Assembly (NCBI RefSeq): GCF_009805595.3 | Contig: NZ_VMQO03000001.1 | Span: 30,001-62,000 of the forward strand | Length of the DNA: 32,000 bases | Origin: Candidatus Tremblayella phenacoccinincola | Lineage (GTDB): Bacteria > Pseudomonadota > Gammaproteobacteria > Burkholderiales > Burkholderiaceae | Reading direction: 5' to 3' | Part shown: in pieces, positions 1-32,000 of the stretch | Layout of the letters: every line of letters starts with the position of its first letter | How positions within the stretch are numbered: the stretch's first letter is position 1 | Notes under the pieces: generated by a model | Seen by the model: only the letters and a program-made list of their open reading frames with translations | Told to the model about the DNA's origin: nothing | The model's database searches: none | Made by a program: the position numbers and the translations under genes

Positions 1-1026
1 GTATTTATCAAACAGCTTGCTGCTAACATTAACAACGAAAACACTAAGTTCATATTTCTTAGTAGCTCATACAAAAGGTTGATTAAGATCTTAAAAGGAA
101 GCTACTACGTAAAGAAAGCTAACGACGTTAAAGCTCTATTAAAATGCAAAATTATTGTTACAATGCAAGGCAGTGGCTACACTGATATCACACTTGCTAA
201 GCTAAGAAACCTGAATTGGGTTGGCTATTGGATTGACGCAGCGTCTTCTCTTAGAAGGTTGCTTAATGTGTGTGTAGTGTTGGACCCCGTAAACTCTAGT
301 AACATCAAAAGATCCATAGAAGCCAGCAAAAAGAGTTTCGTTGGTGGAAACTGCACCGTTAGTTTAATGCTAATGGCGTTACATAGTTTAATCAGGAGAA
401 GCAAGATGAAATGGATGTTCGTTACAACTTTTCAATCTGTTTCAGGTGCTGGCGCCAACTACGTTAAGAGCTTGCTGTTACAGATGGCAGTATTGAGTAG
501 AGTTAGGTTTAGGAATGTGATAAGCTCAAGTATTCAGTTTAGAATAAGCGACCCAAACGCAAGTGAAACTGTTGCTGGTTCAATTGTGTCTTGGATAGAT
601 GAAGAAACGAATAAGTTAGGAACGTCAAAGGAAGAGCAAAAGGGTCTTATTGAAGCTAACAGGATATTAGACTTACCAATGAAGATTCACGTTGGTGGAG
701 TGTGTGTAAGAGTTGGAGTGTTAAGATGCCATTCACAAAGCTTTCTAATTAAGGTTGAAAGAAAAATGTGTTTTGGCTGTGTTGCTGATATAATTCAATC
801 GACCAGCAGATGGGTTAAGTTATTGCCAAATAGAAAACCATACTCAAGGTTACTATTAACTCCTGAAGTTATCTCTGGGTCTTTGGTGATTGCTATTGGT
901 AGGCTAAAGAAAATGGCATTCAATAGTGGACTCCTATCAATGTTTACAGTAGGTGATCAGCTGTTATGGGGGGCTACAGAACCTATAAAGCGAACACTTA
1001 AACTCTTTTGTCCAACCACGAACTAA
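1..1026 (+). CDS. asd: aspartate-semialdehyde dehydrogenase (5' end lies outside the window)
   Basis: Frame 1 is open from nt 1 to the TAA at 1024-1026. The translation is collinear with E. coli Asd: IIVTMQGSGYT, GYWIDAASSLR, active-site FVGGNCTVSLMLM, LRCHSQSF, FTVGDQLLWGA. The Met at 79 in the ORF track is internal, because upstream in-frame residues (VFIKQLAAN..FIFLSSS) still align to Asd. Confidence 0.93.
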   Translation, partial: VFIKQLAANINNENTKFIFLSSSYKRLIKILKGSYYVKKANDVKALLKCKIIVTMQGSGYTDITLAKLRNLNWVGYWIDAASSLRRLLNVCVVLDPVNSSNIKRSIEASKKSFVGGNCTVSLMLMALHSLIRRSKMKWMFVTTFQSVSGAGANYVKSLLLQMAVLSRVRFRNVISSSIQFRISDPNASETVAGSIVSWIDEETNKLGTSKEEQKGLIEANRILDLPMKIHVGGVCVRVGVLRCHSQSFLIKVERKMCFGCVADIIQSTSRWVKLLPNRKPYSRLLLTPEVISGSLVIAIGRLKKMAFNSGLLSMFTVGDQLLWGATEPIKRTLKLFCPTTN

Positions 1027-1170
1027 TCATATGTTGGACCTCGTTCTTTCAGTCTACAATGCAGATGGGTGTGGTGGGTTCTGTTAGAAGTCTCAGTAGG
1101 TAAAGTAATTGACTGAGGAACCTATCCACCTGAGGTTATCGTACATCTTCTTAACAAGAGCATAACTATT

Positions 1171-4100
1171 ATGTATAGAAACGCACAAAGGTATGTACAT
1201 TTAAGGATGCATTCAGAGTTCTCAATATTAGATGGCACTATCAGGCTAAATGAAGCGTTAGAATGCGCAAAGGCAAACAGACAAGGGGCTTTAGCTTTAA
1301 CTGATCTCAATAATATGTTTGGAGCAATAAAGTTTTATAAGCTATCAAGAATTCAAGGCATTAAACCAATAGTCGGATGTAACCTATCAATTAAACATGG
1401 TAGTTCTGAAAGTAGGAACAAAAGCAATATCATTTTGCTAGCCACTAACGTACAAGGGTATCGTAATCTTTGTAAAATAGTTACTATGGCTTGGACAAAT
1501 CATAATATCAACAGCTATTCAGTTCTCGATGCATATAACATAACTCAAAGATCTTCCAGTTCAATAGCTATAGAAAGAGAATACCTGAAAGGAGAGCTAA
1601 CAAGAGGTCTCATAGTTTTATCAGGAGCAACACAAGGAAACATAGGACAGGCCATAATGGACGGAGAAATGCATGCTGCGAGAAACCTGTTGAATGAATG
1701 GTTAGAAGACTTCTCTGGTAGTTTTTATGTTGAGATTCAACGTAGCGGCCAACAAAGCGAGGAGCGTTATATAGATGGTGCAATAGAAATAGCTGTGAAT
1801 TCTAGAACACCAATCGTAGCAACACATCCAATTCAGTTTCTCAAATCAACAGACTTTCAAATGCATGAAGTCAGGGCTTGTATTTCTGAGAATAAGACTC
1901 TTTTTAATAAACAAAGAGCCAAGAAATACACATATGAACAGTATTTCAAATCCAAAAGAGAGATGTGCAGCCTATTTAAAGATATCCCTTCAGCTTTAGA
2001 AAACACTGTACTTATAGCTAAAAGATGTAACTTAACCCTGAGGTTAGGAGATATTAAGCTTCCTACTTTCCCAAAGCCTAAGGGTATTTCAATTAAAAAG
2101 CTTTTCGTAGTTTCAGTAGTTAATGGTTTAAAAAACAAGATCCAAAAGAAACGAATAAGAATTAAAAGTGCTTCTTTCGTTCAATACTTTAACAGAATAG
2201 TATTTGAGTTCGAAGTAATACTTAGAATGGATTTCTTAGGCTATTTCCTGATAGTTTCAGACTTTGTATGTTGGGCTAAGAGAAATGGAGTTCCAGTGGG
2301 TCCAGGTAGAGGGTCTGGTTCAGGTTCTCTAATAGCATTCATTTTAAATATTACCGATGTTAACCCAATTCAGTACGGACTGCTGTTCGAAAGGTTCTTA
2401 AACCCAGGTCGTATAGCAATGCCAGATCTCGATATAGACTTCTGTCAAGTGGGTAGGGACAGGGTCATAAACTATGTAATGGGTCTGTATGGAAGTAACC
2501 TGGTATCACAGATCACAACGTTCGGAACATTTGCGGCAAGAGCTGCAATTCGAGACATAGGAAGAACATTAGGTTTACAGCATGTCATAACAGACAACAT
2601 TGCAAAACTCATTCCCCAAACTACTGAACAGCAACAAAAGCTTAACTACAACACACTAAAGCTTGAAACCATCGTATTGAATCCTGAAAAGCCCGAAGAA
2701 TATACACGGCCTATGGTAGGTAGTAGCGTTAGACGCTTGATTAATTTAGCAGTTAGGATGGATGGCTTAGCTAGAAACGTGGCAGTTCATGCCGGAGGAG
2801 TGTTAATATCACCAGTAAAGATTTCGATGTTCTGTCCTTTGTATTCACAAGAGGGCGAAGCCAATATATTAGTAAGCCAATTCGATAAAGATGATGCAGA
2901 GTCAGTGGGGTTAGTAAAGTTCGACTTTCTTGGACTTACAACTTTAACTGTTCTCAATAACACAGCAAGACATATTAAAGCTCTCCATAAGCTGAAGGCT
3001 TGGACATTGGAGGGCATATGTATGGAAGATATGGATTCATTTAAGCTCTTGCAAAAGTCAGATACCATAGCCATATTCCAATTTGAAAGCTCAGGAATGA
3101 AAAGGATTCTAAGAACAGCTAAACCAGATTGCTTTGAGGATATTATAGCTCTAATAGCTTTGTTCAGGCCAGGCCCTATGCATTTAATGTTCAGTTACTG
3201 CAAAAGAAAACATGGGTTGGAAAGCTCACAATACATAAACAACCGTCTGGAACCTATATTAAAAGAAACATATGGAATAATAATATATCAGGAACAGGTC
3301 ATGCAAATCGCTAGAGTTATCGGTAGATACTCACTTGCAAAAGCTGATTTACTCAGAAGAGCAATAAGTAAAAAGCAAACACTCGCAATGGAACACCACA
3401 GGCTGATCTTTCAAAAAGGTGCCAGGTGCATTGGATTAACCAACGATGAATCTAAAGCAATATTCGAACTAATGGAGAAGTTTGCTTGCTACGGTTTTAA
3501 CAAGTCTCACGCAACAGCTTACGCTATATTAGTCTTTCAGTCAGTCTGGTTAAAAGCTCACTATCCAGCTGAGTTTCTAGCTTCAAACTTAAGCTTATCA
3601 ATGCACGAAGTTAACAGGACTATCAAATTGTATAAAGACTCTTCAAATAGAAACATAGAACTCCTGAAACCAGATGTTAACAAGTCTTTTTATCAGTTTA
3701 GGCCAGTTGAGCTTGAATCCATAAAGACTATGTTCAAACCAAGCTCTAAACCTAAATATAAACCTAAAGCTATATTGTACGGACTGGGTGCGGTCAAAGA
3801 CGCCGGTAAATACGCTGTTCAAGAGATCATAAAGATTAGAGAAACCAAGGCTTTTTCAGGCTTACTTGACTTCTGTTTTAGAACTAACCGAAGAAACATA
3901 AGCAAGAAAACCATTGAGTCTTTAATAAGATCTGGCGCCTTCGATAGTTCTTGTTGTTCAATAAGAAGATGTGTTTTAATAAGAATGTTATCAGCGATTA
4001 TAAGGTATTCAGAAAGAATAAAGACATCCGTAGATATCAGCGACTTAAACCCAAACAGCGATTCCTTTGAGATTAACCTAAACAGAGCAATGAGAAAGAT

Positions 4101-4737
4101 AAGTCCAATTTGGAGTGAAAGAAGACTATTATATGAAGAAAAGAAAGCATTAGGTTTTTATCAGTCTGGACATCCATTTAAGGTATTTAAAAGTGAAATT
4201 AGAAGACTTGTTCCAAATAGCATAAGATTCTATAGAACTAGCTCTATAGGAAACCAAGCCCTCTTATGTGGCGTAGTTACCAGCTATTTCCATAAGCTAA
4301 TTAACAACAAAATCGTAGCTGTTATTCTTTTAGAAGACGACGAAGACCAATGTAGCATTTATCTCAACAGCTCAACATTACCGTCCGATGTTAAACTAGA
4401 CAAACTTATAATAGCAACTGGACTCATTCTCGCTCCAAAAGACTACGATAGATTAACCATAACAGCTGACAGAACATATAGTTTAACGTCCGAATGTATT
4501 AAACAATGTAGGCTTGTAACTCTTGTTTGTAACTTCGAATCAAACATCACAAAAGCTTCTAGCTTCTTTAAAAAACCCACAAACAACTCAGACAAACCTA
4601 TATACGTACAGATAAACCACAAGTCTAAGTCTTTTGTAATCTTAGACCATAAGTTAGCGATACCAAACGAAGCTACATTAAAAGAACTTAGGAAAGCTCT
4701 TGATAATGGAAACCTAAAAGTCAAATATATCTACTAA
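1171..4737 (+). CDS. dnaE: DNA polymerase III alpha subunit
   Basis: 1188-aa ORF. It has the PHP-domain N-terminus YVHLRMHSEFSILDG and the motifs GPGRGSGSGSLIAF, PDLDIDF, VKFDFLGLTTL, FRPGPM and GFNKSHATAYA. It is collinear with DnaE along its full length. Confidence 0.97.
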   Translation: MYRNAQRYVHLRMHSEFSILDGTIRLNEALECAKANRQGALALTDLNNMFGAIKFYKLSRIQGIKPIVGCNLSIKHGSSESRNKSNIILLATNVQGYRNLCKIVTMAWTNHNINSYSVLDAYNITQRSSSSIAIEREYLKGELTRGLIVLSGATQGNIGQAIMDGEMHAARNLLNEWLEDFSGSFYVEIQRSGQQSEERYIDGAIEIAVNSRTPIVATHPIQFLKSTDFQMHEVRACISENKTLFNKQRAKKYTYEQYFKSKREMCSLFKDIPSALENTVLIAKRCNLTLRLGDIKLPTFPKPKGISIKKLFVVSVVNGLKNKIQKKRIRIKSASFVQYFNRIVFEFEVILRMDFLGYFLIVSDFVCWAKRNGVPVGPGRGSGSGSLIAFILNITDVNPIQYGLLFERFLNPGRIAMPDLDIDFCQVGRDRVINYVMGLYGSNLVSQITTFGTFAARAAIRDIGRTLGLQHVITDNIAKLIPQTTEQQQKLNYNTLKLETIVLNPEKPEEYTRPMVGSSVRRLINLAVRMDGLARNVAVHAGGVLISPVKISMFCPLYSQEGEANILVSQFDKDDAESVGLVKFDFLGLTTLTVLNNTARHIKALHKLKAWTLEGICMEDMDSFKLLQKSDTIAIFQFESSGMKRILRTAKPDCFEDIIALIALFRPGPMHLMFSYCKRKHGLESSQYINNRLEPILKETYGIIIYQEQVMQIARVIGRYSLAKADLLRRAISKKQTLAMEHHRLIFQKGARCIGLTNDESKAIFELMEKFACYGFNKSHATAYAILVFQSVWLKAHYPAEFLASNLSLSMHEVNRTIKLYKDSSNRNIELLKPDVNKSFYQFRPVELESIKTMFKPSSKPKYKPKAILYGLGAVKDAGKYAVQEIIKIRETKAFSGLLDFCFRTNRRNISKKTIESLIRSGAFDSSCCSIRRCVLIRMLSAIIRYSERIKTSVDISDLNPNSDSFEINLNRAMRKISPIWSERRLLYEEKKALGFYQSGHPFKVFKSEIRRLVPNSIRFYRTSSIGNQALLCGVVTSYFHKLINNKIVAVILLEDDEDQCSIYLNSSTLPSDVKLDKLIIATGLILAPKDYDRLTITADRTYSLTSECIKQCRLVTLVCNFESNITKASSFFKKPTNNSDKPIYVQINHKSKSFVILDHKLAIPNEATLKELRKALDNGNLKVKYIY

Positions 4738-5077
4738 AAGCCTGAGTCTTTAAATTCAATTCGCTGTTGAATAAAGAGTCCAAAGAATAAAAGCTCCTTA
4801 CATCAACCTTCATAATATGAACTATAAAAGAACTACAATTTACTACATGCCACTGCTTACTACTTTGTGTTACGAATGCTGAAGAACCATACAAACCTTT
4901 GAATAACCCATGTATTTCCTTAGCAACGCCTCTAATGTGAACACTCGATGTACCTTCAGTCACTATGGTATAAACATGATTCAACTTAAAGTCCGAGTAT
5001 ATTTTGGTGTTTACAGTTTTTAGTTTGTATGTTGTGTATACGATTTTTAATATAAGCTCTACATCACACATTCTCAC
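4721..5077 (-). CDS. rsfS: ribosomal silencing factor RsfS (YbeB/iojap family)
   Basis: 118-aa ORF. TIVTEGTSSVHIRGVAKEI and QWHVVNCSSFIVHIMKVDVRSFYSLDSLF align with E. coli RsfS (CTGTSSRHVMSIADHV and [29 protein letters not shown]). The SD-like GAGGTGA lies just upstream of the ATG. A C-terminal extension of about 15 aa overlaps the dnaE 3' end by 17 nt, with the two genes convergent. Confidence 0.8.
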   Translation of the reverse strand: MRMCDVELILKIVYTTYKLKTVNTKIYSDFKLNHVYTIVTEGTSSVHIRGVAKEIHGLFKGLYGSSAFVTQSSKQWHVVNCSSFIVHIMKVDVRSFYSLDSLFNSELNLKTQAFSRYI

Positions 5078-5373
5078 CTCAGGTTCTGTATTCTAAACCC
5101 AATACAAACAGTCTACATCGCTAGTTGTTTATTGTTTTGACTTAGCTTAAAACAGATATAGAGAAACAGGTTTAGTAAGTAATCATAACAGCAATCACAT
5201 AACGCTCGTTTAATAATATAAAGACAGCTGGTTCTCAACAAGATATATAGATAATATTAGTTATTTAGTTGGTAGTTTGGTTCTGTGGAACAGCTATATA
5301 GTTGTATAAGAAGTTATGGAGGTTAACTTATGGCTATTGGTTTATGATATGATGATGTTGCTGCTGAAATGCT

Positions 5374-6783
5374 ATGCTGTTCATATATAACACATTAACT
5401 AATTCTAAAGAGCTTTTTAGAACTACTAAACCTAACTTAGTAAATATATATATATGCGGAGTTACAACATATGATCTATGTCATTTAGGGCATGGACGTA
5501 CGTTTGTAGCTTTTGATATTATTATTAGATATTTACGTCTTTGTGGTTATAAGGTTAATTATATTCGGAATATTACTGATATTGATGATAAAGTTATATC
5601 TAAAGCATTTAAAACTGGAGTACAAAGTAAGAACTTAAGTAAAAGTATGATAACGGAAATGTATAAGGACTTTAAGATAGTTAATGCTTTGCAACCTAAC
5701 CATGAGCCTTGTGCTACTAAAACCATAAAACATATCATTGACTATGCTTTTATGTTAATTAAAAAGAAATATGCTTATCTCAATACCAATGGAGAAGTGA
5801 TATATTCAGTTAAAACTACTAACAGCTACGGTTTATTATCTCGACAGCCAATTAAATATCTTAATGTAAATAAGCTTAAAAACCTTAATAATAAGCGCAG
5901 CTATAATGACTTTGTTTTGTGGAAAAAGCCTAAACCTGGAGAACCAAGTTGGGTTTCACCTTGGGGTTTTGGACGGCCTGGTTGGCATATAGAATGTTCA
6001 GCTATTAGTCATAAATATTTAGGAGCTAACATTGAAATCCATGGTGGAGGTTTAGACTTAGTTTTTCCCCACCATGAGAATGAACTAGCCCAAGCTACTA
6101 GCGCTTTTGATGGTTCTTGTGTTAGAATATGGATGCATACTGGCATATTAGTATTAAATAATGAAAAGATGTCGAAAGCATTAAATAACTCAATTAAGCT
6201 TCGAGAAGTCCTTAAATACTATGATGTCGAAACTCTAAGGGTTTTATACCTAGCTAGCCATTATAGAAACCCATTAGATTTTAGTATTAAAAAGATAAAA
6301 GAATCATTTATTTCTCTAAAGCGTTTATATACTGCACTTAGAGGTACTAACTTTAGAATAAAAGCAGAACTTAAAGAACTTAAAGAAGATATGCTTTCTA
6401 GGTTTTTTAATGCTATGAATGATGACTTTAATACTCCAAAAGCTTTTTCAATATTATATTCTATTGCTAAAAGGATAAACTATTTTAAACATAGGAACTT
6501 AATATTAGCGAATAAACTAGCAGCTAAATTACGGGGTTTAGGTAATATCTTAGGTTTATTAAGCTCCGAGTCTATTGAGCATGTCTTTGAGGAACATGTT
6601 CAAGAAAAGATATTAAATAAAGCAAAGGTTAAGATAATTGAAATAGAAAAACTAATTAAGAAACGTAAGCTAGCTAGATGTAATAAACAATGGCTTTTGG
6701 CGGATAATATAAGAAATAAGCTATATGATAGAAACATAGCTCTTGAAGATGAAAAAGAAAAAACAATATGGAGGTTTAAATAG
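5374..6783 (+). CDS. cysS: cysteinyl-tRNA synthetase
   Basis: 469-aa ORF with the HIGH motif (CHLGHGRTF) and the KMSKS motif (KMSKAL). It also has WGFGRPGWHIECSA and HGGGLDLVFPHHENE. It is very close to E. coli CysS, including LKRLYTALRGT and the C-terminal TIWRFK. The gene is very AT-rich. Confidence 0.96.
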   Translation: MLFIYNTLTNSKELFRTTKPNLVNIYICGVTTYDLCHLGHGRTFVAFDIIIRYLRLCGYKVNYIRNITDIDDKVISKAFKTGVQSKNLSKSMITEMYKDFKIVNALQPNHEPCATKTIKHIIDYAFMLIKKKYAYLNTNGEVIYSVKTTNSYGLLSRQPIKYLNVNKLKNLNNKRSYNDFVLWKKPKPGEPSWVSPWGFGRPGWHIECSAISHKYLGANIEIHGGGLDLVFPHHENELAQATSAFDGSCVRIWMHTGILVLNNEKMSKALNNSIKLREVLKYYDVETLRVLYLASHYRNPLDFSIKKIKESFISLKRLYTALRGTNFRIKAELKELKEDMLSRFFNAMNDDFNTPKAFSILYSIAKRINYFKHRNLILANKLAAKLRGLGNILGLLSSESIEHVFEEHVQEKILNKAKVKIIEIEKLIKKRKLARCNKQWLLADNIRNKLYDRNIALEDEKEKTIWRFK

Positions 6784-6808
6784 GTTAGCTTAATAAAAGC
6801 CAATAAGT

Positions 6809-6882
6809 GCGCCCTTAGTTCAGTTGGACAGAACAACGGCCTTCTAAGCCGTAGATCACTGGTTCGAGCCCAGTAGGGCGTG
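6809..6882 (+). tRNA. tRNA-Arg (anticodon UCU)
   Basis: Hand-folded cloverleaf. Acceptor GCGCCCT/AGGGCGT, D arm GTTC-AGTTGGACA-GAAC, anticodon arm ACGGC-CTTCTAA-GCCGT, T arm ACTGG-TTCGAGC-CCAGT, discriminator G. CCA is not encoded. It resembles E. coli argU. Confidence 0.9.
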
Positions 6883-6919
6883 CTTTCTTATATTAAACCA
6901 TATAACCACTAAACACCTT

Positions 6920-7360
6920 ATGTATATAACCACTATAATAAATAATAATAAGATACCCTTTCAATATTATGTTGAGAAAAGACTTGAAGCCGGTATTTCA
7001 TTACAAGGGTGGGAAGTTAAGGCTCTTAGGTTTAAAAAGATAAGCATTAACAATAGCTATGTTTATATCAAGGAAAGTGAAGCATACATATTTGGTGCTA
7101 GCTTTCAGCCTTTATATTTTATATCATGTTCAGGCATAAACTATGAACCATTAAGAAACCGTAAGCTGCTTTTAAATAAAAAAGAGATTGTTCTTTTATA
7201 TGGCTCAGTATATAAACATAAGGGTTATTCTATAGTAGTTGAATCTTTATATTGGAAAGGCTCTTGGTGTAAAGCTAGTATAGTTTTAGTTAAAGGTAAA
7301 AAAGACTACGATAAAAGAAATGATTTAAAAAAGAATAGCTGTTTGTCTAATGCATACTAA
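6920..7360 (+). CDS. smpB: SsrA-binding protein SmpB
   Basis: 146-aa ORF. EAGISLQGWEVKALR, RNRKLLLNKKEI, GYSIVVESLYWKGSWCKASIVLVKGKKDYDKRNDLK is collinear with E. coli SmpB. Confidence 0.93.
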   Translation: MYITTIINNNKIPFQYYVEKRLEAGISLQGWEVKALRFKKISINNSYVYIKESEAYIFGASFQPLYFISCSGINYEPLRNRKLLLNKKEIVLLYGSVYKHKGYSIVVESLYWKGSWCKASIVLVKGKKDYDKRNDLKKNSCLSNAY

Positions 7361-7427
7361 CCTTTTCATATTCAGTTATTGGGAGGAATCTGAAGAGACA
7401 TGTGTTATATAGAATTGTCCGCCTATA

Positions 7428-7982
7428 TTAAAAGAAGTCCTCCCATATAGCTATAGCTTTTCCTATAAGTAACTTCCCTGGAAAAGCACCCCAAAAACGA
7501 CTATCATAGCTTCTAATTAAATAATCACCTATTACAAAATAGTTAAGACTTGGTAAACACCAAACGTATATATTATTACATATGTCTTTTTTAATATGAA
7601 TGTTTAATCTATTATGAATGCTTAAACTACTATAGATATAACTCTTTTGGTCTTTAAGCTTTTGTATATAACTATTTATTATTCCTTTATAGTTTATGAA
7701 TATCTTTTTAATATGCTTATTATATATTACTTTATCACCAGGTAACCCTAATATCCTTTTGATATAGCTAGAAGCTTTAAAAGGATATTTTACTACAACT
7801 ATAGTTCCTCGCTTCTTAATAAAACCATAAGAAAGCTTTTTAACTACAGCTAAACCTCCAGAGAATAATGTTGGAACCATTGACTTTGAGTTAATACAGC
7901 ATAGTTCAAATATAAATGCATTTACTGAATATAATAATATAATAACTATCATAGACCTTATTATGTTAAGCTTATTATTCAT
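7428..7982 (-). CDS. lepB: signal peptidase I (shortened)
   Basis: 184-aa ORF with an N-terminal TM segment. It carries the catalytic Ser box SKSMVPTL, the Lys box YIKRILGLPGDKV and the GDYLIRSYDSRFWG box. It is much shorter than the 324-aa E. coli LepB. Confidence 0.9.
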   Translation of the reverse strand: MNNKLNIIRSMIVIILLYSVNAFIFELCCINSKSMVPTLFSGGLAVVKKLSYGFIKKRGTIVVVKYPFKASSYIKRILGLPGDKVIYNKHIKKIFINYKGIINSYIQKLKDQKSYIYSSLSIHNRLNIHIKKDICNNIYVWCLPSLNYFVIGDYLIRSYDSRFWGAFPGKLLIGKAIAIWEDFF

Positions 7983-8060
7983 ATACTTCCTCTTAGATAC
8001 AACCCCAAATAGAATATGATTATCTGTTTAGTTAGGTTTAACAGCTCTTTGTCTTAACAG

Positions 8061-10571
8061 CTATTTTAAAGCTAATATGTTTATTATCTTATTAGGAATA
8101 TATATTATTTTATATGCTTTTTTAGTTTTAAAATACCTTAATGCCTTTTCATATAGGTATAGTTTATCTTTTATTAGAGCTTCTCCTATATTCATAGGAA
8201 CCTCAATAGAACCTCTTACTTTATTATTTATTTGTACTATTATTGATAAGCATATAGGCTCTATGGTTGTTTTGTTTAGATTAAACCAATATAGCTCTTC
8301 TATAGCTTTTCTGTTGTTTAGCTCCTTCCATAATATGGAACAAATATGAGGAACAAAAGGACTAATTACTTTTATAGTTAGGTTTAACAGCTCTTTGGAT
8401 AAAGAATAATCCAACTCTTTTATTTTAGGCATTTTAACTAACTTACTAACTATTTTCATAATAGAGGCTATCGAAGTATTAAATGAATGACGCTCTTTTA
8501 TATCTTTAACTATATTAATAATAGACTTATTAACCTCCTTGTATAATAACAACTGTTCTTTGTTTAGAGAATTAACATCAAAAGGCAAAACATATCTTAG
8601 TTCTACATGCTCATATACAATCTTCCATACTTTATTTAAAAACCGATATGAACCTTCTATTCCTGACTGCTTCCAAATAATATCTATGTTAGCAGGAGCA
8701 GCAAACATAATAAATAATCGTAAAGCATCAGCGCCATATATTTCTAATACTTTTCCTGGACATGTACCATTATTTTTAGACTTTGACATCTTATGAATAC
8801 CTGCATGTTTGACCTCATTACCATCTAAATCAAAAAGCTTAGTTAGCTTGTCTTTATTATTATATCTAGTAACTACGTTTAGTGGAGAAACCCATTTAAT
8901 GCTTTTATCAACATAGTAAAAAGCTTCCGCTAAAACCATCCCTTGACAAAAGAGTTTTCTTACTGGCTCTTTATAGCTAAACCCAACTAACCCAGCATCT
9001 CTTAATAGTTTATAATAAAGCCTAAAATATAATAAATGCATAATTGCATGCTCTATTCCACCTATATATTGATCAACAGGTAACCAATAGTTTGTTGCTT
9101 TTATATCTATCATGCTTTTTCTAAAGTCTGGGCAAACATAACGAATGTAATACCACGAAGACTCTAAAAAGGTATCAAAGGTATCAGGTTCACGATAAAC
9201 ATCTTTTCCTTTATATATTACTTTATACCATTTTACATTCTTTTTTATATTAGTTACTAACATATAGCTATTTACTAATAGGCTTTCATCCAATAATATA
9301 GGTAATTCTTTAGCTGCTACAGGAACTACCTTTTTAGGTTTTAATAGCATTGGCATAGGAACTCCCCAAATACGCTGTCTAGAAATACACCAGTCTTTTA
9401 AGCTATAGTTTATCTTTTGGTTACATTTATTAGTTTTAATTAACTTATTCATTATAGCTTCAGGCTTTTGAGGGTTACCATATGTTGATTTGTTTTCAAT
9501 ACATATTTCAGTTGGCAGTCTATGGTTTATAGCAAAGCTAAAATCTTCTATATATATAGAAGGAATACCTATACTAATACCTGTTCCATAGTCTTTTATT
9601 ATATGCTTAACTACCCAAACTGATAGCTTTATATTTGTTAATGGGTTTATAGCATAAAGATCTGTATTTAGTTCTTCTTGATAACTATGGGGTTCCCCTA
9701 GCTTAGTTTTTAAACAGCCTGTAATAAACCCTTTTACCTCTTTTACGTTCTTTTTAAGAGCTAATAAAGATAAGCAATGGTAAACTGATATATATATATA
9801 TGTAGCTTTTAACAAGAGTTCTGGGTTTATAGCATATATATTTAAACTATTATCTTTAGCTTCTATATTAAATACTATACCTATGCCTTTAGATTTACCT
9901 ATCCAGCTTCTTTGCATATCTTTTATGTTTATTGGCCAATAGGTTAAATAGGCTAGTTCTTTTAATAGGTCATCTGCATATGAAGTTATTTTAATAAACC
10001 ATTGCGAAAGCCTTTTAAAAGCTATAGAGTTATTACACCTCCAACAGCAACCATTAACAGCCTGTTCATTTGCTAATACAGTTTTATCAGTAGGACACCA
10101 ATTAACAACTGTTTTGCTTTTATATGCTAACTCCTTATTATATAGAAATACATATAGCCATTGCTCCCATATATAAAACTCTGGTTTGCATGTGATAAGT
10201 TCTCGAGACCAGTCAAAGCTAAAACCCATAGGCTTTAGCTGCTTTCTCATATACTTTATATTATTATATGTCCATTCAGAAGGGATACTTTTATTATTAA
10301 CTGCCGCACTTTCCGCAGGTAAACCAAAAGCGTCCCATCCAATCGGATTCAAAACAGATATTCCTTGCATACGTTGGTATCTAGCTATAGTGTCTCCTAT
10401 TGTATAGTTTCGTATATGACCCATATGAAGCTTACCAGAAGGATAAGGCAACATAGATAAACAATAATGCTTTTCTTTTTCAATAGACTCAGTAGCTTTG
10501 AATATCTGGCTTTTCCCCCAATATTCTTGAACATTAGCTTCTATTTCTTTATGGTAATATAGGACATCCAT
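8061..10571 (-). CDS. leuS: leucyl-tRNA synthetase
   Basis: 836-aa ORF with HIGH (PYPSGKLHMGHIRNY) and KMSKS (KMSKSKNN) motifs. The N-terminal 200 aa are almost collinear with E. coli LeuS: KEKHYCLSMLPYPSG, IARYQRMQG, NWCPTDKTVLANEQAVNGCCWRC, QWFIKITSYADDLL. Confidence 0.97.
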   Translation of the reverse strand: MDVLYYHKEIEANVQEYWGKSQIFKATESIEKEKHYCLSMLPYPSGKLHMGHIRNYTIGDTIARYQRMQGISVLNPIGWDAFGLPAESAAVNNKSIPSEWTYNNIKYMRKQLKPMGFSFDWSRELITCKPEFYIWEQWLYVFLYNKELAYKSKTVVNWCPTDKTVLANEQAVNGCCWRCNNSIAFKRLSQWFIKITSYADDLLKELAYLTYWPINIKDMQRSWIGKSKGIGIVFNIEAKDNSLNIYAINPELLLKATYIYISVYHCLSLLALKKNVKEVKGFITGCLKTKLGEPHSYQEELNTDLYAINPLTNIKLSVWVVKHIIKDYGTGISIGIPSIYIEDFSFAINHRLPTEICIENKSTYGNPQKPEAIMNKLIKTNKCNQKINYSLKDWCISRQRIWGVPMPMLLKPKKVVPVAAKELPILLDESLLVNSYMLVTNIKKNVKWYKVIYKGKDVYREPDTFDTFLESSWYYIRYVCPDFRKSMIDIKATNYWLPVDQYIGGIEHAIMHLLYFRLYYKLLRDAGLVGFSYKEPVRKLFCQGMVLAEAFYYVDKSIKWVSPLNVVTRYNNKDKLTKLFDLDGNEVKHAGIHKMSKSKNNGTCPGKVLEIYGADALRLFIMFAAPANIDIIWKQSGIEGSYRFLNKVWKIVYEHVELRYVLPFDVNSLNKEQLLLYKEVNKSIINIVKDIKERHSFNTSIASIMKIVSKLVKMPKIKELDYSLSKELLNLTIKVISPFVPHICSILWKELNNRKAIEELYWFNLNKTTIEPICLSIIVQINNKVRGSIEVPMNIGEALIKDKLYLYEKALRYFKTKKAYKIIYIPNKIINILALK

Positions 10572-10750
10572 AGCTTATTAACGTTTGTTTAGGGTTTTAT
10601 GCATCTAGGCTAAACCACGAAGCTACTATTGAAACAACCAATGGTTTATGTTGTAGCTAAAGGACTAGCTGTATAGGTTTATAGATACATTCTTTATTGT
10701 ACTAAGGAACTGTTGTTAGAGACTCTAGAGGGAGAAGTACTTCTAGCATA

Positions 10751-10833
10751 TACCGAGGTGGCGGAATAGGTAGTCGCGTTACTTTGAGGTGGTAATGCTT
10801 TATAAGCATACGGGTTCAAGCCCCGTCCTCGGT
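10751..10833 (+). tRNA. tRNA-Leu (anticodon GAG), class II with long variable arm
   Basis: Acceptor ACCGAGG/CCTCGGT, anticodon arm TTACT-TTGAGGT-GGTAA, long variable arm TGCTTTATAAGCAT, T arm ACGGG-TTCAAGC-CCCGT, discriminator A. It is very similar to E. coli leuU as I remember it. Confidence 0.9.
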
Positions 10834-10861
10834 ATTATATAATAAACATAATACACATCTA

Positions 10862-10936
10862 AAGCGGAGTGGAGCAGTTTTGGTAGCTCATCGGGCTCAT
10901 AACCCGAAGGTCGTTGGTTCAACTCCAACCTCCGCA
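10862..10936 (+). tRNA. initiator tRNA-fMet (anticodon CAU)
   Basis: Near-identical to E. coli tRNA-fMet (…GCGGAGTGGAGCAG…TCGGGCTCATAACCCGAAGGTCGTTGGTTCAACTCCAACCTCCGCAA). It has the initiator hallmarks: a 1:72 mismatch (A1/A72 here) and three consecutive G:C pairs at the base of the anticodon stem (GGG/CCC). Confidence 0.88.
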
Positions 10937-10980
10937 ACTACAGCTAACTTCCCTTCCTAGCTAGGAGCTCTTGGTTTATT

Positions 10981-11183
10981 AGGAGAAGGTAGGAGAGGAG
11001 AGAGTTAACAGCTATAGCTATTAAAGAGCTTCTCTCTCCCCTCTCTTATATATACTTCTACTTCTAACTAACCTTCTCCTCTTCTCTCCTTTCCCTTTCC
11101 TTATTCTTATCCACCTTTCTCCTCTCCTTTCTCCCCCCAGGCTTCCCCCTCAACACATCCAAACATTCCTCTCCTTTCATACC
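10981..11183. repeat. GA-rich arm, short central palindrome, then G-free CT-rich low-complexity spacer
   Basis: 10981-11004 is C-free purine-rich (AGGAGAAGGTAGGAGAGGAGAGAG). The centre contains AGCTATAGCT. 11029-11139 (111 nt) and 11142-11183 contain no G. GGAGAGAG (10997-11004) can pair with CTCTCTCC (11033-11040). The spacer contains CTTCTACTTCTA and TTCCTTATTCTTATCC, which recur in the large satellite at 17408-17963. Confidence 0.8.
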
Positions 11184-11224
11184 GCTAACTATAGTTCCAA
11201 TAGCTACAGCAGCTATAATAGATT

Positions 11225-11857
11225 CTAGCTACTACAAACCACAAACATCTCTGATGAACCAACCCTTGACGTCTCGGATCTTTCAAATATTAAGAACTTA
11301 AAATAGTACTTAAACAACTCACTAATAGCTTCTCGATATTGAGGAAAGAACCTATACAGTAGCTTCCCTTTCTTACTCAGAAACCTAGAAGTAAAAGCTA
11401 ATAAACTCTCAAGCCCTGCTTTGTCAACACATCTAGCTCTTGGAACACTAGCACTAGAACAAACGTCTGCAAGAATAAGATTGAACTTAGAGGACTTAAT
11501 GGTTAACCCCATCCCCATTTCAACCTCAAGTCTGGTTTGGAAGTTGCAGTCTGTGTAGTCTCCGTTAATAAAATATACACCGCTTATGCTTTCCATTTGT
11601 AGCTTATCAATAGCAACAACCTTGTACGTTCCACTGCTAGTCCTTTTTTTAACCTCCAATACATACTGACTCCAACCTCCAGGTGAAGCACCTAAGTCTA
11701 ATATTGTGGTACTTTTCTCAATAAGCCTATATTTGTCATTTATATTCTTCAGAGCAACCACAGAGTTTGTTCTATAGTCTTGAGTTCTTGTTTTTCTAAT
11801 AGATAATTCCTTAGTGTAACGCTTGAACCAGCTGTACGTCTTGAAGTCCTTGCTCAT
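11225..11857 (-). CDS. rlmE: 23S rRNA (U2552 2'-O)-methyltransferase RlmE/FtsJ
   Basis: 210-aa ORF with the SAM-binding motif ILDLGASPGGWSQYV, collinear with E. coli RlmE. The start ATG overlaps the carB stop in ATGA (4-nt overlap, 11854-11857). Confidence 0.88.
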   Translation of the reverse strand: MSKDFKTYSWFKRYTKELSIRKTRTQDYRTNSVVALKNINDKYRLIEKSTTILDLGASPGGWSQYVLEVKKRTSSGTYKVVAIDKLQMESISGVYFINGDYTDCNFQTRLEVEMGMGLTIKSSKFNLILADVCSSASVPRARCVDKAGLESLLAFTSRFLSKKGKLLYRFFPQYREAISELFKYYFKFLIFERSETSRVGSSEMFVVCSS

Positions 11858-14800
11858 ATACTAATTCCTGCTACTGTTTGAAGTTTACAAGTCCTTAATC
11901 TATTAACAGACAAACAACCTTCCACAAATGCTAGCCCACCTCTAATAGTAGAATAATAAGGAACTCCTGTTGTTTTAGCAATGAGCCTGAGAGAAGCGTT
12001 ACGTTTGGATGTTGAAATAACCACTGTTACTCCTTCTTCTATAGACTCGGATTCTTTTATATTTAAACCTTTGCTCCTAATAGCTTTTGATGTATGCTTT
12101 GTTCCGAATAGCTTAAAACCTAAGTTCGAAAGTAGCCGTGCGATCTGAGATATACGCAGCTTTTCTTTGTTGTCCGTGTTGAATAAAACTCCTTTAGATT
12201 CTGATATATCAAACCCACATGAAGCTTGAGACTTAAGCCAGGCTTCCCCAAATGTTCTTCCTACTCCCATCACTTCTCCGGTTGATCTCATTTCTGGACC
12301 TAACATTGGATCAATATGAGGGAACTTGGCGAACGGAAGCACAGATTCTTTAATGGTGCATCTGGTTGTTTTAACGATAATATTAGTTTCGAAACCTAAG
12401 GTTCCTTTAACCATTACTCTTGTAGCAAGGTTCACTAGAGGTAACCCAATAGATTTAGAAACGTATGGTATTGTTCTGGCAGCTCTAGGATTAACCTCAA
12501 GAACAAATATCCTTTCATCATTGGTTCCTAAACTCTGTATTGCAAACTGGATATTCATCAGACCAACTATTTTGAACACTTTTGCTAGCTTCTGTGTCTG
12601 TTCTTTAAGATTCATAATGGTGTTTGGACTAATTGAACGTGGAGGCAAGGAATTAGCTGAGTCTCCAGAATGTACACCTGCCTGTTCAACATGCTCCATA
12701 ATGCCAGGTATAATAATATTAACACCATCGCATACACAGTCAATGTCACACTCTACAGCTTCAGTTAGAAACCGTTCTATAAGAACCTTTGGAAACTCTA
12801 AGCTGTTAGCATGATTAACACACCAACGTAAATCGGCTTCATCATGCAATATCTTCATGTTACTACCACCTAGAACATACGAAGGTCTTACTATCACAGG
12901 ATACCCAAGCTCTCTAACTTTTGCTATGGACTCTTCCTTTGAGTTAGCTATAAAACTCTTCGGTTGTTTGAGTGATGTTCTGCTGATTGCTATCTTGAAT
13001 TGTTCTCTGTTTTCTGTTAGCTCTATAGCTTTCGCTGAAGAACCTAAAAGTCTTATGGATCTTTTGTTTAAGGACTTTGCAATTCTTAAAGGTGTTTGAC
13101 CTCCGAACTGGATTATGACTAGACAGGGCTTTTCTTTAATAGAAACTTCTTCTACGTCTTCAATAGTTAACGGTTCAAAATAAAGCTTGTTTGGAATATC
13201 ATAGTCAGTTGAAACAGTCTCAGGGTTGCAGTTAATCATTATAGACTCAAAACCTCGGTTCTTTAGTGCGATAACAGAATGAACGCAACAATAATCAAAC
13301 TCTAAACCCTGACCGATTCTATTTGGACCACTTCCTATTACTGCCACCTTATTATTAACTCCTGGGTTTGACTCACAGACTCCTTCATATGTTGAATACA
13401 GATAAGCTGTTTTAACTGGAAACTCAGCAGCGCAAGTGTCAATGCGTTTATAAGAGGGGAACACATTTAAGGCTCTTCTCATATAGACTACGATATCTTC
13501 ACTAACATTCCAAAGCTTAGAAACCAAATGGTCAGAAAGACCAAGCTGTTTAATTGTTCGCCATTCTCTCCTAGAAACAGAATTACATCTTTGACCCAGC
13601 AGTCTTACTTCAACGGTTGAGAAGTGCTTAAAGTAAAACAGGAACCATTTGTCAATACAGGTTCTTTCATATATTAGGTTAATTCCTAAACCAACTCTAA
13701 AAGCTTTCATAATGTATAATAGCCTTTTTGGACCAGGAAATGAAAGGAAGGTTAGTATTTTCTCAATGTTCACTTGTAGTTCCAACACATGGACATCATA
13801 ATCTAAACTTCTTAATGACTTCTGGAAAGACTCTGGAAAGCTTCGACCAATTGCCATTACTTCTCCGACTGACTGCATTTGGGTATTGAGAACTGGCTCT
13901 ACCCCTGGAAACTTTTCAAACGTAAACCTTGGTAACTTAGTAACTATATAGTCCACTGTTGGTTCGAAAGCCGCTGGAATACAACCGCTGGTGGATCTGT
14001 TCTTAAGTTCTTCTAAAGAATAACCTACCGCCAGTTTGGTAGATATCCTTGCAATCGGAAACCCAGTTGCTTTTGAGGCCAACGCTGAAGACCTTGAGAC
14101 TCTTGGGTTCATTTCTACCACTACCATCCGCTCACTTTGGGGACAAAGCGCAAACTGCACGTTACAACTTCCAGACTGGATTCCTGCTTGGTTTACTATT
14201 GCAAATGCTGCCTTCCTCATCGATTGATATTCCTTATCTGTGAGAGTCTGAGCGGGTGCCACTGTCATTGAATCTCCAGTATGTATTCCCATAGGATCAA
14301 TATTTTCAATAGTACACACCACCATACAGTTATTATTATAGTCCTTCACTATTTCCAGCTCATATTCTTTCCAACCAAGAAGCGACTCTTCTATTAATAC
14401 TTCACTAACAGGAGACATCCTAAACCCAGCTTTGCATATGGCTACAAACTCTCTTTTGTCATATGCAACACCACCTCCAGCTCCCCCTAAAGTAAACGAT
14501 GGTCTAACAATGATTGGATGTGTCTTGCTAGTTTTACTTTCGATATCAGCTCTTACCCTAAGTGCTTCGTCCACAGTATGAGCTAGTCCTGATAACGCAG
14601 AGTTGAGTCCTAAGCTTTTAACAAGATTCTTAAACAGCTGTCTATTCTCTGTACGTTCGATGGAGTCAGGAGTTACCCCGATACACTCTATGTCCAAGTC
14701 TTTAAGAACAGAAGTATTGTTAAGCTCTCGTAAACAATTTAAAGCTGTTTGTCCTCCCATTGTTGCCAAGATTGCGTCTGGCTTTTCTTTACGTAGTATC

Positions 14801-15027
14801 TCAGCTATCGTTTTAACATTCATTGGTTCTATGTAGGTAGAGTGTGCTAGGTTGGGATCTGTCATTATTGTCGCAGGGTTGCTATTTATCAGTGAGACTC
14901 TTAAACCTTCTTCGAACAATGCTTGGCATGCTTGGGTTCCTGAATAATCAAACTCACACGCTTGTCCTATAGTAATCGGACCTGCACCTAGCACAACAAT
15001 ACTATTGATATCTGTTCTCTTAGGCAT
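11854..15027 (-). CDS. carB: carbamoyl-phosphate synthase large subunit
   Basis: 1057-aa ORF. The N-terminus MPKRTDINSIVVLGAGPITIGQACEFDYSGTQAC, two ATP-grasp halves (second begins NKVAVIGSGPNRIGQGLEFDYCCVH) and an MGS-like C-terminus match CarB throughout. Confidence 0.97.
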   Translation of the reverse strand: MPKRTDINSIVVLGAGPITIGQACEFDYSGTQACQALFEEGLRVSLINSNPATIMTDPNLAHSTYIEPMNVKTIAEILRKEKPDAILATMGGQTALNCLRELNNTSVLKDLDIECIGVTPDSIERTENRQLFKNLVKSLGLNSALSGLAHTVDEALRVRADIESKTSKTHPIIVRPSFTLGGAGGGVAYDKREFVAICKAGFRMSPVSEVLIEESLLGWKEYELEIVKDYNNNCMVVCTIENIDPMGIHTGDSMTVAPAQTLTDKEYQSMRKAAFAIVNQAGIQSGSCNVQFALCPQSERMVVVEMNPRVSRSSALASKATGFPIARISTKLAVGYSLEELKNRSTSGCIPAAFEPTVDYIVTKLPRFTFEKFPGVEPVLNTQMQSVGEVMAIGRSFPESFQKSLRSLDYDVHVLELQVNIEKILTFLSFPGPKRLLYIMKAFRVGLGINLIYERTCIDKWFLFYFKHFSTVEVRLLGQRCNSVSRREWRTIKQLGLSDHLVSKLWNVSEDIVVYMRRALNVFPSYKRIDTCAAEFPVKTAYLYSTYEGVCESNPGVNNKVAVIGSGPNRIGQGLEFDYCCVHSVIALKNRGFESIMINCNPETVSTDYDIPNKLYFEPLTIEDVEEVSIKEKPCLVIIQFGGQTPLRIAKSLNKRSIRLLGSSAKAIELTENREQFKIAISRTSLKQPKSFIANSKEESIAKVRELGYPVIVRPSYVLGGSNMKILHDEADLRWCVNHANSLEFPKVLIERFLTEAVECDIDCVCDGVNIIIPGIMEHVEQAGVHSGDSANSLPPRSISPNTIMNLKEQTQKLAKVFKIVGLMNIQFAIQSLGTNDERIFVLEVNPRAARTIPYVSKSIGLPLVNLATRVMVKGTLGFETNIIVKTTRCTIKESVLPFAKFPHIDPMLGPEMRSTGEVMGVGRTFGEAWLKSQASCGFDISESKGVLFNTDNKEKLRISQIARLLSNLGFKLFGTKHTSKAIRSKGLNIKESESIEEGVTVVISTSKRNASLRLIAKTTGVPYYSTIRGGLAFVEGCLSVNRLRTCKLQTVAGISI

Positions 15028-15030
15028 CTA

Positions 15031-16137
15031 TTATTCCACACTGTTGACTACGGTTATGAAGGCATCAAACAGATATTCTATATCTTTGGGACCTGCACAT
15101 GCTTCTGGATGTCCTTGAAAGCTTAACGTTAAATACGTATAGGTCTCCAACCCTTGGACTGATTCATCGAATAAAGATATATGTGATATCCTGAAAGCAT
15201 CGTTTAGAGAGGCTGGTTCAATGGTAAAGCTATGGTTCTGAGCTGTGGTTACTACAGCCCCGCTGTTTAGATCTTTAACCGGATGGTTGGTGCCATGATG
15301 TCCAAACCTCAAGCGTTTAGTTTTTGCACCCAAGGAAAGAGAAGTAACTTGGTGCCCGAAACAGATACCTAACATAGGAATCCTAGAATGTATTAGCTTT
15401 TTAACGTTTGAGATTATATCTGGGTTTATGCTAGGACTACCAGGTCCATTAGATAAAACTATTCCATCCACAGCTAGGTTCAAAATGTCCTTACAGTTGA
15501 CGTAAGCAGATACAACATAAACTATACAGCTTCTATCCATAAGACATCGCAAAATGCTGAACTTTAACCCGAAGTTTAAAACTATGACTTTATGTTTATG
15601 TTCTAAGCAGTTTCTTTTGGAATGCCAAACAACAGAATTACCATTGAATGTTTCTTTCGCTAAGTCTCTCGTAGATATGTCTATTGAAACTCTAGCAACA
15701 TCAACAGCTATCTGATTAGCGTTCCTACTGGTTATAGCGCATCCTTTGATAACACCTCGAGTTCTTAAGAGTTGAGTTAACAACCTTGTGTTGACTCCAG
15801 ACAAAGCTACCATTCCTGTTTTCCTAAGCTTTTTGTATAAGGAGCTCATTATTCTGACACCAGATTGAAAAGCAGAAAACGAACGTACAATGATTCCTGA
15901 AGCGTAAGCTCTTTGAGACTCAACATCAGTATTATTTATACCTGAGTTTCCAATGTGCGGGAAGGTGAATACAATTAGTTGTCCAAGGTAACTTGGATCG
16001 GTAATAATTTCTTGGTAGCCAGTTATAGAAGTATTAAATATTAGTTCACCAGTGATGATGCCTTTTGCTCCAACTGATCTACCTTGCAATACTGCACCAT
16101 CCTCTAATCCCAAGACTGCATCCAATACGAACCTCAT
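15031..16137 (-). CDS. carA: carbamoyl-phosphate synthase small (glutaminase) subunit
   Basis: 368-aa ORF with GELIFNTSITGYQEIITDPSY, the catalytic Cys box MLGICFGHQ and HHGTNHPV. It lies 3 nt upstream of carB. Confidence 0.96.
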   Translation of the reverse strand: MRFVLDAVLGLEDGAVLQGRSVGAKGIITGELIFNTSITGYQEIITDPSYLGQLIVFTFPHIGNSGINNTDVESQRAYASGIIVRSFSAFQSGVRIMSSLYKKLRKTGMVALSGVNTRLLTQLLRTRGVIKGCAITSRNANQIAVDVARVSIDISTRDLAKETFNGNSVVWHSKRNCLEHKHKVIVLNFGLKFSILRCLMDRSCIVYVVSAYVNCKDILNLAVDGIVLSNGPGSPSINPDIISNVKKLIHSRIPMLGICFGHQVTSLSLGAKTKRLRFGHHGTNHPVKDLNSGAVVTTAQNHSFTIEPASLNDAFRISHISLFDESVQGLETYTYLTLSFQGHPEACAGPKDIEYLFDAFITVVNSVE

Positions 16138-16202
16138 TTAGTTATAGGGTTTCTGTTAATAAAAAGATAAAAGATAATAAACCATCCATACTGGAGGCAA
16201 CT

Positions 16203-16885
16203 ATGATTTCAAAAGTTAGGTATGTTATATTAGATTCTGAGACTACAGGTTTAAATGTGCTGTCCGATAGAATTGTAGAGTTAGGATGCGTAGAGGTAAT
16301 GGAAGGTTCAGTCACTGGAAACTATTTTCATAGTTACATTAACCCAGGCTATTCAAATACTCCTGAAGCTTTTAAAATACACGGCTTGAAAGATTCCTTT
16401 CTTAGAAAACAACCTAGGTTTAAGGAGGTAGCTGATAGGTTTTTGCTTTTATATACGGAGCAGTAATAGTAGCCCACAATGCTTCATTCGATGTTAACTT
16501 CATAGACAAAGAGTTAGTCAGTATAGGCTATCTGCCAACTGCTCGGTTCATCTTAGGAATAATAGATACTCTCACAATAGCTAAGATATTATTACCTAAT
16601 AAGCGTAGTTCTTTAGACTATTTGTGTGATAGGTTCAAGATTCCAAGAGCCAAAAGAATAAAGCATGGAGCTCTGATAGATGCAAAGCTTTTAGCAGATG
16701 TCTTTATAGCATTGAATAAACTCAAAGCAGCAACAGCAGGGTTTAGAGATGGGAGTGTTCCTGTTGATCGTACGTCTCTTTGTAAATGTTTAGCTCTTAT
16801 AGAGGTTAGTAACAGTGAACTGCAGTTACATCAGAACATCCTTAACGAAATAAATAGACTTACGGTTGGTTGTTGCATTTGGTAG
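16203..16885 (+). pseudogene. dnaQ: DNA polymerase III epsilon (proofreading exonuclease), interrupted by one frameshift
   Basis: The ATG at 16203 is preceded by GGAGG (16190-16194). Frame 3 reads MISKVRYVILDSETTG…FKEVADRF and hits a TAA at 16464-16466. The protein continues in the -1 frame from about 16445 (AFIYGAVIVAHNASFD…HGALIDAKLLADVF…) to the TAG at 16883-16885. One extra T in the T5 run at 16440-16444 would restore a roughly 227-aa DnaQ. Exo I (DSETTG), Exo II (HNASFD) and Exo III (HGALIDAKLLAD) are all intact. The 16065 start in the ORF track overlaps carA and is spurious. Confidence 0.85.
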
Positions 16886-16960
16886 TTGGAACCAAAAGCA
16901 TATAGCTAACCAATAGCTGAAGGCATCTAAAAGGATTAGGTTTAGGTTAGGTAGGTTCTC

Positions 16961-17293
16961 GAGAGGATGGTGTGTTGTTTGTGTGTGTGGTTGGGAAGAT
17001 AAAGGTAGGAAGGGATGAGAGGAGGAAGAGTGTGTGTGAAGAAGAAGGTTGAAGAAGAAGGTTGAAGAAGAAAGGAGAAAGGGGGGAGATCTGTGAAAGG
17101 AAGGTAGGAAGGGGAAGGAGTTGCTTTCTAAACTCTTTTGGGAGATGGTTGGGGGGAAAGTCTGGGGGGAAGGGGGGTTAGTGGAAGTATTTCTTTAGTG
17201 GTGGTTTAGGTATTGGTAGTTCAGGTGAATACTTTCATTGGGGTTGGAGTTGGAGTTGGAGTTGGAGTTGAGTTGAGTTGGGTTGGAAGAGAT
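16961..17293. repeat. C-depleted GA/GT-rich low-complexity arm with tandem repeats
   Basis: 16961-17090 (130 nt) has no C, and I count only 10 C in 16961-17293. GAAGAAGAAGGTT occurs about 2.8 times at 17038-17075. (TTGGAG)x4 followed by (TTGAG)x2 lies at 17244-17277. There are several G6-G7 runs (17081-86, 17151-56, 17164-69, 17172-77). Confidence 0.9.
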
Positions 17294-17407
17294 CCCCTTT
17301 TTCTATGCTAGAACAGGCTGACAGTAGGAAAGAACATCTCAGCCTGACAAGACTACTGTGCACCCGATGGAGAAGCTTGGGGTGGAAGGCAGTCGAAGAA
17401 GCTACTG

Positions 17408-17963
17408 TACTCTCTCTCACACACACACACACACACATATATAAAACCCCACACATATATAAAACCCCTCTCTCCTACCCCTCCTCCTACCTCCTCCTTC
17501 TCTTCCCTTCCCTTTCCCTATACCCTTTCCCTATACCCTTTCCCTATACCCTTTCCCTTTCACTATTACTATTACTATTACTATTACTATTACTATCACC
17601 ATCACACATTTCCCCCCACATCCTCCCCACACACACACCTCTCTATATACACCTACATCTACACTACAATACACCTACACTACACCTACAATACACCTAC
17701 ACTACATCTACATCTACTTCTACTTCTACTTCTACTTCTACTTCTATACCTCTACTTCTCCTCTCTAACCCCCATGAAACCCCACACAACCCACACACCC
17801 CCTTTTCCCTTCCTATTCTTATTCCCCTCCCCCCTTTTCCCTTCTCAATACCCTTCCTATACCACCTTACCTTACCTTATTCCTATCCTTTTCCCTTCTC
17901 AATACCTTTCCTAATACCACCCCTCCCCTTTCCTAATACCACCCCTCCTACCTTCCTCTCTAT
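17408..17963. repeat. G-free C/T/A satellite block (micro- and minisatellite array)
   Basis: There is no G in 17408-17775 (368 nt) or in 17777-17963 (187 nt), so 556 nt carry a single G. The block contains these repeats. (CA)10 at 17418-17437. 18-bp ACACATATATAAAACCCC x2 at 17433-17468. 13-bp CCCTTTCCCTATA x3.8 at 17510-17558. (ACTATT)x5.8 at 17562-17596. (CTACTT)x5.5 at 17714-17746. A 20-nt exact repeat CCTTTTCCCTTCTCAATACC at 17833-17852 and 17887-17906. 20-nt TTTCCTAATACCACCCCTCC x2 at 17907-17926 and 17929-17948. Confidence 0.95.
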
Positions 17964-18002
17964 GGACAAACCATATAAACTACCAACACATAATTCCTTG
18001 TA

Positions 18003-18091
18003 GTCCAGATGGAGAAGCTGGTTTCCTCGGGGTTTCCCAAAGCTCAGCTTTCAGTATTTTAAACATATCGATTCAAATCCGACTCTGGATA
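18003..18091 (+). other. degenerate tRNA-like element (possible tRNA pseudogene)
   Basis: A 7-bp acceptor-type stem GTCCAGA (18003-18009) pairs with TCTGGAT (18084-18090), followed by A. It is directly preceded by a T-arm with the canonical loop TTCAAAT (18072-18078), but that stem is only 3 bp (ATCGA/CCGAC with two A:C mismatches). There is a D-arm-like GAG-AAGCTGGTTTC-CTC. The best anticodon loop is TTCCCAA (18034-18040, CCC) with an imperfect stem and about 21 nt of extra sequence. No clean cloverleaf forms. Confidence 0.3.
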
Positions 18092-18138
18092 ACAAAACAA
18101 AAAGGAACATAGCTTATCTCCAACTGGAGGCTTGAACT

Positions 18139-18225
18139 ATGATAAAGATAAACAAGTTCATTGTAGTTCTGTTGGTAATTCTCTGTGGACATCTGTTTGG
18201 TAAAGCATCTAGCAACACCAGCTAA
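18139..18225 (+). CDS. hypothetical 28-aa signal-peptide-like small ORF (may be a gene remnant)
   Basis: The ATG at 18139 has GGAGG 8 nt upstream (18126-18130). The product MIKINKFIVVLLVILCGHLFGKASSNTS has a basic N-terminus followed by a hydrophobic core. There is no homology evidence. Confidence 0.15.
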   Translation: MIKINKFIVVLLVILCGHLFGKASSNTS

Positions 18226-18310
18226 CATTGGCTTTTAGTATAGCCTCCCTGCCTCAACACATCCTCCCCCCCCCACTAGCTTACCTTAACTCTGTTGAGA
18301 CAGACTGATG

Positions 18311-18601
18311 TGGAGATGGTGGGAATCGAACCCACGTCCAAAAGTAAAGCTCGGTTAGTTCTACATGCTTAATCTTACACTAGCTTTTCCAATACACTAC
18401 GCATATATTAAAGAAGAAACTTTAGAGTCTGATTCTTTGTTCTAATGTGTAACAACTGTCATTAGATGTTAACTTAAACCTCTTCTTGTTTGCATTTGCG
18501 TGTTTCTTCTTTTTCTTAAGGAACACTTTGATCCCCCGAAGTTGGAACCATACGCATGCACTAACCTTTCTTTAGCTTTTGTCGAAGCCTTTGACATCCC
18601 C
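18311..18601 (-). ncRNA. ssrA: tmRNA (SsrA), short one-piece form
   Basis: On the minus strand the 5' end reads GGGGATGTCAAAGGCTTCGAC (canonical form GGGGNUG…UUCGAC). The 3' end reads TGGACGTGGGTTCGATTCCCACCATCTCCA (canonical form GGACGNGGGTTCGANTCCCNCC…TCCA). The acceptor GGGGATG/CATCTCC has the G3:U70 alanine identity pair and discriminator A. CCA is not encoded. Length is about 291 nt. The tag ORF is not certain; the only frame opening with a GCA resume-type codon is 18499-18422 (ANANKKRFKLTSNDSCYTLEQRIRL*). Confidence 0.85.
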
Positions 18602-18744
18602 CAGACTTACCTTACTACAGCAACTCAACTTCTATTAACTTCTTAACTCTATAGGATTAGTACATATGAAACCTAAAATGAACCAGCTTTTCCAACAACA
18701 GCAACAACCGTTAACCCAATGGATCAAACAACCACAACAGATAT

Positions 18745-19548
18745 ATGAACAACAAAATACTAATATGGATAAGTAACCTAAGCTGTAAGGTGTTGTTACT
18801 TGTTACTTCAATAGCAGTTTTAGTGTTCCAGGCTTTTACATTGGATTCTTCAGAAGCATGCACTATCGACAACGAGAGGTTTGATATGGTTCAATATAAC
18901 TACGAATACTCCAAAGCTTTTCCAACCACAACCACAAGCAATACAGAAGCTAGGACCAACCAATTAACAACCGTTGCTCCAAAAGAACATAGTAATGAGA
19001 ATGATTGGATAAACTCTGTTGTAGACTCAGTCATCGGACCCAGTGAAACAGATCAGCTAATATCCACTGACAAACGTGCTGCTATCCGAGAGCTGTTGGA
19101 TAACTTGGACTTACCGAAAGCTATATATTCAATAATGCACAACATCATTACCCAAATCAAACAGCTAATCCCAATAGTTGAGTCTGACTTCTTATCTGAA
19201 AAGCAAGTAAGCTTCACTCAAAGGGACAGACTCATGCAAACACTGCAAAAGTATTGTGAGAAAGATATATGTAACAAATCAATAGAATCCTTAAAGACTC
19301 CAGACTTCTGGAACAATGCAGTTAGTGCACAAAGTTCTGCCTTCTCCAAATATTACACCATTGAAGAAATAAAAGACCTGACCACATTTTACAAAAGCAG
19401 CGTAGGTAGAAAATACCTAGCCGTACAGCCTCAAGTTGGTCATGATATAATGGAAGAGCTGCTGAGAAAATATGCTTCGGAAGTATTAAGGAATGTTCGA
19501 ACCGAAGTTGAAAAAGAAGTGAGGAACTTATTAAACACCATCGAATAA
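18745..19548 (+). CDS. hypothetical secreted or membrane-anchored protein with a DUF2059-like C-terminal domain
   Basis: 267-aa ORF with an N-terminal hydrophobic segment (VLLLVTSIAVLVFQAF). The C-terminal FSKYYTIEEIKDLTTFYKSSVGRKYLAVQPQV fits the remembered DUF2059 pattern (Y..FT.eEl..l..FY.Sp.G.K). Its composition and coding density match the neighbouring genes. Confidence 0.6.
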   Translation: MNNKILIWISNLSCKVLLLVTSIAVLVFQAFTLDSSEACTIDNERFDMVQYNYEYSKAFPTTTTSNTEARTNQLTTVAPKEHSNENDWINSVVDSVIGPSETDQLISTDKRAAIRELLDNLDLPKAIYSIMHNIITQIKQLIPIVESDFLSEKQVSFTQRDRLMQTLQKYCEKDICNKSIESLKTPDFWNNAVSAQSSAFSKYYTIEEIKDLTTFYKSSVGRKYLAVQPQVGHDIMEELLRKYASEVLRNVRTEVEKEVRNLLNTIE

Positions 19549-19551
19549 AGA

Positions 19552-20592
19552 ATGCAAGCCTGCAACACCAACATTCACTTACGTTACCTTCGCTATCGCA
19601 TAGACCTGGTGGACAAAATACTAGTTAAACTATTGGAAGCTCGCATTAAGGTAGCTTCAAAAGTTGGTAGAATTAAAATAACATTGAGCTCTCCGATAAC
19701 AAACTCTTCTCGGGAAAGGCAAGTAATAAGTAATCTGATTAACAGTTGTAAGTCAGCCAATATATTGAAGGTTAAAGATCTTAGAGATACATGGAAAAGA
19801 ATTATCAGCATAAGCAAAAGAAACGAAGGACACTCTGTTACTTCTTTTTACGGTTCACCAGGAAGTCACACACACACTGTAATAGCTAAGTGTTTCGATA
19901 AACCAACGGTGAGCTTTCCATTCTCCTTGATAGCTGAGACACCGTTTATTATATATAGTAGCCTGAACACCAGTTTGCCTTTCAGAAACAACTGTAGTGG
20001 CTTGCTGCATACAGCTCTATCCACGATGAACAACCATAACATACATTTCCAGAACTACATAAGTCATCGTATATACCAACATTTAGTGTTAAGTCCTTCC
20101 AATAAGTATATGCTGGCTGTTACTCAAGTCCATGCATACAATCAATCAAAGCAATGGAACGGTAGAAATAAGCATACTATGTATACAATAATGAGTACTT
20201 CAAAGGCTGCAAAAGTAAGCTGTATATGTAAAAGTATGTTGTCCATTTCTGGTAGAAGCATTTCCTCTAAGTATAGTATTGAAAGCTTAGAACCAGTTCA
20301 AGATCGCTGGAATAACAGAACGTCTTTTCTGGAACTACAACATAAAGCTATACGCATGTATAAAAGCAAGAAAGTACGCTACATCCTTTTAACACATAGC
20401 AATAAAAACTGTAGGGATCTGCTGTTACTTCTGTTAGCTGTAATAAAACAAAATGTTGAGCTGTTGGACTGTGGTGTAATCATATACAAAAGGCTGTTAC
20501 TTTTATTATGTAAACGAAATGATAATCTGTCTTCCAAACCTTTAAGAATGATATCTATTAGTAAGAAGGTAGGCTTTTACACCAACAGTTAA
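19552..20592 (+). CDS. pheA: bifunctional chorismate mutase / prephenate dehydratase (P-protein), highly divergent
   Basis: 346-aa ORF. The N-terminal CM helix pattern is LRYRIDLVDKILVKLLEARIKVASKVGRIK…RERQVISNL. The PDT part has FYGSPGSHTHTVIAKCF, PFRNNCSG and NNRTSFLEL (the Thr of TRF is retained). The C-terminus KKVGFYTNS aligns with E. coli MKVLGCYPS. The ACT-domain ESRP motif is not recognisable. Confidence 0.85.
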   Translation: MQACNTNIHLRYLRYRIDLVDKILVKLLEARIKVASKVGRIKITLSSPITNSSRERQVISNLINSCKSANILKVKDLRDTWKRIISISKRNEGHSVTSFYGSPGSHTHTVIAKCFDKPTVSFPFSLIAETPFIIYSSLNTSLPFRNNCSGLLHTALSTMNNHNIHFQNYISHRIYQHLVLSPSNKYMLAVTQVHAYNQSKQWNGRNKHTMYTIMSTSKAAKVSCICKSMLSISGRSISSKYSIESLEPVQDRWNNRTSFLELQHKAIRMYKSKKVRYILLTHSNKNCRDLLLLLLAVIKQNVELLDCGVIIYKRLLLLLCKRNDNLSSKPLRMISISKKVGFYTNS

Positions 20593-20597
20593 TATAT

Positions 20598-21908
20598 TTG
20601 AAATCTATACTAACAAAACCTTCAAGTAGAATTTATGGTGCAACAAGACAAGCTCCTGGTTCCAAAAGTGTATCTAATAGAATACTGCTCCTATCTTCTT
20701 TAACACCCACAAAAACCCAACTCAAGAACCTTCTAAAGTCTGAAGATACCAACGTAATGATAAATGCTATAAATATATTTGGAGCAAGAGTTCAGCGTAG
20801 ACAGCCAGAATGGTCTATCCATAAGCTAACACTACTATCAAGTAAGCATAGTGAGATATTTCTAGGTAACTCAGGAACGTCAGCAAGATGTCTAAGTGCT
20901 ATTCTTTCTGGTTACCAAGGCAATTACTTTCTATACGGGTTGCAAAGAATGCATGAAAGACCGTTTCAAGATATGCTGTTAAGTTTAAGAACTATAGGTT
21001 CCAACATTAAGCACTTGTTCAGGCCTTCCTGTTTACCGTTGTTTATTCGACCTTTAGCAACGGTGAAAGATTCTATCAGAGTGTTGCTTGATGGAAGTAC
21101 ATCGAGTCAATATATAACAGCTCTCTTAATGACTCTGTCCATGTACAAAAGTAAGCTCGGCAAAAGAGTTACCTTGTTAATACATAGCATAGTTACTTCT
21201 AAACCGTACGTAAATATGACGCTGCTTTTATTGGAAAGTCTTGGTATGATAGTTCATAGATATGGGTGGAAGTCTTTCTCAACATGCATTATAACTAAAC
21301 GATACAAAGGTCCTTCATTCTGTATAGAAATGGATTTATCATCAGCTTCATACTACCTCATTTTGGGATTGGTAAACCGAAGTAACCTGAAGCTTCTTAG
21401 TATTTGTCTCTATAATATTCAAGGTGACATCTTCTTAGTGTGTATCTTAAAAAGGATGGGATGCAGCTTTCTGGTGACAAGAACTGACGTCAGTATTTTT
21501 AAACAAGCAAGAAAGTTACTTCCATTGAGTATAGCCTGTCATTCAATACCTGACGTTTCAATGGTTCTTCTTATCGTAACGTTAATAACTACCTGTAGTG
21601 TTAAACTAAGCGGTATAAGAAGCTGGAGGTTTAAGGAAACTGATAGAATGTTGGCAATGTCTATGGAGTTAAGAAAGCTTGGAGTAGTAGTTGAATGTGG
21701 AATTGATTTCATCTCTGCGTATTCCTCACCCACCAATCAATTAAACAAAGAAAGCACCATCAACGTGAAAACATATGGAGATCATCGTATAGCAATGTGT
21801 TTCGCTGTTATCAGTTCGCAAGGAGTTAACGTTAGAATAATGAATCATCAATGCATAAACAAAACCTTCCCTAGCTACTTTTACGTATACAATAGCTTAG
21901 CTGGTTAA
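20598..21908 (+). CDS. aroA: 3-phosphoshikimate 1-carboxyvinyltransferase (EPSP synthase), TTG start
   Basis: 436-aa ORF starting at a TTG. (M)[31 protein letters not shown] aligns from residue 1 with E. coli [31 protein letters not shown]. Other matches are [36 protein letters not shown] and [10 protein letters not shown]. Confidence 0.95.
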   Translation: [436 protein letters not shown]

Positions 21909-21972
21909 GGCCAAAGCTAGGTTGCATTAAAGCATTATGGTTTTAGACAACCAATAAAACACCCCCCACACT

Positions 21973-23532
21973 ATGAATGAGCTACTAAACTTGCTTCAAG
22001 AATATTACAAGTACTATGATGTCAGTTCCGGGTCTATTATATCTGCGACAGTCATAGCCATCAATAACAGGTTTGTAGCTGTTAGAGCTGGTCTTAAATC
22101 TGACACATGCATTCCAATTGAAGAGTTCCTTAACTATGCCAACGAATTAGAGGTTAAAGTTGGCGCTCTTGTTCCAGTATATTTTGAAGATCTTGAATCA
22201 GATGACGGTAACATTTCACTATCTAGAATCAAGGCAAAGAAGCTAACTTCCTGGGTAGCATTAGAAAAGTCCTTAAACCATAAAGAATATGTTGTTGGAA
22301 ATATTGTTAACAGAGTGAAAGGAGGAATGACTGTGGTAGTTAATGGTTTGGCTGCCTTTCTACCTGGTTCTCTAATTGATTTAAAACCAGTGAAGGATGC
22401 TGAGAAGTATGAAGGCAAGAGGTTTAAGTTTCACGTTATCAAATTAGATAAGAAGCGAAACAACATTGTTCTGTCTAGAAGATCTGTTCTGGAATCTTAC
22501 CAACTTGAAAAACGTAAGAAGCTGTTTTCCTCATTGAAAGAAGACGTGGTGGTGAGAGGTACCGTTAAAAATATTACAGACTACGGAGCTTTCATAGACT
22601 TAGGAGGTTTAGATGGCTTGTTGCATATAACTGATATCTCTTGGCGACGTATCAAGCATCCTAGTAACGTCCTGTCCTTAGGAGATTTTGTTACTGTAAA
22701 AGTGCTTAAGTTCGATAGAATCAAAAAGCGTGTTTCTCTTGGCTTAAAACAATTACATAGCGATCCTTGGGATGGTGTTATAGAACGTTATCCACCAGGC
22801 CATAAGGTAAGAGGAAAAATTACAAACATTGCGGATTACGGAGCGTTTGTAGAGATAGAACCCGGTATTGAAGGTTTAGTTCATATCTCTGAAATGAATT
22901 GGAAGAATAAAAATATCTTACCAAACAAACTACTAAAGATAGGTCAATCTGTTAACGTTTCAATCATAGACATCTCCAAAACCAGACGGCGCATCAGCTT
23001 AGGAATGAAACAATGCATATATAACCCGTGGTTAGTATTCTCAAAGCTTTTCAGAAAGAACGACAGGCTAGGTATCATTATTAGGTCCTTCGTGGATCTT
23101 GGAATATATGTAGGCTTACCAATGTCAGTTAGTGGCCTGATCTATTTACCCAGGTTCGTAAGAAAGAAGCTTTCTAACTATTTTAGCAATGGCGACGTAT
23201 TAGAAGCCACTGTTGTAAACATCGATAATAACTACAGTAAGGTCTCATTAATCTCAAGTAACATATTCAATGACAGGTTCTTTAGATATATCGAATGTAA
23301 AGCTGGCTATGTATTCAAGAATGAAAACTTAGATAGGTCAATGCCTGGAAATATGCAGCAATTCAAAAGACCAGAACATATAAAGCAGAAAGTATTTTCA
23401 ACATTAAACATAAACAGGTCGTTACATTCTGTATGCATGATTTCCACTAACAAACCACAACTTAAAAAAGCTCTTGCTACTGTTTTGTTACGAATTCTAC
23501 ATACTAAGTCCCAAAAACAGAAACATAATTAA
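21973..23532 (+). CDS. rpsA: 30S ribosomal protein S1
   Basis: 519-aa ORF with five recognisable S1 repeats (for example VVRGTVKNITDYGAFIDLGGLDGLLHITDISW and VRGKITNIADYGAFVEIEPGIEGLVHISEMNW). The last roughly 85 aa form a non-S1-like tail, so the sixth repeat is apparently lost. Confidence 0.95.
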   Translation: MNELLNLLQEYYKYYDVSSGSIISATVIAINNRFVAVRAGLKSDTCIPIEEFLNYANELEVKVGALVPVYFEDLESDDGNISLSRIKAKKLTSWVALEKSLNHKEYVVGNIVNRVKGGMTVVVNGLAAFLPGSLIDLKPVKDAEKYEGKRFKFHVIKLDKKRNNIVLSRRSVLESYQLEKRKKLFSSLKEDVVVRGTVKNITDYGAFIDLGGLDGLLHITDISWRRIKHPSNVLSLGDFVTVKVLKFDRIKKRVSLGLKQLHSDPWDGVIERYPPGHKVRGKITNIADYGAFVEIEPGIEGLVHISEMNWKNKNILPNKLLKIGQSVNVSIIDISKTRRRISLGMKQCIYNPWLVFSKLFRKNDRLGIIIRSFVDLGIYVGLPMSVSGLIYLPRFVRKKLSNYFSNGDVLEATVVNIDNNYSKVSLISSNIFNDRFFRYIECKAGYVFKNENLDRSMPGNMQQFKRPEHIKQKVFSTLNINRSLHSVCMISTNKPQLKKALATVLLRILHTKSQKQKHN

Positions 23533-23543
23533 AGGAGAACTAC

Positions 23544-23789
23544 ATGTTAACTATTCGTTTTACCAGGAGAGGCGCAAGGAACAGACCGTTTTACAATATC
23601 GTAGTTGCAGACTCTAGAAGCAAGCGAGATGGGAGGTTTATTGAAAAGATAGGCTTTTATGATCCTCTAAACAAAGATATTATTATGGTTGCTAATGAAA
23701 GGTTTGACTTCTGGATCTCTAATGGCGCTTTAGCTTCATGTGCAGTTTTGAAAGTAATTAAAAAGCTGAGAGTTAAGCATGGGGTTTAG
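23544..23789 (+). CDS. rpsP: 30S ribosomal protein S16
   Basis: MLTIRFTRRGARNRPFYNIVVADSRSKRDGRFIEKIGFYDP matches S16. The SD AGGAG (23534-23538) lies 5 nt upstream of the ATG. Confidence 0.95.
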   Translation: MLTIRFTRRGARNRPFYNIVVADSRSKRDGRFIEKIGFYDPLNKDIIMVANERFDFWISNGALASCAVLKVIKKLRVKHGV

Positions 23790-24132
23790 CCGGTACACAA
23801 TAGAGGAAGTGGAAAGAGAAATATCTCCTACTTCCAACTGGAATAACTTTAAGTTTAGTGTTGGAGATTTCATCATAATAGAAACGCTTAACCAAACAGA
23901 CAAAAAGAAAAACCAGACCTTTGAGGGTATAGTTATTGCAAAAAGAAACCGTAGTTTCAACTCTTCATTCATCGTGCGAAAAGCTTCTTCTGGGTTTGGA
24001 ATAGAGCGCACATTCCAGCTACATTCGCCTCTAATATCAAAAGTCACAGTAAAGAAACTCGGTAATGCTAAGCGTTCGAAGCTATATTACTTACGTTCGA
24101 AAGTTGGTAAATCAATGAAGTTTAAGAAGTAA
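23779..24132 (+). CDS. rplS: 50S ribosomal protein L19
   Basis: FSVGDFIII…QTFEGIVIAKRNRSFNSSFIVRKASSGFGIERTFQLHSPLISKVTV…KLYYLR is collinear with L19. The gene overlaps the rpsP 3' end by 11 nt. Confidence 0.95.
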   Translation: MGFSRYTIEEVEREISPTSNWNNFKFSVGDFIIIETLNQTDKKKNQTFEGIVIAKRNRSFNSSFIVRKASSGFGIERTFQLHSPLISKVTVKKLGNAKRSKLYYLRSKVGKSMKFKK

Positions 24133-24162
24133 TTCTTCTTTAAGAGTAACCCAAGAATGTTA

Positions 24163-24996
24163 TCAGGTTTGGATACATCCTAGGTGTTTACATATTGCTT
24201 TCACGATTGAGCATTCGTTTAAAGTGTATATATGAAGATCTGATACCCCAAGACTTATTAAGCTCTCACATAGCTTTAGGATAACTTCAACTCCAAACTC
24301 AAGAACTGAACAGTTTCTGTCCTTCAGTGCTTTTAACCTTTTGATTATCCAATATGGAATATCTGCACCACATAGCTCCGAAAAGTATAACAGCTTTTCA
24401 TAACTAATAATTGGCATTATGCCTGGGGTGATCGGGGTTTTAACGCCTAACTTATAAACATCCTCCAACAGCTTGTAATATGAGTCTACGTTATAGAAAT
24501 ATTGGGTAATTGCTGAATCTGCGCCAGACTCAACCTTTCTTACAAAGCTTTTAATATCTTTTAGAATAGACGGGTTGCCAGGGTGTCCCTCTGGATAAGC
24601 GGCTACGTCAATATAGAAGAACTCTCCATACTCGCAACGAATCAGCCTAACTAAATCGCTAGCATCTGTTGAGAACGAGTCTTCTTTCAAACCTGGGGTA
24701 TCACCCTTTAAAACTATAATATGTCTAATACCAACTTCTTTGTAAAAGCTTAGCTCTTTCAAAAGCTCTTGTTTTGGAGAAGAGCAAAGCATATGCGGGA
24801 CAACCGAATTAAAGAACCGCCTCATACTTACTATCAGATCCAATTGGTTTCTTTTAAAGCTGCTACGACTATAGGTTATTGAGACAAACTTTGGTAAAAC
24901 ACAAGCCAACTCCCTCTGTACTTGCAACAGCTTTAAGAAGCCATAGTACGTTTTCGGAGGTGAGAACTCAAAAGAAATGTTAGGTAAGTTCTTCAT
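24163..24996 (-). CDS. metF: 5,10-methylenetetrahydrofolate reductase
   Basis: 277-aa ORF. ISFEFSPPKT, FVSITY, IRHIIVLKGD, DVAAYPEGHP, SAITQYFYNVDSY, ITPGIMPI and HIYTLN are collinear with E. coli MetF. Confidence 0.93.
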   Translation of the reverse strand: MKNLPNISFEFSPPKTYYGFLKLLQVQRELACVLPKFVSITYSRSSFKRNQLDLIVSMRRFFNSVVPHMLCSSPKQELLKELSFYKEVGIRHIIVLKGDTPGLKEDSFSTDASDLVRLIRCEYGEFFYIDVAAYPEGHPGNPSILKDIKSFVRKVESGADSAITQYFYNVDSYYKLLEDVYKLGVKTPITPGIMPIISYEKLLYFSELCGADIPYWIIKRLKALKDRNCSVLEFGVEVILKLCESLISLGVSDLHIYTLNECSIVKAICKHLGCIQT

Positions 24997-25080
24997 TAAC
25001 TTCTAACAAAAGCATATAGCACCTGTCTGGGTTTGAACCATCGATGAACTACAGGTGTTCAATACAAGGAAACATCAGGT

Positions 25081-25356
25081 CTAAGAAACTGTTTTTCTAC
25101 TGCATGCTCCTAAGTATACAGGGTTTTTAAAAAGGTAAACATTCAGCTGTTCATAGAGAAACCATCTAACTTTTGGGTTTGATAGATTCAGTCTATATTC
25201 GTTAATGAGTGTTGTTTGTTTTCTTAGCCAGTCGTTCCAAGCTTTCTTAGACACATTCTTATATATTTTAACCCCAAGCTTATTAGAAAAAGGAGGAATA
25301 TCAAACCCATCCAACACAGCACCAACTTTAACACAAAATACTCTACGCTTATACAG
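25081..25356 (-). CDS. yggX: Fe(II)-trafficking protein YggX (start codon uncertain)
   Basis: KIYKNVSKKAWNDWLRKQTTLINEYRLN aligns with E. coli YggX [28 protein letters not shown]. Homology (KRRVFCVKV versus SRTIFCTFL) continues upstream of the first canonical start (GTG at 25317). It runs up to a CTG at 25354-25356, directly after an in-frame TAA (25357-25359). Confidence 0.8.
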   Translation of the reverse strand: MYKRRVFCVKVGAVLDGFDIPPFSNKLGVKIYKNVSKKAWNDWLRKQTTLINEYRLNLSNPKVRWFLYEQLNVYLFKNPVYLGACSRKTVS

Positions 25357-25440
25357 TTAGTATATATTTGTTAGTTCTTTGTAGTTGAATACGGCTGCTA
25401 GGAAAGGTTCCATTGAGTTTCCGTTGAGACGGACGGTGTG

Positions 25441-25557
25441 TATAACATTCTATATATCCATATATCATTCCATATATATCCATATAACATCATTCATCTT
25501 CCCTTCCATCATACCACCATACTTATACTTCCATACAACCACACCCATACTTCAACA
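25441..25557. repeat. G-free A/T/C low-complexity spacer
   Basis: 117 nt without a single G. It is built from CCATATAT/TCCATA-type motifs followed by CATCTTCCCTTCCATCATACCACCATAC. The two ORF-track entries here (25385-25582 and 25438-25629) are translations of this tract. Confidence 0.85.
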
Positions 25558-25726
25558 GCCTCTGTGTCTATGGTTAGTTTAAACACACTATTCACTATTG
25601 AAGCAGCTCCTTTCTTAGAATCAGAATAGTCAAGCATTTGGGGGTTTCTATAGTGGTTTGTGGTTCATTTGCATTTTAACTGAAATGTAGTTCATAGTGG
25701 TCCTTATATATATACACATAGAGACT

Positions 25727-26830
25727 ATGAATAACTCATTTGGCAAGCTGGTTTCCATTTCCATATTTGGAGAGTCTCATGGTTGCATTGTAGGCTGTTT
25801 AGTTGATGGCTGTCCTTCTAGTTTGCCTTTATACAATAATGAGGTACAACAAGAATTGGAACGTAGGAAACCAGGCAAGTCAGCGTACGTTTCACAAAGA
25901 TCGGAAAAAGACCTTGTTAAGATTCTATCAGGAGTTTTTAACAACAAAACAACTGGCAGTCCTATAACATTGGTAATCGAAAACACTGACTGCAGGAGCA
26001 ATGATTACTTCAACCTTAAAGAAACATTCAGACCAGGCCACGCGGACTATACATATGCACAGAAATATAGAAATAGAGACTATAGAGGCGGTGGAAGAGC
26101 GTCGGCTAGAGTAACAGCTGCTGTTGTTGCAGGCGGTGCTGTTTCTAAGAAGTGGCTAAGGCTTAAACATGGTTCTCAGGTTAAAGGATATCTCAGTGAG
26201 TTGAAGGAAATAAAAATACCTTTTATCCATTGGACATACGTTAATAACAACTGCTTTTTTAGTCCTAACATTAGCATCATAAATACCTTGACCAAACAAC
26301 TGCGTCTTCTGATCAAAGCTGGTAACTCTGTAGGCTCCCGTCTAGCTTTAATAATGACCAAGATACCAATTGGAATAGGGGAGCCGCTTTTTAATAAGTT
26401 AGATGCTAGCATAGCATGTGGTTTAATGAGTCTTAATGCCGTTAAGGACGTAGAAATAGGTTCAGGTTACCTGAGTTCATCAAAAACTGGTTTAGATCTA
26501 AACGACGCTTTAACTCCAGATGGTTTTTTAAGTAATCATTCAGGCGGCATATTAGGAGGAATTTCAACAGGAAGTGATGTAATAGTTTTCATAGCTATAA
26601 AACCAACGTCTAGCATTTCCTTGTTCAAACGATCTGTAAGTGACAGCAATAGGCCAACATATGTAAGAACTAAAGGAAGGCATGATCCATGTATTGGAAT
26701 AAGAGCAGTTCCAGTCGCAGAGGCAATTGTGTCCGTAATTATCATGGACTTTATACTACAAACCCATTTTAGTGAAGATTACCAAAATAGCAACTGTCAC
26801 CTTGTGCATCCAAAGGCCTATTTGTACTAA
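25727..26830 (+). CDS. aroC: chorismate synthase
   Basis: From the ATG at 25727, MNNSFGKLVSISIFGESHGCIVGCLVDGCPS aligns with E. coli [32 protein letters not shown]. Other matches are RPGHADYTY, GGGRASARVTA, SNHSGGILGGIS and GRHDPC. The ORF-track start at 25697 adds 10 non-homologous residues. Confidence 0.95.
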   Translation: MNNSFGKLVSISIFGESHGCIVGCLVDGCPSSLPLYNNEVQQELERRKPGKSAYVSQRSEKDLVKILSGVFNNKTTGSPITLVIENTDCRSNDYFNLKETFRPGHADYTYAQKYRNRDYRGGGRASARVTAAVVAGGAVSKKWLRLKHGSQVKGYLSELKEIKIPFIHWTYVNNNCFFSPNISIINTLTKQLRLLIKAGNSVGSRLALIMTKIPIGIGEPLFNKLDASIACGLMSLNAVKDVEIGSGYLSSSKTGLDLNDALTPDGFLSNHSGGILGGISTGSDVIVFIAIKPTSSISLFKRSVSDSNRPTYVRTKGRHDPCIGIRAVPVAEAIVSVIIMDFILQTHFSEDYQNSNCHLVHPKAYLY

Positions 26831-26895
26831 CTCTCACAACTCATATCAAAGAATGTTAAGGTCACTCTAACTAACTTTTAAATAGAGGGGGCAGC

Positions 26896-27468
26896 ATAAA
26901 CATAACCATAAACATAACCATAAGCATAACTTCAACTAAACGAATTAATGGTGAAGCCTCAAACCCCAAAGTAAGAATAATTGGACTAAACAAAGAACTA
27001 TTAGGAACTATGAATTTAGAAGAAGCCTTAAGCATATCCAAAAGCTTAAAAACAGATCTTATTGAGACATCACCTAACAGCTTTCCTCCAGCTTGCTGCC
27101 TAATGGATCACGGTAAGTTCAAATATAGATCTTCAAAGAAAAAACAAAAAGATAAGGCTAAGCAAAAGACCATGCAAACAAAAGAAGTTAAACTTACTCC
27201 TAATATTGGCAAGAAGGACTACAGAATTAAAATGCGTCAGTTAGTCAGTTTCTTAGAGAAAGGAAACAAAGTTAAGGTCATTGTTAAATTCAAAGGACGA
27301 GAGATATGCTTTAAAAACATGGGCTTTGAGATTCTCAAAGAAGTCCAAACCGATCTTTCAGGCCTCTGTACAGTTGAACACTCTAAAAGAAAGGAAGACA
27401 AATGCATATCAATGTTCCTAACAACATTAAAACAAAGAAAGCCTAAACAACAAAAGTGGAATGCATAA
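26896..27468 (+). CDS. infC: translation initiation factor IF-3, non-canonical (ATA/ATT) start
   Basis: Homology to the IF-3 N-terminus (KRINGEASNPKVRIIGLNKELLGTMNLEEAL versus E. coli [31 protein letters not shown]) lies upstream of the first ATG (27010). There is no ATG, GTG or TTG in frame between the TAA at 26872-26874 and 27010. The ATA at 26896 follows the SD-like GAGGGGG (26885-26891) by 4 nt, and an ATT at 26944 is an alternative. Non-canonical start codons are the known autoregulatory feature of infC. Confidence 0.88.
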   Translation: MNITINITISITSTKRINGEASNPKVRIIGLNKELLGTMNLEEALSISKSLKTDLIETSPNSFPPACCLMDHGKFKYRSSKKKQKDKAKQKTMQTKEVKLTPNIGKKDYRIKMRQLVSFLEKGNKVKVIVKFKGREICFKNMGFEILKEVQTDLSGLCTVEHSKRKEDKCISMFLTTLKQRKPKQQKWNA

Positions 27469-27661
27469 AACGAAACCCAAACCCAACAGAAGCGCAGCCA
27501 AACGCTTCAAGTGTAATAAAACCGGATGTATAAAGAAACGTAAGGCTTTTAGAAACCATTTGTTAACCAAGAAGCGATCTAAGAACAAAAGGAGATTACA
27601 CCAGGGCTCCTATGTTCATATATCAGACTCCGAAAGGATTAGACGCATGTTGTGGCAATAA
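27461..27661 (+). CDS. rpmI: 50S ribosomal protein L35
   Basis: 66-aa basic ORF. KPKPNRSAAKRFKCNKTGCIKKRKAFRNHLLTKK is an L35 pattern. It overlaps the infC 3' end by 8 nt. Confidence 0.93.
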   Translation: MHKTKPKPNRSAAKRFKCNKTGCIKKRKAFRNHLLTKKRSKNKRRLHQGSYVHISDSERIRRMLWQ

Positions 27662-28032
27662 TGGAGGCTACTTTGACCAGAGTAAAAAGAGGGGTAACTT
27701 CCCGTAGTAGACACAAGAGACTTGTTAGGTTAGCTAAAGGATTTAGGAGTAGGAGAAAGAATGTATATCGAGTTGCTAAACAGGCAGTAATGAAGTCTCA
27801 GCAATATTCATACATTGATCGCAAAAAGAGGAAAAGAAGCTTTAGGTCTTTGTGGATTATGCATATCAATATAGCAAGCCGTAAATATGGTATAAACTAC
27901 AGTACGCTAATGAAGCAACTAAGACTCAACGGAATTGAAGTTAACAGAAAACATCTTTCAGGTCTTATCGAATACGACAGTAGCATATTTAAAGGGATAG
28001 TTGGAAGCGTTTTTAACTCAGTTAGGCTTTAG
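27661..28032 (+). CDS. rplT: 50S ribosomal protein L20
   Basis: TRVKRGVTSRSRHKRLVRLAKGFRSRRKNVYRVAKQAVMKSQQYSYIDRKKRKRSFRSLWI is collinear with L20. The ATG at 27661 overlaps the rpmI stop (TAATG). The GTG at 27652 from the ORF track is an alternative start. Confidence 0.93.
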   Translation: MEATLTRVKRGVTSRSRHKRLVRLAKGFRSRRKNVYRVAKQAVMKSQQYSYIDRKKRKRSFRSLWIMHINIASRKYGINYSTLMKQLRLNGIEVNRKHLSGLIEYDSSIFKGIVGSVFNSVRL

Positions 28033-28060
28033 AATCCTTTTAAGCGAGAGCTAGTAGTAT

Positions 28061-28477
28061 TTGTATTATATATATTGCTTAGCATTCCAAATAATACCTG
28101 GTATAACAACAGCAATAGGTTCTACCATAGGAATACCATTAACTCATAGAAACTACTCTAATAATATAGCTTTTACAACAGGGTCTATATCCTATAAAAA
28201 CAAACCTAACTGGAATCTAGAACTAAATAAAAAGCAAACAATAATAATGTATATGTATGCAAGTAATATAACTAAGCTAAAAGAAAAGCTATTAAAAAGT
28301 AGCTTCTCAAATAAAACTCCAATAGCAATAATTACATCAAGCACTAATAAAAACCAAAAGATAATAATAAGCAACATAAAAAGCATAGAAAGCTTATCAA
28401 ATAATAATACAACACCCTCTATATTGATAATAGGAAATATAATAAAGCTATATAGAGATATTACTACATTCAATTAA
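28061..28477 (+). pseudogene. 5'-truncated remnant of uroporphyrinogen-III C-methyltransferase (CobA / CysG C-terminal domain)
   Basis: IIPGITTAIGSTIGIPLTHRNYSNNIAFTTGS…KQTIIMYM…TPIAIITSSTNKNQKII…TPSILIIGNIIKL aligns with the last roughly 135 aa of E. coli CysG ([34 protein letters not shown]…KQTLVFYM…MPVALVENGTSVKQRVV…SPALIIVGRVVAL). The N-terminal half of the methyltransferase domain, including the GAGPGD motif, is absent. TAG TAG stops lie at 28051-28056 and rplT ends at 28032. Confidence 0.75.
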
Positions 28478-28560
28478 TAAGAGCATAAGTCCCTTCTAAA
28501 CCTATAACAATCCCCCCCCCCTTCTCTAACAGCTAACACCTAAAAAGGAAAAGAGCTAGA

Positions 28561-28665
28561 ATGTCTTTATGGGACGGCCGCTTCAAAGAAAAGCTAAACA
28601 TAATGTTTGAATACTTTAACAACTCCTTAAAAACCGATTATAGGTTCATAACGAAATATAGCTAA
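28561..28665 (+). pseudogene. 34-codon 5' stub of argininosuccinate lyase
   Basis: MSLWDGRFKEKLNIMFEYFNNSLKTDYRFITKYS* aligns with the E. coli ArgH N-terminus [33 protein letters not shown]. The rest of the gene is missing, since tRNA-Trp starts 32 nt downstream. Confidence 0.5.
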
Positions 28666-28696
28666 CCATAAGTCTATTGCATTATAATTAGGAAAG

Positions 28697-28770
28697 CAGG
28701 GATAGAGAGTCTCGAACTCCCAACAGCTGGTTTTGGAGACCAGTACTCTGCCAAGTTGAGTTATATCCCT
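28697..28770 (-). tRNA. tRNA-Trp (anticodon CCA)
   Basis: Minus-strand sequence AGGGATA-TA-ACTC-AACTTGGCA-GAGT-A-CTGGT-CTCCAAA-ACCAG-CTGTT-GGGAG-TTCGAGA-CTCTC-TATCCCT-G. It is very similar to E. coli trpT. Confidence 0.92.
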
Positions 28771-28772
28771 TG

Positions 28773-28846
28773 CGGTGCGGGCGAGTTTCGAACTCGCCAC
28801 CTTCGGCGTGACAAACCGATATTCTAACCAACTGAACTACCGCACC
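28773..28846 (-). tRNA. tRNA-Asp (anticodon GUC)
   Basis: Minus-strand sequence GGTGCGG-TA-GTTC-AGTTGGTTA-GAAT-A-TCGGT-TTGTCAC-GCCGA-AGGTG-GCGAG-TTCGAAA-CTCGC-CCGCACC-G. It lies 2 nt upstream of tRNA-Trp on the same strand. Confidence 0.92.
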
Positions 28847-29122
28847 TATAGACTTAAGCAGTTTCTTACTCTAGTCAAAGGACTAGTTTATAAACCGAAT
28901 TAAGCAGAATCTATTATGTGGTTCTAACTGGTATTATATTGTTGTTAAGAAGAATGCTTTTTCTAGAAGGCTGGTTGGATTCTAGAATGGTTAGCAGGAC
29001 AAGCTATTACCAGTTCTAGGAAAGGCTACTCCTCCTACCAACCACCCACATATACAATACTACCCCCACATAGCTAAACCTCTTGTAGTTCCTTAAAGAA
29101 AAACTAATCTAATAAACCCATA

Positions 29123-30541
29123 ATGCCTATGAAAATAATAACTCGCTTTGCCCCAAGTCCTACTGGATATGTTCACATTGGGGGAATAAGAACTGCCTTA
29201 TATTCCTGGCTATATACTCGTAGTAAAAAAGGAAAGCTTATTTTAAGAATAGAAGATACTGACTCTTCACGTTCAAATTCCAAATACATTGACTCAATAG
29301 CTGCTGTAATGAAATGGTTAAGTTTAGATTGGGATGAAGGTCCATACATACAAACAAAAAGACTAAACAGATATAATGAATATGTCTCTAAATTGATAAA
29401 TGCTAACTTAGCTTACAAATGCTACTGTACAAAAGAAAGACTAGAAAGTCTACGTAAGTCTCAATTAGCTCAAGGAATAAAACCAAAATATGATGGCCAT
29501 TGTCGTAATAAATATGTATACTATAATGACTCAAAAGAATATGTTATAAGGTTTAAAAACCCAATAAATGGAACTACCTCTTTTTATGATAATATACGCG
29601 GTTCTATTTCTTTTAGAAACGAAGAGTTAGATGATCTTATAATAAAACGAACTAATGGCCTACCTACATATAACCTATGCGTGGTAGTAGATGACTTAGA
29701 CATGGAGATAACACACATAGTTAGAGGAGAAGAACATATTAACAATACGCCCCGTCAAATAAACATACTAAAAGCCCTTAACTCACCGATTCCAATATAT
29801 ACGCATGTGCCAATAATATTAGGTAATTCTGGGAAAAAGCTATCTAAAAGGGAACAAGCTACAAACGTATTAGAATACAAACATAATGGGTTTTTACCAG
29901 AAGCAATAATAAATTATATTGTTAAGCTAGGATGGACATACGGCAATAAAGAACTAATTAACATTAACGAACTAAAAGCTATATTCAATACTAAGTCCAT
30001 TAGAAAGTCTGCAAGTAAGTTTGACTATGAAAAGCTACTATGGGTAAATCAACAATATATTAAAAACACTTCAGATAAGTATATTATCGAATATCTATAT
30101 GTAAGCTTGAACAAAAGCAAATACAAACCTAATATTAAATATGGTTCTATACTAAAAAGCCTAATAAGACTATATAAAACTAGATGTAATACATTAAACC
30201 TAATAACAGAAAGCTTCTACCAATTCTATATAGATTCTAGTAGTTCTAATGAAACCTATATAAACTATATAGAAGCTGCTTCTGTTTTAGATATCGTAGA
30301 AGCCATATATAAAGAAATATCAATAACAAAAAGCTGGTCCATAAATATGATAACTGAAATAATACAAAAGATATCAATAAGCCTAAATATAGCTGTCTGT
30401 AATATAGCTATGCTATTAAGAATAGGCTTATTAGGAAAAGCTGTATCACCAGGAATAACTCAAGTCATAAACATATTTAATAAAGAGTCTCTACTAAAAC
30501 GTATAAAAAAGGTAATTACAATGCTTAAATATAACTATTGA
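29123..30541 (+). CDS. gltX: glutamyl-tRNA synthetase
   Basis: 472-aa ORF. (MP)[74 protein letters not shown] and KLSKR (KMSKS-type) are near-collinear with E. coli GltX. The true start may be the second ATG at 29129. Confidence 0.96.
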   Translation: [472 protein letters not shown]

Positions 30542-30712
30542 AACAGTTGTTAGCTATTAACTTCTTTCAGACATAATAGGGGTTTCAACTAGAACTATAA
30601 CATAATTACATACTATAACAAAATAGATTAGAAACAGCTAGTCAAAAGCAGGTAACAGATAAACCCCAAACGCCAATACATATGAAAGTGTTAATATACA
30701 TATGCTTCTCTC

Positions 30713-30747
30713 TTCTCTATTCTCTATTCTCTATTCTCTATTCTCTT
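30713..30747. repeat. 7-bp tandem repeat (TTCTCTA)x4 plus a partial unit, inside a G-free tract
   Basis: There are four perfect TTCTCTA units at 30713-30740 and a degenerate fifth. 30705-30749 contains no G. The repeat lies in the convergent gltX/ileS spacer. Confidence 0.85.
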
Positions 30748-30894
30748 TAGCAGATGTCAAACCAGTAACAATGTTAAATAGAGCTCGAGCTCCTACTACA
30801 TGGTACCCCAATAGAATCCTAGAAAGGTTTCGCTGGAGACGCTAGCCTATCAAGAGAGACCATTTATTCCCCTCCCCCCACAATATATTAACTA

Positions 30895-32000
30895 CTAAAT
30901 AAGCATACGCACTTCTCCAGTACCAATAATATTAGAGACACACCTATCACATATCTTAGAACCTGTAGTATAATGCCAACACCTAGAACATCTTATTCCA
31001 CTAGCTTTCTTAATAGAGACTTTTAAATACTCAAAAAGGTTACTTTGTATTGCTGTTACGTCAGCTTCATTATAACTTAATATTTCTACTTCAGAAACCA
31101 ACATCAAAAAAGATAACTCATTTCCTAACTTCAGTAACTTGAAAGCTAACCCATCGTCTACATACAGAACCCCACATACTTCTAAAGAACTACCAATAAA
31201 CCCCCGTAATCGCTCTAACTCAATAGCTTTGTTAACTTCACTTCGAACTTGCATCATCATATACCAATAAGCCTTATCCATATTTAAGCTAGCAAAAGAT
31301 AAGGAGTTGTACCACTCTTCAGCATACACATATTTAGCTCTTTCCCCAGACAAATAACCCCATATCTCATTAGCAGTAAAAGAAACTATAGGAGAAACCC
31401 AAAGAACCATTGCTTCTAAAATATGATATAAAGTGGACTGACAGCTTCTTTGTGCAATACTTTTAACATTCGATGTGTAATTACGATCTTTAACAACATC
31501 TAAATAAAAAGATCCTAACTCTACTGAACAAAACTGCATAATTCGTTTAATAACAATATGAAACTGATATCTATTAAAAGCATCTATAATATCTTTTTGA
31601 AGAACATATGAACAGCTTATTATCCATTTATCCAAAGCTAACATACTTTTAAAAGAGATACTATTGTGGTTTGGATGAAACCCATTTAGATTAGCTAATA
31701 AAAACCTAATAGTATTTCGAATACGTCGATAGATATCAGAAGAGCGTTTAATAGTTTCTTCAGAAAACTGAATCTCTTTAGTAAAATCATTTAAAGCTAC
31801 CCAAATACGAAATACATCAGCTCCATAGGTTTCAATTAGATTCAATGGGTTAATAACATTTCCAATAGACTTAGACATTTTAAACCCATCAACATCTACA
31901 ACAAAACCATGCGTTAATATTTCTCGATATGGTAATTCTTCATTTATTATATTAGATAATATTAAAAGAGCCATAAACCAACCTCGATATTGATCAGAAC
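30895..32000 (-). CDS. ileS: isoleucyl-tRNA synthetase (C-terminal ~368 codons; 5' part outside window)
   Basis: The frame stays open to nt 32000 (…SDQYRGWFMALLILS aligns with E. coli GSDQHRGWFMSSLMIS). It has the KMSKS motif (FKMSKSIGN), RRIRNTIRFLLANLNGF and the C-terminal zinc-finger region CSRCWHY…CDRCVSNIIGTGE. The Met at 31974 in the ORF track is internal. Confidence 0.96.
   Translation of the reverse strand, partial: SDQYRGWFMALLILSNIINEELPYREILTHGFVVDVDGFKMSKSIGNVINPLNLIETYGADVFRIWVALNDFTKEIQFSEETIKRSSDIYRRIRNTIRFLLANLNGFHPNHNSISFKSMLALDKWIISCSYVLQKDIIDAFNRYQFHIVIKRIMQFCSVELGSFYLDVVKDRNYTSNVKSIAQRSCQSTLYHILEAMVLWVSPIVSFTANEIWGYLSGERAKYVYAEEWYNSLSFASLNMDKAYWYMMMQVRSEVNKAIELERLRGFIGSSLEVCGVLYVDDGLAFKLLKLGNELSFLMLVSEVEILSYNEADVTAIQSNLFEYLKVSIKKASGIRCSRCWHYTTGSKICDRCVSNIIGTGEVRMLI

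Follow-up and report, generated by a model that had tools for sequence, protein, structure and literature searches.

Candidatus Tremblaya phenacola strain PPER, found in Phenacoccus peruvianus, has a published chimeric beta/gamma genome, termed ‘an evolutionary beta-gammaproteobacterium collage’ (Gil et al. 2018, as described in the citing papers PMC5664097 and PMC11014885), and a chimera of the same two classes has been reported by Bai et al. 2024 (PMC11014885) for its sister strain PSOL, from Phenacoccus solenopsis. Such genomes are further covered in bioRxiv 10.1101/2024.10.23.619971. Other described systems share only part of this organization with the window, by which we mean the whole 32-kb stretch of DNA analyzed here. 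T. phenacola PAVE has the same beta backbone, but its genome (170.8 kb, 42.2% GC) is described as betaproteobacterial throughout, without gamma blocks. L012, a reduced betaproteobacterial symbiont, also has a beta backbone, with dnaQ(-)/carA-carB-rlmE directly adjacent as in the window, and, judged by CarB identity, stands nearer to the window (56%) than free-living Burkholderiales do (52-53%), but its GC is uniform at 44-48% and it lacks gamma blocks. The system of Tremblaya princeps and its nested gammaproteobacteria (Moranella and others) represents the same class partnership, in which a beta Tremblaya is paired with a gamma allied to Sodalis, and likewise divides labour in translation and amino-acid synthesis. 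There, however, the partners form separate cells and replicons, whereas the window has the two gene sets on a single contig.

The window is very probably a stretch of the beta/gamma chimeric T. phenacola genome, from strain PSOL or a nearly identical one. Its alternating blocks are real, were correctly interpreted in the original prediction and have already been published, in all likelihood for the very strain that the window represents. Below, we describe the two block types, here called type A (beta) and type B (gamma), and the evidence that bears on their origin.

Gene content

The features of the window, with supporting model matches in brackets, are as follows.

79-1026, plus strand: asd, aspartate-semialdehyde dehydrogenase (NF005144, 324 bits); type A
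1171-4737, plus: dnaE (Pfam DNA_pol3_alpha, PHP and finger domains; GC3 0.330); type A, beta
4721-5077, minus: rsfS (TIGR00090, 42.8 bits, below cut-off); type A, last gene ahead of junction 1
5078-5373: junction 1 spacer, between beta rsfS and gamma cysS
5374-6783, plus: cysS (TIGR00435, 504 bits; GC3 0.219); type B, gamma
6809-6883, plus: tRNA-Arg(TCT) (ARAGORN, Rfam); within a type B block
6920-7360, plus: smpB (NF003843, 145 bits); type B, gamma
7428-7982, minus: lepB, short signal peptidase I (TIGR02227, 102 bits; GC3 0.211); type B
8061-10571, minus: leuS (identical to KAH0998307.1/WP_159128769.1); type B, gamma, Sodalis-allied
10751-10938, plus: tRNA-Leu(GAG) and initiator tRNA-Met (ARAGORN); type B
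10939-11224: junction 2 spacer, between gamma tRNA-fMet and beta rlmE; it contains a tract rich in C and T on the plus strand
11225-11857, minus: rlmE (TIGR00438, 92 bits, below cut-off); type A
11854-15027, minus: carB (identical to a T. phenacola protein); type A, beta
15031-16137, minus: carA (TIGR01368, 386 bits); type A
16215-16885, plus: dnaQ, split into fragments at 16215-16466 and 16622-16885 (matches confined to positions 1-77 and 138-229 of the dnaQ_proteo model)
16920-18000: low-complexity spacer, G-rich and almost without C, then C/T/A-rich and almost without G
18308-18601, minus: tmRNA gene (Rfam RF00023, 95.8 bits); inside a type A block
18745-19548, plus: DUF2059 protein (PF09832); type A
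19552-20592, plus: divergent pheA (weak chorismate mutase and prephenate dehydratase matches); type A
20598-21908, plus: aroA (closest to PPER, then Betaproteobacteria); type A, beta
21973-23532, plus: rpsA (NF004954, 581 bits); type A
23544-24132, plus: rpsP, 23544-23789, and rplS, 23779-24132 (TIGR00002, TIGR01024); type A
24163-24996, minus: metF (TIGR00676, 251 bits); type A
25081-25317, minus: yggX-like Fe(2+) trafficking protein (PF04362, 81 bits); type A
25697-26830, plus: aroC (NF003793, 391 bits); type A
27010-28032, plus: infC, 27010-27468, rpmI, 27461-27661, and rplT, 27652-28032 (TIGR00168, TIGR01032, ORF list); type A
28033-28060: junction 3, between beta rplT and the gamma cysG fragment
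28061-28477, plus: C-terminal fragment of cysG/cobA (NF007922 positions 324-449 of 450; GC3 0.209); type B
28696-28846, minus: tRNA-Trp and tRNA-Asp (ARAGORN); type B
29123-30541, plus: gltX (best PDB sequence 8i9i, 476 bits, versus 375 bits for 4g6z); type B, gamma
30895-32000, minus: C-terminal part of ileS, the gene running beyond the window (Pfam Anticodon_1, tRNA-synt_1); type B

NCBIfam, Pfam, ARAGORN and Rfam back the gene identities originally proposed, and the motifs quoted for LeuS, CysS, IleS and L20 are found in the translations. Features that had been overlooked are the split dnaQ, rpsP, the yggX-like gene (which PPER and a Logan contig also have), rpmI, the DUF2059 gene, the tmRNA gene and the 1-kb low-complexity spacer. 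This spacer has a GC skew of +0.33 followed by -0.96 and contains many short tandem arrays. The split dnaQ is probably a pseudogene, judging from the model positions that its two pieces cover. As in Burkholderiales, it is divergent from carA, and in L006 and L012 dnaQ is placed and oriented likewise. No ssrA gene adjoins smpB; the tmRNA gene instead lies within a type A block, and its tag, predicted by ARAGORN as ANKKRFKLTSNDSCYTLEQRIRL, is shared with PPER and the Logan contig.

Two compositional classes

The four alternating blocks and their boundaries are borne out by base composition and codon usage alike. Mean GC is 0.370 in the first type A block (1-5077), 0.308 in the first type B block (5374-10936), 0.381 in the second type A block (11225-28032) and 0.320 in the second type B block (28061-32000), against 35.9% for the window overall. 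Step changes are found in a 500-bp profile, and binary segmentation of 100-bp bins, made free of annotation, yields 10,300, 5,000 and 27,800 as the three leading change points, near the three junctions; the gain at each was reached by none of 500 permutations. The total GC contrast thus runs in the direction first proposed, but amounts to about 7 points (37-38% versus 31-32%) rather than the 35-48% versus 23-30% estimated by hand, and is clearer at third codon positions. Local GC noise is added by tRNAs and low-complexity stretches.

Among genes of at least 300 nt, GC3 is 0.310-0.390 in type A (18 genes) and 0.209-0.245 in type B (8 genes), with no overlap between the ranges (Mann-Whitney p = 8e-6). 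A leave-one-out log-likelihood on synonymous codons returns all 26 genes to the block originally assigned, and unsupervised Ward clustering on RSCU agrees with the blocks for 20 of 22. The claimed K/N/I/Y enrichment of type B proteins is likewise seen (K+N+I+Y+F fraction 0.41, versus 0.31 in type A), and the gene map bears out that both strands are used in each block type. Two type A genes at the left end merit comment. The assignment of rsfS is weak (GC3 0.319; codon log-likelihood +4.5) because the gene is short and divergent. For asd, whose ORF as listed lacks part of its 5' end, composition (GC3 0.377; codon log-likelihood +34.8 toward type A) and a leuC-leuD-leuB-asd neighbourhood indicate beta ancestry, while scores against beta and gamma PDB sequences are not separated. 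The published tables call asd gamma in PSOL, at odds with the window, and beta in PPER (Bai et al., PMC11014885).

Ancestry of the type A and type B genes

Database-wide protein searches covered LeuS, CarB and AroA; the class of the other genes draws on composition, single-reference comparisons and published tables. Outside Tremblaya, the best LeuS matches are from Sodalis at ~46% identity, suggesting a Sodalis-allied source, and all named matches among the 120 listed are gammaproteobacterial, nearly all from Enterobacterales. CarB matches at 51-53%, with every named match among those listed from Burkholderiales. AroA matches at 36-40%, and the named matches listed that carry a class assignment are all Betaproteobacteria, two others being labelled only ‘Pseudomonadota bacterium’. 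Together with the shared junctions described below, these matches back the view that two proteobacterial classes are combined in one replicon.

Single-reference comparisons extend this pattern. For seven type A genes (eight query fragments, since dnaQ is split), the product scores higher with Burkholderiales loci than with E. coli; rlmE, for example, scores 116 bits with L012, 94 with Mycetohabitans and 75 with E. coli, and rpsA 493 bits with Paraburkholderia versus 433 with E. coli. Gene order at the type A loci had been described as beta-like and non-enteric. DUF2059-pheA-aroA-rpsA and dnaQ(-)/carA-carB-rlmE are indeed reduced forms of the Paraburkholderia, Mycetohabitans and L012 orders, and the E. 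coli orders compared at these loci do not match. The DUF2059 product is 39% identical to that of a Paraburkholderia gene in the same cluster upstream of pheA, where serC lies in between, and the PPER orthologue of the divergent pheA has CM_2 and PDT domains.

On the type B side, SmpB is 46% and IleS 50% identical to the E. coli proteins. GltX scores best with 8i9i, which we take to be the E. coli enzyme, ahead of 4g6z, presumably that of Burkholderia thailandensis. The tRNAs had been described as nearly identical to their E. coli counterparts. Their order and adjacency do follow E. coli, with leuU and then metY in the same orientation and tRNA-Asp adjoining tRNA-Trp, but identity is lower than claimed: 83% for tRNA-Arg(TCT), 78-84% for tRNA-Leu against leuU, 82% for tRNA-fMet against metY and 75% for the Asp-Trp pair. 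PPER has tRNA-Arg at the equivalent place, and the tRNA-Leu/tRNA-fMet pair is 94% identical to its PPER equivalent.

The published PSOL calls (PMC11014885) coincide with the block types at fifteen genes. Called beta are dnaE (marker peg31, Table S1), infC and rplT (IF3 and L20, markers peg57 and peg58), carA, pheA, metF and aroC (Table S5), carB and aroA; called gamma are cysS (Table S5), lepB, smpB (marker peg34), leuS, gltX (marker peg60) and ileS (marker peg61).

Relationship to PPER and PSOL

Two proteins of the window, LeuS and CarB, match NCBI entries labelled Candidatus Tremblaya phenacola at 100% identity, both encoded on one contig of 87,910 bp. The window was compared with strain PPER, which is ruled out as its source by a nucleotide identity of 80-87%; the PPER orthologues of LeuS and AroA are 71% and 88% identical, and the cysG/cobA fragment shares 80% amino-acid identity with its PPER equivalent. 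No PPER protein appears among the CarB matches listed, and the published tables have no PPER entry for carB. The window most probably represents PSOL, or a nearly identical strain, because of its gene order (PSOL numbering peg30, asd, to peg61, ileS), its carB content and its accession type. The species label is also the same, and GC is similar (34.8% reported for the PSOL genome versus 35.9%). The precedent named in the original prediction, T. phenacola PPER, was therefore the right species and case, and the window, as a sister strain of PPER, is not a new chimera.

PPER shares with the window the local gene order, two GC3 classes and all three beta/gamma junctions. At junction 1, PPER contig MKGN01000001.1 aligns with the sequence on either side and with some of the spacer. 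At junction 2, tRNA-fMet in PPER contig 1 runs on into the 3' end of the rlmE homologue, without the ~130-nt CT-rich tract of the window. At junction 3, rplT is followed directly in MKGN01000008.1 by the same TP_methylase fragment, collinear by blastn. The spacers differ by insertions, that tract among them, and PPER contigs end where the window goes on. At fourfold sites, type A genes differ from PPER by 0.206 over 1265 sites and type B genes by 0.234 over 394; since divergence is about equal in both, the blocks were probably joined before the strains split.

Origin of the chimeric blocks

An assembly chimera joining contigs of co-resident beta and gamma symbionts, raised as an alternative in the original prediction, might be suspected from the fragmentation of the published assemblies (7 contigs for PSOL, 23 for PPER) and from the two separate symbionts that another mealybug subfamily does carry. 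This reading is contradicted by PPER, a strain of a different host species that a different group assembled independently, in which all three junctions recur with homologous flanks; three identical joins made independently are not credible. The published PSOL assembly, perhaps not the window's own, was moreover built with Unicycler as a hybrid that included PacBio long reads, and we regard mis-assembly as next to impossible. It is equally hard to believe that the GC steps reflect ordinary heterogeneity, caused by expression level, strand or local mutational bias, within a genome descended from one lineage. The modest GC gap of ~7 points and the noise from tRNAs and low-complexity stretches would fit such heterogeneity, but best matches fall in different proteobacterial classes by block type (LeuS versus CarB and AroA), each block type uses both strands, and highly expressed genes (ribosomal protein, aminoacyl-tRNA synthetase) occur in each class.

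Many separate transfers from Sodalis-like co-symbionts into Tremblaya, in place of one fusion followed by loss and shuffling, would account for the small size of the gamma blocks (5.6 kb and at least 3.9 kb), for their combination of genes scattered in E. coli (cysS, smpB, lepB, leuS, leuU, metY) and for the absence of a long collinear gamma segment within the window, and 32 kb is too short to tell the two histories apart. We nevertheless consider serial transfer improbable: according to published analyses, ~45% of PSOL genes are gamma-derived, these form one clade sister to Sodalis, and informational genes, a category seldom transferred, are among them (PMC11014885, PMC5664097). Near-equal synonymous divergence from PPER in both compartments fits a single old event, and remnants of enteric order are kept in the leuU-metY and Asp-Trp tRNA pairs.

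Under the favoured fusion, and following the published interpretation, the genome of a Sodalis-like co-symbiont would have merged with that of Tremblaya by recombination, redundant copies would have been lost, and the surviving genes may have been reshuffled, leaving blocks that span a few kilobases. Shown directly here are both ancestries, two classes of composition, junctions shared with PPER and near-equal synonymous divergence. The three junctions were probably already present in the common ancestor of PSOL and PPER, and each compartment still has the base composition and codon usage of its own ancestor. One DNA molecule carries both gene sets: in the window, a betaproteobacterial Tremblaya ancestor, allied to Burkholderiales, is the source of ribosomal proteins, IF3, DnaE, carAB and genes of aromatic, methionine and lysine-branch biosynthesis, and a Sodalis-allied enterobacterium that of SmpB, signal peptidase, five tRNAs and four aminoacyl-tRNA synthetases.

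Composition of the four blocks

The window alternates between beta-like blocks (type A) and gamma-like blocks (type B), as follows:

1-5077, type A block, GC 0.370
5374-10936, type B block, GC 0.308
11225-28032, type A block, GC 0.381
28061-32000, type B block, GC 0.320

Annotation-free binary segmentation of GC (100-bp bins) placed its three strongest change points at 10,300, 5,000 and 27,800, close to the junctions, with the observed gain reached in 0 of 500 permutations for each; change points four and five are the flanks of a low-complexity spacer at 16.9-18.4 kb. The contrast between blocks is strongest at third codon positions, where the range of GC3 in type A (0.310-0.390, n = 18 genes) is disjoint from that in type B (0.209-0.245, n = 8; Mann-Whitney p = 8e-6). 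Leave-one-out likelihoods from synonymous codons assigned 26 of 26 genes to the block given them by the original prediction, which was made from the sequence alone, and unsupervised clustering of RSCU agreed with the blocks for 20 of 22 genes. Block GC, segmentation, GC3 and codon usage all bear out the four blocks at the positions where that prediction had drawn them. Its gene identities are upheld by NCBIfam, Pfam, ARAGORN and Rfam, each block type does carry genes on both strands, and the enrichment of type B proteins in K, N, I and Y is real (K+N+I+Y+F fraction of 0.41 vs 0.31 in type A). Two of its estimates were too strong: hand-counted GC of 35-48% vs 23-30% exaggerates a total-GC gap of about 7 points, and the tRNAs called "nearly identical" to those of E. 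coli have a measured identity of 75-84%. The two-class composition pattern recurs in PPER, the T. phenacola strain of Phenacoccus peruvianus.

Protein evidence for two ancestries

Genes and gene remnants referred to by position are listed here.

79-1026, + strand, asd
6920-7360, + strand, smpB
8061-10571, - strand, leuS
16215-16885, + strand, dnaQ, in two pieces
18308-18601, - strand, tmRNA gene
19552-20592, + strand, pheA
28061-28477, + strand, C-terminal third of cysG/cobA

Affiliation was judged by best matches in database-wide searches with one type B protein (LeuS) and two type A proteins (CarB and AroA). Among the matches listed, LeuS finds its best non-Tremblaya matches in Sodalis (S. 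praecaptivus, S. pierantonius, S. glossinidius and others, ~46%). Dickeya, Yersinia and Serratia follow, along with Doolittlea, a symbiont of mealybugs; Enterobacterales make up almost the whole list, and the few exceptions (Orbus, Gilliamella) are likewise Gammaproteobacteria. Named CarB matches (51-53%) are all Burkholderiales, including Mycetohabitans, Burkholderia, Polynucleobacter, Robbsia, Cupriavidus and Pandoraea. Named AroA matches (36-40%), from Paraburkholderia, Sulfuritortus, Sulfuriferula and Methylophilaceae, are all Betaproteobacteria, and two further matches are labelled just 'Pseudomonadota bacterium'. In pairwise comparisons of type A products with a single Burkholderiales locus and with the corresponding E. 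coli K-12 protein, the beta reference outscored E. coli for CarA and CarB, by a small margin, and for RlmE, both DnaQ pieces, DUF2059, AroA and RpsA. For GltX, from a type B block, the score is 476 bits with PDB 8i9i and 375 bits with 4g6z, a gap of ~100 bits between what we take to be the E. coli and Burkholderia thailandensis sequences. L20 scores against PDB sequences lie close together and do not separate beta from gamma ancestry. The proposed affiliation of type A with Betaproteobacteria is sustained by the CarB and AroA matches and by the seven type A products that favour beta loci over E. coli, and that of type B with Sodalis-allied Enterobacterales by the LeuS matches.

PheA is very divergent, with weak matches in NCBIfam and no tblastn match to pheA of either Paraburkholderia or E. 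coli at E = 1e-3. Its 82% identity to the PPER orthologue suggests that the gene has been retained.

The origin of asd is a point of discord with published work. Its codon log-likelihood is +34.8 toward type A, its GC3 is 0.377, and in PPER it lies downstream of leuC-leuD-leuB, an order that we take to be the beta and pseudomonad arrangement. Against PDB sequences, Asd scores 255 bits (1nwc), 247 bits (3uw3) and 242 bits (1brm), a spread of 13 bits that does not tell beta from gamma ancestry. The gene was called gamma in PSOL, the strain of Phenacoccus solenopsis, and its PPER orthologue beta (PMC11014885 table), a discord that probably arises because the Asd scores lie within 13 bits of each other. 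In PSOL, leuC, leuD, leuB and asd are peg27-peg30 (PMC11014885). On composition and neighbourhood, we favour a beta origin for asd, against the published PSOL gamma call.

Gene order in relatives

The type A gene order resembles that of Burkholderiales and differs from that of E. coli, so the synteny argument of the original prediction was correct. DUF2059, pheA, aroA and rpsA follow one another in the window, and Paraburkholderia sacchari has gyrA, DUF2059, serC, pheA, hisC, tyrA, aroA, cmk, rpsA and ihfB. Similarly, the split dnaQ is divergent from carA, with carB and rlmE following; in Mycetohabitans, dnaQ (on the opposite strand) and rnhA are followed by three more genes and then by carA, carB, greA, two genes, rlmE and ftsH. 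A third comparison is L012, a 12,226-bp fragment of a reduced betaproteobacterial genome from JGI metagenome 3300052410, in which dnaQ(-), carA, carB and rlmE are immediately adjacent. This fragment is compact, has uniform GC of 44-48% (~45%) and is nearer to the window than are the free-living genera (CarB 56%, CarA 47%, RlmE 33% identity); it may belong to a further Tremblaya-related insect symbiont. In E. coli, by contrast, caiF follows carAB, rlmE lies 3.3 Mb off beside ftsH, and pheA is distant from aroA. Type B blocks bring together genes that are dispersed in E. coli, with two enteric remnants: tRNA-Leu(GAG) upstream of the initiator tRNA-Met, oriented as in E. coli leuU...metY, and adjacent Asp and Trp tRNAs, also as in E. 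coli.

The window's dnaQ, for the DNA polymerase III proofreading subunit, consists of two ORF pieces covering model positions 1-77 and 138-229, and is probably a pseudogene with its middle missing. At the equivalent position, L012 carries an intact dnaQ of 239 residues.

Strain represented by the window

LeuS is 100% identical to KAH0998307.1/WP_159128769.1, the leucine--tRNA ligase of Candidatus Tremblaya phenacola, and CarB is 100% identical to an NCBI/UniRef protein of the same species (taxid 1010676), which NCBI classes under Betaproteobacteria. The original prediction had named the chimeric PPER genome as a precedent; these matches confirm the species, and the strain is another one. With identities to PPER (GCA_002682985.1) of only 80-87% for DNA, 71% for LeuS and 88% for AroA, the window is not PPER. 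Its gene order is exactly that of PSOL peg30-peg61, as numbered by Bai et al. 2024 in their supplementary tables (PMC11014885), and its GC is compatible.

Window genes and their numbers in PSOL (PMC11014885)
asd, peg30
dnaE, peg31
cysS, peg33
smpB, peg34
lepB, peg35
leuS, peg36
carB, peg39
carA, peg40
pheA, peg47
aroA, peg48
metF, peg52
aroC, peg56
infC, peg57
rplT, peg58
gltX, peg60
ileS, peg61

The same tables have an entry for carB in PSOL and none in PPER (PMC11014885), and the database-wide CarB search returned no PPER CarB among its matches. Gene order, carB presence and compatible GC thus point to PSOL or something very near it. Close variants of the window strain also exist: an independent 7670-bp Logan contig from SRR13503347 (L004) is 98.1% identical to window 17939-25453 (7.5 kb), and its source is a strain or host population close to that of the window, though not identical. 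At 105-193 of that contig, ARAGORN predicts an 89-nt tRNA-Gly(TCC), a call that is absent in the window.

Junctions shared with PPER

The three junctions between blocks are:

5078-5373, junction 1
10939-11224, junction 2
28033-28060, junction 3

The gene order on PPER contig MKGN01000001.1 is tRNA-Met, tRNA-Leu, leuS, lepB, smpB, tRNA-Arg, cysS, rsfS, dnaE, asd, leuB, leuD and leuC; the contig has a GC step as in the window, and its alignment with the window spans junction 1. Past tRNA-Met, its final ~90 bases align to the 3' end of rlmE, so that junction 2 is common to PPER. A second contig, MKGN01000008.1, matches window 18136-28616 collinearly (tmRNA, DUF2059, pheA, aroA, rpsA, rpsP, rplS, metF, yggX, aroC, infC, rpmI, rplT and a cysG fragment); because rplT on this contig leads into the cysG fragment seen in the window, PPER has junction 3 as well. 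Both gene sets therefore lie on one DNA molecule, with all three junctions reproduced in the independent PPER assembly. The alternation could in principle be a mis-assembly, which would have to have made three identical chimeric joins in independent assemblies from two host species; for practical purposes this is excluded. Synteny between PSOL and PPER was also used against mis-assembly by Bai et al. (PMC11014885).

At 4-fold sites, the window differs from PPER by 0.206 in type A (1265 sites) and 0.234 in type B (394 sites), and GC at these sites is 0.25 in type A and 0.12 in type B in both strains. The compartments have diverged about equally since the strains split, each keeping its own composition. 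Together with the shared junctions, this equal divergence leads us to infer that the beta/gamma joins are older than the split of the two strains.

The gamma proteins LeuS, CysS and LepB have 72-74% amino acid identity to PPER and beta genes 78-90%, at similar 4-fold-site divergence; the lower conservation of gamma proteins in this sample is opposite to the genome-wide trend of Bai et al. (PMC11014885). The cysG/cobA fragment is an ORF directly after rplT in both strains (9896-10297 in PPER locus L003), with 80% amino acid identity between them; for both genomes, split cysG genes are on record at other places.

Formation of the mosaic

The window shows a mosaic replicon with two ancestries; its route of formation can be inferred along the lines of the published account, in which the genome of a Sodalis-allied co-symbiont would have recombined with the Tremblaya genome (PMC5664097, PMC11014885). 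Redundant gene copies would have been lost after the merger and the remainder rearranged. The gamma parent's share in the window is tRNA synthetases, tRNAs, SmpB and signal peptidase, and that of the beta parent is ribosomal proteins, IF3, DnaE, carAB and enzymes of the aromatic, methionine and aspartate branches. Serial transfer from Sodalis-like donors, rather than fusion, could also bring gamma genes into a beta genome, and we consider it quite improbable; the equal 4-fold-site divergence of the compartments is compatible with a single-donor, single-event fusion, and is not decisive.

Origin of junction 2 by homologous recombination inside the rlmE-ftsH-folP-glmM-secG-leuU run was considered and rejected, as order and orientation do not fit. 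E. coli has the whole run, whereas the Burkholderiales locus has it from rlmE to glmM only, with phosphate-transport genes in place of secG-leuU. In the window, the tRNAs are convergent with rlmE and reversed in order, metY being nearer rlmE than leuU, so the join is collinear with neither parent. A search for repeats common to the three junctions, as recombination scars, found none; the only likeness is of low complexity, between the junction 2 spacer and the spacer at 17-18 kb.

tmRNA, SmpB and low-complexity spacers

The tmRNA gene lies inside a beta block and has a predicted tag of 23 residues, ANKKRFKLTSNDSCYTLEQRIRL, without the usual ALAA end. The tag is kept in PPER (ANKKRFKLVSNDSCYTLEQRNRV), where the DNA is ~87% identical to the window, and in the SRR13503347 contig. 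Similarity of this tmRNA to E. coli ssrA is limited to the 3' tRNA-like end (71%). The sole smpB is gamma-derived and has no adjoining ssrA, whereas in E. coli ssrA is beside smpB. An SmpB of enterobacterial descent, its own neighbouring ssrA lost, may partner the beta-block tmRNA.

The spacer at 16920-18000 (~1 kb) consists of short tandem arrays. Up to ~17290 it is rich in G and nearly free of C (GC skew +0.33); the rest is C/T/A-rich with hardly any G (-0.96). MKGN01000008.1 starts at about this spacer, and short-read assemblies may therefore break in the tract. The spacer of junction 2 contains, at 11047-11210, a ~130-nt tract whose + strand is rich in C and T; it has a GA-rich partner (10982-11004) and low-complexity similarity to the tract at 17.5-17.9 kb. 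The PPER junction 2 spacer lacks this ~130-nt tract. Such strand-asymmetric spacers, at 16.9-18.0 kb and at junction 2, are possible sites of block rearrangement. Taken jointly, a cross-class hybrid of beta-block tmRNA and enterobacterial SmpB in ribosome rescue, and spacers acting as sites of rearrangement and short-read breaks, form a tentative proposal that we hold to be rather doubtful.

Significance

The alternation of blocks is confirmed and its beta/gamma interpretation supported, which makes the original prediction a correct rediscovery of a known result. That T. phenacola is chimeric was published for PPER by Gil et al. 2018 (as cited in PMC5664097 and PMC11014885) and for PSOL by Bai et al. 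2024 (PMC11014885), and is treated as established in bioRxiv 10.1101/2024.10.23.619971. Our additions are modest: the window is tied, most probably, to the second published case, its joins are conserved at the nucleotide level and probably older than the strain split, synonymous divergence is about equal in both compartments, and asd is reassigned by composition and neighbourhood. The split dnaQ, the unusual conserved tmRNA tag and the strand-asymmetric low-complexity spacers are side additions. A genome drawn from two proteobacterial classes is among the most extreme known results of symbiont co-residence; it means, as is already in print for two strains, that the core machinery of one lineage, tRNA synthetases and tRNAs for example, can serve the ribosomes of another.

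Follow-up and report, generated by a model that had tools for sequence, protein, structure and literature searches.

A one-base deletion in the dnaQ gene of mealybug symbionts, conserved across lineages and probably corrected during expression

The 32,000-nt stretch analysed here (the window; positions 30,001 to 62,000 of contig NZ_VMQO03000001.1) carries the dnaQ gene, encoding the epsilon (proofreading) subunit of DNA polymerase III, next to the divergently oriented carA gene and upstream of a spacer that extends to ssrA. The coding sequence of dnaQ was found to be distributed over two overlapping reading frames (Table 1), and no single uninterrupted frame encodes the protein in the window, a switch to the −1 frame taking place at 16439-16463. 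The 0-frame ORF carries the Exo I motif, and its stop codon (TAA, 16464-66) is directly followed by TAG TAG. The last seven codons of this ORF (LLLYTEQ) lie past the shift site and have no homology to epsilon. In the −1 frame (the phase of position 16202), the stop codons TGA TAG at 16433-38 are followed by a frame that stays open from 16439 to the TAG at 16883-85 and contains the Exo II and Exo III motifs. A Shine-Dalgarno (SD) sequence, absent from most other genes of the window, precedes the ATG of dnaQ. This gene is the sole clearly frameshifted one among the 20-odd genes of the window, and the dnaE gene for the alpha subunit is intact (1171-4737).

Table 1. Features of the dnaQ region, in window coordinates.
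Feature	Position	Strand	Remarks
carA	15031..16137	-	divergent neighbour of dnaQ; dN/dS control and handle for relatives
GGAGG, Shine-Dalgarno of dnaQ	16193..16197	+	5 nt 5′ of ATG
dnaQ ORF1 (0 frame)	16203..16466	+	87 codons, ATG 16203, TAA 16464-66; carries Exo I
Exo I, DSETTG	16233-16250	+	in ORF1
TAAGGAGGT, internal SD-like element	16421..16429	+	10 nt 5′ of shift heptamer
dnaQ ORF2 (−1 frame)	16439..16885	+	ends TAG 16883-85; Exo II, Exo III, C-terminal alpha-binding-like tail
Shift site, G TTT TTG	16439..16445	+	T5 run 16440-16444; context AGG TTT TTG
Exo II, HNASFD	16475-16492	+	in ORF2
Exo III, HGALIDA	16664-16684	+	in ORF2
Microsatellite-rich spacer, dnaQ to ssrA	16886..18307	.	tandem arrays dense at 17037-17948; unalignable with PPER spacer

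Addition of one T to the T5 run results in a full-length epsilon of 227 aa in which every catalytic motif is present. This restored protein matched the NCBIfam model PRK05711 ("DNA polymerase III subunit epsilon") with 217.2 bits (cutoff 196) over residues 6-227, the Pfam RNase_T model with 119.6 bits over residues 8-168, a match that spans the junction, and TIGR01406 with 206 bits, under the model cutoff of 222.7. Its alignment to E. coli epsilon (PDB 5fku_D) covers residues 5-227 and is ungapped at the junction; the motifs DSETTG, HNASFD and HGALIDA correspond in it to DTETTG, HNAAFD and HGALLDA, and they are kept in all four lineages described below. The C-terminal end ...LTVGCCIW (a G-C-C-I-W tail) aligns to ...GGSCLW of E. 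coli and to ...AGNCLW of the related strain PAVE, and would constitute an alpha-binding-like tail, its predicted partner alpha being encoded in the window. The homology of one protein spread over two frames cannot arise by chance. These results bear out the first-pass annotation of this locus as a dnaQ gene with intact Exo I, II and III motifs and with a −1 switch caused by one T missing from the run.

Judging from the open frame and from the homology, the change of frame would have to fall between 16439, where the −1 frame opens, and about 16451, where the homology is already in the −1 frame. Since the −1 frame is needed from about codon 85 onwards (F-I-x-G) to account for the homology with PAVE and E. 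coli, the shift is predicted to lie within TTT TTG CTT. No ATG, GTG or TTG was found in the −1 frame before the TTG at 16622, which is beyond Exo II, so that normal initiation cannot start the downstream half alone.

Relatives of the symbiont were obtained from a scan of one genome per species, which yielded strain PPER, and from Logan assemblies of SRA data searched through carA homologues, which yielded two more lineages. The set comprises five contigs (the window, PPER NZ_MKGN01000017, SRR24008595, SRR24008594 and SRR13503347) that represent four lineages. The carA product of the window is 100% identical to an NCBI protein of Candidatus Tremblaya phenacola, to which the window belongs; carA of SRR24008595 and SRR24008594 is 83% identical to that of the window, and carA of SRR13503347 is approximately 2% diverged from it. 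The comparison of dnaQ in sister strains that the first-pass annotation had recommended revealed an identical T5 run and an identical frame switch in all five contigs, that is, in four diverged lineages. Strain PPER, whose DnaQ is 78% identical to that of the window, shares with it the 87-codon ORF, the sequence ...GATAGGTTTTTGCTTTTATATA... and the −1 switch, and the gene calls of the Logan assemblies also list an 87-aa RNase_T ORF. The SD sequence of dnaQ is GGAG in PPER and SRR24008595. In T. phenacola PAVE (CP003982), the syntenic dnaQ gene is uninterrupted; its product of 239 aa is 47% identical and aligns ungapped at the junction, and the corresponding site has neither a T-run nor an SD-like motif. 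The gene order dnaQ<->carA-carB-rlmE is common to the window, PPER, both Logan lineages and PAVE.

Pairwise distances group the window with SRR13503347, and PPER with SRR24008594/5, PAVE being placed outside. The presence of T5 in both subclades, together with the intact gene of PAVE, indicates that the deletion would be ancestral to the four lineages and posterior to the split from PAVE. The frameshift thus appears to predate the split of both subclades (dS about 0.3). It had been suggested that the lesion might be recent; this is at odds with its presence in both subclades and with the purifying selection on the downstream frame since then. Among 5.8 billion protein clusters, searches with the full-length protein yielded neither a close intact DnaQ nor fragments, and the best matches were 40-48% identical; a scan of JGI metagenomes revealed distant relatives only (41-42% identity), and exact-sequence look-ups of the 87-aa ORF, of the window carA and of its NCBI match returned no record.

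The selection acting on both halves of dnaQ was estimated as dN/dS by the NG86 method with a Fisher test, which is an approximation, the downstream half being read in the −1 frame. Values for the downstream half ranged overall from 0.14 to 0.43, significantly below 1 and similar to those of the neighbouring carA gene. Deep pairs gave 0.36-0.43 (Fisher p 2e-4 to 0.009), the window vs SRR13503347 gave 0.14 (6 synonymous and 3 non-synonymous changes, p=0.006), and PPER vs SRR24008595 gave 0.40. Within this last pair, codons 82-140, which include Exo II, contained 7 synonymous changes and 1 non-synonymous change (p=1e-4), and the linker (codons 141-186) showed a dN/dS of about 1.5, this linker being poorly conserved in intact epsilons too. 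The upstream half gave values of 0.17-0.43, and the intact genes used as controls gave 0.24-0.34 (carA) and 0.09-0.18 (carB).

The integrity of the downstream frame was also evaluated by a neutral simulation of three lineages, started from the inferred ancestor and with branch lengths equal to the observed dS. All three lineages stayed stop-free in 0.07% of the runs (probability 0.0007). The downstream half contains a single indel, of 3 nt and in frame; the 65-nt spacer between carA and dnaQ contains 2-3 indels, and the spacer 3′ of dnaQ is unalignable with that of PPER. No further stop or frameshift was found in dnaQ of any lineage. Neither the accumulating lesions nor the dN/dS near 1 expected of a pseudogene were observed, and the old pseudogene that the first-pass annotation had considered on these grounds is thus not what the downstream half, with dN/dS well below 1 and no additional disabling mutations, looks like.

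The short segment at 16452-16463, located ahead of the 0-frame stop, is informative with regard to the frame in use. Its three variable nucleotides correspond in the −1 frame to two synonymous changes and one A/S replacement, and the same three nucleotides correspond in the 0 frame to three non-synonymous changes (YTEQ, YTDQ, YMDR). The substitutions fit the −1 frame, which suggests that ribosomes are already in this frame ahead of the 0-frame stop, and the pattern argues against termination followed by reinitiation. Altogether, the substitution patterns indicate that purifying selection acts on the −1 frame of the downstream half. Since both halves are kept by selection, the gene would be functional and its frame would be corrected during expression at the U-run, and we consider it highly probable that dnaQ is a functional gene needing such a correction. 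A rescue by slippage was among the options initially raised for this lesion, and it is the one to which we infer, from selection, that the evidence points.

A candidate for the mechanism of correction is suggested by the sequence that precedes the T-run. The internal SD-like element TAAGGAGGT is perfectly complementary over 9 nt to the canonical 3′ tail of 16S rRNA, a tail that this symbiont may or may not have, and no second such sequence occurs on either strand of the window. All four lineages carry the element unchanged, and the intact dnaQ of PAVE lacks it. The hexamer AGGAGG shows no enrichment (13 copies in the window vs 12 expected), only the full 9-mer being unique, and our own estimate from codon counts is that, with the peptide F-K-E-V and the local usage of codons taken as fixed, the element would arise by chance about 8% of the time. 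Most genes of the window lack an SD sequence, and the element may be inert. Frameshifting in E. coli dnaX is known to be stimulated by an internal SD that precedes the shift site by 10 nt (PMC5009743), and TAAGGAGGT has the same spacing to the shift heptamer of dnaQ. Conservation across species was also found for the site and for both frames.

Other features of the site are less typical of −1 frameshifting. The heptamer G UUU UUG deviates from the slippery consensus X XXY YYZ, to which only the tetramer U_UUG fits, and this is a poor −1 tetramer in E. coli, with 1.8-3.6 times the background of 0.064% even with a strong pseudoknot (PMC4066793). No hairpin or pseudoknot stands out downstream of the site, the minimum-free-energy z-score being +0.54 vs shuffles, and the consensus fold of three sequences is weak (−12.65 kcal/mol) and shows little covariation. 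The possibility that TTG acts as a rare "hungry" codon was discarded, since this codon is not especially rare (103 of the 845 Leu codons).

On these bases, the following sequence of events can be proposed. In the common ancestor of the T. phenacola clade formed by these four lineages, dnaQ would have lost one T from the T-run after the PAVE lineage had split off. Full-length epsilon would still be made, with Exo I provided by the 0 frame, and Exo II, Exo III and the alpha-binding tail by the −1 frame. During decoding of AGG UUU UUG, UAAGGAGGU 10 nt upstream would be paired with the anti-SD tail of 16S rRNA, and the tRNA on UUG, along with tRNA-Phe on UUU, would slip back one base onto U-UUU, GCU being read next. 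The predicted product is ...EVADRF-L-AFIYGAVIVAHNASFD..., and FLAFIYGAVIVAHNASFDVNFIDK would be the junction peptide resulting from a −1 shift at UUG. Without a slip, translation would end after 7 more codons and give an 87-aa fragment. Given the weakness of U_UUG and the lack of an evident hairpin downstream, little full-length product would probably be made, with proofreading attenuated rather than abolished. We tentatively favour −1 ribosomal frameshifting as the event that restores the frame of dnaQ; the correction itself, its placement at the ribosome, its efficiency and any effect on the mutation rate are inferences.

The proposed event has a partial precedent in the dnaX gene of E. coli (tau/gamma), which also encodes a DNA polymerase III holoenzyme subunit and undergoes a −1 shift with a 0-frame stop shortly after and an internal SD-like sequence that precedes the shift site by 10 nt. 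Unlike dnaX, which has the efficient A AAA AAG and a 3′ stem-loop, dnaQ has the weak U_UUG and no detected 3′ structure, and whereas the shift in dnaX leads to a shorter product (gamma), the shift in dnaQ is required for the only functional product. A second precedent is provided by the chloroplast atpB gene (Oenothera I-iota and tobacco), for which a partial correction of the frame by ribosomes, at an oligo-A/T stretch, is reported (PMC8254509). As described there, this case shares with dnaQ a one-base indel in an essential gene of an organelle-like, bottlenecked genome, but it concerns a recent laboratory or spontaneous mutant, whereas the dnaQ frameshift is conserved across species.

The main rival of the ribosomal route, ranked below it, is transcriptional slippage, in which RNA polymerase would stutter on the A5 template and a fraction of mRNA with U6 would encode an intact epsilon (...DRF-F-AFIYG...). 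The lesion sits exactly in an A/T homopolymer, the evidence from selection is the same as for the ribosomal route, and Buchnera and Blochmannia have frameshifted genes in which this kind of slippage has been demonstrated (PMC3017870, PMC5009743). In Blochmannia, frameshifts that include those of dnaX and dnaG are conserved between species, show no detectable decay and are corrected by slippage, about 30% of the transcripts being full-length (PMC3017870; PMC5009743). As in the case described here, those systems involve insect symbionts that are obligate and vertically inherited; the frameshift, shared between species with no further decay, comes from a single-base indel in an A/T run; replication genes are affected (theirs being dnaX and dnaG), and less full-length protein is the expected result. 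On the other hand, the known cases have tracts of 9 or more A (PMC3017870), within a range of 9-12 nt in Buchnera and Blochmannia, whereas the dnaQ tract is of 5 nt in all four lineages and has been lengthened in none of them. Insertions during transcription have an overall rate of about 1e-5 per nucleotide, which climbs exponentially as the run gets longer (PMC5574713), so that a 5-nt run should slip very rarely. Besides, the 25 kb of coding sequence of the window contain 24 T5 and 58 A5 runs, and appreciable slippage at 5-mers would corrupt many transcripts. The systems differ as well in the gene affected, dnaQ in this case, and in the host, a betaproteobacterial mealybug symbiont of about 37% GC as compared with the very AT-rich gammaproteobacteria Buchnera and Blochmannia; in addition, the SD-like element at a dnaX-like spacing suggests, on the basis of sequence, a ribosomal route here. 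We therefore regard transcriptional slippage as a possible but rather unlikely explanation. Both routes would be inefficient by E. coli standards and epsilon is probably under-produced with either of them. The residues at the junction differ by route: a ribosomal −1 shift would leave FLAF, a U6 mRNA would lead to FFAF, and a +2 slip of tRNA-Phe on U5 would shorten the product by one residue.

The correction might also take place at the level of DNA, if the symbiont were polyploid and a minority of T6 copies arising from replication slippage supplied epsilon in trans and kept selection on the downstream frame. No homopolymer of dnaQ would be longer than a T6 run, which would hence be a hotspot for replication slippage, the region is rich in unstable repeats, and assemblies report only the consensus, in this case the majority T5 allele. 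We consider this heterogeneity improbable, since T5 is the consensus in five contigs of four lineages, and a mixture with a majority of defective copies seems unstable through host bottlenecks over a dS of about 0.3.

A true pseudogene would imply that dnaQ is dispensable and that each lineage recently lost the same T at a hotspot, the low dN/dS values being a legacy of the time before inactivation. Homopolymers contract repeatedly in endosymbionts, a gene hit by independent frameshifts has been reported in Blochmannia (PMC3017870), dnaQ has been lost in other symbionts (PMC7821994), and the high dN/dS of the linker in PPER vs SRR24008595 could be read in the same sense. However, four independent, identical and very recent deletions would be needed, because the purifying selection observed inside each subclade makes one event per subclade insufficient. 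Second lesions were found in none of the four lineages, and the neutral probability of a stop-free frame is very low, as shown above. This reading is thus decidedly improbable. A related known case is Portiera, in which the same gene is affected in a symbiont of a sap-feeder with enlarged, microsatellite-rich spacers (PMC7821994), but the dnaQ gene of Portiera is degraded or absent, whereas the one studied here has one lesion, is otherwise intact and has segments under purifying selection in both frames.

It could be argued that epsilon is made as two pieces, the 87-aa N-terminal fragment and a C-terminal fragment reinitiated, for example, at the AUA at 16466-68, which would then assemble. The 0-frame stop does overlap this −1-frame AUA (GUAAUAGUA), the overlap is kept in the four lineages, and the C-terminal fragment would include Exo II. 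However, AUA is a very poor start codon in bacteria, the −1 frame has no ATG, GTG or TTG before 16622, and a break at this place would fall inside a helix of the exonuclease fold. Since the substitutions at 16452-16463 track the −1 frame, this frame appears to be translated upstream of the stop. Independent initiation of the C-terminal half was discarded for its lack of a start codon and for the substitution pattern in the overlap, and a split epsilon is very improbable.

Finally, the sequencing or assembly error in a genome that would really have T6, was also contemplated in the first-pass annotation. Homopolymer miscalls do happen on some platforms, but an error is effectively refuted by the same T5 in five contigs of four lineages, assembled independently in different projects and with different assemblers, by the ease with which Illumina resolves 5/6-nt runs, and by the lack of any intact close homologue among the 5.8 billion protein clusters.

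If −1 frameshifting, or any other inefficient correction, does limit the supply of epsilon, consequences on the stability of the genome might be expected. In Portiera and other symbionts, the loss of dnaQ has been proposed to have triggered the instability of the genome, with its large spacers and microsatellites. The tandem-repeat rows of the window number 27 and cluster in the 1.4-kb spacer that follows dnaQ, as compared with one weak row in the syntenic 21 kb of PAVE, where dnaQ is intact. This contrast plausibly fits a reduced proofreading, although it is anecdotal, being one comparison of two lineages that also differ in other respects, such as the chimeric history of the genome (PMC11014885), which could explain it. 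The link between mutator, dnaQ and microsatellites that was initially suggested for this locus is thus plausible in view of the repeat-rich spacer and the near absence of repeats in PAVE, but dnaQ is not lost as in Portiera and is at most under-expressed. A more ambitious reading, in which a dedicated SD-stimulated −1 frameshift sets, through its low efficiency, the dosage of epsilon and with it the rates of mutation and repeat instability, appears quite unlikely to us. If it were true, the frameshift would be a heritable "mutation-rate dial", more than a tolerated defect.

Frameshifts maintained by selection in endosymbiont genes are already a known kind of phenomenon. In the literature searched, a set that leaves the PPER genome paper outside, we found no report linking dnaQ of T. 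phenacola to a frameshift and none on recoding of dnaQ; within this literature, a −1 frameshift in dnaQ would, if true, be the first recoding event described for a proofreading subunit. The known class of selection-maintained frameshifts would also extend to a 5-nt tract, transcriptional rescue being established for poly(A) runs of far greater length, and a tract of only 5 nt implies either a ribosomal correction or an unusually slippery expression machinery. From a practical point of view, dnaQ copies of this type would be called pseudogenes by annotation and the lineage scored as "dnaQ-minus". Earlier comparisons have opposed only lineages with and without dnaQ, and the gene described here looks like an intermediate state, broken in the DNA, kept by selection and probably expressed at a low level, that is, a natural hypomorph of the proofreading subunit. 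With a clade that carries T5, repeat-rich spacers and a chimeric genome, and a sister, PAVE, that has an intact dnaQ and a tidy genome, the question of how epsilon dosage acts on these symbionts becomes testable.

The gene carA of the window (15031-16137) was only 47% identical to its counterpart in T. phenacola PAVE (CP003982; 10001-11149 of L005), the outgroup with an intact dnaQ, although the synteny of dnaQ with carA-carB-rlmE was identical in both. The same value, 47% identity, was obtained for DnaQ between the window clade and PAVE. The divergence between these lineages, which are assigned to a single Candidatus species, is very deep. Within the carA-carB-rlmE group, a gap of 3 nt separates the carA stop from the carB start, and the carB stop and rlmE (ftsJ) start share a 4-nt overlap of the ATGA type (11854-11857); the same tight packing was observed in the relatives.

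The features identified in the window are listed in the table. Repeat units in the spacer between dnaQ and ssrA include TGAAGAAGAAGGT, TTGGAG, CA, TTCCCT, ACTATT, TACAC-like and CTACTT. Around position 17300, the strand bias between purines and pyrimidines reverses. A 241-aa ORF within this spacer (17278-18003) was rejected as a low-complexity artefact. The corresponding spacer of PPER, a T. phenacola strain with a frameshifted dnaQ, could not be aligned with that of the window. Tandem-repeat arrays were also present in three other spacers, and therefore repeat-rich spacers are not confined to the dnaQ neighbourhood.

Features of the window, with positions and strand
Feature	Position	Strand	Description
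Small tandem-repeat array	25441-25553		Intergenic, metF-aroC spacer
Small tandem-repeat array	26895-26930		Intergenic, aroC-infC spacer
Small tandem-repeat array	30706-30746		Intergenic, gltX-ileS/valS spacer
dnaQ-ssrA spacer	16886-18307		1.4 kb, largely micro- and minisatellites
tmRNA (ssrA)	18308-18601	-	Rfam 95.8 bits
smpB	6920-7360		Intact
rsmI-like ORF	28061-28477		138 aa; TP_methylase family match, C-terminal half only (profile positions 110-211 of 212)

The Logan contigs from SRR24008595 and SRR24008594 both end (position 1) at the identical base in the dnaQ linker region, and that from SRR13503347 ends (position 1) inside the 3′ part of dnaQ. These contig ends suggest a break of the assembly graph caused by repeat-rich or polymorphic downstream sequence.

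The tag peptide predicted by ARAGORN for the tmRNA, ANKKRFKLTSNDSCYTLEQRIRL, is long and atypical, and lacks the usual LAA ending. The rsmI-like ORF immediately follows rplT, leaving no space for an N-terminal half; it may be a gene that has become shorter or just the remnant of a truncated one.

Regarding translation initiation, a GGAG, GAGG or AGGA motif was found within 25 nt upstream of the start in only about 3-6 of the 22 genes when all gene starts of the window were considered. dnaQ is among the few with a strong Shine-Dalgarno sequence (GGAGG at −10 to −6). This distribution bears on whether the Shine-Dalgarno-like element located inside dnaQ, upstream of the shift site, can act.

Follow-up and report, generated by a model that had tools for sequence, protein, structure and literature searches.

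The closest precedent for the locus described here is the microsatellite-rich intergenic DNA of Candidatus Portiera aleyrodidarum from Bemisia tabaci and Singhiella simplex (Sloan & Moran 2013, PMC3673631; Santos-Garcia et al. 2020, PMC7821994). There, expanded intergenic regions full of short tandem repeats accompany the loss or decay of dnaQ and of further genes for replication.

The locus is the spacer between dnaQ and the tmRNA gene ssrA in a 32-kb stretch of DNA (the window, analysed at its full length). On the + strand it passes from a G-rich, C-poor arm through a core of normal composition into an arm with almost no G. It looks like the product of runaway growth in an unstable endosymbiont genome, not like a replication landmark.

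R-loop-forming G-rich repeats on the non-template strand are known from immunoglobulin switch regions and 3' pause elements. Strand asymmetry driven by deamination is known from vertebrate mitochondrial DNA. At a bacterial replication terminus the GC skew switches, from G-rich to C-rich on one strand.

Description of the spacer

The window probably belongs to the PSOL strain of Candidatus Tremblaya phenacola, a mealybug symbiont; three of its proteins, CarA, DUF2059 and PheA, match Ca. Tremblaya phenacola proteins at 100% identity. A scan of GTDB genomes yields relatives at no more than 44% identity, and an exact-protein look-up of CarA found no entry. The genome is that of a reduced obligate insect endosymbiont. 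The PSOL genome comprises 221 kb with 34.8% GC, in seven contigs with repeats at their ends (PMC11014885). Relatives used for comparison include the sister strain L088, PPER and the outgroup T. phenacola PAVE.

Table 1. Features of the dnaQ–ssrA spacer, its flanks and similar tracts (window coordinates).
Feature	Position	Strand	Characters
Small-scale copy of the layout	10971..11183	+	Convergent tRNA-Met / rlmE spacer; GA arm 10971-11008, G-free CT arm 11029-11183
dnaQ (DNA polymerase III epsilon), left flank	16203..16885	+	NCBIfam dnaQ_proteo matches both halves
Left arm	16961..17293	+	G-rich, C-poor; 333 nt: G145 A88 T90 C10; G = 43.5%
Core	17294..17407	+	Normal composition: C26 T23 A33 G32
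Direct repeat GATGGAGAAGCT	17366..17377 and 18008..18019	+	Pair brackets the G-free arm
Conserved 25-nt block GGAGAAGCTTGGGGTGGAAGGCAGT	17369..17393	+	23/25 vs PPER; partly present in sister strain L088
Right arm	17408..17963	+	556 nt: C244 T179 A132 G1; C = 44%; chain of ~15 distinct tandem arrays; lineage-specific
Decayed tRNA-like element	18003..18093	+	L088 ortholog called tRNA; window copy uncalled by ARAGORN/Rfam
Conserved block, 28-codon ORF MIKINKFIVVLLVILCGHLFGKASSNTS	18139..18225	+	91% identity to PPER over 65 nt
C-rich indel-prone tract	18226..18307	+	From conserved block to 3' end of tmRNA gene
tmRNA gene ssrA, right flank	18308..18601	-	ARAGORN; Rfam RF00023, 95.8 bits; convergent with dnaQ
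G-free repeat tract	25441..25557	+	yggX / aroC spacer, within a ~290-nt stretch (25359-25655) without PPER counterpart

The longest C-free run of the left arm is 130 nt (16961-17090); elsewhere in the window all C-free runs are shorter than 45 nt. The right arm has one G, at 17776, with 368 G-free nt before it and 187 after. Elsewhere in the window the two longest stretches without G measure 117 and 111 nt, and both are intergenic as well. A sequence-only reading of the same DNA had described a gene-free spacer with a C-poor left arm (130 nt C-free, 10 C in total), a single G in the 556 nt of the right arm and a core of normal complexity between the two. These counts are exact. The gene-free stretch extends even to 18307, which gives 1422 nt between dnaQ and ssrA.

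Protein families, Rfam families and terminators were not detected in the spacer interior. Rfam search up to E 10 over 16850-18320 and the PPER core gives no match. No intrinsic terminator is predicted across 16000-18900, promoter-like sites in the interior are not in excess, and a search of a plasmid collection gives no match. A 241-aa ORF (17278-18003, +) was rejected as a real gene: its translation is of low complexity and without family match, exact-protein look-up finds no record elsewhere, and the sister strain lacks most of it. The only stop codon possible in G-free DNA is TAA, and the ORF is an artefact of composition.

The arms were also considered as a degenerate inverted repeat. Short inverted matches looked collinear, but alignment and k-mer tests against shuffles reveal nothing. 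Local alignment of the left arm with the reverse complement of the right scores 44 (shuffles 42.6 ± 4.5; reversed-order control 51), and the inverted matches are only short and of low complexity, in keeping with the earlier statement that the arms are not inverted repeats at sequence level. The 8-bp core hairpin named in that reading (CAGGCTGA/TCAGCCTG, 17314-17321/17339-17346) is present but does not rise above chance, the window holding 7 perfect 8-bp hairpins vs a shuffle mean of 16.

On the two sequences compared, PSOL and PPER, the core does not look like a structured RNA: it matches no Rfam family, and its folding is weak (z-scores -1.0 to -2.1 on both strands). Its 25-nt block occurs once in the window, is the sole piece of the spacer interior that can be aligned between PSOL and PPER, and is absent from JGI metagenomes. 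The right-hand copy of the direct repeat GATGGAGAAGCT is missing from the sister strain. A 15-nt patch is common to the core and the tRNA-like element (score 25 vs 13.8 ± 2.2, reached by 0/500 shuffles), and likeness of the two beyond chance is limited to this patch. The core as relic of a tRNA found 3' of dnaQ in PAVE was rejected, the alignment being at chance and the PSOL and PPER cores giving no Rfam tRNA signal.

The right end of the spacer contains the tRNA-like element. In the sister strain, ARAGORN identifies its ortholog (L088 105-193) as Gly-TCC of 89 nt, and Rfam gives that ortholog 34 bits (threshold 29). About 10/89 positions, counted from the alignment, differ between window and L088, vs ~2% in the flanks. 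The 28-codon ORF of the following block is probably not protein-coding, since 5 of its 6 differences from PPER are non-synonymous, and four of these fall on second codon positions. The C-rich tract next to ssrA has 10-nt and 11-nt indels relative to the sister strain (18.28 kb) and is missing in PPER and L085.

Tandem arrays

Tandem Repeats Finder returns ~25 rows at 17037-17948, with periods of 2 to 26, which bears out the earlier description of arms built from varied tandem units. Left-arm arrays include (TGAAGAAGAAGGT)x2.8 at 17037-17072 and (TTGGAG)x8.8 at 17238-17287. Exact tandem copies account for 47% of the right arm; in the left arm the share is 25%. Shuffles give 1-2% and two coding controls 0%. 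Further arrays are located in the spacers at 25.4, 26.9 and 30.7 kb, and genes hold only weak two-copy rows. Short tandem repeats are thus enriched in, and confined to, intergenic DNA. By lineage, PAVE has 1 array in 21 kb, PPER has 3 loci in 10 kb, and the window has ~25 rows in the dnaQ–ssrA spacer alone.

Few substitutions separate the repeat copies of the right arm, which is therefore young. GC is 44-46% in the arms vs 0.21-0.25 at four-fold sites, so the arms are far from mutational equilibrium. Substitutions inside the right-arm arrays number ~10, none of them to G. In flanking DNA 22-23% of polarised substitutions from non-G bases give G. The comparison of 0/~10 with the 22% expected (P ~0.08) is not statistically different from inheritance of seed composition. 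A strand-specific mutational bias against G, beyond seed inheritance, may also operate.

Similar tracts without counterpart in PPER occur in other spacers of the lineage, at 11029-11183 and 25359-25655. The former belongs to the small GA-then-CT layout ~6 kb away that had been picked out from the sequence and is real. Around tRNA-Met / rlmE the G-then-C layout spans 10939-11224, with the polarity of the dnaQ–ssrA spacer; in PPER this spacer (158 nt) is C-poor throughout and lacks the CT arm. The existence of this second convergent spacer of the same polarity counts against reading the dnaQ–ssrA spacer as filler grown by slippage. At the yggX / aroC site the sister strain carries a different G-free array.

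Comparison with related strains

Three relatives yielded the orthologous spacer, with widely differing lengths. The sister strain is represented by the L088 sequence, with the short allele taken from SRR13503347. Its flanks are 98.4% identical to the window (dS 0.02-0.08, ~0.035). L088 1-32 corresponds to window 17379-17410 (29/32 match) and L088 58-110 to window 17956-18008 (49/53 match). Between these matched ends lie 25 nt in L088 vs 545 G-free nt in the window (17411-17955), a difference of ~520 nt; the 545 nt are covered by no independent contig. The short allele carries unique sequence of its own and is therefore not a collapsed window arm.

For PPER, two contigs that overlap exactly over 220 nt were joined to give the spacer, which measures 504 nt vs 1422 nt in the window, at a PSOL-PPER dS of ~0.3. 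The same G-rich then C-rich profile surrounds the conserved 25-nt block, and only short blocks align. On the left is a C-poor, G-rich arm of ~230 nt, in the same place but unalignable; on the right, ~110 nt stand in place of the window arm. The spacer of the outgroup PAVE is ordinary, 419 nt long, and contains tRNA genes.

Relative to related lineages, the spacer has become much longer by gain of sequence. Indels that arose recently among close strains sit in the repeats: window and L088 differ by ~520 nt in the arm, by the 10- and 11-nt indels at 18.28 kb and in their arrays at 25.4 kb. The earlier suggestion of a slippage-expansion hotspot is supported by the wide variation in length among relatives (25 vs 545 nt; ~110 nt in PPER). 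The comparison with related strains that it had proposed as a check reveals a large length polymorphism, which favours instability over inert junk.

In PSOL and PPER dnaQ is followed by ssrA; in PAVE it is followed by tRNA genes and ahpC, for which reason the dnaQ–ssrA junction is regarded as derived. Structural rearrangement thus goes with the expanded spacer; the two PPER contigs also end on it and overlap across it.

dnaQ itself has a -1 frameshift at a T4 run (16447-16450); a stop codon at 16464-16466 closes frame A, and frame B continues to 16885. The frameshift is common to four lineages (window, PPER, L082 and L084). Exonuclease motifs Exo I, II and III are intact. dN/dS is 0.26-0.46 for both halves (N-terminal half 0.26-0.33); both are under purifying selection, and the gene is not simply dead. 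Purifying selection on dnaQ, with its exonuclease motifs intact, counts against the slippage account of the spacer. Repeats are few in PAVE, with an intact dnaQ, and few also in PPER, with the same frameshift as the window. Loss of proofreading alone cannot explain the burst in PSOL, because PPER has the same dnaQ state and few arrays.

Origin of the spacer

The spacer is probably, though by no means certainly, non-coding filler at a rearranged junction of the PSOL-lineage genome, inflated by repeated replication slippage and most likely without sequence-specific function. Slippage would proceed as serial tandem duplication of short motifs. Every duplication would keep the composition of its seed, and a long G-free tract would arise from a short C-rich, G-poor one because duplication copies that composition. 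Candidate seeds of this kind are present in the sister strain and in PPER. The right arm would be too recent for point mutation to have restored G. A permissive background is probably provided by weak fidelity of replication and repair in the clade, with its conserved dnaQ frameshift.

The two arms would be separate entities of unequal age, the G-rich left older and the G-free right recent. Greater age of the left arm is suggested by the C-poor arm at the same place in PPER and by the 10 C that have accumulated. On this footing the flip would consist of two juxtaposed low-complexity tracts flanking a slowly evolving core, and would not be one symmetric element. Against a purely random process stands the retention of the G-rich/C-rich polarity around the same block in PSOL and PPER while the arms turn over.

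Alternative explanations

Alternatives are taken in decreasing order of probability. The first, a footprint of convergent transcription, is unlikely. Transcription running on past dnaQ to the right and past the highly expressed ssrA to the left would leave the non-template strand single-stranded, possibly in R-loops; deamination (C-to-T, A-to-G) would then produce a G-rich, C-free strand in each arm, with the transcripts meeting at the core. In each arm the G-rich strand is sense for the gene that reads into it, and no intrinsic terminator is predicted in the region. The layout is kept in PPER, and the same polarity is found between the convergent tRNA-Met and rlmE, in the part of 30542-30894 next to ileS and in the ssrA upstream leader (G-free run 18621-18653). 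However, four-fold sites have no sense-strand G excess (sense skew -0.16 for + genes, +0.09 for - genes), the sense-strand 3' flanks of several + genes are C-rich (gltX -0.20, cysG fragment -0.33, aroC -0.29), the PPER tRNA-Met / rlmE spacer is C-poor as far as the rlmE end, the G-free tract 29026-29072 lies directly upstream of a + strand gene, and the right arm is too young to have been shaped by slow deamination. G enrichment of the sense strand past the gene end was rejected as a general rule; it holds for rlmE, ssrA and ileS and fails for gltX, aroC, infC and the cysG fragment.

Quite improbable is a selected structural element, with arms prone to triplex, quadruplex/i-motif or R-loop formation, acting as terminator, insulator or replication pause or start between convergent genes; a non-B DNA element had also been suggested in the sequence-only reading. 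Strains that are nearly identical differ in arm length (25 vs 545 nt), the sister strain can do without the arm, conservation is seen in neither arm sequence, and the outgroup PAVE has an ordinary spacer with tRNA genes. What is kept in PSOL and PPER is the layout, with the conserved 25-nt block at the flip. The sequence would permit such structures: pure pyrimidine runs reach 30 nt and two C-run clusters match a quadruplex motif on the - strand. A strict quadruplex motif is missing from the + strand in the left arm, and the folding of the core is unremarkable. Absence of canonical terminators and the GC of the arms, well above the 21-25% of neutral sites, speak for an element of this kind.

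A bolder form of these ideas, held to be very unlikely, takes the conserved layout as a functional collision zone of dnaQ and ssrA transcription. G-rich transcripts prone to form R-loops or quadruplexes would bring the converging polymerases to a halt, or even prime or stall replication; arm composition would be kept by selection or by self-reinforcing mutation, leaving the sequences free to turn over.

Less probable again is that the 556-nt arm results from long-read mis-assembly or from within-host heteroplasmy of length variants. Coverage of the arm interior by no independent contig is consistent with this, as are the ends of the short-read contigs of three lineages, all at this spacer, and the unresolved repetitive contig ends reported by the PSOL authors (PMC11014885). 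An independent assembly, however, confirms both junctions and the C-rich character. The arrays are clean, free of raw long-read indel noise, and comparable G-free arrays exist in other spacers and in the sister strain. The unique sequence of the short allele likewise speaks against an artefact.

Only a slight chance is given to descent of the spacer from genes formerly downstream of dnaQ (ahpC and tRNA genes, as in T. phenacola PAVE). The derived junction and the tRNA-like relic at the right end of the spacer accord with such erosion. tblastn of PAVE AhpC against the spacer gives chance matches only (E >1), the core is not tRNA-like beyond chance bar the one 15-nt patch, and tandem arrays are newly made sequence, not gene remains. 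The left arm as an eroded ahpC was rejected on the same tblastn result.

Least probable of all is a replication terminus or fork-direction switch at the core, with the arms as extreme local leading/lagging skew: the G-rich then C-rich order on the + strand is the expected terminus polarity and genes are mostly on the - strand to the left and mostly on the + strand to the right, but such divergent orientation suits an origin, whose skew polarity is opposite, the extreme skew does not reach into the genes, the identical layout 6 kb off would call for a second terminus there, which makes no sense, further G-free arrays of this lineage occupy other spacers, and the right arm is almost missing in the sister strain. 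The strand switch proposed from sequence alone is not supported by the + strand GC skew at four-fold sites, which keeps its sign across the region (-0.10 ± 0.05 in genes to the left, -0.18 ± 0.05 to the right), is of the same sign for genes on either strand, and is similar in PPER. Cumulative skew within the window continues to fall beyond the region.

Significance and relation to known systems

The timescale is very short, ~520 nt having been gained or lost at dS ~0.035. Tracts of this kind account for the breaks at spacers in the assemblies of PSOL and PPER and in all short-read contigs. The repeat tracts are a ready marker for strain typing, and the dnaQ–ssrA spacer is well suited to the measurement of indel dynamics and heteroplasmy. 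Its base-excluding composition of mirror polarity offers a concrete handle on strand-specific mutation or slippage where repair is reduced. Arguably of greater interest as a lead is the neighbouring dnaQ, with a frameshift kept in at least four lineages and both halves under purifying selection; its state bears on whether unstable endosymbionts truly lose proofreading.

The spacer resembles a bacterial replication terminus in its G-rich then C-rich polarity. Skew at a terminus is weak, extends over whole replichores and is seen at neutral codon sites; here it is extreme, limited to 1.1 kb and absent from flanking four-fold sites. With immunoglobulin switch regions, 3' pause elements and mitochondrial asymmetry the spacer shares tandem repeats and a rise of G with a fall of C on the strand that would be displaced in transcription or replication. 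It differs from them in that its arms are young and dispensable in the sister strain.

Candidatus Tremblaya princeps is of the same genus and has unusually long non-coding DNA and evidence of recombination between repeats, according to the reports cited above (PMC3673631, PMC7821994). Its strain PCVAL differs in having 0 tandem repeats, an intact dnaQ and GC-rich spacers that resemble its genes (Table 1, PMC7821994), and base-excluding arrays are not reported for T. princeps.

Portiera is likewise a tiny-genome obligate insect endosymbiont whose spacers have been inflated in particular lineages by short tandem repeats, with indels that turn over fast among close strains, rearranged gene order, and repeats that break short-read assemblies. 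In Portiera there is a tie to a damaged dnaQ, the dnaQ pseudogene of S. simplex lying in an expanded, rearranged region; a comparable tie may exist here. The present genome differs in being a betaproteobacterial and gammaproteobacterial chimera from a mealybug, in a dnaQ that is frameshifted yet under purifying selection, and in heterogeneous repeat units of 2-26 nt where Portiera shows a 7-bp spike. Near-exclusion of one base from one strand, with a flip from G-rich to C-rich, is not described for Portiera in the passages of the two reports consulted. Runaway growth of repeat-rich spacers, earlier documented mainly in whitefly Portiera, now extends to the chimeric T. phenacola of Phenacoccus mealybugs.

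Architecture of the dnaQ-ssrA spacer

With its 1422 nt (16886-18307), the spacer between dnaQ and ssrA far exceeds every other gap in a window that is annotated over ~86% of its length, in line with the unusually large gene-free stretch first noticed here. The ORFs around it encode RlmE, CarB, CarA, split DnaQ, a DUF2059 protein, PheA and AroA; three of these products (CarA, PheA and the DUF2059 protein) have counterparts in Candidatus Tremblaya phenacola at 100% identity. GC content, the chimeric set of genes and the type of accession agree with strain PSOL from the cotton mealybug, whose genome is characterized by 221 kb, 34.8% GC and seven contigs, unjoinable owing to repetitive flanks (PMC11014885). 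GC content is 25-31% over cysS, smpB, lepB and leuS (4500-10500), 27-35% over most of the gltX/ileS stretch (28000-32000) and 36-42% elsewhere in the window. This variation agrees with a mosaic, already published, of gammaproteobacterial and betaproteobacterial blocks. The spacer sits within a higher-GC block, away from a block boundary.

The base counts of the sequence-only reading are exact: 10 C in the left arm, where 130 nt in a row lack C, and a single G in the right arm, at 17776. The core is of normal composition and contains the 8-bp hairpin reported for it, which is not above chance (7 such hairpins in the window, 16 in shuffles). The arms are mirror images in composition, with no inverted-repeat relation at the sequence level. 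Tandem units are present in both (~25 Tandem Repeats Finder rows inside the region); exact tandem copies account for 47% of the right arm and 25% of the left one, compared with 1-2% after shuffling and 0% for coding controls. Searches of the region gave neither an Rfam nor a protein family, and neither a terminator nor an excess of promoters. A 241-aa ORF at 17278-18003 is rejected as a gene and regarded as a low-complexity artefact, because TAA is the sole stop possible in G-free DNA.

Coordinates of the spacer elements and of other features
Feature	Window	Relatives	Remarks
dnaQ	16203-16885		-1 shift needed near T4 run 16447-16450 (frameshift zone 16447-16466)
Left arm	16961-17293		C-poor, G-rich
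Core	17294-17407		
Right arm	17408-17963		
tRNA-like element	18003-18093	L088 105-193	sister strain: Rfam 34 bits, ARAGORN Gly-TCC, 89 nt
Conserved block, readable as a short hydrophobic ORF (MIKINKFIVVLLVILCGHLFGK...)	18139-18225	L087 253-317; L085 26-104	~91% identical across lineages
tmRNA gene (ssrA)	18308-18601		- strand
(TTCTCTA)x6 array	30706-30746		

Orthologous spacers in relatives

Four relatives were obtained via exact-protein look-ups: the T. phenacola strain PPER, a sister strain, a third lineage and the outgroup strain PAVE. In the sister strain (Logan run SRR13503347; flanks 98.4% identical, synonymous divergence (dS) ~0.035), contig L088 matches window 17379-17410, continues with 25 nt (CACCCCCTCCCCTCCCCCCACTTCT) and matches again from 17956 onward, so that 25 nt replace 545 nt of the window. 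Since the 25 nt are unique sequence, they represent a real allele and no collapsed assembly.

In PPER (GCA_002682985), contigs MKGN01000017 (L081) and MKGN01000008 (L087) overlap by exactly 220 nt in the spacer, giving a complete dnaQ-ssrA spacer of 504 nt. It starts with a ~230 nt G-rich, C-poor stretch, laid out as in the window, and flips at a block 23/25 identical to window 17369-17393. Then follow ~110 nt of C-rich, G-poor DNA, the conserved block (= 18139-18200) and ssrA. Nothing is alignable between the two spacers beyond these two blocks. The G-rich-then-C-rich polarity around a conserved block is kept in two lineages although the arms turn over. The end of L081 and the start of L087 were left separate, though joinable through their overlap, which hints at an assembly-graph branch at the spacer, for instance through a dispersed repeat or a second arrangement.

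In the third lineage (SRR24008595; CarA 83% identical) contigs end on either side of the spacer. PAVE has an intact 239-aa dnaQ, then 419 nt of ordinary composition with tRNA genes, then ahpC; the dnaQ-ssrA junction and the arms are therefore derived in the PSOL/PPER clade. Downstream of the PAVE dnaQ (CP003982, ~8840-9142, strand -) lies an apparent class II tRNA, split by a ~250-nt insert that Rfam matches weakly to a group I intron (18 bits, E 0.034); the only ARAGORN call there is the adjacent tRNA-Leu(tag).

Origin and age of the arms

The suggestion of a slippage-expansion hotspot is supported by the 545 nt standing against 25 nt in the sister strain and by arms rich in tandem copy. Short GC-rich seeds would be duplicated by slippage into new arm sequence. 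GC content is 44-46% in the arms and 21-25% at four-fold degenerate codon sites; with such a difference the arms are still a long way from mutational equilibrium, which fits new sequence duplicated from GC-rich seeds.

Polarised substitutions were taken from 12.6 kb of flanking DNA, where G arises in 22-23% of changes from non-G bases and C in 25-26% of those from non-C bases. In the right-arm arrays ~10 substitutions are visible against the unit consensus, none of them to G. A right arm as old as the PSOL-PPER split would, by estimate, have gained several G; the whole 556 nt has one. The right arm is recent, given the near lack of G and its absence from the sister strain. The left arm is older, because it contains 10 C and has a counterpart in PPER.

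An influence of transcription is a minority alternative, by which the arms would be shaped by genes reading into them. For both arms, a gene reading inward would have the G-rich strand as its sense strand, no terminator is predicted in the spacer, and the same polarity holds at rlmE, ileS and the ssrA leader. It is broken, however, downstream of gltX, aroC, infC and the cysG fragment and in the PPER tRNA-Met / rlmE spacer, and four-fold sites lack a sense-strand G excess. The proposed replication-related strand switch finds no support in the window: four-fold-site GC skew (+ strand) is -0.10 +/- 0.05 to the left and -0.18 +/- 0.05 to the right with no sign change, is negative for genes of both strands and likewise in PPER, and the extreme skew stops at gene borders. 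A terminus or origin here is unsupported because the sign is constant, the skew is confined between genes and a second flip of like polarity occurs at 10.9-11.2 kb. The feature is real and striking to the eye; the evidence supports slippage-driven spacer inflation, already known, in an unstable endosymbiont genome as its main cause.

Core, direct repeat and neighbouring elements

The core is the sole slowly evolving part. Its folds are unremarkable. No Rfam match was found for it in PSOL or PPER; it does not significantly resemble the tRNA-like element nearby or the PAVE tRNA, and neither the window nor JGI metagenomes yielded another copy. The motif GATGGAGAAGCT at 17366-17377 is repeated at 18008-18019, the pair flanking the G-free arm; the direct repeat spans 12-15 nt (CC[C/A]GATGGAGAAGCT). 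Its right copy sits in the tRNA-like element, which in the sister strain is without the patch and still recognised as tRNA. The window copy is unrecognisable (~10/89 positions differ from the sister, counted by the author), and PPER has no counterpart. In the window's lineage the patch seems to have been copied from the core into the tRNA-like element as a short template, through a template switch or gene conversion.

Substitutions in the block at 18139-18225 fall mainly at second codon positions and change amino acids, which argues against coding; the block, adjoining the ssrA 3' end, is probably conserved as non-coding DNA.

Split dnaQ

One added T in dnaQ would give ...DRFLLFIYGAVIVAHNA..., colinear with intact PAVE dnaQ. 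The defect is common to four T. phenacola lineages: PSOL, the sister strain, PPER and the third lineage (dS up to ~0.4). All three DnaQ exonuclease motifs are intact despite the frameshift, and dN/dS is 0.26-0.33 in the N-terminal half and 0.37-0.46 in the C-terminal half, like carA, pheA and rlmE. Such constraint points to programmed recoding or to a protein made in two pieces, probably still expressed, and not to a dead gene. The dnaQ state alone does not explain instability of the PSOL lineage, because PPER shares it without the repeat burst.

Similar tracts and known precedent

The layout does recur, as had been noticed, in the flip at 10.9-11.2 kb, whose CT arm (11029-11183) is absent from the 158-nt PPER tRNA-Met / rlmE spacer. 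A stretch of ~290 nt within the yggX / aroC spacer (25359-25655) is without a PPER counterpart and carries G-free arrays at 25441-25557; in its place the sister strain (L088 7440-7670) carries entirely different G-free arrays from the same starting base. Tandem arrays number 1 in 21 kb of PAVE and 3 loci in 10 kb of PPER. Upstream of infC, a (CATAAC)n microsatellite lies at corresponding positions in PSOL (26895-26930, 6 copies) and PPER (L087 8794-8824, ~5 copies); it is shared, whereas other arrays are lineage-specific. For the ORF at 28061-28477 the match to siroheme synthase / uroporphyrinogen-III methyltransferase (CysG) is limited to the C-terminal third of that protein; this ORF is probably a gene fragment and also occurs in PPER (PF00590 ORF, L087 9896-10297).

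The repeat-filled, indel-prone spacers of the window show the same syndrome as Portiera of Bemisia and Singhiella, in which long repeat-rich spacers, fast indels and rearrangement have been connected with decayed replication genes, dnaQ among them (PMC3673631, PMC7821994).

Follow-up and report, generated by a model that had tools for sequence, protein, structure and literature searches.

Why does the infC-rpmI-rplT cluster in this stretch of DNA (32,000 nt; hereafter, the window) lack the aminoacyl-tRNA synthetase genes that flank it in the arrangement thrS-infC-rpmI-rplT-pheS-pheT? The initial annotation noted that these synthetase genes were missing. It proposed that one of two partner lineages had already lost its synthetases and that the other lineage supplies them from the same chromosome. 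This interpretation is supported. Judging by its gene order and its protein identities, the window belongs to a chimeric chromosome, that of 'Candidatus Tremblaya phenacola' of the PSOL type, and is sister to strain PPER.

The remnant cluster and its flanks

We identified genes with NCBIfam scans and tRNA genes with ARAGORN. Reading 5' to 3', with genes on the minus strand marked by (-), the window contains asd, dnaE, rsfS(-), cysS, tRNA-Arg, smpB, lepB(-), leuS(-), tRNA-Leu, tRNA-Met, rlmE(-), carB(-), carA(-), dnaQ (split over two ORFs), a repeat region of ~1 kb, the tmRNA(-), a DUF2059 ORF, pheA, aroA, rpsA, rpsP, rplS, metF(-), yggX(-), aroC, infC, rpmI, rplT, a C-terminal fragment of cobA/cysG, tRNA-Trp and tRNA-Asp(-), gltX, and the 3' part of ileS(-). 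(Another candidate, 'orf241' at 17278-18003, is an artefact of the low-complexity repeat region.) The features around the cluster and the synthetase genes are listed in Table 1.

Table 1. Synthetase genes of the window and features in and around the infC-rpmI-rplT cluster
Feature	Coordinates	Strand	Evidence and remarks
cysS, gamma-type, in the first AT-rich block (about 5100-10700)	5374..6783	+	TIGR00435 E=6e-151; GC3 0.219; labelled gamma in Table S5
leuS, gamma-type (Sodalis-allied)	8061..10571	-	TIGR00396 E=9e-258
aroC (chorismate synthase), beta-type	25697..26830	+	NCBIfam NF003793 E=3e-117; GC 0.389
aroC-infC spacer, empty thrS slot	26831..26895		65 nt; 113 nt with the infC start at ATT 26944
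infC (IF3), beta-type, candidate non-canonical starts ATA 26896 and ATT 26944	26896..27468	+	TIGR00168 E=1e-48
rpmI (L35)	27461..27661	+	TIGR00001 E=2.5e-18
rplT (L20), beta-type	27652/27661..28032	+	TIGR01032 E=1.5e-37
Spacer, beta/gamma block junction and empty pheST slot	28033..28060		28 nt
cobA/cysG C-terminal remnant (uroporphyrinogen-III methyltransferase domain), AT-rich	28061..28477	+	NF007922 E=2e-28; GC 0.254
tRNA-Asp(GTC) and tRNA-Trp(CCA) pair, inside the AT-rich block	28696..28846	-	ARAGORN, Rfam
gltX, gamma-type	29123..30541	+	TIGR00464 E=8e-162; labelled gamma in Table S5
ileS, 3' part (cut by the window edge), gamma-type judging from composition and the published table	30895..32000	-	TIGR00392 E=1e-74; GC3 0.22

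infC, rpmI, and rplT are adjacent and co-oriented, as they are in the longer cluster, and the ATG of rplT overlaps the stop codon of rpmI (TAATG). The initial annotation described the cluster as reduced to these three genes, and this is what we find (26896/26944-28032). Its claim that aroC ends 65 nt before the start region of infC is right if infC starts at ATA 26896; with a start at ATT 26944, the distance is 113 nt. It was also correct that a truncated, AT-rich cobA remnant begins 28 nt after the stop codon of rplT (the ORF at 28061-28477, with GC of 0.254), and that no thrS, pheS, or pheT lies beside the three genes. In fact, tblastn searches gave no similarity to ThrS, PheS, or PheT anywhere in the window (E < 1); the queries were from E. 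coli, Nitrosospira, and two reduced symbionts.

The two empty slots have different surroundings. The thrS slot is too short for thrS (~1.9 kb) and lies inside a beta (betaproteobacterial) block: aroC, instead of thrS, is directly upstream of infC, and both aroC and infC are beta. (AroC is 88% identical to its counterpart in PPER, and aroC is labelled as beta in Table S5 of Bai et al. 2024; PMC11014885.) Directly downstream of rplT, instead of pheS-pheT, is the cobA/cysG remnant. This slot coincides with the boundary between a beta block and a gamma (gammaproteobacterial) block, and GC3 falls across its 28 nt from 0.355 (rplT) to 0.209 (the remnant).

The remnant is the first gamma element past the junction, and it is a truncated gene. 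It covers the C-terminal half only: it matches positions 108-236 of 238 in the cobA profile, 324-449 of 450 in the CysG profile, and 110-211 of 212 in Pfam PF00590. The remnant's ORF is also intact in PPER, with dN/dS of 0.42. After the remnant, there is a 34-codon ORF that seems to resemble the N-terminus of argininosuccinate lyase (ArgH); this 34-aa peptide had no match in Pfam. Farther into the AT-rich block, the tRNA-Asp/tRNA-Trp pair aligns in a single piece with its E. coli counterpart (75%). A promoter and terminator scan of 25300-29200 gave sites that were no more numerous than in shuffled sequence, and Rfam found tRNAs and the tmRNA but no leader or operator elements in the window.

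As for the start of infC, the frame is open from ATA 26896, with AGGAGG just upstream, and there is no ATG, GTG, or TTG before the conserved N-terminal domain. The 174-aa IF3 at NCBI implies that the start is the ATT at 26944. In our alignment, PPER and a third lineage (L083) keep the AGGAGG as well as both the ATA and the ATT. In all three lineages, the frame is open from the ATA, and the intervening indels are multiples of 3. A non-AUG start codon in infC is the basis of the autoregulation of IF3.

Two classes of genes and the synthetases

Beta- and gamma-affiliated genes are contiguous within this one 32-kb window, and they differ in composition. The low-GC blocks have 25-32% GC, and the remaining blocks have 34-40% GC; gene by gene, the GC distribution is bimodal. 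Genes from the low-GC blocks (cysS, smpB, lepB, leuS, the cobA remnant, gltX, and ileS) have GC of 0.25-0.315 and GC3 of 0.21-0.245. Genes that are labelled as beta or that lie in the other blocks have GC of 0.34-0.40 and GC3 of 0.295-0.48, with no overlap between the two classes.

The sole synthetase genes in the window are cysS, leuS, gltX, and ileS (GC of 0.30-0.315 and GC3 of about 0.22). As the initial annotation had stated, all four lie in AT-rich blocks. The enrichment that it suggested is present within the window: synthetases account for four of the eight low-GC genes versus none of the 20 others (Fisher p = 0.0034).

We compared several proteins to their relatives. In a scan with one genome per bacterial species, the best match of L20 was to PPER (83% identity). 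The other 79 loci were 52-61% identical, and 78 of these are titled as betaproteobacterial or without a class; one (L016) is titled as Gammaproteobacteria. IF3 is 99% identical to the T. phenacola entry at NCBI and 91% identical to the protein from PPER. LeuS is 100% identical to a protein at NCBI from 'Candidatus Tremblaya phenacola' (on an 87,910-bp contig) and 71% identical to the protein from PPER (on contig MKGN01000001.1). After these two T. phenacola copies, the closest relatives of LeuS are from Sodalis praecaptivus and other Sodalis (46%), and among the best 120 matches, every named one is from Enterobacterales or a related gammaproteobacterium. GltX is 45% identical to E. coli GltX (471 bits, with two gap positions) versus 42% identical to GltX from Azonexus (L072; 394 bits, with eight gaps), which was the sole betaproteobacterial GltX that we compared.

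Given a beta L20, a Sodalis-like LeuS, and a GltX that is nearer to that of E. coli, the compositional classes are best read as two phylogenetic classes, as the initial annotation supposed. A caveat is that only L20, LeuS, and GltX were classified independently; the remaining beta and gamma labels are from Bai et al. 2024 (PMC11014885). Those labels clash for some genes (for instance, asd and rpsP are labelled as gamma in PSOL but as beta in PPER).

For the rest of the genome, we relied on the same study. According to its Table S5, PSOL and PPER have 18 synthetase genes each: alaS, cysS, aspS, gltX, pheS, pheT, glyQ, glyS, hisS, ileS, lysS, leuS, proS, glnS, serS, valS, trpS, and tyrS. In each genome, 17 of these are gamma and one is unknown. 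A beta-type synthetase elsewhere in the genome would contradict the idea that the other partner supplies these enzymes, and the whole-genome table has none (0/18). Among all genes, 45.4% are gamma and 40.2% are beta; given these proportions, we calculate that the chance probability of 17 out of 17 classified synthetases being gamma is ~2e-5. For the most part, the ribosomal proteins and the RNA polymerase of PSOL and PPER are beta (PMC11014885).

The initial annotation suggested looking for thrS and pheST elsewhere in the genome. Gamma copies of pheS and pheT occur elsewhere (peg214/215 in PSOL and TPPER_00045/00044 in PPER), but thrS is listed in neither genome. So, for the thrS slot, the proposal that the other partner supplies the synthetases from the same chromosome would fail. 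Along with argS, asnS, and metG, thrS is in none of the supplementary tables of Bai et al. 2024 for PSOL or PPER (PMC11014885), although these genes may just be unannotated. The same four synthetases are the ones that are most often lacking in tiny symbiont genomes such as Portiera. Going by this published table, the genes for charging tRNAs are gamma-derived (cysS, leuS, gltX, and ileS in the window; pheS and pheT elsewhere), and the ribosome and the initiation factors are mostly beta-derived.

Shared junctions and the ancestral arrangement

The gene order of the window, from asd to ileS, corresponds to peg30-peg61 of PSOL (Bai et al. 2024, ISME J, PMC11014885). The genes in common are asd, dnaE, cysS, smpB, lepB, leuS, carBA, dnaQ, pheA, aroA, rpsA, rpsP, rplS, metF, aroC, infC, rplT, gltX, and ileS, in this order. 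The window did not differ from PSOL in the published gene order, nor from the deposited T. phenacola protein in LeuS.

PPER has the same gene order as the window over 18307-28616 and 1-10600, with ~87% nucleotide identity, and shares the division between gamma synthetases and a mostly beta ribosome. Its contig 8 (MKGN01000008.1) is collinear with 18307-28616, through the cobA remnant. PPER also has the aroC/infC, rplT/cobA-remnant, and rsfS/cysS junctions (on contigs MKGN01000008.1 and MKGN01000001.1); the last of these, at the first AT-rich block, is on its contig 1. Because the two block junctions are common to the window and PPER, both are old. The genomes also differ. In PPER, a 75-nt deletion fuses the 3' end of rplT to the cobA remnant, while the window keeps a 28-nt spacer. 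The window's three blocks are spread over different contigs in PPER, and the proteins have diverged (83% identity for L20, 91% for IF3, and 71% for LeuS).

What did the cluster look like before it was reduced? thrS is directly upstream of infC in 75 of the 79 betaproteobacterial loci (the other four end at a contig edge), and pheS-pheT is directly downstream of rplT in 75 of the 79. (The gene families around the cluster were verified for the locus from Nitrosospira.) aroC is beside thrS in none of the 79. Compared to the canonical cluster (E. coli b1719-b1713 and free-living Betaproteobacteria), the window has the same contiguity and order of infC-rpmI-rplT and tight coupling of rpmI and rplT, and IF3 probably has a non-AUG start. 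But the canonical cluster has both flanking synthetases, and in the window both positions are empty. Similarly, we did not find counterparts of the canonical thrS operator or of the pheM leader in the window (there was no match in Rfam).

Two contigs from reduced beta symbionts still carry such synthetases. L081 is a 3.9-kb contig from the SRA (44% GC) with thrS-infC-rpmI-rplT-pheS and the beginning of another ORF. Its IF3 is the closest relative of the window's IF3 (51% identity) outside of PSOL, PPER, and L083. L082 is a 10.5-kb contig from JGI (45% GC) with dapD, rpsB, frr, smpB, valS, tadA, aroC, thrS, infC, and rpmI, and it carries the closest relative of L081's ThrS. Its aroC-thrS-infC matches the window's aroC-infC with thrS still in between. 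The adjacency of dapD and rpsB is common to L082, PPER, and PSOL. We placed L081 and L082 in or near Tremblaya by the 51% similarity of IF3 and by shared derived adjacencies (aroC beside the cluster; dapD beside rpsB) rather than by a phylogeny. We infer that L082 is from a non-chimeric relative, and the aroC-thrS-infC arrangement in L082 is likely to be ancestral. Neither the scan of genomes for L20 nor the search for IF3 recovered the loci of T. phenacola PAVE or T. princeps, so the ancestral state rests on free-living Betaproteobacteria, the two contigs from reduced symbionts, and a statement in the literature.

Origin of the mosaic

We think it highly probable that the window is from a chimeric beta/gamma chromosome with a remnant of the cluster, in which gamma synthetases have replaced the beta ones. 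In such a chromosome, blocks from a beta Tremblaya (about 34-40% GC) and blocks that derive from a gammaproteobacterium allied to Sodalis (about 25-32% GC) would alternate, and infC-rpmI-rplT would be what is left of the beta thrS-infC-rpmI-rplT-pheS-pheT cluster. As gene order rather than phylogeny suggests, thrS would have been removed from between aroC and infC by a clean internal deletion within a beta block. The position of pheST would fall at a beta/gamma junction; rplT is bordered there by a truncated piece of gamma cysG. With the enzymes of the gamma partner on hand, the beta synthetases would have become dispensable, and redundancy was presumably the cause of their loss. The same loss of synthetases seems to have occurred in every Tremblaya with an inner gamma symbiont; here, both sets of genes would be on one chromosome.

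Could the mosaic instead be an artefact, with the separate genomes of a beta symbiont and a gamma symbiont being wrongly joined? Short-read assemblies of mixed symbiont DNA can contain such errors, and contig 8 of PPER stops just 128 nt past the cobA remnant. Nevertheless, the rplT/cobA-remnant and rsfS/cysS junctions recur, at ~87% nucleotide identity, in an independent assembly of symbiont DNA from a different host species. Also, both genomes were published as chimeric (PPER by Gil et al. 2018, ISME J 12:124, as described in papers that cite it; PSOL by Bai et al. 2024), and the assembly of PSOL, made from bacteriome DNA, had 100x coverage. A misassembly is very improbable. It is hardly conceivable that the low-GC blocks are not foreign and reflect local differences in mutation or expression within one betaproteobacterial genome. 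Endosymbiont genomes can be compositionally heterogeneous, but LeuS matches proteins from Sodalis and other gammaproteobacteria, which already refutes this idea for leuS; GltX resembles the E. coli protein more than a beta GltX, while L20, encoded in the neighbouring block, is related to betaproteobacterial proteins. Another potential explanation is that Tremblaya acquired the gamma genes in many separate horizontal transfers, with the synthetases being selected singly, instead of by the fusion of whole genomes. In its favour, the gamma blocks in the window are just about 4-6 kb and lie between beta blocks. We consider this scenario unlikely, because each block holds several gamma genes as well as tRNA genes, and because the truncated gamma fragments at the edges of blocks look like the rearrangement and deletion of a larger piece. 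Furthermore, about 45% of the genome is gamma, all from one Sodalis-allied lineage, according to the published descriptions.

As for timing, the beta synthetases might have survived until the fusion and then been purged as redundant, with one deletion removing pheST and truncating the gamma cysG beside rplT. The pheST slot is exactly at the beta/gamma junction and has a truncated gamma fragment, as a junction-spanning deletion would leave, and the chimeric genome is described as having very little functional redundancy. However, Tremblaya that have a separate inner symbiont lose all of their synthetases without any fusion, so loss before the fusion is just as plausible, and the surroundings in which thrS was lost are purely beta. 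With its truncated cysG, the pheST slot fits a post-fusion deletion and a pre-fusion loss equally well. A purge after the fusion is a real possibility, but we lean slightly against it. Somewhat speculatively, and with more doubt than belief, we also suggest that thrS, argS, asnS, and metG are absent from both halves of the genome, with the thrS slot never having been back-filled, and, separately, that the location of the pheST slot at the fusion scar dates the loss of pheST to after the fusion. If thrS is absent from both halves, then the charging of threonyl-tRNA must rely on an imported enzyme from the host. As for pheST, a slot exactly at the fusion scar, beside the truncated gamma cysG, would place the loss after the fusion.

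Under our preferred explanation of a chimeric chromosome, two bacterial genomes have merged on one chromosome, with translation divided between a mostly beta ribosome and gamma synthetases, which is a striking case. This pattern is already known from Gil et al. 2018 for PPER and from Bai et al. 2024 for PSOL, and we add no new biology to it. What we do add is anatomical detail: the probable clean excision of thrS from between aroC and infC, and the location of the pheST slot at a junction that is shared by PPER and PSOL. Two modest, testable questions concern thrS, which is apparently missing altogether, and whether the losses preceded or followed the fusion.

Nested symbioses offer parallels. 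The genomes of T. princeps encode no functional synthetase, save for one cysS that is possibly intact, but retain IF1-3, EF-Tu, EF-G, and ribosomal proteins. The same is true of the Tremblaya of Trabutina mannipara, whose inner symbiont (Trabutinella) encodes all of the synthetases. T. phenacola PAVE lacks a partner and retains its translation genes, so the losses in the other lineages are attributed to the acquisition of a gamma inner symbiont. In T. princeps with Moranella or other inner symbionts, the beta partner lacks functional synthetases and the gamma partner encodes them, which is the same division of labour as in the window. The difference is that in the nested systems, the two sets of genes are in separate genomes and separate cells, while in the window, they are on one chromosome.

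tRNA genes and published origin labels

All five tRNA genes sit in the AT-rich blocks or at a block edge (see table); these blocks are those derived from the gammaproteobacterial partner. The adjacent tRNA-Asp and tRNA-Trp genes match the corresponding pair from E. coli in a single alignment, with 75% identity (the E. coli pair was the sole comparison). The location of the tRNAs and this alignment suggest that tRNAs and synthetases were kept together from the gamma partner.

We compared composition to the published origin labels. The orthologous asd and rpsP genes were labelled as gamma in PSOL (the 'Ca. Tremblaya phenacola' strain of the window's type) but as beta in its sister strain PPER (Table S5 of Bai et al. 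2024; PMC11014885). In the window, both genes have beta-class composition (GC3 of 0.377 for asd and 0.366 for rpsP) and lie inside beta blocks, so the PSOL labels look wrong.

Features of the window
Feature	Window position	Position in PPER (locus L001)	Remark
asd	79-1026		
tRNA genes	6809-6883, 10751-10938, 28696-28846		five genes
dnaQ, two ORFs	16065-16466, 16622-16885		profile positions 1-77, 138-229
Low-complexity stretch	16950-17990		non-coding, about 1 kb
Rejected ORF	17278-18003		241 aa
rpsP	23544-23789		
12-nt tandem repeat	26895-26930		CATAAACATAAC x3
cobA/cysG C-terminal remnant	28061-28477	9896-10297	uninterrupted ORF in PSOL type and PPER
34-codon ORF	28561-28665		begins MSLWDGRFKEKLNIMFEYFNNSLKTDYRF...

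Gene fragments and repeats

The cobA/cysG remnant has a dN/dS of 0.42, versus 0.14-0.38 in neighbouring genes; it may be either decaying or under constraint. (The published listing has full cysG as two genes elsewhere; PMC11014885.) The 34-codon ORF is conserved in PPER as far as the end of PPER contig 8 (MKGN01000008.1). Its sequence looks like the N-terminal end of argininosuccinate lyase (E. coli ArgH), and a Pfam search of this ORF gave no match. For both the PSOL and PPER genomes, the published listing has a complete argH at another location (PMC11014885).

DNA polymerase III epsilon (dnaQ) is split between two ORFs, and the published table likewise gives two entries for dnaQ in PPER (PMC11014885). 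In the start region of infC, the tandem repeat lies between the candidate starts ATA and ATT and, if translated, would encode INITINITISIT. Its length differs by multiples of three between PSOL, PPER, and L083 (a contig of a related lineage).

The low-complexity stretch begins with G/purine-rich microsatellites (TGAAGAAGAAGGT and TTGGAG x9). Past about 17400, these give way to C/pyrimidine-rich ones (CA x10, CCCTTTCCCTATA x4, ACTATT x6, and CTACTT x9), and the GC skew goes from +0.29 to -0.55. We rejected the 241-aa ORF as an artefact of this stretch.

Possibly related contigs with beta-type synthetases

Two contigs of reduced betaproteobacterial symbionts, L081 (from SRR22102334; 3897 bp) and L082 (from JGI 3300052410; 10523 bp), have 44-45% GC. 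Taken together, they retain beta-type valS, thrS, pheS, frr, and smpB. These contigs may represent non-chimeric relatives of Tremblaya.
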